A stretch of DNA of 64,000 bases. Origin: Narcine bancroftii. Its lineage: Eukaryota. Location of the stretch: the NCBI RefSeq assembly GCF_036971445.1, contig NC_091481.1, positions 83,328,001 to 83,392,000 on the forward strand, read 5' to 3'. Below the pieces are notes generated by a model. It was given only the letters and a program-made list of their open reading frames with translations. It was not told the origin of the DNA and did not search any database. Shown here piece after piece: positions 1 through 64,000 of this stretch (positions are counted from its first letter, which is position 1; the number at the start of each line of letters is the position of its first letter). The position numbers and the translations under genes were made by a program.

Positions 1-505
1 AGTCTCAAGCAACCGTAAAATACACTTATCTGACATCCACCATACGTGTCAGATACCAGGGGTTTTACTGTTCTTAGATAAAAAAGGCATAGAGGGACAC
101 AGACCAAAAGACTCCGACATGCATGAGGGAATAAGGGCATCAAGATCAGGAACTACCAGACTGGGAATGGCTTCTTCCCGCAGGCTATGAGATTGATGAA
201 TAGTATCCTGCAACTGAGTAAATCATCTTAAAATATTTATATACAGTATGTTCATTTTAAATTAGATCTTAGAGCAAATATGTGATTATTATGGGCTGCA
301 TTTTGTGTGTGTGGTTTACTGTCATCTGATGGTGTAAGCACAACCCGACAAGACAGCGTTCTCCAGTCCCCAGTGCAAAGCACACAACCAGATACACAAT
401 ATATACACAGGACAAGTATTCATAAATACAAATAAATAAATATTGTTCTGTAAATATGAGAGTCTCGGATCATTAGTGTGATCTGTTCCTTTGGTTGTTC
501 ATTGT

Positions 506-509
<4 letters not shown>

Positions 510-585
<76 letters not shown>
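510..585. repeat. (TG)n microsatellite
   Basis: Perfect TG run. It explains the spurious CVCVCV ORF at 495-680. Confidence 0.98.
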
Positions 586-586
<1 letters not shown>

Positions 587-2129
587 ACAAACAGTATTTC
601 GCCTGGTTGTATATGTACAGTTAAATGATGATAAACTTGAATTTGAGAAAAACAGAAGGTGTAAGATAAGGATGGGTTAGATTATCGTGGAGTTTGCTTA
701 CATAGGTCGGCACAACACCATGGGCCTGTACTCTGATGTTCTGTGTTCTAATCTCGGTGGATCAGTAGGAGAGACAAAGGAGCATTGGCGGTATGGGTTC
801 ATTGAATTTGGAATATTCATTGTCCACACCATTGGATCACCAGGTACGTAGTGCGAGGTGCTTTCGGGTTGCATTTGCCCTCACTGTGGCTGCGAAGAAG
901 GCCGAGGACTGCTCGGCCGATGTGGAATGGGAAAGGGGACTTGAAATGAAACCAAAGTCTTGAGGAGGCCATTGCAGCCGACCACAGGCCGCCTCATCTG
1001 TGCTTCGTCTCGCGTAAGGCCAGAGGTTAAGGGGAAAGATTTAAGGGGTTCCTGAGGGCGGTCCATATCAAGAATGAGCTGCCAGAGGAAGCTATAACAC
1101 CTCTGACATTTAAGACATTTGGACAGATATATGGCAATTACAACTAGCTCAGAATGACACCTTGGTCGGCAAGGATGGGATGGAGCCGACTACTCTATTT
1201 CGTGCTTCCAAAGTGGGGTTCCATTGACGCCACCCAGATCTGTACTGCACGTTTAACTTGTGGATCCACACGGATAATCTTTTAGTCCGCACAAGTGCTG
1301 GAGAAACTCAGCCGGTCACGCAGCCACTGTTCTCTCTCTGCGCACGTTTTACAACCAGCGCCCAAAGGAAATTAACGTGCACACCAAAGGTTAGTCACCC
1401 AAAATAATGTAGTCATTAACAATCATACTTATTGAAAATAATCTCTTAGCAAACTGTTTCTGTTTACTGGTTGGTTGGTTTTCCAACATCAGTCATTAAC
1501 ATCAAACCCATTGATGGGTGTAATTATTAATCTATTCTGACTTTGTATGACATAAAAATAAGAAATACTCGATGATGTTTTATTCACTGGAACAGCAAAC
1601 TGAACAAAGTAGTTCAAAGTATAGAATAAAATCTTAACTCAATACGTTACTTCATAGAATGTAATCGTATTTAGCGTATCTTATATTAAGACATGCCAAT
1701 ACAGTTTTATTAACCAAGAGAGTCAGATTCAGAATCAGGATTTATCGTCGTGAAACCCGGTGTTTTGTGGCAACGTCATCGTGCAAACGTTCATATTATA
1801 ACCATCCTACAACGTTACTATTGAAAACTTAAAAACAATAGTGCAGGAAAAGTAAAGCAGTGTCTGTGGTTCGTTGATTATTCAGGAATCTGAAGGTAGA
1901 GGGGAAATTACAGGTGGGAGGGTGGAAGAGAGTAAAAGCTGCTACCCTCTTTCACCCCCCCCCCCCCCCCCCCCCCACTGGACCCACCAATGAACTTTTC
2001 CCTGTTAGCCTGTCCTCCTCTTCCCCACCCATCTCTCCCATCTTATCAGGCATACTGTTTGCTCATCCCTTGATAAAGAGCTCAGGCCCAAAACGTTGGT
2101 TACCCTTCACTTTCTATAGATGCTGTGTG

Positions 2130-2980
2130 GCCTGCAAGAGGCGGAAAATCTTGTGATACGATGCGGGAGTTACAATGAGTTTCAACGGGGACAAGACAAA
2201 GGAGACGATCGTGGACTTCAGGGGGACCAGGAACGACCACCCTCCACTACACATCAACAACTCTGTAGTAGAGAGAGTGGAGAGACACTAAGTTCCTTGG
2301 AGTTCACTTAACTAGTGACGTATCCTGGACATTCAACATCTCCTCACTTGTCAGGAAAGGGCAACAGCGACTGCACTTCCTGAGAAGACTGAAGGGGGCA
2401 AGGCTACCAGCCGCCACCATGTCAACCATCTACAGGAGCTCTATTCAGAGCGTCCTGGCCGGCTGCATCACAGTGTGGGTATAGTTGCTGCAGAGAAATG
2501 GATCGGCGGTCAATCCACAGGACCCCAAGAGTGGCTGAGAGGACCATTGGGGTCTCCATTCCTCCCTCCCCCCCCCCAACACCCCCATCAACATGATTAC
2601 CAGAATCATTATCTGAAGACGATGCGAAAAATCATTGAGGACCCCTTCCTCCCCGCACACGGCATCTTTCAGCTGCTCCTGTTGGGAAGAGATACAGGAG
2701 GATCAGAGCCAGCACCGCCAGGCTGAGGAACAGGTTCTTCCCACGGTCCGTGAGAACGCTGAACGGCCAAAGGAGCTGCTCACACTCACCCTCTGAGAAT
2801 CTCATTTGTACAAACAATATTTATTGTTTTATAGATATAATACTTCTCCTGCATATGTATTGTTTGTCTAGATGTGTGTTCTGTCCCGTTGTGTGTCTGT
2901 GAGTTTTGCACGGAGGACCGGAGATCGCTGTTTCGTCGGGTTGTACTTGTGCAATCAGATGATAATAGACTTGACTTGAC
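2130..2980 (+). mobile_element. Rex1/Babar-type LINE 3' fragment (degraded RT C-terminus and tail)
   Basis: Frame-broken RT motifs (KTKETIVDFR, KFLGVHL, QQRLHFLRRL). Ends in a short ACTTG-type tandem tail. Confidence 0.8.
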
Positions 2981-3054
2981 ATTCTGAGAGTGTTGGGTCC
3001 GAGTGTGTCAGGTCTATCTCATGCCGTTGACTCTCTCGCTTGTTTGTTCTTCAG

Positions 3055-3416
3055 CTTGAACGGATGGACAGCAAGGCCCCCTTTACCGTTCAGCAGCCAC
3101 AACCCGCCACACCCATGCTGAGCCGCAGAGTGCTGTTGGAATCCAGGGCATCTCCGGTGAAGCATTCGGTGGCGGTGGTGGAGACCCGGCCCGTGAAGCA
3201 GCTGGCCAAGTACGAAATGGTCGGCGACGCCGAGGAGGGGAAAGCGGCCGACAGGGCAGTCAGGCAGGAGCCAGCCTCAGCGACATACCAGCAGGCGGAG
3301 GGCAAGCGGGAAACGATGCAGCCTGTGTCGGAGCAGATGGACGTGAGGCAGGAGCGGCGGGACGAGTGGAAGGAGTCGCCCAGTGAACCTCGGGGGTGGG
3401 AGCCAGAAACTGCCAG
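3055..3416 (+). CDS. SPTBN4: Beta-IV spectrin, internal coding exon (low-complexity region before the PH domain)
   Basis: Pyrimidine tract + CAG acceptor (3054) and AG|GTGAGG donor. Open frame LERMDSKAPF...EPETA(R) ends in phase 2, matching the next exon. Confidence 0.85.
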
Positions 3417-3489
3417 GTGAGGAATATTCCTGTGGTGATGTTTAATGCTCAAAGGTTCAGTGTATGGACAATTTGCAACATAATAAATG

Positions 3490-3700
3490 TAAAGGTTCCA
3501 TTATTGACACTAATACTACATTTAGAATGTAACATACATGAAATTCTTTAACTTCTGTCTATCGTCAGGCAGACAGAGAGACCCCACTTTTGTCCAGCAT
3601 CTGGTGTTCGCAGGCAGTCTCCCCTCCAAGTGCAGGCCTGAGCCTGCTTAGCTTCCAAGATCAGACAATCTCAGGCTTATTCAAGCTACTCGGTGCTGTT
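3490..3700 (-). mobile_element. 5S rRNA-derived SINE (SINE3-like): 5S head plus LINE-like tail
   Basis: Reverse strand of ~3595-3700 reads ...TGTCTGATCTTGGAAGCTAAGCAGGCTCAGGCCTG-CACTTGGAGGGGAGACTGCCTGCGAACACCAGATGCTG, a degenerate vertebrate 5S rRNA. It continues into ~100 bp of non-5S body and tail. Confidence 0.75.
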
Positions 3701-3807
3701 GGAAGCCAATTCTGGCCATTGAAACCCATGATGCCCAATTAACCTATGTAGAACATTTTAGCACAGTACAGGCCTCCAGCCCTTGATCAACATTCTCATG
3801 ATATGGT

Positions 3808-3986
3808 TGTAAGTACAGGATGGCCTGCCCTCCTGATAACATCCTATCTTGGACTCCTCCCATGTGACCCAGGCCATAAAGGCCCAGTCCCCTCTTCCTC
3901 TCCTCATTTTCCCTAGCCTGGACCTGGGCCAGGTATAATAAAGCCTATCGTTTTCCTCAGTCTTTGTCTCTGTGATTAATGTAACA
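3808..3986 (+). mobile_element. Possible short LTR remnant
   Basis: TGT...ACA termini, internal ATAAA and AATAAA, followed by ACTGGTAGC (PBS-like). No target-site duplication found. Confidence 0.4.
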
Positions 3987-4955
3987 ACTGGTAGCGCCCA
4001 ACAAATATATTCCTACCTAAAAAAAGTGCTAAACCCTTCCTACCTCGTAACCTTCTATTTTTCTTTCATCCATATGTCTGTCTAAATGCCCGTATTGTTT
4101 CAGCCTCCACCACCACCCTCGGCAAGGCATTCCAGCCACCCACAACTCACTGTGTGGATAAAAAAAAACCGTAGTCCTGATGTCCTCCCTAAACTTCCCT
4201 CCCTTCACTTTGTACAGATATCCTCTACTGCCTACTATTCATGCCCTGTTAGAGTAGCGGTTACCGCAACGCCTTTACAGCACCAGCGTTTGGAGTTTGA
4301 GACCCGCACCATCTGTAAGGGGTTTGTATTAACGGCGGCAGATTCAAACGTGCTGGATCACAGAGCGCTGGATAAGAGAGCTGCAACCTGTAATACAAAA
4401 AAAAAGTGATATACATGGGATACTTCAATTTGTATCTGCCACAAGGGGAAAAAAAGTTGCCTTGAGCATTGACCGGATCCCTTAATAAAAGAGAGATAGA
4501 AGCAAAAAAGAGTCTCTTTAGAGTCACCGTGGATTTGCCTCCGGCAGCCTCTACAGCTACACAGATTCCTGTTCGATCCAGCGGCCGCCCGAGTTCCAAG
4601 TCTAAACCTTGACGTGATCAGGAAGTCTTCATCCCCCAAGGCTCTCTTTGGGAGCCCAAAACCCCACAACCATTAAATTTTAATTTAGACATAGAGCACG
4701 GTTACAGGCCACTTCGGCCCACGAGCCCGTGCCTCCCAATTAAGCTTTGAATGGTGCCCCTGGGGAAAACCCACACAGACATGGGGAGAACATACAGACT
4801 CCTTGCAACCCCCGATCGCTGGTGCTGCACAGCGTGGTCCTAACCGCTACGCCAACCGTGCCGTCCCATCCCCCAGGTCCACAGCCATTTGTGCCCTGGT
4901 GATTCGTGCACTCATCCAGGCGCTGGTTAATTCCTCGCTTGTTGTGTGACCACAG

Positions 4956-5013
4956 GGACAGGAGAACAACACTTGCTGACATCGTGGAGCAGTTGCAGGA
5001 GAAAGAAGTTCAG
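4956..5013 (+). CDS. SPTBN4: Beta-IV spectrin coding exon (DRRTTLADIVEQLQEKEVQ)
   Basis: CACAG acceptor, CAG|GTGAGT donor, phase 2 to 0. TLADIVEQLQEKE is a motif I recognise from mammalian SPTBN4. Confidence 0.93.
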
Positions 5014-5829
5014 GTGAGTGAAGGCAAACAGGGGACGGGTTTATTTCCTGTTTACGCGTTGAACATCATGGAGTTATCTGAGTAAACTTTGATCCGTCTT
5101 TTTTCTTGTGTCTTTCTTGCATCTGCTCCATCGGGCTTTGCCAGAGATGTTGCGTACAAGATCAAGAATCCCAACCAATAAACATATGAGTTTAGAGCAG
5201 GGGAAGGCACAACCTCCCTTTCTTCAATGAGATCATGGCTGAACTGAGGGTATCACACCACATTAATATTGACCCTATTACCTTCCACCCACTGGCTCAT
5301 CAAGAATAGATTGACGTTTGCCTGCCAAGATAAATCAGGATCAAACAAGTCTCCAACCAAAATCTGTTGCCCCCCCCTCCCCCACCTTCCCAGAAGGCAT
5401 CCTGGACATTCCATGTTCTGATCTTCCGTGAACACCTTGCAATACATGAACCTCCTTCCTTAACTAAGGAGACCAAAATGATGCACAATTCTTCAGATGC
5501 GGTCTCAAACTTGCCCTATATCATTGAAGATCGACCTACATGCCTTTCCATCCACTCAATCTTGCTTTTTTTTAAAAAAATTTACTCCACTGTACCTGCC
5601 TACTAGTCTTTTGCAAACCTTGCTCAGGCACATCCCCACACATAGATAGGGTACATGGGAGGGGAGTCTAAAACTAGAGGGAAAATGGTTAGAGTGATTG
5701 GAGAAATTTGAAGATGGGGGGGTGGTTTGTTCTCACAAAGGGTGATAAGGAGATGGTTGAAATTCTGCCTTGGCCCACAGGGAAAAAGAGAATCTCGGGA
5801 GTAAAACAGACACCGTGGTTGACATAAAA

Positions 5830-5926
5830 ACACATCACTGTAGAAACTCAGCAGGTCAGCATCCTTCATGTAGCAAAGATAAAGATGCATAACCAACATT
5901 TCGGGCTTGAGGCCTTCATCAGGGTT
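5830..5926 (-). mobile_element. Penelope-derived terminal fragment with minimal hammerhead core
   Basis: Minus strand AACC-CTGATGA-AGGC-CTCAA-GCCC-GAAA-TGTT-GGTT, followed by the ...GACCTGCTGAGTTTCT tail also seen next to Penelope RT remnants in this window. Confidence 0.7.
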
Positions 5927-7345
5927 TTTTTTTTAAAGAATCTCAGGGTTGTAGGAGTTGAAAGGAGCAGAGGACTATGGCCTAATGAAGGCAAATGAGA
6001 TTCATGTAGATGGGCATCATGATTAGTATAGACAAGATGGGCTGAAGGATCCACTTCTGTGCTATATTATGGCTTGCTCCAAGTTTAATGCTTCTTTAAG
6101 TTATTTGGGTCAACAGCAAATGGTGGTTTTGCCCTTGGAAATGTTCCATTTCTTTAGGAAGCCAACTGCATATTCCAAAAGTATACATGGTTAGCGCAAT
6201 GCTGCGACAGTGACCTGCGTTCGAATCTGGTGCTGTCTGTAAGGAGTTTGTACCTTCTCCCCGGGTCTGTGTGGTTTCCTCCCAACAAAGTGTACAGAGG
6301 TTATGGGTTAATCAGGTGGCACGGGCTCGTGGGCCAGAAGGGCCTTTTACCATCCAAATTTAACTTCCTTCAACCTTGTGCACCATCTATCGACGAACCG
6401 ATCCCTTAAACCTGAATTGCTCGTTCACTTTAGTTTGTGTCGTGTTTAAGTCAGAACGAGACCCGTTCTCATCTCCTTCAAACTGAATGTAACAATTCAA
6501 TCAAATTATGCCCACTGCTACTTTGGGGATCGTAATTAACTAATTCCATTTTGTTGCCAGGATACAGTTCTCACTCAGTATTCTCTCGAGTGGGCTGTGG
6601 AGCACACTTTTGCAAGAGACTCTCCACAAAATATTGAGCCTAATCAACCTTCCTTGGTCGTCCATTGGATACAAACTTGCTGACAGAAGTTGATAAATCT
6701 GTGCCTCTGAATGCTGATTTGTACGGTTTTTTTCCCAACCTAGAATTTTCCATTAGTTTGCCCAGTGCCACTCGTCAATGTCTCCAGTTTTTTTTAAAAA
6801 AAAACACTGGTGCATCTGCAATCTTTGTGCCCTCCGCCATTGTCTGCAAAAACCTCGGGTCATCAGAAATCGGGCTATTTCTTCTCACCCCCGGTCGACT
6901 TTTCCCAGCCTGGCTGTTTATCCATTCTTGTCTGCGTTGTCCCCGTTCTAACCTCTCCCTACTCCCAATATTTCATATTCTCCCTCTTCAACGCCATCTC
7001 TTCTTCCAAGAAAATACCAGCCCCTGGTGCTCATTCAGACCTTTAACACCACAAATGCAATATGTTTGACCTCTAACAGGACTTATCCTTTCCTCTGATG
7101 GATTTATAAAAATTCCCGTGAAACATGAGAGTCTGTAGATGCTGTGATTGTAATAAAAACACTGATACAGGAAGCAAAATCTTCATCATGTTGTTGGTCT
7201 TTCAATTGCCCCCATCCCTCAGAGGTTTTCCCAATATTAGACCCACAGGCCTGGCACATCCAAGCTTCCCTTCTTAAGGTACCCTATTGTCTGCCCGATC
7301 AGTTGTGGCTAGAATTCAGTCTTTGTCTCTCCCCCTCCACCACAG

Positions 7346-7620
7346 GAACGCGACGCCTTTCTCTCTGTTGGGCTGCCAAATGGGATCGAGAGACTCCCGC
7401 GACCGGATAGACCACGGGCCAGAGACAGACCAAAGCCCAGGAGGAGACCGAGACCGAAGGATCCAAATCAGCCCAGTGCTGAATCTCGCCGATCCAGATC
7501 TGCGCCGTCGCCCCAGAGCAGTATTGCGGCCCCCCCGCCGGTCACACATACAGCGGAGCAGGAGGGGCTCCTTGCCCGCAAGCATGAATTTGAAGCACCC
7601 AGCAAAAAGTCATCCAGCAG
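7346..7620 (+). CDS. SPTBN4: Beta-IV spectrin coding exon (Arg/Pro-rich segment and start of PH domain)
   Basis: CACAG acceptor and AG|GTAAGG donor. Encodes LPNGIERLPRPDRPRARDRPKPRRRPRP...THTAEQEGLLARKHE, matching SPTBN4. This frame is missing from the ORF track. Confidence 0.95.
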
Positions 7621-9201
7621 GTAAGGTCAACGACATCACGTGAACCTCGGATCACGGCGGCGTCCCGCTGCTGGGAGATGCCCAATGATGTCGCAGCACT
7701 TGGAGATCCCAGCGGCATCCCTGAGAGAGAGTAGATTTTAGAATGTAATAAAAATGTAAGTTTCAAAATGGAGACTGGAAGGGGTGGGGGGGGGGAGAGA
7801 AGGGGCTGTGTTCCTTTCTTGTTATCAGCTTGAGAGGAAGACTGGAAGGAATTTTCATGAATATGTACTTACTTGCATCCTCCAGAAATTTAGAGATTAC
7901 AAGTAAGGAGTCGCTTAAGGTGGGATGTGGGTGGAAAGAATCATCCCTCGTGGACTCATTCTGTGCACCGTTTCAGTACTCCAAAGGAAATGGGACAATG
8001 ACCATTTTTCTCAAGCCAAATATTTCAGTAACAATTGGGTCGAGAGCAACGGTTCTCAACCTTCCCTTCCCACCCACATCCCCACCTTGAGCTATCCCTT
8101 ACTAATCACAGAGCACTGATGGCACAAGGTGGGATGTGGGTGGAAAGGTTTGAAAACCACTGCGCTACATCAGGTGAAATGTTAACGGAGACAAGCTCTA
8201 CGACCATGTACTTCAAAGGGAGTTCTGTGAGAGCCTCTTTCACTTCTTCCCATATCTCCACGGCTGCTCTCAAGCTCCTCGACCGTGTACTCACCCAGAC
8301 TCGCTTCCACAGCCACGGGTCAGGTTCTCCTCTCTTCTTGTGATCCAACTGACAGTGTTCTGACATTTTAATATCTGGGCAAGTCACTGTTTGTGTCTGT
8401 GGCCTGGGCTCTCTCCCTGGTTGACCCGGCCTCTGCCATTGAAGCTTCTGGTTCTCCATCCCAATGGCTTCTGATCGCCGGGGGTCCTGCTGTTTATGCT
8501 TCTCAGACTAATCTCCCGTGCACATCCTGTCATGCTGATTCCTCGACCACCCAGCCATAAACGTAGAGACCATTGTAACACAAGGAGCAGAAATAGGCTA
8601 TTCAGCCCATCAAATCTTGCCCCACCATTCAATCATGAGCTGACCCATTCCCCCACTGCCCGGCCTTCTCCTCATAATTTTTGATGCCCTGGCTAATCAA
8701 GAACCTATCCATCTCTGCCTTCAATGCACCCAACAACCTGGCCTCCACAACAGCCTGTGGCAACAAATGCCACAAATTTACCGCCCTCTGGCTGAAGAAA
8801 TTCCTCCACATTTCTATTCTAAGTAGATGTCCATTTGAAGGACAGGTATACGAATAGAAAAGGTTTTGTTCAGTGGTTCGTAACCTTGTTTCCCTTCTCC
8901 CGTCCCCGTTCACACACCACCTTAAGTAATCCCTTACTACCCACAGAGTACCTGTGTCATCCTATGCCATTGGTGCTCTGTGGGTAGTAAGGGATTACTC
9001 AAGGTGGTGTGCGAGAGGTTGAGAATCACTGGTTCAGAGGGATATGGGCAAAGGAGAGGTGCTTGGTCAAAGTGACTGTTCCATGCTGTAGAATAGTCAC
9101 TTTGGACAGCTGATTTTTCTTTTGTCCAATACCTCCTGGCTGTTGCATCTCAGTGCACTTTTCTCGGAGCAGTCTAACCATTTCCTGTTGTCGCTGTTCA
9201 G

Positions 9202-9375
9202 GTCCTGGGCCAACGTCTACTGCGTCCTAAGTAAAGGAGATCTGGGCTTTTATAAAGATGCGAAGAGTCACAAAGCAGGAGCGACGTACAACGGGGAATC
9301 CCTCATCTCGCTCAGTGAGGCCACATGTGAAATCGCAAGCAATTACAAGAAAAAGAAGTTTGTATTTAAAATCCG
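9202..9375 (+). CDS. SPTBN4: Beta-IV spectrin PH-domain exon
   Basis: SWANVYCVLSKGDLGFYKD...ATCEIASNYKKKKFVFKI. Canonical splice sites, phase 2 to 2. Confidence 0.96.
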
Positions 9376-9549
9376 GTGAGTGAACAAGAAAGCCAGGATG
9401 AGCTTGGTGGTCCTTCAGAAATAAGGTCCATGTTCATGACCAGTTCTAAAGCTAGTGGAGTGTGTTTTTAAAAAAATGTCATCATTCAACATCTCTCTCC
9501 AGGACTTCAAGTAAATTCCAGGGTTATTCCCTCAATTTACAGGGAGCCT

Positions 9550-10050
9550 CGGATTGGCGTGGATTGTCACCTGTCATGGTGGAGAAGTTTGTATGGTCCT
9601 GAGAGCTTAGCTCCCTTGTAGGGTCACCCATAGCAGTAAGGTCGAGGGTGAGGTCCCTGACAAAGAACATTCCAACCAAGACCTCAACGGTGGAACAGGT
9701 GGATGAAGTTACTTTAAACTCAAGGGCTGTGAAGGCTGCAACAAAGCCATCAGCTCCAATGGTTCCAAGCCATTAGAACTAGTTGGTTGATCTGTGGGCC
9801 ACTTTCCAAGATTAGGCTCACAAGCCATCTGAGAGTCCAAAGATAGATCAGTGGAACGAAGACCATTATCCTTGAGAGATAGGCACGACGAGCCTCCGTT
9901 TGGAAGTGCACAGGGCTACGGATGGGCGTATCGGCCACTGGGAGGCCCTCACTATTGCAGTGGTCGGAGCAAAGAGCAACGATCTTCCAGTCCCTCCAAT
10001 GTAGGGGAGGGCACCACAGGTGACCCCTGCGGATTCACAAGTGTTGCTTC
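9550..10050 (+). mobile_element. RTE-clade LINE 5' region (internally deleted)
   Basis: CACCTGTCATGGTGGAG...AGGGTCACCCATAGCAGTAAGGTC...CTGACAAAGAAC resembles RTE/BovB-type 5' UTRs. Confidence 0.55.
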
Positions 10051-10329
10051 ACTTGGAAGTACTGTTGAGGCCCCCCAAAGTGGGAGTGAGGGAACTTCAG
10101 TAAATTGTAGCCGTTTCCATCCTCCTAGTTCCCTGATCTTTCCATTTGAACATGCAAAATTTTTAGAATCTAAGTATTGACATTTGTAGCTACTGTAAAA
10201 TTGTAACACCATGATAATTTCTTTCATGAAGAAGAATGTTTTCAGTAATTAAGTTGATTTGTAGAACTGCAAATTGCTTTGTTCCCCATTTTGTGTGATC
10301 GATTAAGACTCTTCTTTTCATTGTGACAG

Positions 10330-10372
10330 GACAATGGATGGCAATGAATATCTATTCCAAGCAAAGGATGAG
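10330..10372 (+). CDS. SPTBN4: Beta-IV spectrin PH-domain exon (TMDGNEYLFQAKDE)
   Basis: ACAG acceptor, GAG|GTAGGC donor, phase 2 to 0. Typical beta-spectrin PH motif. Confidence 0.95.
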
Positions 10373-11943
10373 GTAGGCGACACATTGCAAAAGTTGGGAC
10401 AGAGATTGTGGCTGCAATATATTAGGAGGGGGTGGGAGAGAGTTTGAGCAGGGAGGTTGTCCCAAGGACAATTAGTGGGGTCTGTAGGGTAATCCAAATC
10501 ACCAGTGCTGGAGATGTACAGTCCACAAAGTGAATTGGTGCCAGGAAAATTGGACGTGGCTACTGTGGTGATGGAAAAGGATCAAAAACAAGGCCGGAGA
10601 AGCTCAGGACGCCCAATAATGTACTTCATGTAGCAAAGATGACCAGCGTTTCAGGCTGGAGCCCTTCATCAAGGTAGGATATTAGCAGGCAACTCAGCTC
10701 CACTGTTCGACGGAATGTAGATCATGGAGTTGGTGCTCATTTCCACCCCAGATCTCCGTACTCATGAGTATGCCTAGTGTGAAATAAATACTCTGCAGCT
10801 CAGCACTGCTGAGAATAGACTCAACCCCTTTAAGGGTTTGTCCAAGGGCATCCATAAAGCACCAAAGCAGAAATAGGCTATTCAACCCATTGAGTCTGTC
10901 CCACTATTCAATCCCATTGCCTGGCCTTCTCCCCATAACCTTTGGTGCCCTGACTAACCAAGAACCTGTCAATCTGTTCTTAAATACACCCAATGACCTG
11001 GCCTCCACAACTATCTGTGATAGCAAACTCTAAATTCAGTACCTTTTGGCAAAAGAATTTCCTCTGCATTGAGTAGACTCTCCTCAATCCTGAAATTGTG
11101 CCTTGAGTCTCCCACCATGGGAAACCACCTTTCTACTTCATCCATGCCTTTTAACATTCAAAATATTTCAACGAGATCCTCCCTGCCCCACCTTTACTCT
11201 AAATTCCAGCAAGTTCAGGACAAGATCAGTCAAACATTCTATCATTTTCATTCCCAGAAGCAGCCTTTTGAACCTTCTCTAATACCAGAGCATCCTTTCT
11301 TGAATAAGGTTCCGGCAAAACAAGTCATCTCCCCTGTTCTTGTTCGGCCACAGCTGTGAATAAATGGTGAAAGGAGATCTGGAAAAGTTGGGTTTGAGAA
11401 GGGAAAATTCCCCCTGCTCTTCACCACACGACTGAATAAGAGGATGCCCACCTCTACCATTGACGCCCCACAACCTGCTGAGTCCTTCCAGCTTTGTTCA
11501 TTCATGGTTCCATTGTCTGCAGTGCTTGTGTTTTTTATTAAATAGTTACATTTTAGATTCCAGCCCATGTTGCCCAAATACACCCAATTAACCTACAACC
11601 CCACCCCAAACCAGAGCCCCCAGAGAACATCCTCGCAGACTCATGGAGAACATACAAACTCCTTACAGATACCGTCGGATTCTAACCCAGGTCATTGGTC
11701 CTGTAATATAGCATTGCACTGACCAAGCCACACATGATCACTGAAAAGGTGTAGAACAGGAACAAGTTTTTAAAAAAAAAATAGGAACTAACTTTAGCTG
11801 TCTTCCATCAATTCTGGGGACTTTGGGCAAACAATTTAGAGTACGGTAGTGTATTAAATACATGTGGAGCAGCTGATGCCTCTCGTACGAGTCTTTCCAG
11901 TAATTGCAAGTTATTTCCCTCTAAAAATGAGATCTGTTTGTAG

Positions 11944-12108
11944 GACGAGATGAATGACTGGATTCGGGCAGTTTCCACGGCCATTACTGAACATGCGGAA
12001 ATAGCTCAGCAAAACGGCCACATCCCCCCTACTACCTCCTCCACTGATGAAGCAACTACTAAACGGGAAAGCGATCGAAGATTCAGTCTCTTTGGAAAGA
12101 AGAAATGA
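11944..12108 (+). CDS. SPTBN4: Beta-IV spectrin terminal coding exon (DEMNDWIRAVSTAITEHAEIA...TTSSTDE...DRRFSLFGKKK*)
   Basis: TAG acceptor, PH C-terminal helix, SPTBN4-type EHAEIA and TTSSTDE motifs, TGA at 12106-12108. Confidence 0.95.
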   Translation, partial: DEMNDWIRAVSTAITEHAEIAQQNGHIPPTTSSTDEATTKRESDRRFSLFGKKK

Positions 12109-12920
12109 GGACGAGAGATTCAAAAAACAATACAAACTGGAGTCTTGGTCTTGGGAGATTTGGAGTTGGTGATGTACAAATTATTCCATCTGGAACCTGA
12201 GCAACAAATGTTTTTAATTTTCTAATTTACACGGATGTTGAACAATTGCAGTTGCTTCTTTGGAATGGATCCAGGGAGGGCGGGGGGGAAAAGGAAAAAA
12301 AAAAGGGAAGACTTTCTATCAAAATGCTGTTCAGGTTTTCATTCTGTCCATGAATTCACTTGGCTGCTGGCTGGAATCATGAGCTAACGATCGAAGGACT
12401 AAGGCTTGGCTAGGCTTTCAGACCCAATACATTGTCAGTTATCGGGGCTTACATTGCCTTCTGTACTCCAGTTCCACGCACTTGTGGGTTTGACTTAACA
12501 TGTTCAGCTTGATTATGGTTTAATGACTGAGAAATGTCCTCAACAATCACATATTTTATTAAAAAAGTTATCACATCTTTCATTTTTAAATCTTCTTTGC
12601 AAATAGGAACCATCCGAGGCTTGCTTCAACCATCAGTGGAAACATATTTAAGGGCACTGCTGTTAAACTGGAATCTTTGCAAATCAAAATTAATTTTAAA
12701 TGCGATTCCTACCATTGTAGCAATGGCTACCCTTCAGAGAAATTTATAACTACATTGGAAAATGAAAGGATTAATGTCACCTGATGAGAGACACACAGTC
12801 AAGCTGCTTACCTGCGAGGTTCCTCAGAACTGCTGTCAAAAAAAAGTGTGAAACAGACCTTTTGGCAAATCAGCTAAAGCCTGTGATTATTAACAATGAA
12901 AGTGTGAACATAAACACGGG
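12109..12920 (+). other. SPTBN4: Probable SPTBN4 3' UTR
   Basis: About 800 bp after the stop with no recognisable repeats, and an ATTAAA near 12558. The end position is uncertain. Confidence 0.5.
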
Positions 12921-13149
12921 CAGGAGCAGAGCACACACATGTGCTGGAGAAACTCAGCAGGTCACACACATCCATAGGAATCCAATGTTTTCAGGCCACG
13001 GACCTTGATGAAGGGCCCAGGTCCGAAACTGTGGCGACCCTTCTGATTGGATGCTGCTTGGCCTACCGAGTTTCTCCTGCACTTTTGTGTATTGCCCTCG
13101 GCCCCCAGCACCTGCAGACCTCCTGGTTCATCTCGAGGAGCCACCAACC

Positions 13150-14790
13150 AGGGTCCAATGCTGTGGCCGTTACAGAGTCTCGGCTAAAGGGTGGATGTCA
13201 TTGGAAGCTGAATGCCATGGATACATGGCAGTATCACAGGGATTGGCGGGGAGGTGGAGGGGGAGGACTGGTGGTAAGCAACAATATTAAGTCATTAGAA
13301 AGAAGGGACATAGAATCAGAAAGGTTGAGTTAAGGAAATGGTGAAGGTAAAAGAACACTAATGACAATTTTATACAGGCCCCCATTCAACAGCCAAAGTG
13401 CAGGTTATAAAATACAAGGCCCGTCAGAAGGACATGGGGGATTTTAACATTAAAGTAGATTGGGGAAGGCAGGTTGGTGCAGGATCCCAGGAGCAAGAGT
13501 TTGTGGAATGCCTATGGGATGGCTTCTTGGAGCAGCTCGTTGATGAGCCCACTGGGGGATGGGCTGTTCTGGATTGGGTTCTATGTAATGAACCAGAGGT
13601 GATTAGGAGAGATTAAAGGTAAAGGAACCCTTAGAAAGCATTGATCGCAATAGGACTGGTTCACTTTGAAATTTGAAAAGGAGAAGCCAAAGTCCAATGT
13701 GTTGGCATTTCAGTGGAGTAAAGGAAATTACAGTCGCACGAGAGAGGAACTGGCCAAAGAGGATTGGAGGGAAAAAAAAACCACGAATGGGGAAGGCAGC
13801 GGATTAGCGATGGCTGGAGTTTCTGCACGAAATGAGGAAAGTGCAGGGTAACACACCACAAAGAAAGAAAATTGTGGCCAACAAGGGAAGTTAAAAGCAA
13901 AAAGCAAAAGAGAGGGCAAACAAGGAAGCAAAAATTAGTGGGAAGATTGAGGACCAGGAAACTTTTTAAAGAAGACAACCAAGGCGGCGATTAGGAAGGA
14001 ATAGACGAATTATGAAAGAAGGATAGCAATTGCAGTAATAGCAAAGAATATACTAGAAGCTTTTTAAAATATATAAAGAATGACCAGAGTAGACACAAGA
14101 CCGATAAAAATAATTACACGAGAGAAATTGTAATGGGAGACAAGGAGATGGCAGGGGAAGTGAATGAATATTTTAGATCAGTCTTCACTAGCAGACCGGA
14201 CTCTCGTGGCCCTCTCAGAAGAGAGGGCAGTACTTGGGAAGCTAAATGGTTTAAGGGTAGATAAATTTCCCAGTCTGGATGGAATACATCCTCTGGTTCA
14301 GAGGCAGGCAGCTGCAGAGATTGTGGAAACATGGGTAATAATCTTCCAAGACTCAAATGGAGTCTGGAGGATTGCGAAAGCCAGTCTGTTGTACAAGAAG
14401 GGACGTGGAAGCTGTGGAGAGGGTGCAGAGGAGATTTACCAGGATGTTATCTGGATTGGAAAATAACTCTTATGAGGCAAGGTTAGCAGACTTTTTTTCC
14501 CCCCTTTGGAGCGAAGGAGGATGAGAGGAGACTTGATAGAGGTCTACAAGATTATGAGAGGCATAGATAGGGTGGACAGTCAGCACCTGTTTCCCAGGGC
14601 AGGAATAGCCAACACCAGAGGACATGAGATCAAAGTGAAGGGAAGTTCAGGGGAAACATCAGGGGTAAGTTTTTGAAAAAAGTTGTGGGGGCCTGGAATG
14701 CCTTTCCCAGGGATGGTAGTGGAGGCTGAAACATCAGGGGCATTTAAAGAGTCTCCGAGACAGGAACTTGGATGGAAGTAAAATAGAGGG
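13150..14790 (+). mobile_element. Degraded CR1-clade LINE (APE endonuclease and RT fragments, large internal deletions)
   Basis: GDFNIKVDW, FLEQLVDEPT and RTRGH-type motifs in broken frames. Confidence 0.85.
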
Positions 14791-15180
14791 TTATGGTGTA
14801 GGGAGGAGGAGTAGTGGGAGTTGGCCATCCAGCCTGTCGAGCCTGTGCCACCATTCAATGTGATCGTGGCTAATCTGATGAATGGCTCATATTCACCTTC
14901 CTGCTTTCCCAACCCCCCCAAAAAAATCCTTTATTTTTCTTAATGGTGTGTTTAAAAAATATCCAACCTTATCTTAAATACATTTACTGAAGTCGCCTCC
15001 ACTTTGTCAATGGGTAGCGAATCCCACAGATTCACCACCCGCCCCCCCACCGGGAAAAGTAGTTCCTCCTCATCTCCGACCTAAATCTACTCCCCTGGAT
15101 CTTGAGGCCATGTCCCCTAGTTCTAGTCTCCCCCACCCATGGGAACAACTTACCCACCTCTAACTCATCTAAACCTTTCA

Positions 15181-16920
15181 TAGGAAGTAGGAACAGGAGT
15201 CGGCCAAAAATGGCCCATCGAGCCTGCTCCGCCATTCAATACGATCATGGCTGATCTCATTTATGACCTAACTCCACCTACCTGCCTTCTCCCCATATCC
15301 CCTAATTCCTCTATCATGTAAAAATTTATCTAACCGAATTTTAAATATGTTTAATGAGGCAGCCTCAACCACTTCCCTGGTTAGAGAATTCCAAACATTC
15401 ACTACTCTCTGGGAAAAACTATTTTTCCTCATCTCAGTCCTAAATCTACTCCCCCGAATCTTGAGACTGTGTTCTCTCGTTTTAGTTTCCCCGGCCAGCT
15501 CAAAAAACCTTCCTACATCTATCCTATCCATACCTTCCATAATCCTATATGTTTCTATAAGATCTCCTCTCATTCTTCTGAACTCGAGCGAATACAATCC
15601 TAGACAATTTAATCTTTCATCACAAGTCAACCCCTTCATCCCAGGGATCAACCTAGTAAACCTCCTCTGGACCGTCTCCAAAGCCAGTACATCCTTCCTC
15701 AAATATGGAGACCAGAACTGGACACAGTACTCCAGGTGCGGTCTCACCAGTACCTTATACAGTTGCAACATTACCTCCCTACTCCTGAATTCAATTCCTC
15801 TCACGATGAAGGCCAACATTCCATTTGCCTTCTTAATAACCTGCTGCACCTGCAAGCTAACTTTTTGAGATTCATACACAAGCCCTCCCAAGTCCCTCTG
15901 CACAACAGCATGCTGTAATTTTTCACCCTTTAAATAATATTCAGCTCTTTTATTTTTCTTGCCAAAGTGGATAACCTCACACTGACTAACATTGTACTCC
16001 ATCTGCCAGACCTTTGCCCACTCATCCAGCTTAACTCTATCCCTCTGTAGACTCTCCACATCCTCATTACAATTTGCTCTTCCACTCAATTTGGTGTCAT
16101 CCGCAAACTTGGCGACACCACATTTTGTCCCCTCCTCCAAGTCATCAATGTAAATGATGAACAGTTGTGGGCCTAACACCGACCCCTGCGGCACCCCACT
16201 TACCACTCTCTGCCAACCTGAAAAACTCCCACTTATCCCGACTCTCTGCCTCCAGTCAGACAACCAATTTTCAATCCAGGCCAATAGCCTTCCCCGGACT
16301 CCACTTTCCTGTAACTTACTGAGAAGTCTCTTGTGTGGCACCTTATCAAACGCTTTCTGGAAATCCAAATATACAACATCAACCTGTTCCTCTCTATCCA
16401 CCGCACCCATTATATCCTCAAAGAATCCTAACAAGTTTGTCAAACAAGATCTTCCCTTTCTAAAACCATGCTGCGTCTGCCTGATTGAACCCTTACGTTC
16501 CAAAAGTTTCACTATTTCATCTTTAATGACGGCTTCAAGCATTTTTCCAACCACGTTAAGCTAATTGGCTGATAATTTCCAGTCTTCTGCCTACATCCCT
16601 TCTTAAAAAGTGGCGTGACATTTGCTGTCTTCCAGTCTGCTGGGACCTGCCCAGAATCCAAGGAATTTTGGTCTATGACCACCAATGCATCAACTATAAT
16701 TTCTGCCATTTCCTTCAGAACCCTTGGATGCATATCATCAGGACCAGGTGATTTGTCTGGCTTTAGTCCCATTAGTTTCTCCATCACTACTTCCTTTGTA
16801 ACAACTATTTTATCAAGGCCCTCCCCAACATTCACATCCTTAACTCCGCACTTGGGCATGCTGGACATGTCTTCCACCATGAAGACTGACACAAAATATT
16901 TGTTTAATGCCTTGGCCATT
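15181..16920 (-). mobile_element. Young 5'-truncated CR1 LINE with near-intact RT, nested in an older CR1 (14790-15180 and 16921-17295)
   Basis: 428-aa ORF with QHGFRKGRSCLTNL, YLDFQKAFDKVPH, GVPQGSVLGP and KFADD. One frameshift near 16552 separates it from the upstream KSPGPD ORF. Host CR1 sequence resumes on both sides. Confidence 0.93.
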
Positions 16921-17349
16921 GTATACATTTTGCTCAGATCCCCTCTCATTCTTCTAAATTCCAGCGAGTACAGTCCCAGACAACCACTTTCTCTTCATAG
17001 GCCGGCCCCCTCATCTCTGGAATCAACCTGGTGAACCTCCTCTGCACCACCTCCAAAGCCAGTCCATCCCTCCTCGAGTAAGGAGGCCAGAACTCCACAC
17101 AGATGCGGCCTCAGCAGGACCTTGGACAGTTGCAGCAGACCTCCCTGCCCCCAAATTCAACCCCTCCAGCAAATGAAGGCCAACGTTCCATTTGCCTTCT
17201 CGACAGCCAACCTTTCACGATTCTTGCACAAGCACTCCCAAAGTCCTTCTGCGCAGGAGCAGGCTGCAATCGTTTGCCATCTAAATAATATTCTGATCGA
17301 ACTTGAGGCAAGGAGAAATTTCTTCATGGCTGGAGACTAGAACTCTGAA

Positions 17350-17555
17350 TCAAGGAGGTAGATGAGGACAGAAAACTAGCAGAGCAGCCTCAAATAGCTG
17401 AATATCCTTATTCTGTTCGTATCTGGACAGTTTTCCCAATAAAATTCTGCAATTCTCTGGCCGTCCCCCATCAGATTCTCTGGCCAGAAACGGTTGAATG
17501 TATTGGTTACAATCAAAGGCCACAAACTCATTGAATCCCAGTTTATCCCTGAATT
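17350..17555 (-). CDS. Candidate terminal exon of an unidentified minus-strand gene
   Basis: Non-repeat sequence. CATATACAG acceptor, 67 sense codons (FRDKLGFNEFVAFDC...FEAALLVFCPHLPP) then TGA. Phase 1 matches exon 17865-17972. Confidence 0.45.
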
Positions 17556-17864
17556 CTGTATATGCAGGCGTAGTGGACAGCCCCAGAAATTCCACCTTAA
17601 ATTGTAGGTTTTCACCATACCCTTTGTATAAGGCAAACCCCCCCCCCCCCACCAAAAAACCTGGCAATTACCACTGACCAGTCGATGCTGTTAAAAACAA
17701 ATCACAATATTTTAATAACATTATTATTTAAATTTTATTTGGATATTCCAAAACAAAGCACTGCTGGCTTCTGTAACAGGCTGTTTAAAGCCTGTACCCA
17801 ACTGGCAGCAGTCAGACCAGGCGGATGGACCCTGGGGGGGGGGGCGGTGGGAGGATGCCCTCAC

Positions 17865-17972
17865 TCAGCTGATAATGGGGCAAGCACGAGATTGTATCAG
17901 GAGCCAGCAAGAAGATGCCGTGGTGTTGGGATTGCACCATCAAGGTTTGGATTTTAGACAAGGTCAGATATT
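17865..17972 (-). CDS. Candidate internal exon of the same gene
   Basis: TGTGCAG acceptor and GTGAGG donor, 108 nt. The only open frame is phase 1 to 1 (YLTLSKIQTL...LPHYQL). Confidence 0.4.
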
Positions 17973-18434
17973 CTGCACAGAATGATTTCCCACCTTTAAA
18001 GGGTTTTCATTGCCTACAAAGGTGTGTGGCATACTTACCTGAACAAATGCAACTGATACAATGCTCCAAAACCCAACAATCTCAAGTTCATGGTCATCTG
18101 ATTGTACATAGAACCTGACAAACCAATGCATCTCTGGACCCTAAAACATACTGACACACAATAGGGTTCTTCAACAATCTCACCGCCTGTGGGAAGAAAC
18201 TATTTCCCAGCCAGTCAATCTGGCTTTTTACGCTCCTGCACCCCTTCCTTGAAGCTACTGTCACAAAGATACTGTGGGCTAGGTCCTCACCGATTCGGAG
18301 CCCTCTAACTATTATCATTAATGAAATATCACTGGGGTCTCCCTTCCCTCTTTTTTTTTAAATATAAAAAAGAATATCACTGGGGTCTCCCTTCCCTTTT
18401 TTTTTAAAAAAAAAACATCATCCTCAGTACTGAC

Positions 18435-18485
18435 CTGATCCATTCCCAATTATGATTCAGCCAACAAGGACACTCCGTTGTTCTC
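18435..18485 (-). CDS. Candidate 51-nt exon (RTTECPCWLNHNWEWI)
   Basis: TTCGACAG acceptor and CAG|GTCAGT donor. One open frame, phase 2 to 2. Confidence 0.35.
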
Positions 18486-19151
18486 CTGTCGAAAGTTGAT
18501 AGGATGGGGGTCGGTAGCCTTGCCCTCTTCAACCTCCTGAGGAAGTGTAGGTGCTGTTGCCCCTTCCTGACCAAGGAGGGGGTGTTGTGTTCCCCACTCC
18601 CTCTATGACGGAGCCATTGATACAGTAGGGAGTGGTCCTTCTGAAGTCCACAATCATCTCCTTTGCCTTGTCCACTCTGAGTGACTGTTTGTTACTCCTG
18701 CACGAATGTACAAGCCTTTCATCCTCGTCTCTGCAAGCTGACTCAGTGTTGCTGAGGATTGCTTGCGCACTGGGATTAGAAGCAGCAGAAATGGCCCGCG
18801 CCTGCTTCAGCAGTAACTCCCATCCACAACCATCAAGAAGGACAAAGGTTTGTAGACATGTGGGAATTCCAAAGTTCCTTTTAAAACAATATAAATTTAG
18901 ACATACAACACAATCACAGTCCATTTCGGCCCAAGAGTCCATGCCGCCCAATTACCCCTGGTAAGTTTTGAACAGTGGGAGAAAACTGGAGCCACCCCCC
19001 CTTCCCCCGGAAAACCCATGCAGACACAAGAACATACAAACAGCGCCAAATTCGAACACCGGTCCCGATCCCTGGCACTGTAACGGCGTTGAGCCAACTG
19101 TGCTGCCCCCATTCTCCTCCAAGTTGCATCCCCACTTCCAACATATATCAC

Positions 19152-19260
19152 CATTCCTTCGTCAATAGAGAACCTGGAACTTCCTGCCACACCAGGGAGA
19201 GTTCCTTCACTGACCGAGCTTGCAGAACAAGATCAATGCTGTCCAAACCAGTGATACATC
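19152..19260 (-). CDS. Candidate exon (CITGLDSIDLVLQARSVKELSLVWQEVPGSLLTKE)
   Basis: Strong TTTTATCATTCCTCAG acceptor and GTGATA donor. The phase-2 end joins in frame to an acceptor at 18877 (W-NFGIPTCLQTFVLLDGCGWELLLKQ). Confidence 0.45.
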
Positions 19261-19471
19261 CTGAGGAATGATAAAAGGTAAGATTAATTACAGTAAAAGT
19301 CCAAAAATTCAGATGCCAGGAATTTATATACATATTAAAAACTTTCAATTAGTCGGGCTTTTGTGTGCGTGCATAAGCGCCACAAATGCACCGCGGCAAC
19401 AAGCAACCACATTTATTGGCAAGTGTTGACTTCATTTTTCTTTAAAGCTGCTTATTTTGAAAAAACAAAGT

Positions 19472-19774
19472 TGTAGTGGGCCAAGTGACTGCGCGGTTGG
19501 ACAGGCCAAATCACCGCCCAAGTCGTCCAACAAGATGGCGCAGGCCCCCCTTCCAAGGAGAAGCCTGGGGGACAGCGCCACTTCCAATGTGGCATGCCAC
19601 TGGATGGGGAGCGACGTGCTGATGTCACTTCCCAAGGCCAGCCCAACCCTCACAAGAAGTGGGCGGTCTCCTCGAGGAGCCTGAGGAATTCAAGAATAAA
19701 GTTCAGTTACTGGTTCACCTCGTGCTGTGTGGACGTCTCTCATTTTGGTAGCGCTGCTGTTAGCGGACGCTGCA
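19472..19774 (+). mobile_element. Probable solo LTR (GC-rich)
   Basis: TGTAG...TGCA termini, CAAGATGGCG motif and internal AATAAA. Same layout as the TSD-verified LTR at 42863. No clean TSD here. Confidence 0.55.
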
Positions 19775-20008
19775 GTGTGCTATATTCGCCAATGAATAAA
19801 TAATCAAAACTTAGCTGTTCATCTCTTTATTCCTTCTTAAATTTTTTTTATTTTTATTAAGTATTTCCCAAGAATCTGGACTGACCCAATCCCCGAGCAA
19901 TCTAGATTTTCGGAAAGCTACTGTACTCACGTTTGAGTGAATCATCATCTAATTGTACAGCGTTGGTCTGCACAACACACAGCACATATTATGTATAATA
20001 CATAAATA

Positions 20009-20366
20009 CCATATATTTCAACATACAAGTTGACTGGCAAATAGGTCCACCCTTTTTTTAAAGCCTCATTTTAATGGTATATACGGTGTACAAGCCTATC
20101 CCCATTTTAAAAAACCCACCCTCCCCTCCCCGGCCTACCAGGCAGTGACAGCCCACGGAGCTGGAACGGCAACAGAAACCTCGGCCTACCAGGTAGGGGC
20201 ATTATGGTGGTGCCCAGCAGTGGGGAGGGGTTTCTTACATTGACCTAAAGGCCGAATTGACATCAATCTGGTTCCCCCCACCCAGTGAATTCAAGGCCTC
20301 AAAAGTAGATCTGGTGTACAAGTCGACCCCCATTTTTTACGACTAGATGTACGCTGAAATGTATGG
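20009..20366. mobile_element. Tc1/mariner-superfamily MITE
   Basis: Imperfect terminal inverted repeats CCATATATTTC / GAAATGTATGG, flanked by TA on both sides. Confidence 0.65.
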
Positions 20367-21251
20367 TACATCATGCAAATAATCTGGGATGATTTACTCA
20401 GTTACGAGGACACTTCAATCTCACCACCTGCAGGAAGAAGCCATTTCCCCATCCTGATTTTGATGCTCTTCTATCTCCTTGATAGTGGGTCAGAGACCGT
20501 GCGCTGGATGGATACTTTATCTAACGATAAGCTCACTCCTACAAATCAATCACATTCCATGTTATTAAATCTCATATTTAATTAAAACTGCTTTAATCTT
20601 TCACCTACTGCCTTTGTGTATCATTCCACTTTAATGAAATGCCTCTTCCAATTAATAATGCCCCCCCCCCACCCCCACCCCCCCAGAGATGCCATTCCAT
20701 ACACTAATATTTCTGGACTGGATGTGAACCCCTTCATCGCAAAAGTCCACGATAGTTCCAAGATGATCTGTTTCGTGACGACTGTTTCCAGCATTTCTTC
20801 CTTGGGCTCGTTAGATTAGAAATAAGGAGCACACATTTATTTCGAGGAGGAAGGATTTATTCCCGACAGGCAGTGACATGTTCCTATGCTCTGGGTCAGC
20901 CACTCTCAACTTTTTTTTTTGGCTACGCCCCCTCTTCACCCACCACCCCCCCCCCCTCCACCCCTTGGATCTCTGCACAAAGTTTATGGGCCCCCTTCCC
21001 TGTGAAGCAGTCAGGTTTGGTTGGTTTCTGCCGACCGACTAAACAAAAATTTGTATGATTTCAGTCCGTGCCTCCCCCCCACATTAAGTCCTCATGGGAG
21101 GGTGGGGGTCATACAACCCCCACTGAGAATGGCTGCCCTAGAGAACTGTGGGGGCAGTTACAAAGCATGCAATACAGATGCTAGACGGATTCTTGGACTG
21201 TTGAGCTCAAGGACTCAAGATCTTTAACTGGTGTAGTGGACCAATACTTAC

Positions 21252-21826
21252 ACAGCACAGGGATGTGTTAATGCTGGAAGTCTGCAGCGAGAACTCTGAA
21301 CTGTACACCGAAGGGCAAGCAACGTTTCAAGCGAGTGGCTTTCAGAACAGGAGACTTTGCAAGATAGAGAGAGGAAGATCGAATAAATGGAGGTGATCAG
21401 AAAAGTAAACTAACAAAAGATTAGTTTGCAGGCAGTGTAGATACAAGGTTCTTGTATCTACACCACCTTCTACATGGGACTTTAACTGCCTGGTTTTTTA
21501 AAACCCCGACCACGTTACAATTTATTTTGTCCTCACTTTCTATGCAACAAGAATACATTTGCTCACCACACACCAGGTTTGGGTGAAGAGTGTGAGGACA
21601 CGGAGGCAGCTTTGAACAGTTACTGTTTAATAACACACTTTCCCAATTGTATGCACAGAAACATGACTCACATTTCTTCCTCCCCCCGCCCCCCCCCCCG
21701 CCCAATATATCCACCTTCATCCCCTAGATGCTTCTCTGTAACCTCTGGTGACAATCCCACACAGTTTCATCAGTATTGACAGTTTGCAAACAACAGGGTC
21801 TGGCTCACAGTTTCTGTCCTCACAGC
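21252..21826 (-). pseudogene. Three candidate Cys-rich exons (21715-21826, 21567-21622, 21252-21354); the first has an in-frame stop
   Basis: Canonical AG/GT ends (donors GTGGAT, GTGAGC, GTAAGT). Phases chain 1-2, 2-1, 1-2, giving CEDRNCEPDPVVCK...G*S-NCSKLPPCPHTLHPNLVC-VSCSESHSLETLLALRCTVQSSRCRLPALTHPCA. Confidence 0.35.
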
Positions 21827-21962
21827 CTGCCAGCCAAAAACAGACCCATTTATTCCAGTTTATTATCTGACTGTACATACAAACCAACAACAGTATTTAA
21901 GGACTCTTTTGCGCTTTATTAATTTTTTATGAATTGCATAGTTTGTTCACATTTCTTTATTT

Positions 21963-22920
21963 TGTTACTACCCCAGAGGACCCCAAAACCAATAGACATT
22001 CACCAAGACAAATGGTTACTTAAACAAAAGTTTATTTTAATTATCTTCAAACATGAAAACAGAATCACACTTTAACTTAACACTATTGACTTAACTAACC
22101 TAACTTAACCCCCTTCTAATTCTAAGCACACAAGTATGTAATGTGTGTAATGTGTGTGTAAGTTCAGAAAAGTTCTTTGGTTCATAATCCAATCTCACTT
22201 CTCATTCCTCCAGGTTCACTGGTTGCAGGCAATTCTTAGACTGTGCACAGAATTTAACATTTATAAAGTTCACCAGGCTTTGGTGCTTGAATGGTAAATG
22301 GTTACCGCTCAGGAAGGTTCTTGTCAGTTTTCAGAGAGAGTACAATGTTGTACGATGGACACCCGGCCACTTCAGGGTCTTGCCGACGAAACTTGCCCCC
22401 TCAGGGTTCTCCAGATGATAACCTCTTTCTTTCAGGTCACCGCAGAATGCATTTTTTGTTTCTCTTCTTCCAAGTGAAACATTAGACAGCCAGTCCTCTC
22501 CTCTTGCATGAGCCACAAGGGCTTTGACCAGGCTGAACTATGCACTCACAACCAATGTTCCAGTCCCAGTTTCTACCTGTAACACTGTTGAAGTGATCTT
22601 TGTCTCTCTCTCTCTCTCTCTGTGAGAGAAAGCCTGTTTGACTCTCTCTGCTTGCAAAACCACATGACCCTCTTAGAACAGCATTCCCCTCCAGAAAGAA
22701 GGCAGCTCTGACAAGCTCTTTCACCTGTTGCCTTTTTGTAAGCAACAATCCATAGTGAAGTCTCTTGGGCACTCTGCAAAGCTCTTGCAAAGGCTCTGAG
22801 GCCCTGACACGTCTAACATTAGCAGAGCTCCAGTATTTCAAATCTGATCTGTTTTAAAGTGTTTGTATGTGACCAACTCTTTCCCAATTTATCTCCCAAA
22901 AATATATACATGTTGTCACA
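21963..22920 (-). mobile_element. Solo LTR (958 bp, Gypsy-type)
   Basis: TGTTAC...GTCACA termini with a 4-bp target-site duplication ATTT (21959-21962 and 22921-22924). Confidence 0.85.
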
Positions 22921-23388
22921 ATTTGTTTGCTTGCATACAGTTTATTTTTGCTCTACCAAAAAGTGGCAATTCTGCCTTGCCCGTAAGAAAAAGAATCTCA
23001 AGGTTGTATGTGATGTCATGTTTGTACTTTTAAATTTAGACATACAGCAAGTTAACAGGCCACTTCGGCCCACAAGTCTGTGCCGCCCAATTTATACCCC
23101 ACTAACCTACTCCCCTGGGAGGTTTTGAACAGTGGGAGGAAACACACAGACACAAGGAGAACTTAAGCTCCTGGAAGATCGGATGGGATTCAAACCCCAG
23201 ACCCAATCACTGGCAGTGTAAAGGCATGATGCTATCTGCTCTGCCAACCGTGCTGCTCTCTGACAATGCATCAGAAATAATTTCTGTGGATTGTGGGACA
23301 CACACAATAATCACAAATATGTTGAAATATTTCGGGATGATTTAGTCCAGTGGTTTTAAGATCCAGGAAAACATTCATCCATCTATTG

Positions 23389-23758
23389 CAGTGGTTCCCA
23401 ACCTTTTTCTTCCAACTCACATTCCACTTTAAGTAATCCCTATGCGATCGGTGCTCTGTGATTAGAAAGGGATTAAGGTTGTACATGAGTTGGAAGGGGA
23501 GGTTGAGAATCTCTGCTCTAGACCCAATTGTTACTGGAATATTTTGCTTGAGAAAAATGGTCATTGGCCTATTTCCTTTGGAGTCCTGAAACCCTGCACA
23601 TAACGAGTCCATGAGGGACGATTAAAACAGTGGTTTTCAAACTTTTTTTCCCCACCACATCCCACCTTAAGCAATCCATTACTAATCACAGAGCACCTCT
23701 AGCATAGGGATTACTCAAGGTGGAATGTGAGTTTCGGGGGTCAGTTTGAAAACCACTG
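23389..23758. mobile_element. hAT-like MITE built from two ~130-bp internally palindromic units
   Basis: CAGTGGTT...AACCACTG termini. Related copies at ~7900-8161, 8871-9031, 42400-42530 and 50629-50760. Confidence 0.7.
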
Positions 23759-23769
23759 ATTTAATTGGT

Positions 23770-24800
23770 TACGGGATATCAATCTCATGGCCTGTGGGAA
23801 GAAGCCATTTCCTGGCCTGTCCGTTCTAATTGATGATGGTGAATTAAAGATACTGTATACAAAATGGAAAAGTCTAGAGTTCTTTCAGCCCTATTTAAGC
23901 ACTGCTCCCGGTGAATGTCATCAATGGAGAAAGGGAGACCTCAGTGACCTGCTCGGATGTTTTGATGATTCCCTGCACTGACTTCCGGTCTGATGTTTTG
24001 CATCCCACACCATGCAGCCGGACAGGACACTCAATGGTGCTCCTCTAAATGTTGTCAATACGATGGGGCTGCCTCCTCAACCTCCTTGGGAAGTGTAGTC
24101 GCGGCTGCACCTTCTTGACCAATGGGAAAATGTTGTGGGTCTGTTATGTGCACACTGCAGAACTTTGTGTCCCCCACTCTCTCCACAATGAAACCATTGA
24201 TATGCAGTGGAGAACAATCAAACTTTAATCTCCTGAAGTCCACCATCATCATCTCCTTGTCCACGCCGAGATTCAGGTTGTTCTTCCACCATTTTATAAG
24301 CCCTTCAACCTCCTCTGTGCAACGCAACTCATCGTTGTTGATGGTCAGGCCAACCACTGTTGTGTCATCCGCAAACGGTTGGAGCGGAATCCGGCAGTGG
24401 GGACACGAGTCAGTAGCAGGAGCAGCAGGATGAACACACAGCCCTGAGGTGAGCCAGTGCTCGAGGTGATGGGGCTGGAAGTTTTTCTGCCAACCCGGAC
24501 AGACTATGGTCTTTCAATTGAAAAGTCCAGTCATAGAGAGGGGTACCGAGTTCCAGAGAGGACAGTTCATCCACCAGCCTCTATGGTACGACAGTGTTAA
24601 ACGCCAAGCTGCAGTCAATGAACAACAGCCTGGCACACGAGGCATTATTCTACAGGAGGGTGAGGATGGACCAGAGGGTCAAGGCTATGGCATCATCTGT
24701 GAACTGGTTTGGACAGCAGGCAAACTGGAATGGGTCCAACGTTGCTGGAAGGTGCAATATGATGCATCCAATCACCAGCCGCTCAAAGCACCATGGTCGT
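23770..24800 (-). mobile_element. Rex1/Babar-type LINE RT fragment
   Basis: FADDTTVVG and NNLNL.VDK.KEM.VDFRR motifs on the minus strand. Confidence 0.8.
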
Positions 24801-25009
24801 AGATATCAGTTTTATCAGCAAATGTGCAAATACAGCAGATCAACAGCCATTTCAGGTTGGGGGGGGTGGGCCTCTGAGCAATGATTCCTACCCTCAACCC
24901 TTTAAAATACACCCATTTATTCTCATTTTCCCTTCATCAAGTTCAAAGCACTTCATGTTCGTAGATGCCAGTGTCACTGGATTTACCTGCAGGAACCATT
25001 CCAGGAGCT

Positions 25010-26390
25010 CCAGAATATTAAAGGGTAACAATACCAAGCTTCACTGTAGCCTCCGATTTCACCCCCCACCCCCGCCCACAAACACAGGGGTTAAAAGTCA
25101 GATTATACATGGACCTAGTACTGATCCCTGAGGCACCCCACTCCAATTTGACAAACAATTTTCCACCACCACCCATCACTCTCTGGCATCTCCCATCCAA
25201 CCACTGTTGAATCCAGTTCACTTCTTCACATTGAACCTTCCTAACTAACCTCTTATTGTCAAAGGCCTGACTAAAGCTCATATAGACAATACCCACAGCC
25301 TTCCCTTTGTAACCTCCTCGAAAAATTCCATTTGTTAAACATGATCTACCCCATGCAAACCCTCATCAGTCCCTGCCTATCCAAATAATTGTTTACCATC
25401 GTTAAGAACACTCTCCATTAATTTACCTACCACTGACACTAGTCTCAACCTACTTACTTTTAGAGCATTCTTTTAAACAGTGGAACAAGACCCACCCTCC
25501 AATCTTCCAACACCTCCCCCACGACGAATGACATTTTAACTATTTCTGTCAAAGCCCCCGCTATTTCTACACTAAGGTCCGAGGGAATATCTTGTCAGGA
25601 CGCAGAGATTTATCCACCTCTAGTTTCTAAAATAGCCAGTACTACTTCCTCATTAATCCATGAACTCACTACCAGATTTCCTTACTTCACCTGACTCAAT
25701 ATTACTTCCCCACCCCCCCCCCATCAATCTCTTCCGACTCCTCACAGAGTCTACCCCTCTAATCCTCAAGGGACCCCAATTTTATCCTTCACTAATACTT
25801 TTAATGTACCCGCAAAAACCCTTTGGATTGATTTTTTACCTTGTCTGCCAAAGCAGCCTCTTATCTCCTTCTAGCCTTTCTAATTTCTTTGTTGTGTGTA
25901 TGTGTTTTTTTTTTTAAACTCTTTTTATATTCCTCAAGAACCTCATCTGTTCTCTGCTGCTCGACCTAGTCTACACGTCCCTCTTCCCCAGAGCCAAATT
26001 CCCAATATCCCTTGAAAAAACAAGGTTTCCTAACCTTTCCTTTAATCCTCACAGGGACAGGCCAACACTGTACTCTCCCCTTTGAATATCCACCCAGAAC
26101 ATAAATTATCCCAATCCACACCTTCTCAATCTTTTTGCATCTCCTCAAAATTTGCCTTATTCCAATCAAGAATCTCAACCTGGGGCCCACCCCTATCCTT
26201 CTCCATTATTAATGGTAATCACAGTGTTAACCACAGTGGCAACCAAAGTGTTCCCAACACAAACCTTTGCCCTCCTTATCATTCCCCGTTAAGAGATCTA
26301 AACCGTCCATCTCTCTAGTCAGTTCTGTGTATTGATTGAGAAAACTTCCCTGAACACATTTGACAAACTCCAACCCATATCCCAACACCA
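25010..26390 (-). mobile_element. Degraded CR1 LINE fragment
   Basis: IVYMSFSQAFD (LDF.KAFD-like) and endonuclease-linker remnants. Confidence 0.7.
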
Positions 26391-26914
26391 TTGTGGGAAG
26401 ATACTCAAATCGTGAGCAGATATTAGAACAAGGGGGGAACTAACTGGGGCACAGTTCAGACCCCAGCAGGGAACCCAAGTCAGAAAGCAAAAATTAGCTT
26501 AAAAGGTAAAAGAACACATACCTGGTCACAGTTGCTTCTCAATGTTAGTGATGTTACAGATCAACAAGCAACACATTAAAGAGTCCTTACCCCAGTCTCT
26601 TCTGCTTGGCTAAGAGATTTCAATGAGAGGAGATGATTGCATCCAAGGGATGTGACAGCTGGGAATAATTAGATTCAATTCAAACTAATCTAATTAACTA
26701 AGTGGATGAAGAACACCTTGGTCTGTCGTATTGCTGTGGGACCGACTGTGGTTCTTTTCCAAAAATAAACTTTCTTCCTGTGAAATGGTTTACAAAAGGG
26801 GAAACCGTTCAAAGTCTTTTCACGCCACATTTCCATCACTGCGCCTTGTTACCTTTGTTCTCTATTTAGCATCTTTGCCACAACAGTTTTGTTGAAGGAC
26901 TTCCCCTCGGTCTC

Positions 26915-27200
26915 AGTCTGGGCACCTTCGGCTCTGCCGCAATAGTGAGGATCTCCCCGCGGCCACCCATTTCAATTCCCCGCCCCGTTCCCTTGCTGGT
27001 AGGTCTGTCCATGTTCTCGTGCACTGCCAGGCTGAGACCACCTGCCAAATGGAGGAACAACACCTCATCTTCTGGTCTAGTTCTGTATTTTTACCTCTGC
27101 TACATAAAAGCCACCGTTTGTTTGACCTGCTGGCCTTCCCTAGCCTTGTGCGTTTTTACTTCAAGCGCGGTGACTGCAGATTTTCGTGATTTACTTCTGG
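26915..27200 (+). mobile_element. Penelope-like element fragment (GIY-YIG endonuclease C-terminus and tail)
   Basis: Encodes ATHFNSP...LVHCQAETTCQMEEQHLIF, typical of the Penelope endonuclease end. Confidence 0.65.
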
Positions 27201-28049
27201 TTACGTGGTCGGTTCACGTGGTGGAGCTCGGGCCGCTGATGGTTTGGACTGGACTCTGTGGCTGCAGGATCGCTGGAGGAGAACCTGTGGACGCTCGCTG
27301 ACTGAGGGGACTGGTTTTTGCTTCTCTTTCTCTGTCTGTAAGAGGCACTTCAGGCAATTTCTGCACATGGTGAATCTGACTGTCTTATGGCAGACCAAAG
27401 CAAATTCCGAATAATATCGCACTGTCTTTATCACATGACAATAAATTGAATCTTGAATTTACAGATGAATAGGGTGTTATTTAATGCTTGTCACCTGGGA
27501 GGATACTGTTTTTTGGATTGGTTAAGTCAGATTCCAGCGAGATATACAAACCAAGGTAATTGTATGTTTGGGGAACTCCTGGATCCTCCAGAGGTTTGCT
27601 GGACTTCCCATAGGCCTGTGTAACTTAAAAAAAAATTTAGACATACAGCACTGTAACCGGCCACTTTGGCCCACGTGTCCGTGCCGCCCAATTTACATCC
27701 CATTAGCCTACACCCCCGGTACGTTTCCAACAGTGAGAGGAAACCAGAGCCCCCAGGGAAAGCCCACGCAGGCCTGGGGAGAACATACCAACTCCTCACA
27801 GGCAGTGCGGGATTCAAATCCCGCTCCTGATCGCTGGCGCTGTAAAGGCGCTGTGATAATCGCTAGGCCAACCGTGCCACTCTACAACGGATAAAGGGAA
27901 TTGGCTAAAAGAAAAATCTGAGTCCGTCATTCCTCAGGAGGGTAAACTGCTGAATGGGTCCTCACCCCAAAACTTGGATCAAAGATCAACACCGGCCCTC
28001 CACACCCATCAGGGAAAGGAAGGCGTGACACCAAAAGCGGACAGTCCTG

Positions 28050-28840
28050 TCGGAACGGAAAGGTGGCCGATGGAGTTTAATGTTGATTAGTGTGAAGGGC
28101 TTCAATTTGGAAAGAATAACCAAAACAGGACGTATGCAGTGAAGGGGAGGGCGTTGAGGATTGCAGAAGAGCAGAGAGATTTTGGAATAACAGTTCAGCA
28201 TTCTTTGAAGGTGGATTCCCATGTAGATAGGGTGGTGAAGAAGGCTTTTGGTACGCTGGCCTTTATAAACCATAGCATAGAATATAGGAGCTGATGTTGA
28301 GACTGTTCAAGGCTTTGGTGAAGCCAAGTTTGGAATATTGTGTGCAGTTCTGGTCTCTAAATTATAGGAAGGATATCAATAAGGTAGAGAGGGTGCAGAG
28401 AAGATTTACTAAAATGTTGCCTGGATTGCAGTATCTAGAACACAAAGAAAGATTGACTTTATTCATTGGAGCGTAGAAGGTTGAGGGGGGATTTGATAGA
28501 GGTATGTAAAATTAGGAGGGGAATAGACAGAGTAGATATGAATAGGCTCTTCCCCTTGAGGGTAGGTGAGATTGGAACGAGGGGTCATGAGTTAAGGGTG
28601 AGGGGGCAAAACCTTAGAAGTAACATGAGAGGAAGCTTCTTCACTCAGAGAGAGGTGGCTGAGTGGAATGACCTTCCGGAAGAGGTGGTTGCAGCAGGGT
28701 CAATTTTGTCATTTAAGAGGAGGTTGGATGAGTGCATGGACGTGAGGAGGTTGGAGGGTTACGGACAGGGAGCAGACTAGTGGAGTTCACTTAAATCGGT
28801 GCGGCCGAGAGGGCCTGTTTCCGCTCTGTGATTGTGACAT
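28050..28840 (+). mobile_element. CR1 LINE 3' fragment
   Basis: LEYCVQFWS, RRLRGDLIEV and TRGH motifs. Confidence 0.88.
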
Positions 28841-29009
28841 GGTAACCATCCTGATTAACCAACTTTGTGCGGAGTTGCTCAGTGAACAACCTACATCCAA
28901 CGAGTCTGTTCATTTGGCTGCGCCCAAAACCTATGATGGTCAAAGACTTTCACCAGTTGCAGTGGAAATCCACAAAGACTTTCCTTTTCTCGGAAGAGAT
29001 AGAAGCGCG

Positions 29010-29146
29010 ATGCATAATTAACCATTAAAATAGTTATTGGCATCAGCTGATTCAAGTTGCTCCTCTCAATTACTGAATAGAGCATAAAAACCAATGATAC
29101 CTCACTAATATTGTCCCTGGTGTCACTTTTGGGGTATAAGTATAAC
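29010..29146 (+). promoter_or_regulatory. Putative promoter of the orphan GPCR exon 1: POU4-type motif plus TATA-like element
   Basis: ATGCATAATTAA at 29010-29021 and TATAAGTATAA from 29135, 46 bp before the ATG. Confidence 0.4.
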
Positions 29147-29180
29147 AGGCTACGAACAACGCTCAAAACGTTGACTAGCA

Positions 29181-29250
29181 ATGCACGGATCACCAAAAAT
29201 CTTGGCGACTGCCATTTACTATTCAATCATTGCAGCTATCGGCATTCCTG
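29181..29250 (+). CDS. Diverged exon 1 of a GPR139-like receptor (MHGSPKILATAIYYSIIAAIGIP); no exon 2 visible
   Basis: Aligns with exon 1 of the four downstream genes (MH.PVQVAAKIWYT.IAIIGVP) and has the same phase-1 CCTG|GTAA donor. Confidence 0.8.
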
Positions 29251-29629
29251 GTAATGTATTTCCATTAGTTATTGACATTGCAAACTGTGTTCACTGGTTT
29301 AATTATTTTACTTGTGGATTTTTAACTCATTTGCTCTATCCCCAAACTCATTAACTAACATAAAGAACACGGCATCTTTGTGTCGACTAGTTATCTCCCC
29401 ACTGACTGTATTATCTTAATTGCAGATTTTATCCTTTTTGAAGTTTATTTCTTGATCGTGCACTTTATCACAAATTAGCGGTACAGTTTATTCTTTGCAA
29501 AATCTAACCTTCGATGCTTTTCATACCTAATTACTGTAAATCATCAATTGCGCTGATTTATCCACAGCAAGAAGTAATTACTATTTTCATGGCATTTGTG
29601 TGAACAATCTCTTCCAAAGATTTCATATT

Positions 29630-30828
29630 GCACTAGTGCAACCCGACGAAACCATGTTCTCCGGTCCTCGGTACAAAACACACAGACACACAACCAGACA
29701 TAACACACAATACATAGGCAGGGCAAGTATTCATATGTACAAATAAACATTGTTTTGTGAATACGAGAGTCTCGGAGGGTGAGTGAGAGCAGTTCCTTGG
29801 GTCGTTCAGCGTTCTCACTGCCCGTGGGAAGGAACTGTTCCTCAGCCTGGTGGTGCTGGCTCTGATCCTCCTGGATCTCTTGCCCGACGGGAGCAGCTGA
29901 ACGATGCTGTGTGCGGAGTGGAAGGGGTCCTCGATGATTTTGCATGACCTCTTCAGATAATGGTCCCGTTAGATCACTGATGGGTGGGGGGGGGGGGGTG
30001 AAAGGGAGACCTAATCTTCACTGAGGAGTTTTAAACAAGATGTGGAGGGTTTAGAAGTCAGCGTGTGAATCTCTGAAGTGGAGGAGCTGAAGATCGAATC
30101 GTTAAAGGAAACCTGAATGAACTTGAACTGGACGTTTTGTAATTCAATGTACTGGTTACAGAGAAGTGGTGAAAGTGAAAATTAATGCAATGTGAGAGAT
30201 TTGTCAGCGGAATTTAGCAACTGATGACTCAAGATGGATGGGATTTTCATTCAGGGAGCAAGGAAAGAAATGTACAATGTAATGGAGGCTGATTTTAGCA
30301 TTCTGACTCATGGAGAAATATGTGGAGTGTTTTAAATTACATGCAGAGTGGACGAACCAAAGAATCCAGAATCAGAATTTATTGTCATGAACATGTCACA
30401 AAATTTGTTTTGCAGCAGCGTCTCAGTTTAAATATTGTAATCAAATGCATTTCAAAAATAAATAAATAGTGCAAGAATAGGATAAAGTCTGTGGTTCACT
30501 GATCATTCAGGAATCTGATGGCGGATGGGAAGAAGCCACCCTTGTGCCGCTGGGTGTTCATCTTCAGGCTCCTGTACGTCCTTCCCGATGATAGCAGAGT
30601 GAAGAGGGCACGGCCTGGGTGATGGGGCTCTTTGAGGAGAGAGGCTGCTTTCTTGAGACACCGCCTCAATGTCGAGGTCCTTGATGGAGTGAAGTCTGAT
30701 GCCCGTGATGTTGCAGGCTGTCATAACTCTCTGTAGTCTTTTCCTGTCCTGTGCATTGGCACCTCCATACCAGGCAGAATCCTTTCCTCGCTACACCTGT
30801 CGAAATATTCGGGAGTCTTTGGTGACTT
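29630..30828 (-). mobile_element. Rex1/Babar-type LINE 3' fragments (29630-29990 and 30370-30828)
   Basis: Reverse complement of the tail seen at 2630-2980, plus HPAH/YRSI-type motifs. Confidence 0.75.
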
Positions 30829-30980
30829 NNNNNNNNNNNNNNNNNNNNNNNNNNNNNNNNNNNNNNNNNNNNNNNNNNNNNNNNNNNNNNNNNNNNNNNN
30901 NNNNNNNNNNNNNNNNNNNNNNNNNNNNNNNNNNNNNNNNNNNNNNNNNNNNNNNNNNNNNNNNNNNNNNNNNNNNNNNT
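30829..30980. other. Assembly gap (152 N)
   Basis: Run of N. Confidence 1.
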
Positions 30981-32289
30981 GTACTCGAGGGAGAAATGTT
31001 GAATGAGGGAAAACTAGAAGCTCTCTTGGCGTTTTCTGGAAGAGCAAACACGAACATTGTTGTTGGTGGTTGATGGTTGTATCTGCAGAGACCGCTATAG
31101 ATCTGTCGGTAACATGAGGAGAACAAAGGCAAATGTAATTTAGTTATGATAAAAAAGAATTGGACTCACAATGGGTGCTCAGAAGCGCTGGGGAACAAAG
31201 GCACTACGGCGTACATCAATGGTTCTCAACCTTTTTCCTTCCACTCACATCCCACTTTAAGTATTCCCTCCGTCATCGGGGCTCTGTGATCAGTTTTTAT
31301 CTCTCCTCACCTGCATTTACTCTATCGATTTTGTATACCTCTTTTTACTTGGTATACTTCTATCAAACCTCCCCTCATTCTTCTACACTCCAAGGAAAAA
31401 AGTTTAACCTTTCCCTGTAACTCAAATCCCGGCAACATCCTAGTAAATCTTCTCTCCCCTTTTTCTATCTTATTGATATATTTCCTGTCGTTCGGTGACC
31501 AAAACTGACCACAATCCTCCAAATTTTGCCTCACCGGTGTCTTATAAAACTTCACCATAACATCCCAACTCCTGTACTTAATACTTTGATTTATGAAGGC
31601 CAATACGCCATAAGCTCTCTTTACAACCCTGTCCACCTGTGACGCCACTTTCAGGGAATTATGAATCTGTATTCTTCGATCCCCCTGTCCTACCGCACTC
31701 CTCCGTCCCAGACCATTTACCATATATACCGTACTCAACTGTTCGTTTTGTGATCCTCCCTCCTTTGAGTTGATCGATTTGCATCAAATAGCACAAGGGG
31801 GTCGTCCTGACCCATTTCCAAATCCCATTTGATTCTCCCCACAATTCCTCTCAGATTCTACCTCCCACCGATGGTGGGGGGGGGAGGGGGGTGTTAATTT
31901 ACAGTGGCCAATCGATCTACTCCCTTGCACACCTTTGCAAATTGGGAGAAAGTGCAAACTCCACACAAACAGCACCAGGGGGTCAGGATCAAACCCTGGT
32001 TTCTGGAGCTGAGGTACCAGTTCCACAGATTGCGCCACCAATGCCATTTTCAATGAAAACTACCAGGCATTATTTAATGCCAGTTACACTGGACAACAAT
32101 ATTTTTCAAAAGGGTTTGCTTCCTGAAAATAAATTGGGGATTATGATAGACAACTTCAAGCTGAACACAAAGGTAATTTATGATTTACTCCATCAAATCG
32201 GAGAGACATTGAATTAACTTTTATTGAATTTAGCAGGTTTAATCGTATAATGACGCTGACACATTGCGTTAGTTCAACTGACCTAAAAA

Positions 32290-32536
32290 TACTTTGCCAC
32301 TGATTTTCGTTTGTACTCAGCAACTGATGCCTCTCATGTCAGTGTCCAACAATAGTCGGCCAGCACTGATGGATTCTGGTTACACTGATACCGCTTTTCC
32401 ACGGTCCCAATGTCCCGGTGAAACCTTTCATCGTGTTTGTCACCGACAGCACCAAGATCAGCAGGGAAGACGAATGCAGAAAATGAATTTTCAATGACAT
32501 GTTGCATGTGTTTGTTTGCTTGAAGCATGTTGTCAA
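32290..32536 (-). mobile_element. Chapaev3-like DNA transposase C-terminal relic
   Basis: CNMSLKIHFLHS followed by LGAVGDKHDERFHRDIGTVEKRYQ...LADYCWTL in an adjacent frame. Confidence 0.75.
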
Positions 32537-32537
32537 T

Positions 32538-35308
32538 CAGCTGGGACGAGTAAAGCGACAGGAAAGGGAGTGAAAGGTAAGAGGAGGAGCAGCAGGAGGC
32601 CCAACAGATGAGTCGCCCAGAAAAAGTGGACCAACAGCAAGCAGAAGCCCAGCAAAGTGAGACAAGCAACTCAACAGGAAAGTCAAAAGAGACACAGATA
32701 CAAGGAAGAGAAGAAGATGCAAACACAGGTACCGACACAGAAGAAGAAGACCAAGATCTGCACAGAGAAATAGAAGGTAAAACAGATGGACAGAATATAG
32801 ATAAAGTTTTTTTTCAAGAACAAATGAGAGCATTAAAAGAATGGTTGACATTAGAATTTAGTGAAATGAAAAGAACAGAAGAAAAAGTGAGTAGAATAGA
32901 CAGAAATAGGGAAAAGATTAGAAAATGTGGAAGAACGAGAAACGGCTGTAGAAATGGAAGTGAACAACTAAAGAAGAAAATTGGAAGAAAGTAATAAAAG
33001 AGTTAGAGACACAAGAGTTGTTAGCTCAGAAAATTGATATGTTGGAAAATGATAGTAGGCAAAACAACATAAAATAGTGGGCCTGAAGGAGGGTGAAGAA
33101 GATACAGATGTGAAGGAATTTAGAAAAGAATGGATCCCAAAGGTCCTGGGAATGACAGAAATGCAGGAAGGAATGGAAATAGAAAGGGCTCACGGAGCAT
33201 TAGCTCCGAAACCACAGACACAGCAAAAACCAAGATCCATTTTAGTAAAATTTTTGAGATATACGACAAGAGAAAATATACTGGAGCGGGCAAGGAATAA
33301 AATTAGAGAAGACAATAAACCATTGGAATACAAGGGTCAAAAAATATTATTTTACCCAGACTTAAGTTTTGAACTCTTAAAGAAGAGGAAGGAGTTTAAT
33401 ACAGCAAAATCGATCCTATAGAAAAAAGGTTATAAATTTATGTTAAGACATCCAGCGATGCTTAAAATATTTATCCCTGGGGAGCATAACAGACTGTTCT
33501 CAGATCCGGAGGAAGCACAGGAATTTGCAAAACACCTGCAGGACACAAGGAGAGATCTAACAAGAATGAAGAACGGCGATAAAATACATATAAAGATGTA
33601 AAAACAATGTATATGTAAGAATTAAAGAAGGGAAAGAGAAGGGAAGAAAGGAAGTAAGGGGGGATAAAAGAGGGTGAGCTTTGTTATATGTGTAAAAAAA
33701 AAGTCTTTTCTGTGGGGGGTTGGGTGGGAGAGAATAACCGTCACTGCGAAATCAGTTGATGCTTGTGAGCGGGTTCACAATCCAAATGGAGAGGGGAGTT
33801 CTGGTTGCCCGGCAAGGGATAAGAGGCAACTCAGAGAGAGGGGACATTTGGGGCTAAGGGAATATTGGATGTGGGAGTTGTTGAAGTATTTTATGTTTTA
33901 AATGTGTTGTCATACATTGAGTTTAAAAAGGGAAAACTGAGAGATGAAACCATATAACCATATAACATTTACAGTACGGAAACAGGCCATAATCGGCCCT
34001 TCTAGTCCGCACCGATTTAAGTGAAGATATGGAAGAAGATTCACTTAGAAAGGAAAAAACAAATGACCAACTACCAAAATTATTATTGACGAAAAATCAG
34101 CTAATCCCTTTTACAATGGATAACCTTTCCTTTAGAGAATGGGAGAGAAACGGAATTAAAAGAATAGAAAATTGTTTTTTGGGAAATAATTTATTATCAT
34201 TTGAACAAATGAAGTACAAATATGGTATAACTCACGGTACAATGTTTGCATACCACCAACTGAAAACCTACTTGAAGGACAAATTGGGAAGCAGGCTGAG
34301 GTTATCAGAAGGAAGCAGCTTTGAATATGTGATTACAGACACAATGATAATTAAAAGATTTATTACAAACATGTACATCAAACTGCAAGAGAAAGAGAAC
34401 GAGGAAACAAGCTGTAAACCCAAACAAAAGTGGGAACAAGATCTAAACAAAGATAAAAAAATGAAATATGGGAAAAGTTATGTTCTCGAACGATGAAGAA
34501 TATAATAAACACGAGGTTACGCATGATACAATATAATTGGTTACACAGGTTATACACCACGCCCCAAAAGTTAAATAAATGGGACCCAACAGTATCAGAG
34601 AGATGTTTTCGCTGTAAGAAGGAAACGGGAACAACAGTACATGCAATTTGGGCGTGTGAGAAAGTGGAAAAGTTTTGGGAAGATCTAAATCAGGTATTAA
34701 ATAAAATCACAAAAAGCGACATCCCAAAAAATCCAGAGATCTTTCTTCTAAGTAACATAAGAAGTAAAGAATTAGGCCTCAAACTGGATGAAGCACAAAA
34801 AAAGATTCATTATTGATAGCCTTAGCTGTAGCAAAAAAATGTATAATGTCAACTTGGAAATCAGAAGAGAGCCTGAGAGTACAGCAATGATACATGGAAA
34901 TGAATAAATGTATTCCATTGGAAAAAATAACATATAATTTAAAAAATAACATCACAGTATTCAAACAAATTTGGGAACCGTACATGGAACATAACAGAGA
35001 GGGCTTGCCTCGGACCCCCACCCCTAAAATGATAAGAAGACAAAATGACTTGATCCAGTGTGTAAAAGTAGATGACATGTTTTTCTTGTTTATTTTTTCA
35101 TTGTGTGATGACATTGTTTGATGGTTTTGTTGTGTTGTATATGTTGAATGTTTGTTGGTTTTGGAGGGGGGTGGGAAGTGGGGAGGGAGAGTGGGAGGAG
35201 AAAAAGGGGGAGAAAATGCCACTGTGTATATTTAAGAGGGAAATGTTTGTGTGCATTTTGGTTGATATGGTTCACTGTGAAAAATAAAAAATTATAATTA
35301 GAAAAAAG
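32538..35308 (+). mobile_element. L1-clade LINE: disrupted ORF1, most of ORF2 missing, ORF2 C-terminus and A-rich tail retained
   Basis: ORF1 motifs IERAH...KPRSILVKFLRY...FYPDLS. ORF2 Cys-rich C-terminus CFRCKKETGTTVHAIWAC. G-rich 3' UTR, AATAAA and A-tail. Confidence 0.9.
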
Positions 35309-35699
35309 AATGTAACTGATTATTTTATTAATTTTTAAAAAGTTTTATTTACATCATGGTGCAAGCTGATTACGGCCATTTAAACTCCTGCCAGTTACAC
35401 CCAAATTAACCTATGCAGACACGAGGAGAAGAGTCAAACTTCTTACAGACAGGACGGGATTTTAACCCCACTGTGCTGTAATAACATCGTGCGGATCACT
35501 AGGCTAACTGCGCCGGTTATTTAGAGACCAATTAAAGTAATTTCACCAAACCAATCAGGCCTATTTCAAGAAAACCCTGCCCAATGACCACCAGCACATA
35601 GCCTGCTGTACCAGACATCCCAGCACCCTTGGTCACGGAAAATCTAAGATAAGGAAAGCCTCTTGTTCTTTCCCCAGAGCACATTTTGGCAAGACGGTG

Positions 35700-36780
35700 C
35701 TCCTTCTACCTGCAAACAGACAGACAGAGCCAAAGAAAGGGAGGCTCCAGAGATCAAGAAGGAGGTGGTGGGAGGTTGAAGAACTGCCTCGAGTCAGTGG
35801 ACTGTTCAAGAACTCTACTGAGGATCTGAATGACTATATAGGGCCGTTACAGACTTTATCCACACAGCTGTAGAAGAGTGTGTCCCCGCCAAAGCGTTTG
35901 GGGTTTTCCCCAACCAGAATGCTTGGATGAACAATGAAATCCGGAACCTGCTGAGAGCCAGATGTAAATCTGGCCATCGAGAAAACTGCACAAGGTGTTG
36001 GCGTGACCCACGGAACATCATCTCCCGGGTGAAGTGAAGATTCCAGTTGAGAATGGAGACAACTAAGGATGCCCGCCATCTGTGGCAGGGCCTAAGTGAC
36101 ATAATCTGCTCCAAAACCAAATCTGGTGCAGCGGGAGACAGCATAACTTCACTCCCAATTGCCCGATTTGACAACCAGAACTAGGAAGAATAACTGCGCA
36201 CCCCCCCCCACCCCCCCCTCCCCCCCCCACCACCTTCAATTATGTTCCTCTCCTGTCAATATCTGAAGATGCCTTCAGAGGGGAGCATCCGGTCCAGACT
36301 GAGTATCCGACCGAGTACCGAAAACGCGCCAACCAACGGGCGACTGTATCCATGAGTATCTTCAACATTTCACTCCAAAAAGGCGTGGTACCCACCTGTT
36401 TCAAACAAGCTTCGATCGTCTCAGTGCCCAAGAAGAGAGCAGTCACCCGCCTAAATGACTATCGACCAGTGGCCCTCACATTAACAGTGATGAAGTGTTT
36501 TCAGAGACTGGTGTTGAAGCTCATCAGTTCCTGTCTGAGCGGCATCATGGATCCGTTCAAAGTCGCTGACCAGAGCAACAAGTCTACGGTAGATGCCATC
36601 TCACTGGCTCTATAGAAGCCTTTGGAATGCATAGACAGCAAAGATGCCTACTACAGGATGTTCTTTATTTACCACAGTTTGGCATTCAACACCATTATCC
36701 CCTCCAAACTGATCAGCGAACTCCAAGACCTGAGACTCAACACCCCACTGTGTAATTGCATCCTGGATTTCCTGAGATTT
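35700..36780 (+). mobile_element. Rex1/Babar-type LINE ORF fragment
   Basis: IFNISLQKGVVPTCFK...LNDYRPVALT and [10 protein letters not shown]. Confidence 0.85.
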
Positions 36781-36789
36781 TATCGGGGG

Positions 36790-37005
36790 AGGGGAACAAG
36801 GGGAAAGGAGAATGAGGAATAGGGGAGAGAGGGAGTGAAAGTGAGGAAATTAGAGAGGGATGAGTCAGGGAGTTAGAGAGAGAGAAAGTTTGGGAGAGAG
36901 AGCGAGAAAGTGTGAGAGAATGAGAATGAGAGAGAGTGAGTGAGTGAGTGAAAGAAAGAGAGAGAATTAGAGATAGTGAGATTGAGAAAGTTAATGGGAA
37001 TGAAA

Positions 37006-37062
<57 letters not shown>
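36790..37062. repeat. Compound (GA)n/(GT)n purine-rich simple repeat
   Basis: Direct inspection. Confidence 0.92.
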
Positions 37063-37063
<1 letters not shown>

Positions 37064-37504
37064 AAGCTTGTTCCATATATCCAGCACTCTGTAAGCAAAG
37101 GTTAAGGTGAGGAGGCAGGAGGATTAGACGGTGATCTGAGGTAAATTGTCTTCACCCAGATGGGGGCTGCAGTCTGGAATGTACTGACCGAGAAGGAGGG
37201 AGCAAGTGCTCTCACAACATTGACACAGTGTCCAGGCCAACAGTTGGATCGCCACGGCATAGAGGGCTGTGGATGAAGTGCTGGGAAATGGGATGGGTAT
37301 AGATGGGTGCATGATGGTCAACATGACTTCAGTGGGCGGAAGGGCCTGCTTTTGTGCTGTATGACTCCATGTTGAATTTTCAAATACTAGAAGCAGATAG
37401 TCTTATTCCAACCCTACATCTCCTATTCCAGGATTAACCATTTCTATTCTCCTCTGCCAGTTTACGTTTAATTGGCACTTTCTAATTTACACAAGAGGGA
37501 GATG

Positions 37505-37601
37505 ATTTGCATGTTGCAATCTGTTCTATTTTGAAATAAAGATAACTATTTGGAAAGTGTTGCAACCTCAAGAGGTCCCCAGAGAATCGCAGCGAATAAA
37601 T
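37505..37601 (+). promoter_or_regulatory. Putative promoter of GPCR copy 1: octamer plus AATAAAT at the TATA position
   Basis: ATTTGCAT at 37505-37512 and AATAAAT at 37595, 90 bp before the ATG. Confidence 0.5.
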
Positions 37602-37684
37602 GAAATGTTCGGGGTCGGCATCAGCTCAGAGCTCCATTCAGAGAGATTGGCTGCAGCACGAAGATACGTCTTCACACGAAGAAC

Positions 37685-40020
37685 ATGCATCGCCCAGTTC
37701 AAGTTGCCGCGAAGATATGGTACACCATCATTGCCATTATTGGTGTTCCTGGTAAGTACCTTTCGCCTTTACATTTCACTGAGTCTGTGAGGGGGAGTCC
37801 AATGGCTTCACCTCCGCTCTGTCTGTCCTCAGGAATACGTTTTCCTCTCCAGCCCCTCTGAACTATGTCCTCCTCCTTCTGGCTACAAGGCTTAGCCCTT
37901 CCTTTACCTCCCTCCCTCCACATTGGTCAGGTCTGCATAAACGATGAAGCAAAATAAGCACATGCTGAGGGCACCAAGGGAAGGGGTGCCATAGAGTTTT
38001 TTCCAGTGACAGATTTACCAAGGTGCAGCTGAATGAGGGTCCCACAAAAAGGAGCCCCACCATAAATGGAAAAAAACATATATTATACCCGGTAAATACA
38101 TATAGAACATGGTGAGGTTATGTGATGGTCTGTGTCATGATACATCTATTGAGGTTATATTTAATATCGTTGTGGGGTCTGACCTCGAAGAAAACTGAAT
38201 TTTTAATCTATTATTTCACATTTAGCATTTGTTGAGTCTTAATATCTTGTCAGTCAGACCGTGGAGGGGTTGAGAGGGAACCACTGTGGGGCTGTGTTTA
38301 GCGCCTCAATTGGCCTTAATCCTTCCCTGTATAATCACTTTCCCGCATCTCCTCCATTACCCCACTTCTGCTCCCACCCAGTTTCTGCTTCAGATGCAAC
38401 AGGGATAGGGGGTCTTCTTGAGAGAGATCTCAGCGTGAAAGTGGCCAAGGTGAGAGATGGCGTTGAAGAAGTCCTGGCTTCATTAACCGTGGGATGGAAC
38501 ACAGGAGAAGGAGGGAATCGTTGTTCCAGTGAATGAAGATATTTATGGGGCCTCACCTGGATTATCGTGTGTAGTACGCGTTGCCACACTGCAGAATCAG
38601 ATTGTGTTGGTGTGGAGAGGGTGCAGAGGAGATTCACCAAGATGTTGCAGACACACGGGGGAGAGTAGATGCTGGATACTGGTGCAAATATAAACAACTG
38701 GATGGTGGAAGTTCGAGGGTCGATGGTGGATGGAAAACAATTATCGACATTTCTGGTCAGATCCCTTCATCCAGTCTTGACGAAGTGACACTGAATATCA
38801 GTTCGATTATGGGTTCCAACCCAAATCATTAACCTTTCTTTTCTCCCACTGATGCCCCTCGACCTGCTGAGCTCCTCCAGTAGAATTTGTTCTTGCTTAT
38901 TTTTTTACACCAGGATATTGTTGCCTATTTAGGATTATTTTAGTTTTAAAGAGAGATTACATGGGCTGGGTTTGATCCATTAAACAATCGAGCATAAAGT
39001 TTGTAAGCTGGTTGGGGTTTTAGGTAAGATTTTATCTTCTGTAACAAAATTTGGTTCCTTGCTGACGCAGGATGACCTGTACATTCTGACCCATTTTATC
39101 CTCTCTCTTGCTTTGCAGTGAATTTCGTGGCGATTGTGATCCTGTCCCGGGGTAAGTGCGGGCTCTCCCCTTGCACCACCCTGTACCTGGTGGCCATGGC
39201 GGTGACGGACCTCTTGACCATCGTCACCCAGGTCATACTACGGCGCATCAATATTTATTATTTCCCCTGGAACTTCCTGCGCATCACGCCCGTCTGCAGT
39301 GTGCTGTTTGTCCTCAGGCATGCGGCCAGGGGCTGTTCTGTCTGGTTCACTGTTACTTTCACCTTTGATCGATACGTGGCCATTTGCTGCCAGAAGTTAA
39401 AAAATAAATACTGCACCAGGAAAACCGCGGTGGTGGTTCTGACGATAACTGGCACTCTGGTCTGTTTAAAAAATATTCCCAAATACTTCACACAGGAACC
39501 TTGGGTGATAATCGATGGTATTCCTTGGCTGTGTGTCTTTAAGCCGGAATATTTCTCTCAGCCGGAATGGATGGGATTTGACTGGTTCGACGCTGTTTCT
39601 ACCCCATTGCTGCCTTTCGGATTAATCTTGTTATTTAATGTTCTGACGGTCAAACACATTCTGGTTGCCAGTCGGGTACGCAAGGGGCTAAGAGGTCAAA
39701 GCAGGGGAGAGAAAGGCAGTGACCTCGAGATGGAGAACCGCAGGAAGTCTATCATTTTACTCTTCACGCTATCGGGCAGCTTCGTCCTCCTGTGGCTGTC
39801 GTACATTATAGATTCCTTCTTTTATTCCATCGCTGGCACCACTATCGACAAATACAATATTTATCAGTACAACTTTCGTTACGTGGGAGCCATGCTTCTA
39901 CATTTAAGTTGCTGCACTAACACATTTATCTATGCTGTGACTCAGTCCAAGTTCAGGGAACAGCTCAAGAACTTGGCAAAGTGTCCTGTACCTTCAATTA
40001 TCCAACGAATTTATCAATAA
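37685..40020 (+). CDS. GPR139-like class A GPCR, copy 1 (exons 37685-37751 and 39119-40020; 322 aa)
   Basis: Phase-1 GT-AG intron splitting TM1. Seven hydrophobic segments, TFDRYVAIC, Cys pair at TM3/ECL2, NTFIY in TM7. The SRGKCGLS and RRKSIILL motifs are typical of the chondrichthyan GPR139-like family. Confidence 0.93.
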
Positions 40021-40189
40021 AACTGAACTCAACAATTGATGTGCACAGATGTACTGGGTCAGAACAAATATTGGACTCAGGGTTTGCAAAGCTGATCTGA
40101 GGTTTACGAGTCTACCTGTATCTTGACGTGAATGCCGGACTCAAACTCAGAATCAGAATTTAATGTCATGAACATAGTAATCCAGATTA

Positions 40190-42395
40190 GGTGGTAAAGA
40201 GGGGAGCTGAGACAGTGGAATGCTCCAATTGCAGAATGTGGGAATTCTGGGATAGCACAAGAGTCCCTGATGACTACACCTGGAAGAGGTGCATCCAGCT
40301 GCAGATCATTACAGACCATGTCGGGGGACTGGAGCTGGAACTGGATGAGCATCCGGGAGGCAGAGGGGAGTGATAGGTAGGGGCTATGAGGAGTCGGTCA
40401 CAGCGAAAGGGTAAGAGACGGGTAACTGGGTGACTGTTCGGAGATGAAAAGGGAGAAGGCATTCCAGTGCCGAGCACCCCTGCAACCGTTACCCATGTCA
40501 AGAAGTATACCCCTTTGGATACTGCTGGGGGCAGATGACCTATGTGGGCAAGTCGATGTCCAGATCAATACCACCGTGGTCAGATCTGAGCCACAGAGGG
40601 GAATGTTGAAGTCTGGGAGAGGGATAGTCATTGGTGACACGATTGATAGGAGGTTCCTTGGCCACAAAGGAGACTCCAAGATAATATAGGCTTTAATTGC
40701 TATAAACCTACAGGGGAATCTTGCCCATGCTGTTGGCCCAATTCCAAGGAAGTACTGAGGGCCATACTGCCTTTATTAGGGATCCTAATGGGGGAGGGGG
40801 GCAACCACGACACCTTCGTCACCACCAGATCCACCTGGAGGTTAGACTTAAGGGTTCCCAAGTCTCTTTGCCCCTCCAAATTTTAATTTGGTAGTACATA
40901 CTGGGACCATTCACATAGGCACGAGTGAGGCAGAAAGCCTGCAACGCAAGTTTAGGGAGTTAGAAAACAGTTTGAAAAGCATAAGAAATAAAGTCGATGG
41001 CCTTGTCGTTCACCTACAGACTGGCAAGTATGATACTGTGCCCATTCACAGAGTCGTGGCTAAAGGATGGATGTCATTTGTAGCATGAATGACATGCGTC
41101 GAAAGGAGAGGCAGGTAAGTAGAGGGAGGTCTGTTGGTAAGAAATGGCATTAAGTCATTAGAAAGAAGTGACATTGGATCAGAAGATAAAACATCATTGT
41201 GGGTTGAGTAATAAAATCGCAAGGGTCAAAGGACACTGTTGGCAGTTACATTCAGACCTCCAAACAGTAGCCGGGGTGTGGCCAACAAATTATAACGGCA
41301 AATGCAAAAATGCGTGTCGGAAGCGCGATGTTATGGTAGTCGTGGGTGTCTTTAACATGCAAGGAGATTGGGGAAACTAGGTTGGGACTGGATCTAAAGG
41401 GATAGAATTTGTAGAATGCCCACAAAGTGGCTTCTTAGAACAGATCGTGGCAGAGCTGACCAGGGAAGTGGCAATTATGGATTGGGTATTGGGAAAGGAA
41501 ACCAGGGTTGATAATGGAATTTATAGACCTGTTAGCCAAACATAGGTGGTGAGGATGTTTATGGAGTCAATTGTCAAGGATGAGGAGACATTTGGATCTT
41601 CAAAAGTTCTTTGAGAAGGTGCCACACATGAGGCTCCCTCACAAAGTAAGAGCCCATGGAATTACAGGGAAGACACCAGCATGGGTGGACAACTGTCTGA
41701 TCGACAAAGATCAGAGAGTGGAAATGAAGGGATCCTATTCTGGTTGGCTTCTGGCTCCCAGTGGTGATCCGCAGGAATCAGTGTTGGGGCCACTTCTTTC
41801 CACGATGTATGTTAATGGTCTGATTTGTGGAATAATGGATTTGAGGCTACGTTTAGCAGATGATACGGAGATTTGTGGAGGGGGAGGTAGGAAAGAGGAA
41901 AAGGAGGAGCCTGAGGTAGATTGGGAGAATGAGTACAGAAGAGGCAAATGAAATATAACATTGGAAAGGCTATGGTCGTGCACTTTGCTAGAAGGAATAA
42001 CAGGGCAAAATATCATTTCGATGGGGGAGAAAATTCAAAATTCAGAGGTACAAAGGGACTTGGAAATCCTCATGCAGGTCACCCTATAGGTTAACCTCCA
42101 GGATGGGTCGGCGGTGAAGAAGGCGAATGCAATGTTGCTGATCATGTCTGGAGGAATAGGATCCAAGAGCAGGGATGTGATGTTGAGGCTTTATAAGGCA
42201 CTGGTGACGCCTCACTTGGAGTACCGGGTACAGTTTTAGGTCCTTATTTTCCTTATAGAAGTATTTGGAATGTTGAAAGATCTGCACAGAGTATAGATGT
42301 GGCAAAGTTGCTTCCCATAGTCGAGGAGTCAAGGACAAGAGGGCACAACTACAGGATTGAAGGGCGGAAATTTAAAACAAAACTGAGGAGGAGTT
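40190..42395 (+). mobile_element. Degraded CR1 LINE (ORF1 zinc finger/SGNH, endonuclease, RT), duplicated with the GPCR unit
   Basis: VECSNCRMWE, IVIGD, VVHTGT, PQ.SVLGP and LADDT. Near-identical copy at 48345-50625. Confidence 0.85.
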
Positions 42396-42539
42396 ATGAC
42401 AGTGGTTTTCAAACGTTTTCTTTCCACCTACATCCCACCTTAAGCAATCCCTTACTAATCACAGAGCAGCGATGGCACAAGGATTACTTAAAGTGGGTTG
42501 TGAGTGGAAAGAAAAAGGTTGAGAATCACTGAGTTAAGG

Positions 42540-43650
42540 TTTCTAAGATATTTAAAGATCTTTTCAAAGAAAACTTCAGTCCTTTGTTTAGGGAGGTGGA
42601 AGAGACCTATCTAAATGGCCCCCTCTTTTATGTCGCTTGTTGGTAGAATTAACGCCATCAAAATGAATGTTCTGTCTAAATTTTTATATTTATTCCAAGC
42701 AATTCCGATTCCTATACCAAAGAAATTTTTTGACTCGGTTGAATCTGTGATCTCTTTGTATGTTGGGAACAACAAGAGTCCAAGGTTGAATGAATCTCAT
42801 TGACAAAAATCAAAAAGAAATGGGGGCTTTGCTTTGCTGATCCTGAGATATTATTATTGGGCTGTAGTGACCAGCACCCCGCGCCTCAAGATGACACAGG
42901 AAATGGCCGTCGAAGGCGGCAACTGGCAAAGCATCCTGCCGGCTGAAACACCCGTTTCCATAGGCCACTGGCAGAGCGGTGAAACTGGCCAATCATCGCC
43001 GGTGGATTGCAAAGGAACCCCATCGGGGCCCGGGGATCCAAGGGGACCAATTGGCAGCCGGCCCGCTCAAGCCACGCCCCGGTGGCGATGCGGCCGAGCT
43101 GACTATAAAAGGCACAGTTGTCACTGAATAAACTCAGTGTCGAATATGCTCTACTGGTGTGTGTGTGTCTTTTTTCTCCTTGCGGATTCGAGCTACAGCC
43201 TTAGGGCTATAACCGAGAACTACAATGTATTGAGCTCGCTACAGGGCGATTAATATTAAATGTATTAATTTCTGGATTCGTTGCATAGATAAATCGGACA
43301 GAGTGGACCTGCATGGGGCTGAACGGTTTTAACGTTTGCTCTGGCTACACTACTTGACACTTGCCTTCCATTTACTTTGGTAAAAAGTTCGGTTGTCAAA
43401 ACCTCATTATGAATTTAGTTTCAATTCTGTTTTGAACAGAATAATATTCCTTTATCTGCCATGATTATCAATAATTTCTTTTTCCTTCCATCTTGCCTTG
43501 ATAGTGCATTTTCATAAATGGAAGGAAAAGGGCGTCATTTCATTGTTTGATTTATTTGTAGATGGCTGTTTTATGACCTTTGAGCATTTTCACATACATT
43601 AAATCTCCACAATTTCCAAGTTAGAGATTTTCTGAGACACCAAGTTACTA
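42540..43650 (+). mobile_element. L1 ORF2 fragment interrupted by a solo LTR
   Basis: GRINAIKMNVLSKFLYLFQAIPI and YYWA|INIK across the LTR. Confidence 0.82.
42863..43243 (+). mobile_element. Solo LTR (381 bp)
   Basis: TGTAG...CTACA termini, TATAAAA and AATAAA, and a 4-bp TSD GGGC. Removing it restores the L1 frame YYWAINIK. Confidence 0.9.
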
Positions 43651-43689
43651 CTTTTCCGTTCAAGGAGTGGCCATGGGAACCCAAGTCAA

Positions 43690-44820
43690 GTCCCCTTTAT
43701 GTATCGTCCATACAACACTCGCACGGTAAAGACGAGATCACATTTCTCCAGGACCATGGAGCATATTAACAGAAATATAGGTTAGAATAGAAGTTCAACA
43801 AGTTTAAAATGTTAAAACTTATACATTAACAGTCTACAGTACCCTGGCCCCAAATGTTCTGGGAGTTCAGGAATTTGATAGCTTGTGGGGGATAAAGCTC
43901 TTGCCCAATCTGGATGTCAGGGCCCAAGTGCTAGGGTACCTCCTACCCGATAGCAGAAGGGAGAACAGTTTACATGAGAGGTGTGTGGAGTCCTTTACAA
44001 TATTTATTGTCCCTCACCTGCATCAAGTGTTGTAGACAAACTTCACGGTAGGAAGGGAGTCCCCAATGATCTTTTCTGCTGACATCACAATTCTCTGTAG
44101 GGTTTTGCAGTCCGAGGAGGTACAGTTTCCAAACCAGGTGGTGATGCAGTTGCCTAGGATGCTCTCGATACATCCTCTTAGAACGTAGTGAGGATGGAGG
44201 GTGGGAGATAAACCCTTTGCGGGAAGTAGAGGCGCTGCTGGGCTTTTTTGGCTATGGAACTGATGTTAAGAACCAGTTGAGATTCTATGCCAAGTGCACT
44301 CCAAGGAACTTGATACTCTTGACGACATCAACGGTAGAGCCATCAATGGTCAGCGGAGTGTGCCCCCCCCCCCCCCCCCCCACCAGGCCCTCCTGAGGTC
44401 GTCAACCATCTCTTTCGTTTTTTTGATGTCCAGGTACAGGTTGTTGGCTCTGCACCAGTCCGTTAGCAACTGCACCTCATCTCTGTACACTGAATCCTCA
44501 TTCCTACTGATCAGGCCCACCATGGTCGTGTCATGAGCGAGCTTGATGATGTGGTTCAAGCTGTGTTTAGCTACACAATCGTGGGTTGGCAGAGCGAACA
44601 GCAGTGGATTCAGCACACAGACCTGGCGGTGGGGAGATGGGGTCCAGTGTTCAGTCTGATGGTCATGATGGTGCTGTTACTGAGCCAGACTGCCTGAGTT
44701 CTCCCCAACAGAAAGCCAAGAATCCAATTGCAGAGGGAGGTGTTTAGACTCAACTGTGGTCCAATTGTGTTGAATGCTGAGCTGAAGTCAATAAACAGCA
44801 TTTGAACATGCGAGTCCTTG
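43690..44820 (-). mobile_element. Rex1/Babar-type LINE RT fragment (shorter copy at 50908-51590)
   Basis: [13 protein letters not shown] and [21 protein letters not shown]. Confidence 0.85.
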
Positions 44821-44829
44821 TTTTCCAGG

Positions 44830-45665
44830 TTTCCTTATTTCCCGCATGAGTCCCAGCTACGCCTGCCTGTTCGGGGAGAATCCATGCTGCAACCTACATT
44901 GGCAACTCCCCTTAACTCTTCCACTGGTACATCGACGACTATGTTGGGGCTGCCTCATTCACCCATGATGAGCTTGTCAACTTCAACCACTTTGGGGTCA
45001 ATTTCCAACCTGATCTCAAACTCACCTGGTCCATCTCAGACAACACTCCCCCTTTCCTGGATCTCTCTGTCTCCAGCTTGGGAGCCAAGCTTTATTACAC
45101 ACCCACTAACTCCCACTACTACGTGGACTAAACTTACTCACACCCTGGCCCATGCAAGGATTCCATTCACTTCTCTCAATTTCTCCATCTCTGCCACATC
45201 CATTCCCAAGATGAGGTCGCCTAGCCCAGATCTTCCGAAATGTCTGCCTTCTTCCGCAAATTCAGCTTCCCCTCCACCACCATCAACTCAGCCCTCACCT
45301 GCATTTCCTCCATTTCCCGCCCCTCTGGCCCCAGTCGTAACAATCATAGAATTCCCCCATTCTCATCTACCACCCCACCAGCCTCTGCATCAGACGAATT
45401 GTCCTCCCGACCCACCCAGCCGTCCCTCCTCCCCGATCGCTGCTGTCTCCTCCCTCCCTTCTCCACCTATTATCTGCTTTTGCCACCACCCCCACTTGCC
45501 CTGCCCCTTCTTCTCCCCCTCCCCCATCCTTTTGTTGGGATCCCGAAATGTTGGTTATGTATTTTTGCCTTTGCTACGTAAAGGACACTATTTCCCTTGG
45601 TGAGATTCTCCAGCAGTTTGTTTTAACTTCAATCACGGTGTGTACAGATTTTCGTGTTTTACTAT
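44830..45665 (+). mobile_element. Penelope-like element RT fragment and tail (copy at 51600-52380)
   Basis: YIDDYVG, LKLTWSISDNTLPFLDL and PCKDSI.FSQFL motifs. Confidence 0.8.
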
Positions 45666-45868
45666 AGATGACGGTCGACATAAATTCAGTGGGCAGAAAG
45701 GCCGGCTGTTGTGGTGTACGACTCCTTGAGTCTAATGCTCAATTTGCCAATATTGGAAGCAGATAATCTTATTCCAACCCTGTATCTCATATTCCTCATT
45801 AACCGTTTCTGTTCTCCTTTGCCAGTTTATGTTTAATTGGCACTTTCCAGTTACACAAGAGGGAGATG

Positions 45869-45965
45869 ATTTGCATGTTGCAATCTGTTCTATTTTTAAA
45901 TAAAGATAACTATTTGGAAGGTGTTGCAACCTCTAGACCTCCCCAGAGATTCGCAGCGTATAAAT
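45869..45965 (+). promoter_or_regulatory. Putative promoter of GPCR copy 2: octamer plus TATA box
   Basis: ATTTGCAT at 45869-45876 and TATAAAT at 45959-45965. Confidence 0.55.
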
Positions 45966-46048
45966 GAAATGTTCGGGGTCGGCATCAGCTCAGAGCTCCA
46001 TTCAGAGAGATTGCCTGCAGCACGAAGATACGTCTTCTCACGCAGAAC

Positions 46049-48169
46049 ATGCATCTCCCAGTTCAAGTTGCCGCGAAGATATGGTACACCCTCATTGCCA
46101 TTATTGGTGTTCCTGGTAAGTGCATTTCACTGCGTCTGTGCGGGTGAGTCCAATGGCCAGCTCTCTCCCAGTTGCTTCACCACTGCTGTGTCTGTTCTCA
46201 GGAATACGTTATCCACTCCAGCCCCTCTGAACTATGTCCATCTCCTTCTGGATACAAGGCTTAGCCCTTCCTTCTCCTCTTTCCCTCCACGCTGCTCAAT
46301 AAAATCAGGCCTGGATGAACCATGAAGCAAAGTGAGCACATGCTAAGGGCATCAAGGGAGAGGGGATCCACAGAGCTTTTTTTCACAGTGCCGGATTTAC
46401 CAGGGAGCAGCTGAACGAGGGCCCCGAAATTTACATTTTTTCCTATTGCCCTAGTTATAAGTAATCATTTGCTTATATTGCTTACTGCTATTTAGTGTAA
46501 ATAAAATTTTAAAAACATTGTATTTAATATGGTTGTGGAGAAAAATTGAAGTTTTCATCTATTATTTCACATTCAGTACTTATTGAGTCTTAACGTCAGT
46601 CAGACCATGGAAGGGTCGAGAGGGACCATTGTTGGGCTGTGTTTAGGGTCTCAATTGGCCTTAATCTGACCCTGTATAAATCTCCTCCCTCCTCTCCTCC
46701 ATTACCCACTTCTTCTCCCACCCAATCTCTGCTTCAGATGCAACAGGGATAGGGGTTGGTGTGGAGAGGGTGCAGAGGAGATTCACCAGGATATTGCAGA
46801 CAAACAAGGGAGGCAGACATTGGACACTGGAGCAAATATAAAGAACTAGATAGTGGAACTCAGCAGGTCGATAGTGGAAGGAAAACAATTGTCGATGTTT
46901 CTGGTCAGATCCCTTCATCTAGACTCGACGAAGTGACACTGAATATCAGTTCGATTATGGGTTCCAAATCAAATCATTAACCATTCTTTTCTCCCACTGA
47001 TGCCCCTCGACCTGCTGAGCTCCTCCAGTAGAATTTGTTCTTGCTTATTTTTTTACACTAGGATATTGTTGCCTATTCAGGATAATTTCAGTTTTAAAGA
47101 GAGATTACATGGGCTGGGTTTGTATCCAATAAACAATCGAGTGGAAAGTTTGTAAGTTGGTTGGGGCTTTTGGCAAGATTTTATCTTGTGTAACAAAATT
47201 TGGTTCCTTGCTGAGGCAGGATGACCTGTACATTCTGACCCATTTTATCCTCTCTCTTGCTTTGCAGTGAATTTCGTGGCGATTGTGATCCTGTCCCGGG
47301 GTAAGTGCGGGCTCTCCCCTTGCACCACCCTGTACCTGGTGGCCATGGCGGTGACGGACCTCTTGACCATCATCACCCAGGTCATACTACGGCGCATCAA
47401 TATTTATTATTTCCCCTGGAACTTCCTGCGCATCACGCCCGTCTGCAGTGTGCTGTTTGTCCTCAGGCATGCGGCCAGGGGCTGTTCTGTCTGGTTCACT
47501 GTTACTTTCACCTTTGATCGATACGTGGCCATTTGTTGCCAGAAGTTAAAAAATAAATTCTGCACCAGGAAAACCGCGGTGGTGGTTCTGACGATAACTG
47601 GCACTCTGGTCTGTTTAAAAAATATTCCCAAATACTTCACACAGGAACCTTGGGTGATAATCGATGGTATTCCTTGGCTGTGTGTCTTTAAGCCGGAATA
47701 TTTCTCTCAGCCGGAATGGGTGGGATTTGACTGGTTCGACGCTGTTTCAACCCCATTGCTGCCTTTCGGATTAATCTTGTTGTTTAATGTTCTGACCGTC
47801 AAACACATTCTGGTTGCCAGTCGGGTACGCAAGGGGCTAAGAGGTCAAAGCAGGGGAGAGAAAGGCAGTGACCTCGAGATGGAGAACCGCAGGAAGTCTA
47901 TCATTTTACTCTTCACGCTATCGGGCAGCTTCGTCCTCCTGTGGCTGTCGTACATTATAGATTCCTTCTTTTATTCCATCGCTGGCACCACTATCGACAA
48001 ATACAATATTTATCAGTACAACTTTCGTTACGTGGGAGCCATGCTTCTACATTTAAGTTGCTGCACTAACACATTTATCTATGCTGTGACTCAGTCCAAG
48101 TTCAGGGAACAGCTCAAGAACTTGGCAAAGTGTCCCGTACCTTCAATTATCCAACGAATTTATCAATAA
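46049..48169 (+). CDS. GPR139-like class A GPCR, copy 2 (exons 46049-46115 and 47268-48169; 322 aa)
   Basis: Same structure as copy 1, with 5 amino-acid differences by my count. Confidence 0.93.
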
Positions 48170-51100
48170 AACTGAACTCGACAATTGATGTGCACAGATG
48201 TATTGAGTCAGAACAAATATTGGACTCAGTGGAAGGGTTTGCAAAGCTGATCTGAGGTTTACGAGTCTACCTGCATCTTGACGTGAATGCCGGACTCAAA
48301 CTCAGAATCAGAATTTAATGTCATGAACATAGTAATCTAGATTAGGTGGTAAAGAGGGGAGCTGAGACAGTGGAATGCTCCAATTGCAGGATGCGGGAAC
48401 TCTGGGATAGCACAAGAGTCCCTGATGACTACACCTGGAAGAGGTGCATCCAGCTGCAGATCATTACAGACCGTGTCGGGGGACTGGAGCTGGAACTGGA
48501 TGAGCATCCGGGAGGCAGAGGGGAGTGATAGGTAGGGGCTATGAGGAGTCGGTCACAGGAAAAGGGTAAGAGACGGGTAACCAGGTGACTGTTCGGAGAT
48601 GAAAGGGGAAAAGGCATTCCAGTACCAAGCACCCCTGCAACTGTTACCCATGACAAGAAGTATACCCCTTTGGATACTGCTGGGGGCAGATGACCTATGT
48701 GGGCAAGTCGATCTCTAGATCAATACCACCGTGGTCAGATCTGAGCCACAGAGGGGAATGTTGAAGTCTGGGAGAGGGATAGTCATTGGTGACACGATTG
48801 ATAGGAGGTTCCTTGGCCACAAAGGAGACTCCAAGATAATATAGGCTTTAATTGCTATAAACCTACAGGGAAATCTTGCCCATGCTGTTGGTCCAATTCC
48901 AAGGAAGTACTGAGGGCCATACCGCCTTTATTAGGGATCCTAATGGGGGGGGAAACCATGACACCTTCGTCACCACCAGATCCACCTGGAGGTTAGAATT
49001 AAGGGTTCCCAAGTCTCTTTGCCCCTCCAAATTTTAATTTGGTAGTACATACTGGGACCATTCACATAGGCACGAGTGAGGCAGAAAGCCTGCAATGCAA
49101 GTTTAGCGAGTTAGAAAACCATTTGAAAAGCATAAGAAATAAAGTCGATGACCTTGTCATTCAGCTACAGACTGGCAAGTATGATACTGTGACCATTTAC
49201 AGAGTCGTGGCTGAAGGATGGATGTAATTTGGAGCCTGAATGACATGCGTCGAAAGGAGAGGCAGGTAAGTAGAGGGAGGTCTGTTGGTAAGAAATGGCA
49301 TTAAGTCATTAGAAAGAAGTGACATTGGATCAGAAGATAAAACATCATTGTGGGTTGAGTAACAAAATCGCAAGGGTCAAAGGACACTGTTGGCAGTTAC
49401 ATTCAGATCTCCAAACAGTAGCCAGGGTGTGGCCAACAAATTATAACGGCAAATGCAAAAATGCGTGTCGGAAGCGCGATGTTATGGTAGTCGTGGGAGT
49501 CTTTAACATGCAAGGGGATTGGGGAAACTAGTTTGGGACTGGATCTAAATGGATAGAATTTGTAGAATGCCCACAAAGTGGCTTCTTAGAACAGATCGTG
49601 GCTGAGCTGACCAGGGAAGTGGCAATTATGGATTGGGTATTGGAAAGGAAACCAGGGTTGATAATGGAATTTATAGACCTGTTAGCCAAACATAGGTGGT
49701 GAGGATGTTTATGGAGTCAATTGTCAACGATGAGGAGACAATTACCTGGAGGTACATGACAAGTTAAGCCAAAGGCAGCATGGTTTCCTTAAGGGAAAAT
49801 GTTGCCTGACTGCAATTTTCTGAGGACATCTGGACCTTCAAAAGTTCTTTGGGAAGGTACCACACATGAGGCTTCCTCACAAAGTAAGAGCCCATGGAAT
49901 TACAGGGAAGACACCAGCATGGGTGGACCATTGTCTGATCGACAAGGATCAGAGAGTGGAAATGAAGGGATCCTATTCTGGTTGGCTTCTGGTTCCCAGT
50001 GGTGATCCGCAGGGGTCAGTGTTGGGGCCACTTCTTTCCACGATGTATGTTAATGGTCTGATTTGTGGAATAATGGATTTGAGGCTACGTTTAGCAGATG
50101 ATACGGAGATTGGTGGAGGGGGAGTTAGGAAGGAGGAAAAGGAGGAGCTGCAGGGAGCATGAGGTAGATTGGAAGAATGTGCACAGAAGTGGCAAATGAA
50201 GTAGAACATTGGAAAGGCTATGGTCGTGCACCTTACTAGAAGGAATAAAAGGGCAGAATATCATTTGAATAGGGAAAAAATTCAAAATTCAGGGATGCAA
50301 AGGGACTTGGAAATCCTCATGCAGGTCACCCTGCCTGGGTCAGTGGTGAAGAAGGTGAATGCAATGTTGGCGATCATGTCTGGAGGAATAGGATCCAAGG
50401 GCAGGGATCCTATAAAGGCTTTATAAGGCCCTGGTGAAGCCTCACTTGGAGTACAGGGGTATGGTTTTAGGTCCTTATTTTCCTTATAGAAGTAGTTTTA
50501 ATGTTCAAAAGTCTGGACAGAGTCGATGTGGCAAAGTTGCTTCCCATAGTCAAGGAGTCAAGGACAAGAGGGCACAACTTCAGGATTGAAGGGCGCCAAT
50601 TTAAAACAAAACTGAGGAGGAATTATAACAGTGGTTTTCAAACGTTTTCTTTCCACCCACATCCCACCTTAAGCAATCCCTTACTAATCACGGAGCAGCG
50701 ATGGCACAAGGATTACTTAAAGTGGGTTGTGAGAGGAAAGAAAAAGGTTGAGAACCACTGAGTTAAGGTTTCTAAGATATTTAAAGATCTTATCAAAGAA
50801 AACATTCCTTTGTTTAGGGAGGTGGAAGAGACCTTATCTAAATGGCCCCCTCATTCTATATCGCTTGTTGGCAGAATAAATGCCATCAAAATGAACATTC
50901 TGTCTAAACCAGGCGGTGATGCATTTACCTAGGATGCTCTCGATACATCCTCTATAGAACATAGTGAGGATGGAGGGTGGAAGATGAACTCTTTGCGGGA
51001 AGTAGAGGCGCTGCTGGACTTTCTTGCCTATGGTACTGGTGTTGACCAGTTGAGATTCTCTGCAAAGTGCACTCCAAGGAACTTGATACTCTTGACGACA

Positions 51101-52582
51101 TCAACGGTAGAACCATCAATGGTCACGGAGCATGCCACACCCCACCCGCACCGAGCCTTCCTAAGGTCGACAACCATCTCTTTAGTTTTTTTGACGTTCA
51201 TGAACAGGTTGTTGGCTCTGCACCAGTCCGTTAGCAACTGCACCTCATCTCTGTACACTGAATCCTCATTCCTACTGATCAGGCCCACCATGGTCGTGTC
51301 ATGAGCGAGCTTGATGATGTGGTTCAAGCTGTGTTTAGCTACACAATCGTGGGTTGGCAGAGCGAACAGCAGTGGATTCAGCACACAGACCTGGCGGTGG
51401 GGAGATGGGGGCCCCGTGTTCAGTCTGATGGTCATGATGGTGCTGTTACTGAGCCAGACTGCCTGAGGTCTCCCCAACATGAAGCCAAGAATCCAATTGC
51501 AGAGGGAGGTGTTTAGACTCAACTGTGGTCCGATCGTGTTGAATGCTGAGCTGAAGTCAATAAACAGCATTTGAACATACAAGTCCTTGTTTTCCAGGTT
51601 TCCTTATTTCCCGCATGAGTCCCAGCTATTCCTGCCTGTTTGAGGACAATCCATGCTGCAACCTACATTGGCAAGACCCCTTAACTCTTCCTCTGGTATA
51701 TCGACGACTATGTTGGGGCTGCATCGTTCACCCACGATGAGCTTGTTAACTTCATCCACTTTGGGGTCAATTTCCACCCTGATCTCAAACTCACCTGGTC
51801 CATCTCGGACCACACTCCCCCTTTCCTGGATCTCTCTGTCTTCATCTTGGGAGCCAAGCTTTATTACAAACCCACTAACTCCCACTTCCTCACATCCTGT
51901 CCCCTGCAAGGATTCCATCCCCTTTTCTCAATTTCTCTGTCTCCACTGCATACGCTCCCAAGATGAGGTCGCCTAACCCAGATCTTCTGAAATGTCTGCC
52001 TTCTTCCACAAACACCCTCACCTGCATTTCCTCCATTTCCTGCCCCTCCTGCCACAAACATAGAATTCCCTCATCCTCACCTACCACCCCACCAGCCTCC
52101 GCATCAGACAAATTATACTCCCGACCCACCCAGCCGTCCCTCCTCCCCGATCGCTGCTGTCTCCTCCCTCCCTTCTCCACCTATTATCTGCTTTTGCCAC
52201 CACCCCCACTTGCCCTGCCCCTTCTTCTCCCCCTCCCCCATCCTTTTGTTGGGATCCCGAAATGTTGGTTATGTATTTTTGCCTTTGCTACGTAAAGGAC
52301 ACTATTTCCCTTGGTGAGATTCTCCAGCAGTTTGTTTTAACTTCAATCACGGTGTGTACAGATTTTCGTGTTTTACTATAGATGACGGTCGACATAAATT
52401 CAGTGGGCAGAAAGGCCGGCTGTTGTGGTGTACGACTCCTTGAGTCTAATGCTCAATTTGCCAATATTTGAAGCAGATAATCTTATTCCAACCCTGTATC
52501 TCATATTCCTCATTAACCGTTTCTGTTCTCCTTTGCCAGTTTACGTTTAATTGGCACTTTCCAGTTACACAAGAGGGAGATG

Positions 52583-52679
52583 ATTTGCATGTTGCAATCT
52601 GTTCTATTTTTAAATAAAGATAACTATTTGGAAGGTGTTGCAACCTCTAGACCTCCCCAGAGATTCGCAGCGTATAAAT
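52583..52679 (+). promoter_or_regulatory. Putative promoter of GPCR copy 3: octamer plus TATA box
   Basis: ATTTGCAT at 52583-52590 and TATAAAT at 52673-52679. Confidence 0.55.
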
Positions 52680-52762
52680 GAAATGTTCGGGGTCGGCATC
52701 AGCTCAGAGCTCCATTCAGAGAGATTGCCCGCAGCACGAAGATACGTCTTCTCACGCAGAAC

Positions 52763-55067
52763 ATGCATCTCCCAGTTCAAGTTGCCGCGAAGATATGGTA
52801 CACCATCATTGCCATTATTGGTGTTCCTGGTAAGTGCATTTCACTGCGTCTGTGTGGGTGAGTCCAATGGCCAGCTCTCTCCCAGTTGCTTCACCACTGC
52901 TGTGTCTGTTCTCAGGAATACGTTTTCCACTCCAGCCCCTCTGAACTATGTCCATCTCCTTCTGGATACAAGGCTTAGCCCTTCCTTCACCTCTCTCCCT
53001 CCATGCTGGTCAATAAAATCAGGCCTGGATGAACCATGAAGCAAAATGAGTAGGTGCCGAGGGCACCAAGGGAAGAGGGACTCCACAGATGTTTTTTTCC
53101 CAGTCCCCGATTTACCAGGGAGCAGCTGAACGAGGACCCCAAAATTTATATTGGTTTCTATTGCCCTAGTTATAAGTTAATATTTCCTTATATTGCTTAC
53201 TGCTATTTAGTGTAAAATAAAAATTTTAAACTGATTATATTTAATATAGTTGTGGAAGTAAACTAAAGTTTTAATCTATTATTTCACATTCAGTACTTAT
53301 TGAGTCTTAATATCCTGTCAGTCTGACCCTGGAAGGGTCGAGAGGTAGTCGTTGTTGGGCTGTGTTTAGGACCTCAATTGGCCTTAATCCTGCCCTGAAG
53401 AAAACCCTTCCCTGCACCTCCTCCATTACCCCACTTCTGCTCCCACCCAATCTCTTCTTCTGATGCAACAGGGATAGTGAGTCTTCTTGAGAGAGATCTC
53501 GCTGTTAAGTGGTCAAGGTGATAGATAGGCATTGAAGAAAGCCTCCATGCGTGGCTTCATTAACTGTGGGATGGAACACAAGAGGAGGAGAATGATTGTT
53601 CCAGCAATTGAAGATGTTTATGGGGTCTCACCTGGATTATCGTGTGTAATATGCGTTGCCACACTGCAGAACAGGATGGGATTGGTGTGGAGAGGTTGCA
53701 GAGGAGATTCACCAGCATGATACATACACACAGGGGAGAGAAGACATTGGATAATGGAGCAAATATAAACAACTGGATGGTGGAAGTTGGAGGGTCGATA
53801 GTGGAAGGAAAACAATTGTCAACATTTCTGGTCAGATCCCTTCATCCAGACTTGATGAAGTAACAGTGAATATCAGTTCAATTTCGGGTTCCAACCCAAA
53901 TTATTAACTATTCTATTTCTCCAACTGATGCCCCTCGACCTGCTGAGCTCCTCCAGTAGAATTTGTTGTTGCGTTTTTTTTAAACATGAGGATATTGTTG
54001 CCTATATTGGATCAGTTTAGTTTTAAAGAGAGATTACATGGCCAATATACAATCGAGCATAAAGTTTGTAAGCTGGTTGGGGCTTTTGGCAAGATTTTAT
54101 CTTGTGTAATGAGGCAGGACGACTTGCACATTCTGACCCATTTTATCCTCTCTCTTGCTTTGCAGTGAATTTCGTGGCGATTGTGATCCTGTCCCGGGGT
54201 AAGTGCGGGCTCTCCCCTTGCACCACCCTGTACCTGGTGGCCATGGCAGTGGCGGACCTCTTGACCATCGTCACCCAGGTCATACTACGGCGCATCAATA
54301 TTTATTATTTCCCCTGGAACTTCCTGCGCATCACGCCCGTCTGCAGTGTGCTGTTTGTCCTCAGGCATGCGGCCAGGGGCTGTTCTGTCTGGTTCACTGT
54401 TACTTTCACCTTTGATCGATACGTGGCCATTTGTTGCCAGAAGTTAAAAAATAAATACTGCACCAGGAAAACCGCGGTGGTGGTTCTGACGATAACTGGC
54501 ACTCTGGTCTGTTTAAAAAATATTCCCAAATACTTTATTCTGAAACCTTGGGTAATCATCGACGGTATTCCTTGGCTGTGTATATTTAAGCCGGAATATT
54601 TCTCTCAGCCGGAATGGGTGGGATTTGACTGGTTTGACGCTGTTTCAACCCCATTGCTGCCTTTCGGATTAATCTTGTTGTTTAATGTTCTGACCGTCAA
54701 ACACATTCTGGTTGCCAGTCGGGTACGCAAGGGGCTAAGAGGTCAAAGCAAGGGAGAGAAAGGCAGTGACCCCGAGATGGAGAACCGCAGGAAGTCTATT
54801 ATTTTACTCTTCACGCTATCGGGCAGCTTCGTCCTCCTGTGGCTGTCGTACATTATAGATTCCTTCTTTTATTCCATCGCTGGCATCGCAACCAGGGAAT
54901 ACAACAGTTCTCAATACAACTTTCGTTATGTGGGAGTCATGCTTCTACATTTAAGTTGCTGCACTAACACATTTATCTATGCTGTGACTCAGTCCAAGTT
55001 CAGGGAACAGCTCAAGAACTTGGCAAAGTGTCCTGTACCTTCAATTATCCAACGAATTTATCAATAA
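52763..55067 (+). CDS. GPR139-like class A GPCR, copy 3 (exons 52763-52829 and 54166-55067; 322 aa)
   Basis: Same two-exon structure, intact. About 17 differences from copy 1, mostly in ECL2 and ECL3. Confidence 0.93.
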
Positions 55068-55559
55068 AACTGAATTCGACAATTTATATGTGGACATATA
55101 GCGCAGTAACAGGCCCTTTCAGCCCACGAGCCCATGCCCGAATTATCCAGGACCCCGCACATTGTAATAGGTGGGAGGGAACTGCAGCACCCAGCGGGGA
55201 CCCACTCAGGCACAGGAAGAATGAGCAAACTCCCTACATCAGAATACCGGATTTGAACCCCGGTCTCTAACAGCATGGCCTGAACCAGTAGGCCAATCGG
55301 GCCGCTCTCAGTTACAAATGGTGGTAACAATGAGCAAACAATGGATCCACTCGGTGGGGGGGGGGGGGAGTTGGGGGTGGCGGGGAAGGGGTGGTTTGCA
55401 AAGCCCATCTGAGATTTGCAGCTTCTCCTGTATCTTGCTAATTTCCCTGTTAAACCTGGACACAAACTCAAAGGACTCACTTGTCCCGTAGAGAAGAACG
55501 TTTGTGAGCAGGAGATTCTGCACCTCCCGGTTCAAGAAGAGACTGATTTTTTTTTTCTT

Positions 55560-56810
55560 CTCGAAAGTACCTGCCTGTAGGCGCACATGAGGCTTCCTTA
55601 CAAAATGAGAGCCCATGGAATTACAGGGAAGACAACAGCATGGGTGGAGCTTTGGCTGATCAGAGGGAATCAGAGCGGGATCCTATTCTGGTTGGCTTCC
55701 GGCTACCAGTAGTGACCCGCAGGGGTCAGTGTTGGGGCCACTTCACTTTTCGATGAACATTAATGGTCTGATTTGCAGAATAATGGATTTGAGGCTACGT
55801 TTAGCAGATGACACAGAGATTTGTGGAGGGGGAGGTAGGAAGGAGGAAAAGGAGGAGCTGCAGGGAGCCTGAGGTAGATTGGGAGAATGAGTACAGAAGA
55901 GGCAAATGAAATAGAACATTGGAAAGGCTATGGTCGTGCACTTTGCTAGAAGGAATAAAAGGGCAGACTATTATTTGGATGGGGGAGAAAATTCAAAATT
56001 CAGAGATGCAAAGGGACTTGGAAATCCTCATGCAGGTCATCCTATAGGTTAACCTCCAGGTTGGGTCGGTGGTGAAGAAGGCGAATGCAATGTTGGCGAT
56101 CATGTCTGGAGGAATCGGATCCAAGAGCAGGGATGTGATGTTGAGGCTTTATAAGGCACTGGTGAGGCTTCACTTGGAGGATGGGGTACAGTTTGGATCT
56201 TTATTTAAAAAAGGACATGCTGCCATTGGAAAGGGTTCAGGGAAGATTTACAAGAAATATTCCTGGAATGAAGGAATTAGCATGTGACGAACATTTTCAG
56301 AACCATTGGGTGGGGGTGGGGGGGATTGGGGTGTGTTATAGAAGAATTTTGAATGTGGAAACAGTGTAGATGTGGCAAAGTTGCTTCTCATAGTCAAGGA
56401 GTCAAGGAAAAGAGGGCACAACTACAGGATTGAAGGGCGCCAATTTAAAACAAAACTGTGCAGGAGTTTCTTTAGCCAGAGAGTGTGAACGCCTGGAATT
56501 CTCTCCCACGGTAAATCACAGAGGTCAGGTCATTGGGTGATTTAAGGCGGAGATTGATAGGTATCTTTTTTTTTAAATTTTTTATTTTTCACACCATAAA
56601 CCACATTAATCATGATACATACTGTTTCCTTTTCAAATATATACAGTGCCATTTTCTCCCCCCCACTCCCTCCTCCCATAGATTGATAGGTATCTAAAGG
56701 TGATTGGGAGAAGGCAGTGAATGGGGCTGAGTGGTAGAATGGATCAGCTCATGATGGAATGGTAGCATGGACTTGATGGGCAGAATGGTCTACTTCTGCT
56801 CCTGTATCTT
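55560..56810 (+). mobile_element. CR1 LINE RT and 3' portion, homologous to the CR1 in units 1 and 2
   Basis: Shares diagnostic degraded sequence (GGATTTGAGGCTACGTTTAGCAGATG) with the copies near 41840 and 50075. Confidence 0.82.
56567..56679 (-). mobile_element. 113-bp 5'-truncated L1 3' end with 16-bp TSD
   Basis: Resembles the 3' tail of the L1 at ~35180-35300. Flanked by AGATTGATAGGTATCT at 56551-56566 and 56680-56695. Confidence 0.88.
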
Positions 56811-58268
56811 ATCATTTTATTTCACAAAATTGGTTTTTTGAGGGAGGATTACCGGGGAAAATATTGCTATAAATTACATTTTAAAAATAAATTTTGTAGA
56901 GGCAGAGAAAGTCAGGTTGTTTATTGTCCATTCAGAGATCTGATGGCAGAGGGGAAGAAGCTATTTCTGTGCTGCTGGGAGTTCGCCTTCAAGCTCCGGT
57001 ACCTCCTTCCCGATGGTAGCTAAAAGAGACGTGACCTTGGTCATGAGTTTCCTTGAGGACAGAGGCTGCTTTCTTAAGACACCACCTCTTGTAGATGTCC
57101 TCGATGGAGTGAAGATTCATGTCCATGACGACACTGGCCAAGTTCTCAACTCTCTGTCCTTTACATTGGCACCTCCGTACCAGAGAGCAACAAAACCAGA
57201 CAACGTGCTCTCCACGGTACACCTGTAGGAATTTCCTTTTCTCATTACAATGGAATGTGCATCTAGTATTTCACCAGACAACTCCTTCCATATTGAGTGC
57301 AACACCTCCAGATGCTGTGATTGTAGTTACACAAAAGGGCTGGAGGAACTCAGCAGGTCCTGCAGCAAATATACTGTATATAACCAGCGTTTCCAGTCTG
57401 CTCCCTTCGAGCAGAAAGCAGGCAGATCCCTGAATAAAGAAGAGGGAGGAGGTGTGAAGAAGGGGCAGGAGAACTGGCCAACAGGCAAGAGGCCAGAGTT
57501 GGATAGGGACGGGGAGGGCAGGAGACAATTGATAAGGGGTGGGGTCGATCTGTGAATACAGAGCAGGAGGAATGGAGACAGAGGGATAGAGAGAGACAGG
57601 GATGGCTCCATGAACTGACCATCCCCTAAGTATGGGTTGAGGTCGGGAGAATGTGCAATGCGCAGGCAGTCACCTGAATAAAAAGGCAGGAGTGTGAGGG
57701 AAGAAGGGGCAAGGAGAGGAGCCAATGAGGCCATAGGTGGACATCGACAGGGAGCAGGAGAGAGATGCTGAGAATTTATTGGGACAAAGGTAAATGCAGA
57801 GCTGGAGTACAGAGGATAAGGAAAGAGAGAGAGAGACAGGCTCGTTCCATTTGCTCATCACCTTCTGGGCATAGGTTAAGGTGAAGAGGCAGGAGGATTA
57901 GACGGTGATCTGAGGTAAATTGTTTTCACCCAGATGGGGGCTGCAGTCTGGAATGTACTGACCGAGAAGGAGGGAGCAAGTGCTCTCACAACATTGACAC
58001 AATGTCTGGGCCAACAGTTGGATTGCCACGGCATAGAGGGCTGTGGATGAAGTGCTGGGATGGGTATAGATGGGTACATGATGGTCAACATGAATTCCAT
58101 GGGTGGAAGGGCCTGTTTTTGTGCTGTACGACTCCATGAGTCTAATGTTGAATTTGCCAAAACTAGAAGCAGATAATCTTATTCTCATATTCCAGCATTA
58201 ACCGTTTCTGTTCTCCTCTGCCAGTTTACATTTAATTGGCACTTTCTAATTTACACAAGAGGGAGATG

Positions 58269-58365
58269 ATTTGCATGTTGCAATCTGTTCTATTTTGAAA
58301 TAAAGATAACTATTTGGAAAGTGTTGCAACCTCAAGAGGTCCCCAGAGAATCGCAGCGAATAAAT
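58269..58365 (+). promoter_or_regulatory. Putative promoter of GPCR copy 4: octamer plus AATAAAT
   Basis: ATTTGCAT at 58269-58276 and AATAAAT at 58359. Same type as copy 1. Confidence 0.5.
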
Positions 58366-58448
58366 GAAATGTTCGGGGTCGGCATCAGCTCAGAGCTCCA
58401 TTCAGAGAGATTGGCTGCAGCACGAAGATACGTCTTCACACGAAGAAC

Positions 58449-60749
58449 ATGCATCGCCCAGTTCAAGTTGCCGCGAAGATATGGTACACCATCATTGCCA
58501 TTATTGGTGTTCCTGGTAAGTACCTTTCGCCTTTACATTTCACTGAGTCTGTGAGGGGGAGTCCAATGGCTTCACCTCTGCTCTGTCTGTCCTCAGGAAT
58601 ACATTTTCCACTCCAGCTCCTCTGAACTATGTCCACCTCCTTCTGACAACACGCTGTCGCCCTTCCTTCACCCCCCTCCCTTCATGCTGGTCAATAAAAT
58701 CATGCCGGGATTAACCATAAAGCAAAATGAGCATGTGCTGAGGGCACTAAGGGAAGAGGTGTCAGAAATTTTTTTCCAATACCAGATTTACCAGGCTGTA
58801 GCTGAATGAGGGCTCCAGCAAAACCCTACTACCCCACAATAAATGAAAAAATACATAGACAAGTCGAAGTTATGTGATGGTCTGTGTCGTGATACAGCTA
58901 TTGAGGTTATATTTAATATCGTTGTGGGGTCTGACCTCAAAGAAAACTGAATTTCTTTAATCTATTATTTCACATTCAGCGCTTATTGAGTCTTAACATC
59001 TTGTCAGTAAAAGGAAGGGTCGAGGAGGAACCACTGTTGAGCTCTGTTTAGGCCTCAATCAGGCCCTGTATAAATCTCTTACCTTCATCTCCTCCATTAC
59101 CCCATTTCTGCTCCCACCCAATCAGGGATAGAGGGTCTACTTGAAGAGATCTCGCCATTAAGGTGGCCAAGGTGATAGATAGGTGTTGAAGAAGGCCTCC
59201 ACGCATGGCTTCATTAACCGTGGGATGGAACTCAAGAGTAGGGGTATCATTGTTCCAGTGATTGAAGATGTTTATGGGGCCTCACCTGGATTATCGTGTG
59301 TATTACACGTTACCACACTGCAGAACAGGATGGGGTTGGTGTGGAGAGGGTGCAGAAGAGATTCACCAGGATGATACTGACACACAGGGGAGAGAAGACG
59401 CTGGATACTGGAGCAAATATAAACAACTGGATGGTGGAAGTTGGAGGGTCGATGGTGGAAGGAAAACAATTATCAACATTTCTGGTCAGATCCCTTCATC
59501 CAGTCTTGATGAAGTGACAGTGAATATCAGTTCGATTACAGGTTCCACCCCAAATGATTAACCTTTCTTTTCTCCTACTGATGCCCCTCGAACTGCTGAG
59601 CTCCTCAAGTAGAATTTGTTCTTGCTATTTTTTTACACCAGGATATTGTTGCCTCTTTACGATTATTTCTGTTTTAAGGACAGATTACATGAGCTGGGTT
59701 TGTATCCAATAAACAATCGAGCATAAAGTTTGTAAGCATGTTGGGGTTTTAGGTAAGATTTTATCTTGTGTAACAAAATTTGGTTCCTTGCTGAGGCAGG
59801 ATGACCTGTACATTCTGACCCATTTTACCCTCTCTCTTGCTTTGCAGTGAATTTCGTGGCGATTGTGATCCTGTCCCGGGATAAGTGTGGGCTCTCCCCT
59901 TGCACCACCCTGTACCTGGTGGCCATGGCGGTGGCGGACCTCTTGACCATTGTCAACCACGTCATACTATGGCGGGTCAATATTTATTATTTCCCCTGGA
60001 ACTTCCTGCGCATCACGCCCGTCTGCAGTGTACTGTTTGTCCTCATGAATGCGGCCAGGGGCTGTTCTGTCTGGTTCACTGTTACTTTCACCTTTGATCG
60101 ATACGTGGCCATTTGCTGCCAGAAGTTAAAAAATAAATTCTGCACCAGGAAAACCGCGGTGGTGGTTCTGACGATAACTGGCACACTGGTCTGTTTTAAA
60201 AATATTCCCAAGTACTTCACACAGGAACCTTGGGTGATAATCGATGGTATTCCTTGGCTGTGTGTCTTTAAGCCAGAATATTTCTCTCAGCCAGAATGGG
60301 TGGGATTTGACTGGTTCGACGCTGTTTCAACCCCATTGCTGCCTTTTGGATTAATCTTGTTGTTTAATGTTCTGACGGTCAAACACATTCTGGTTGCCAG
60401 TCGGGTACGCAAGGGGCTAAGAGGTCAAAGCAGGGGAGAGAAAGCCAGTGACCCCGAGATGGAGAACCGCAGGAAGTCTATCATTTTACTCTTCACGCTA
60501 TCGGGCAGCTTCGTCCTCCTGTGGCTGTCGTACATTGTAGATTCCTTCTTTTATTCCATCGCTGGCACCACTATCGACAAATACAATATTTATCAGTACA
60601 ACTTTCGTTACGTGGGAGCCATGCTTCTACATTTAAGTTGCTGCACTAACACATTTATCTATGCTGTGACTCAGTCCAAGTTCAGGGAACAGCTCAAGAA
60701 CTTGACAAAGTGTCCCGTACCTTCAATTATCCAACGAATTTATCAATAA
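58449..60749 (+). CDS. GPR139-like class A GPCR, copy 4 (exons 58449-58515 and 59848-60749; 322 aa)
   Basis: Same structure, intact. About 15 differences from copy 1, including the TM2 top and TM3. Confidence 0.93.
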
Positions 60750-60899
60750 AACTGAACTCGACAATTGATGTGCACAGATGTACTGGGTCAGAACAAATAT
60801 TGGACTCAGTGGAAGGGTTTCCAAAGCTGATCTGAGGTTTACGAGCCTACCTGTATCTTGATGTGAATGCCGGACTCTATATGTTAATGTCATGAACAT

Positions 60900-62960
60900 A
60901 GTCATCCAGATTAGGTGGTAGAGAGGGGAGCTGGGACAGTGGAATGCTCCGATTGCAGGATGTGGGAACTCTGGGACAGAAAAAGTTTCCCTGATGAATA
61001 TTGCTGGAGGAGGTGCATCCAGCTCAGGTTCTCACGGATCGTGTTGGGGAATTGCAGCTAGAGCTGGGTCACCTCTGGATCATTAGGGAGGCAGGGCTGG
61101 TGGGGGGGGTGGGCATGGGTGATGATAGACATAAGCTGTAAGGAGACAGTCACAGTGAAGTGGCAAGAGACGGTTATCTGTGTGACTGTTTGGAGATGGA
61201 AGGGCAGTTGGCGGTCTGTGCGGAGCACCCCTGTGGCCATCACCCTCAGCAACAAATATGGATACTCCTGGGGGCGGATGACCTATCTGGGCAAGCCGAC
61301 AGCCAGACCGATAGCACTGTGGGCCTCAGAGGGGAAGGTTGAGGAAAGGGAGAATGATAGTCGTAGGTGACGTGATTGTTAGGGGAACAGATAGGAGATT
61401 CTGAGGACATAAAATAGACTCCAGGGCAATGTATTTTTTCCCAGTTGCTTGGGTTTTCCGAACAGTTTCAGAATATTCTTAACAGACAGGGTGGGCAATC
61501 AGACAAAGTCTCACCAGGGCCTCATAAAGCCTCAACATCACATCCCCGCTCTTGGATCCGATTCCTCTAGACATGAACACTAACATTGTTTTCGCCTTCT
61601 TCACCATTGAATCCACCTGAAGGTTAAACTTTCGGGTATCCTGCATGAGGTCTCCCAAGTCCCTTTGCACCACCGAATTTTGAATTGATAGTACATACTG
61701 GTACCATTCACATAGGCACGAGTGGGGTAAGGGCCTGAAAAAGTAGGTTTAGTGTGTTAGGAGACAGTTCAAAAAGCAGGACCTCCCGGTGCCAATACAT
61801 AGGGAAGGTTAAAACAGGAAGATAGCGCAGACTAATGATGGCTGATGAGATGGGGCAGGGGGCAGGGTTTCAAATTCTTGAGTCATTGAAGCCTTTTCTG
61901 GGGAAGAGGTGATGTGTTAAAGTGTGATGGGTTATACATGAACTGGAAGAGAAATAATATCCTGGCAGGAAGGTCAGCTAATGCTATTGCGGAGGGGGAG
62001 TTGGGGGGGGTGTTAACCTAAATTGGCAGGGGGCTGGGAACCAAGGTAACGAGATGGTTGGTGCACAGGTAGGGACAGCTGGTAGGGAGTTTGTACAGAA
62101 GACATGCTGATGGGGCAAAATTGCAGCCATGGGGATGAATGGCAAAACAACGAGGAATCGGAGTTAGTGAAAAAGTGCCAAATACAGGGCTTAAGGTTTT
62201 TCCTTTAAATTTATGAAGCATAAAGAAATAAAGTGGTTGACCTTCTAGTTCAACTACAGATTGCAAGGTACGAAACTGTGGCCATTCACGGAGTCATGGC
62301 AAAGGATGGATGTCATTGGGAGCTGAATGTCCGAGTTTACACAGCGCGTCGAAAGGAGAGGCAGGTAAGTAGAGGGAGGTCTGTTGGTAAGAAATGGCAT
62401 TAAATCATTAGGAAGAGGTGACATAAGGTCATGAGATAGAAAATTATTGTGGGTTGAGTTACAAATAGGCAGTGGTAAAAGGACACTGTTGGCAGTAACA
62501 TACAGACCTCCAAACATTAGCCGGGACATGGACAAGAAATTATAACGGCTAATGCAAAAAGGCGTGTCAGAAGGCCAATGGGGGTCTTTAACATGCAAGG
62601 AGATTGGGGAAACTAGGTTGGGACTAGATCTAAAGAGAGAATTTGTAGAATGCCCACAAAGTGGCTTCTTAGAACTGATCGTGGCTGAGCCAACCAGGGA
62701 AGTGGCAATTCTGGATTGAGTATTGGGTAAGGAACCAGAGTTGATAAGAGAGATGTAGGTAACCGAACTCTTAGTAGGTGTCAATCGTAACATGATCGAG
62801 TTCAACCTTGCAGTCAGAGGTACCAGTATGCCAGTGGAACAAGGGGGATCAACAGAGATATGAGAGAGGAAAGTTTATTGGGAAGGGACATAGGCAGGGA
62901 GGGTGGCAGAGAAGCTATGGCTAGAGTTTCTGCAAGAAATAGGAAAGTGCAGGACAAGTC
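60900..62960 (+). mobile_element. Degraded CR1 5' half (ORF1 and endonuclease) with an inverted RT insert at ~61510-61685
   Basis: Homologous to 40190-41500 but more diverged and less deleted. Confidence 0.75.
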
Positions 62961-63720
62961 AAGTCACCTTTATGTATCATTCGCAACTTGCTCACACAGT
63001 AAAGACGAGATAGTGTTTCTCCAGGACCATGAAGTAGATTTACATCAATATGTTAGAATAGAAGTTAAACACATTAAAATATTATGATGTCTACAGTAAA
63101 AGTCCACGGTTCACTATCCAGATATGTTCTGGGAATTCAGGAGCCTGATGGGTTGGGGTAAAAATCTGTTGTTCAATCTGGACATAAGGACCCGAGTGCT
63201 ACGGTACCTCATACCAGATAGCAGAAGGGAGAACAGTCTACATGAGGGGTGTGTGGCGTCATTCACAATGTTTATTGCCTCTCGTCTGCATCGAGTGTTG
63301 TAGGTGTCCTTCAAGCTGGGAAGAGAGGCCCCAATGATCTTTTCCGCTCACTTCACTACCCTCTGCAGGGTCTTGCGGTCCAAGGTGATACAGCTTCCAA
63401 ACCAGGCAGTGATGCAGTTGCCCAAGATACTCTCAATACATCCTCTTTAGTACATAATGAGGATGGAGGGTGGCAGATGAACTTTCCTCAGCCTTCGCAG
63501 GGAGTAGAGGCGCTGCTAGGCTTTCTTGGTTATGGAGCTGGTGTTAAGGGACCAGGTGAGATCCTCCATCAAGTACACTCAAAGGAACTTGATACTCATG
63601 ACGACCTCAATGGTCGAGCCACCAGTGGTCAGTGGAGCATGGTTCCCCCCCCCCCCCCCCCCCCCTCCACCAGACACATCGGGCCCTCATGAGGTCAACA
63701 ACCATCTCTTTTGCTTTATT
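62957..63720 (-). mobile_element. Rex1/Babar-type LINE 3' fragment
   Basis: Same family as 43690-44420, with an AAGTC-type tail. Confidence 0.8.
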
Positions 63721-64000
63721 CAATATTTTCCAAACCAAAGAAATAATTGAATGGAAAAATGACACAGCTGTGGCTGACAAGAGAGATCAAAACCAATATA
63801 AAAGTTTAAAAAAACAGGCAAAGATGAAAGCAAAAATTAGTGGGAAGATAAAGAACTAGGCAACTTTTAGAAGCATTCAGAAGGCAACTAAGAAAGTCAT
63901 TAGGAAAGAAAAGATGAACTTTGAAAGGAGACTAATAAATAAGATCAAAACAATGCTAAAAGGTTTTTAAAGTATATTAAGAGTTAAAAAAGAGGAAAGA

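Follow-up and report, generated by a model that had tools for sequence, protein, structure and literature searches.

Four tandem receptor genes of Narcine bancroftii belong to a large shark and ray class A GPCR family with a variable predicted ligand pocket

The window analysed here, a stretch of 64,000 nucleotides of the Narcine bancroftii genome, carries four tandem two-exon genes for class A GPCRs that sequence comparison assigns to one ray subfamily within a large shark and ray receptor family. Across this family the predicted ligand pocket is highly variable and the inner, signalling half of the receptor is conserved, and the family probably represents a ligand-diversified repertoire. Taken alone, the array is unremarkable, a duplication of recent date.

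The four genes lie on the forward strand with ATGs at 37685, 46049, 52763 and 58449, and the initial annotation was exact in describing two-exon genes of 322 aa with ATG spacings of 8364, 6714 and 5686. In each gene a 67-nt exon 1, encoding a very short N-terminus and the first half of TM1, ends at a phase-1 GTAAGT donor and is followed by an intron (1367, 1152, 1336 and 1332 nt, respectively), a TTTGCAG acceptor and a 902-nt exon 2. Frames and splice sites are intact in all four, each predicting an open 322-aa product. The features of the region are as follows:

29181..29250 (+): orphan exon 1; ATG, 23 codons plus 1 nt, GTAATG donor; divergent, same family
37285..37684 (+): upstream block copied along with each gene; groups genes 1 and 4, and genes 2 and 3
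37685..37751 (+): gene 1 exon 1; 22 codons plus 1 nt; same start as P0002 and P0003
39119..40020 (+): gene 1 exon 2; remainder of the 7TM domain and stop
46049..46115 (+): gene 2 exon 1
47268..48169 (+): gene 2 exon 2; protein 98% identical to gene 1, pocket the same
52763..52829 (+): gene 3 exon 1
54166..55067 (+): gene 3 exon 2; divergent tracts at codons 146-162 (start of ECL2) and 263-280 (ECL3/TM7)
58449..58515 (+): gene 4 exon 1
59848..60749 (+): gene 4 exon 2; private changes T59N, Q60H, R64W, R89M and H90N
37751, 46115, 52829 and 58515: GTAAGT donors of genes 1 to 4

The exon-1 model agrees with the public predicted proteins P0002 and P0003, whose start is identical. Contigs of one sequencing run, presumed to be RNA, match 37541-37673 and 39674-39783 without differences, at a depth that cannot rank the genes; no spliced read joining exon 1 to exon 2 occurred among the 15 of 24 joints listed. 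The duplicated upstream block is likely the promoter or 5′ UTR. Olfactory promoter motifs (O/E, homeodomain), scored with no shuffle control, match each gene loosely once or twice, which is uninformative. The orphan exon 1 is weak by score (tblastn E 0.05) and is backed by an identical phase and donor position. No exon 2 for it was found before gene 1 or elsewhere in the window. It could represent a leftover of a lost gene, serve as an alternative first exon, or have its partner in the assembly gap, a run of 151 N at 30829-30980 that is the only one in the window and falls outside the array. Downstream of gene 4 the spacer seen behind gene 1 recurs, and further copies may therefore follow beyond base 64000. 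The long frames scanned (16 non-receptor frames) yielded no other protein-coding gene in the window.

All four exon-2 products match Pfam 7tm_1 (E ~1e-20; 72-76 bits against a cut-off of 30.5), and no other Pfam family, including the olfactory, vomeronasal and taste families, matches the window proteins at E<=0.001. The predicted model of P0002 has seven helices, helix 8 and an ECL2 hairpin (pLDDT 77). Residues N1.50, D2.50, C3.25, D-R3.50, P5.50, W6.48 and N7.49/Y7.53 are invariant in 55 of 55 family members, and W4.50, P6.50 and P7.50 are replaced. At a threshold of E<=1e-10 the family comprises 2376 90%-clusters out of 3456 candidates. Among the best 120 matches, 119 carry shark or ray names and one carries no name, which bears out the suggestion that this is an uncharacterised, many-gene family of cartilaginous fishes. 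These 120 include 59 distinct clusters from one horn shark, Heterodontus francisci, and 23 from Pristiophorus japonicus, as counts of automatic gene predictions that include partial and fused models. The window genes are 62-94% identical to the matches listed, nest among shark and ray paralogues with a support of 100, and share with them the motifs RGKCGLS, CCQKLK.KYC, DPEME.RR and CCTNTFIY. No literature describing this family was found, subscription journals lying outside the coverage, and the 12 files searched of the 24 in the supplement of the whale shark paper hold no mention of GPR139. In the horn shark, at least 59 family clusters are concealed by an automatic name that belongs to one orphan receptor of the brain.

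Among characterised vertebrate receptors GPR139 lies nearest, and the shark and ray family belongs to the GPR139/GPR142/Wamide-RFamide receptor superclade. By profile, GPR139 is the best solved relative, scoring 58 bits where the runner-up among solved receptors reaches 43, and it is likewise the nearest solved receptor for the P0230 and P0232 clades described below. By structure, GPR139 (PDB 7vug) is tied first (VIA Z 26.4, rmsd 3.1, 279 aligned); Foldseek returned a peptide-receptor-like class A fold, with GPR139 not among the 49 rows listed. The family shares with GPR139 W6.48 and the DR of the DRY motif. Two exons are counted both in the array genes and in human GPR139 (PMC7318219), an agreement in exon number that leaves intron position aside. 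The family differs in lacking P6.50, in an ECL2 about 12 residues longer, in an invariant C3.25-ECL2 cysteine pair that is missing from the aligned GPR139, and in being multi-copy where GPR139 is a single gene. A window protein is approximately 27% identical to human GPR139 (counted by eye; 38.9 bits), and human and zebrafish GPR139 are 70% identical (PMC7318219). At the L-Trp/L-Phe site of GPR139 (E3.32, F3.33, H5.43, W6.48, R6.51 and N7.38/7.39), E3.32, H5.43 and R6.51 occur in 0 of 55 family members, N7.39 in one and F3.33 in seven, and the window genes keep only W6.48. Orthology with GPR139 was rejected on the basis of this low identity and the absence or near absence in the family of four of the six ligand-site residues. 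The identity given in the initial annotation, 'GPR139-like', is only an automatic name, and by sequence the array genes are placed in a separate paralogous lineage.

The sister of the shark and ray family is an apparently single-copy gene of amphibians and sturgeon, the P0230 clade (SH-aLRT 99 in two trees), and the family receives weak support as a monophyletic group that leaves out the amphibian clade (SH-aLRT 83 and 78); these are quick trees from which true GPR139 and GPR142 are absent, as a motif check identified neither among the 411 proteins collected. The P0230 gene, likewise named 'probable GPR139' automatically, is represented by a single cluster in each of the 20 amphibian species listed. 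It is colinear with the family over 325 columns at 32% identity and has the same short N-terminus, but its pocket is frozen (0.05 bits) and it retains GPR139-like F3.33, K6.51, N7.39 and P6.50. The P0232 clade has catshark and sawshark members of its own and is separate from the expanded family in the trees. It may correspond to GPR210A/B of Rinne et al. 2019 (PMC6504862), orphan clades that neighbour GPR139/GPR142 and occur in coelacanth, gar and fishes; neither 'shark' nor 'cartilag' occurs in the main text of that paper.

Variability was compared across 55 full-length family members at 28 pocket positions, which we take to be the ligand-facing set, with residue numbering anchored on the alignment, and at 47 other outer-half helix and 84 inner-half positions; entropies are unweighted for relatedness. 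Pocket entropy is 1.62 bits, against 0.98 at other outer-half positions (p=0.003) and 0.39 in the inner half, and the 55 members have 54 distinct core-pocket strings. The pattern recurs within single species: Heterodontus alone (26 rows, 26 distinct pocket strings) gives 1.30, 0.74 and 0.33 bits for pocket, outer and inner positions (p=0.002), and Pristiophorus alone (14 rows) gives 1.04, 0.63 and 0.16 (p=0.012). The control set of 20 amphibian orthologues, 18 of them from frogs, gives the reverse order, 0.05, 0.38 and 0.52 bits, at a mean identity of 77% against 72% in the family, and in another clade of single-copy genes (35 rows, 57% identity) the values are 0.70, 1.02 and 0.84. Chemical-class entropy, calculated with no pocket list, is 0.73 in the outer and 0.21 in the inner half of the family and 0.09 and 0.23 in amphibians, and of the 39 positions that vary most in the family, 23 do not vary at all in amphibians. 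Entropy in the intracellular loops is 0.45 bits in the family and 0.90 in the single-copy amphibian gene. Since the inner face and loops are conserved at least as well as in the single-copy gene, signalling is under strong constraint. At the family level this pattern of residues is the signature of a ligand-diversifying repertoire, and it is weaker within the array. The single-copy amphibian sister provides a clean before-and-after comparison and an experimental handle in Xenopus.

Within the array, proteins are 91.9-98.4% identical in pairwise comparison. Exon 2 is gap-free in all six pairs and differs by 0.9-5.8%, whereas whole introns differ by 11-19% with approximately 12-17 gaps per pair. 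Kinship of the copies switches along the unit, pairing genes 1 and 4 and genes 2 and 3 upstream, and genes 1 and 2 downstream: genes 1 and 2 have a common 3-kb block at 96% identity, and the 400 bases preceding genes 2 and 3 are only 0.7% apart. The divergent tracts of gene 3 have their best match in the skate relative P0003 and look ancestral, because this match is an orthologue; import from a distant paralogue was dropped for the same reason. Genes 1 and 2 have the same pocket string, and gene 3 differs from it at one of 28 positions; the cationic pocket of these three (R2.61, R3.32, H3.33, R3.36, K4.60 and R7.35) is also present in the relatives from skate, stingray and devil ray. Gene 4 alone alters the pocket, losing R2.61 and R3.32, with its private changes at predicted pocket positions 2.56, 2.57, 2.61, 3.32 and 3.33.

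Codon-level selection was examined on the four window coding sequences, the wider family being represented by proteins. Positive selection within the array is unsupported, with dN/dS at 0.30-0.43 and no outer-half excess of replacements (replacement to synonymous changes 23:15 in the outer half against 8:9, p=0.39). Synonymous changes are themselves enriched in the outer half (p=0.036), so the local clustering reflects block mosaicism rather than positive selection, and with three of the four genes having a common pocket and dN/dS below 1, the array alone shows no diversifying repertoire. The earlier proposal of ligand-discriminating, diversifying receptors finds support at the family level, where a 1.62-bit pocket stands against 0.05 bits in the single-copy sister, a firmer basis than it first had, and is weaker for the array from which it was drawn. 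The array's value is as an entry point to the family, with genes 1 and 4 as a natural pair differing mainly in the pocket.

Our tentative preference is for a repertoire that would be active in sensory epithelia and respond to many chemical cues from outside the body, with one G-protein pathway common to all members. An ancestral gene, still single in amphibians and sturgeon, would have been amplified by tandem duplication in cartilaginous fish, with unequal crossing-over and gene conversion keeping neighbours alike except in ligand-facing tracts, and each pocket type would bind different ligands. Genes 1-3 are predicted from their cationic pocket to bind one common anionic ligand, a specificity predicted to be shifted or lost in gene 4. 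The families OR, TAAR, V1R/ORA, V2R/OlfC, T1R, T2R, FPR and MRGPR are likewise compact tandem genes with short N-termini that undergo birth-and-death and have a variable pocket upon a fixed signalling face. The shark and ray family resembles such chemoreceptor repertoires in its large, lineage-specific, clustered expansion (at least 59 clusters in one species) and in its variable pocket and conserved G-protein face, but it has no sequence membership in the known vertebrate chemoreceptor families (OR, TAAR, V1R, V2R, T1R, T2R) and differs from them in ancestry; by sequence, the solved receptors closest to it are GPR139 and peptide receptors.

A precedent within the same receptor superclade is found in nematodes, where srw chemoreceptor candidates form a lineage-specific, clustered expansion derived from myosuppressin/FMRFamide receptors and proposed to sense environmental peptides (PMC2576165); those receptors are the protostome sister group of GPR139/142 (PMC8557429). 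One of the 120 best matches carries the Srw Pfam mark, and the parallel would be one of co-option, not orthology, because the family sits among vertebrate GPR139-related clades. Fast-evolving pockets are also described for lophotrochozoan class A expansions (PMC11886862). Cartilaginous fish have the smallest vertebrate repertoire of olfactory receptor genes (mean 43.8, range 20-62) despite many olfactory neurons (PMC10869828), and a 'relative paucity' of GPCRs is noted in PMC8455134. The bolder proposal of an unrecognised shark and ray chemoreceptor family, derived from a GPR139-related gene, at least as large as the whole known OR, TAAR, V1R and V2R repertoire, expressed sparsely in olfactory or taste cells and parallel to srw, is possible but on the unlikely side; if true, an additional chemoreceptor family would resolve why sharks seem poor in smell receptors.

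The variable pocket shows ligand diversification, not chemosensation, and receptors devoted to immune or gut sensing would be expected to look alike in this respect. It is less probable still that the family serves immune or barrier sensing of microbial or damage peptides and metabolites by leukocytes, mast-like cells or nociceptors, in the manner of formyl-peptide receptors or MRGPRs. Compact genes, tandem arrays, a variable pocket and a fixed inner face are expected equally of such a repertoire; the model with its ECL2 hairpin is as close to peptide and chemoattractant receptors as it is to GPR139, and MAS1 and its relatives are reported missing from cartilaginous fishes (PMC8455134), which might leave such a role open. 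Against it, the window subfamily has one and the same pocket in electric ray, skate, stingray and devil ray, as would suit an unchanging ligand more than an arms race between host and pathogen.

Mostly neutral birth-and-death, with repeat-driven inflation of redundant or barely expressed copies and a pocket relaxed after loss of the ancestral ligand, is improbable as an account of the whole family. It would accommodate the pocket common to genes 1-3, the lack of replacement excess in the outer half of the array, and the repeat-rich spacers, mosaic copies and orphan exon 1, and relaxed constraint alone would also lift pocket entropy above that of the frozen amphibian gene. It does not sit well with an inner face (0.39 vs 0.52 bits) and intracellular loops (0.45 vs 0.90 bits) more conserved than in the single-copy gene, with a pocket more variable than adjacent non-pocket positions (p=0.003), or with four intact frames at dN/dS 0.30-0.43 beside introns diverged by 11-19%.

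That the receptors read the body's own peptides or metabolites, such as neuromodulators, hormones, bile salts or reproductive signals, with paralogues split by tissue, is more doubtful again. The nearest solved relative, GPR139, is an internal neuromodulatory receptor (PMC7318219), the ancestral ligands of the clade are thought to be aromatic-ended peptides (PMC8557429), and the subfamily pocket is conserved across rays. Fixed-ligand receptors nevertheless keep their pockets, as in both single-copy control clades, and 54 distinct core-pocket strings in 55 members would demand an equally large set of endogenous ligands. That the array is an assembly artefact of collapsed or duplicated haplotypes is barely credible: the similarity of the genes 1 and 2 block (96% over 3 kb) and of the upstream bases of genes 2 and 3 (0.7% apart over 400) would suit it, but all six pairs differ, spacers differ in length and content, copy relationships switch along the unit, no N lies inside the array, and near identity among several members is likewise found in the closest public clusters (seven members in P0002, five in P0003).

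Re-examination of the array placed four head-to-tail receptor genes (genes 1-4, 37685..60749) exactly where the initial annotation had put them, and its claim of intact frames and splice sites was borne out. Each gene comprises a 67 nt exon 1 and a 902 nt exon 2, separated by a phase-1 GT-AG intron of 1152-1367 nt, and all four encode an open 322-aa protein with 7tm_1 as its sole Pfam match. The proteins share 91.9-98.4% pairwise identity, with pairwise dN/dS of 0.30-0.43; exon 2 diverges by 0.9-5.8% between copies with no gaps, and the introns by 11-19% with approximately 12-17 gaps per pair. The tandem genes are real and intact; the single N run of the window (30829-30980) sits upstream of the array, and an assembly artefact is very improbable. 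In all four genes an AATAAA overlaps the stop codon (40016, 48165, 55063, 60745), which may lead to very short 3′ ends or reflect coincidence. Near-invariant family positions are altered on the intracellular side (P225L in genes 1 and 2, Y120F in genes 2 and 4, G34D in gene 4), changes that could affect coupling or be a first sign of decay.

When the product of gene 1 exon 2 was searched against protein clusters at the 90% identity level, 2376 of 3456 candidates reached E<=1e-10. Among the best 120 of these 2376 matches, 119 are named as shark or ray proteins and one is unnamed, in agreement with the earlier statement that cartilaginous fish possess many GPR139-like genes; Heterodontus francisci contributes 59 and Pristiophorus japonicus 23, and the top match is a Narcine bancroftii protein (94%). 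Searching 50%-identity representatives with a profile produced 132 matches at E<=1e-30, many of them partial. The GPR139 label itself, in full 'probable G-protein coupled receptor 139', proved to be an automatic name only: human GPR139 matches the gene product weakly (38.9 bits, ~27% identity by eye), and in the profile search GPR139 scored 58 bits versus 43 bits for the ghrelin receptor. According to one study, true GPR139 orthologues of human and zebrafish are 70% identical, and six residues are given for the Trp/Phe site (PMC7318219). Genes 1-4 retain W6.48 alone of these six, and none of the 55 family members has E3.32, H5.43 or R6.51; given this and the low identity, genes 1-4 were rejected as GPR139. 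AlphaFold modelled the Narcine protein as a class A bundle carrying an ECL2 hairpin (pLDDT 77). For this model, structure comparison by VIA placed GPR139 tied first (Z 26.4); the Foldseek matches listed are peptide and chemokine receptors, GPR139 not being among them. Genes 1-4 belong to a large family of shark and ray GPCRs that is apparently undescribed. No description was found in the literature searched; subscription journals or supplements outside that search might contain one. The available parts of a catshark sensory paper (PMC11979771) and a chemoreceptor review (PMC12294341) do not mention it.

Two related vertebrate clades, named here for a newt protein (P0230) and a coelacanth protein (P0232), surfaced among the lowest-ranked rows of the 50%-representative profile search. 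Of the 25 matches to P0230, 20 come from as many amphibian species, each represented by a single cluster; one is from a sturgeon and four belong to the shark-and-ray family. The gene is apparently single-copy in amphibians and sturgeon. The P0232 clade ranges over catshark, sawshark, sturgeon, teleosts, amphibians and reptiles (best 120 of 145 matches), its proteins are likewise auto-named GPR139, and it may be the 'GPR210' of PMC6504862. Two P0232-clade models are fused with TMEM183A, judged by name, which suggests that the gene adjoins TMEM183A. Two fast IQ-TREE analyses, of 58 and 34 rows and on sets free of true GPR139 and GPR142, both joined the shark-and-ray family to the amphibian/sturgeon clade with SH-aLRT 99; the family alone received 83 and 78, and genes 1-4 were nested with skate and stingray proteins (support 100). 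One predicted 1244-aa protein (P0193) joins a family member to what looks like a voltage-gated sodium channel; it is probably a fused gene model marking a neighbouring locus.

For residue-level comparison, 55 of the best 120 matches (57 passed a full-length filter and two with odd N-termini were excluded) were aligned with three window exons, and helix positions were numbered via conserved anchors, with 28 of them taken as the predicted pocket. Mean unweighted entropy across the 55 members is 1.62 bits in the pocket (28 positions), 0.98 in other outer-half helix positions (47) and 0.39 in the inner half (84), the first two differing at p=0.003; core-pocket strings are distinct in 54 of 55 members, and the same pattern is present within single species. 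The 20 amphibian orthologues, mostly frogs, show the reverse (0.05 pocket, 0.38 other outer, 0.52 inner) at comparable mean identity (77% versus 72% for the family), and 35 selected full-length named rows of the P0232 clade gave 0.70, 1.02 and 0.84. Chemical-class entropy, which needs no pocket list, is 0.73 for the outer and 0.21 for the inner helix halves of the family, compared with 0.09 and 0.23 for those of the amphibian proteins. Of the 39 positions that vary most in the family, 23 do not vary in amphibians; among these 23 are 2.61, 3.29, 3.32, 3.33, 6.51, 7.35 and 7.39. This contrast indicates that the family released its pocket and retained its signalling face. The P0230-clade receptor, with its nearly invariant pocket, is an orphan whose ligand is likely fixed, which is testable in Xenopus.

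Localised variation had been proposed among the copies of the array, and the outer half does hold 23 of the 31 variable residues (p=0.0002); however, synonymous changes are enriched there likewise and the replacement ratio is not. In the upstream region and over the first half of the intron, informative sites group genes 1 and 4 against 2 and 3, whereas those downstream group 1 with 2. Between genes 1 and 3, two tracts contain 24 differences in 105 bases, against 12 in 864 elsewhere. Together this points to unequal crossing-over or conversion. The best match of the divergent gene 3 tracts is a skate protein, and these tracts look ancestral. The common pocket of genes 1-3 has a net charge of +3, four other ray proteins keep +2 or +3, and the pocket is net negative in 46 of 55 family members; gene 4 carries private changes at 2.56, 2.57, 2.61, 3.32 and 3.33 with the loss of two arginines. 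An anionic ligand is predicted for genes 1-3, and altered specificity for gene 4.

Judged from its sequence signature, the family is quite probably a ligand-discriminating repertoire; its pocket pattern shows ligand diversification but does not tell which organ is involved. The family may resemble FPRs and MRGPRs. Chemosensory use is tentatively favoured as its most likely role; immune or barrier sensing is a possible but distinctly less probable use, drift is somewhat less probable again, and endogenous signalling is the most doubtful of these. GPR139/142 are sister to the protostome MIP, proctolin, myosuppressin and FMRFamide receptors (PMC8557429), the nematode srw family derives from that protostome group and is proposed to sense environmental peptides (PMC2576165), and lophotrochozoans have similar expansions with fast pockets (PMC11886862). 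Cartilaginous fishes have 20-62 known olfactory receptor genes (PMC10869828) and are described as GPCR-poor and without MAS1 relatives (PMC8455134). The question of the small shark repertoire becomes directly testable using existing RNA-seq.

The surroundings of the array contain the following features:
29181-29250, + strand: divergent fifth exon 1 with an ATG, its phase and donor position (phase-1) the same as in genes 1-4
15271-16560, − strand: reverse transcriptase open frame of 430 aa (Pfam RVT_1, 89 bits), presumably of a LINE-type element
32581-35300, + strand: AT-rich stretch with broken frames and no Pfam match within it, which we take to resemble an L1-type element
36172-36612 and 51031-51603: decayed reverse transcriptase fragments

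In a six-frame profile search of the window, no exon 2 turned up for the orphan exon 1, which is followed by the assembly gap; it may be a remnant, an alternative first exon of gene 1, or part of a gene with exon 2 inside the gap. At the other end, 62216-63720 resembles the downstream spacer of gene 1 (40977-44424) at 78-83%, suggesting that the array may extend past the end of the window.
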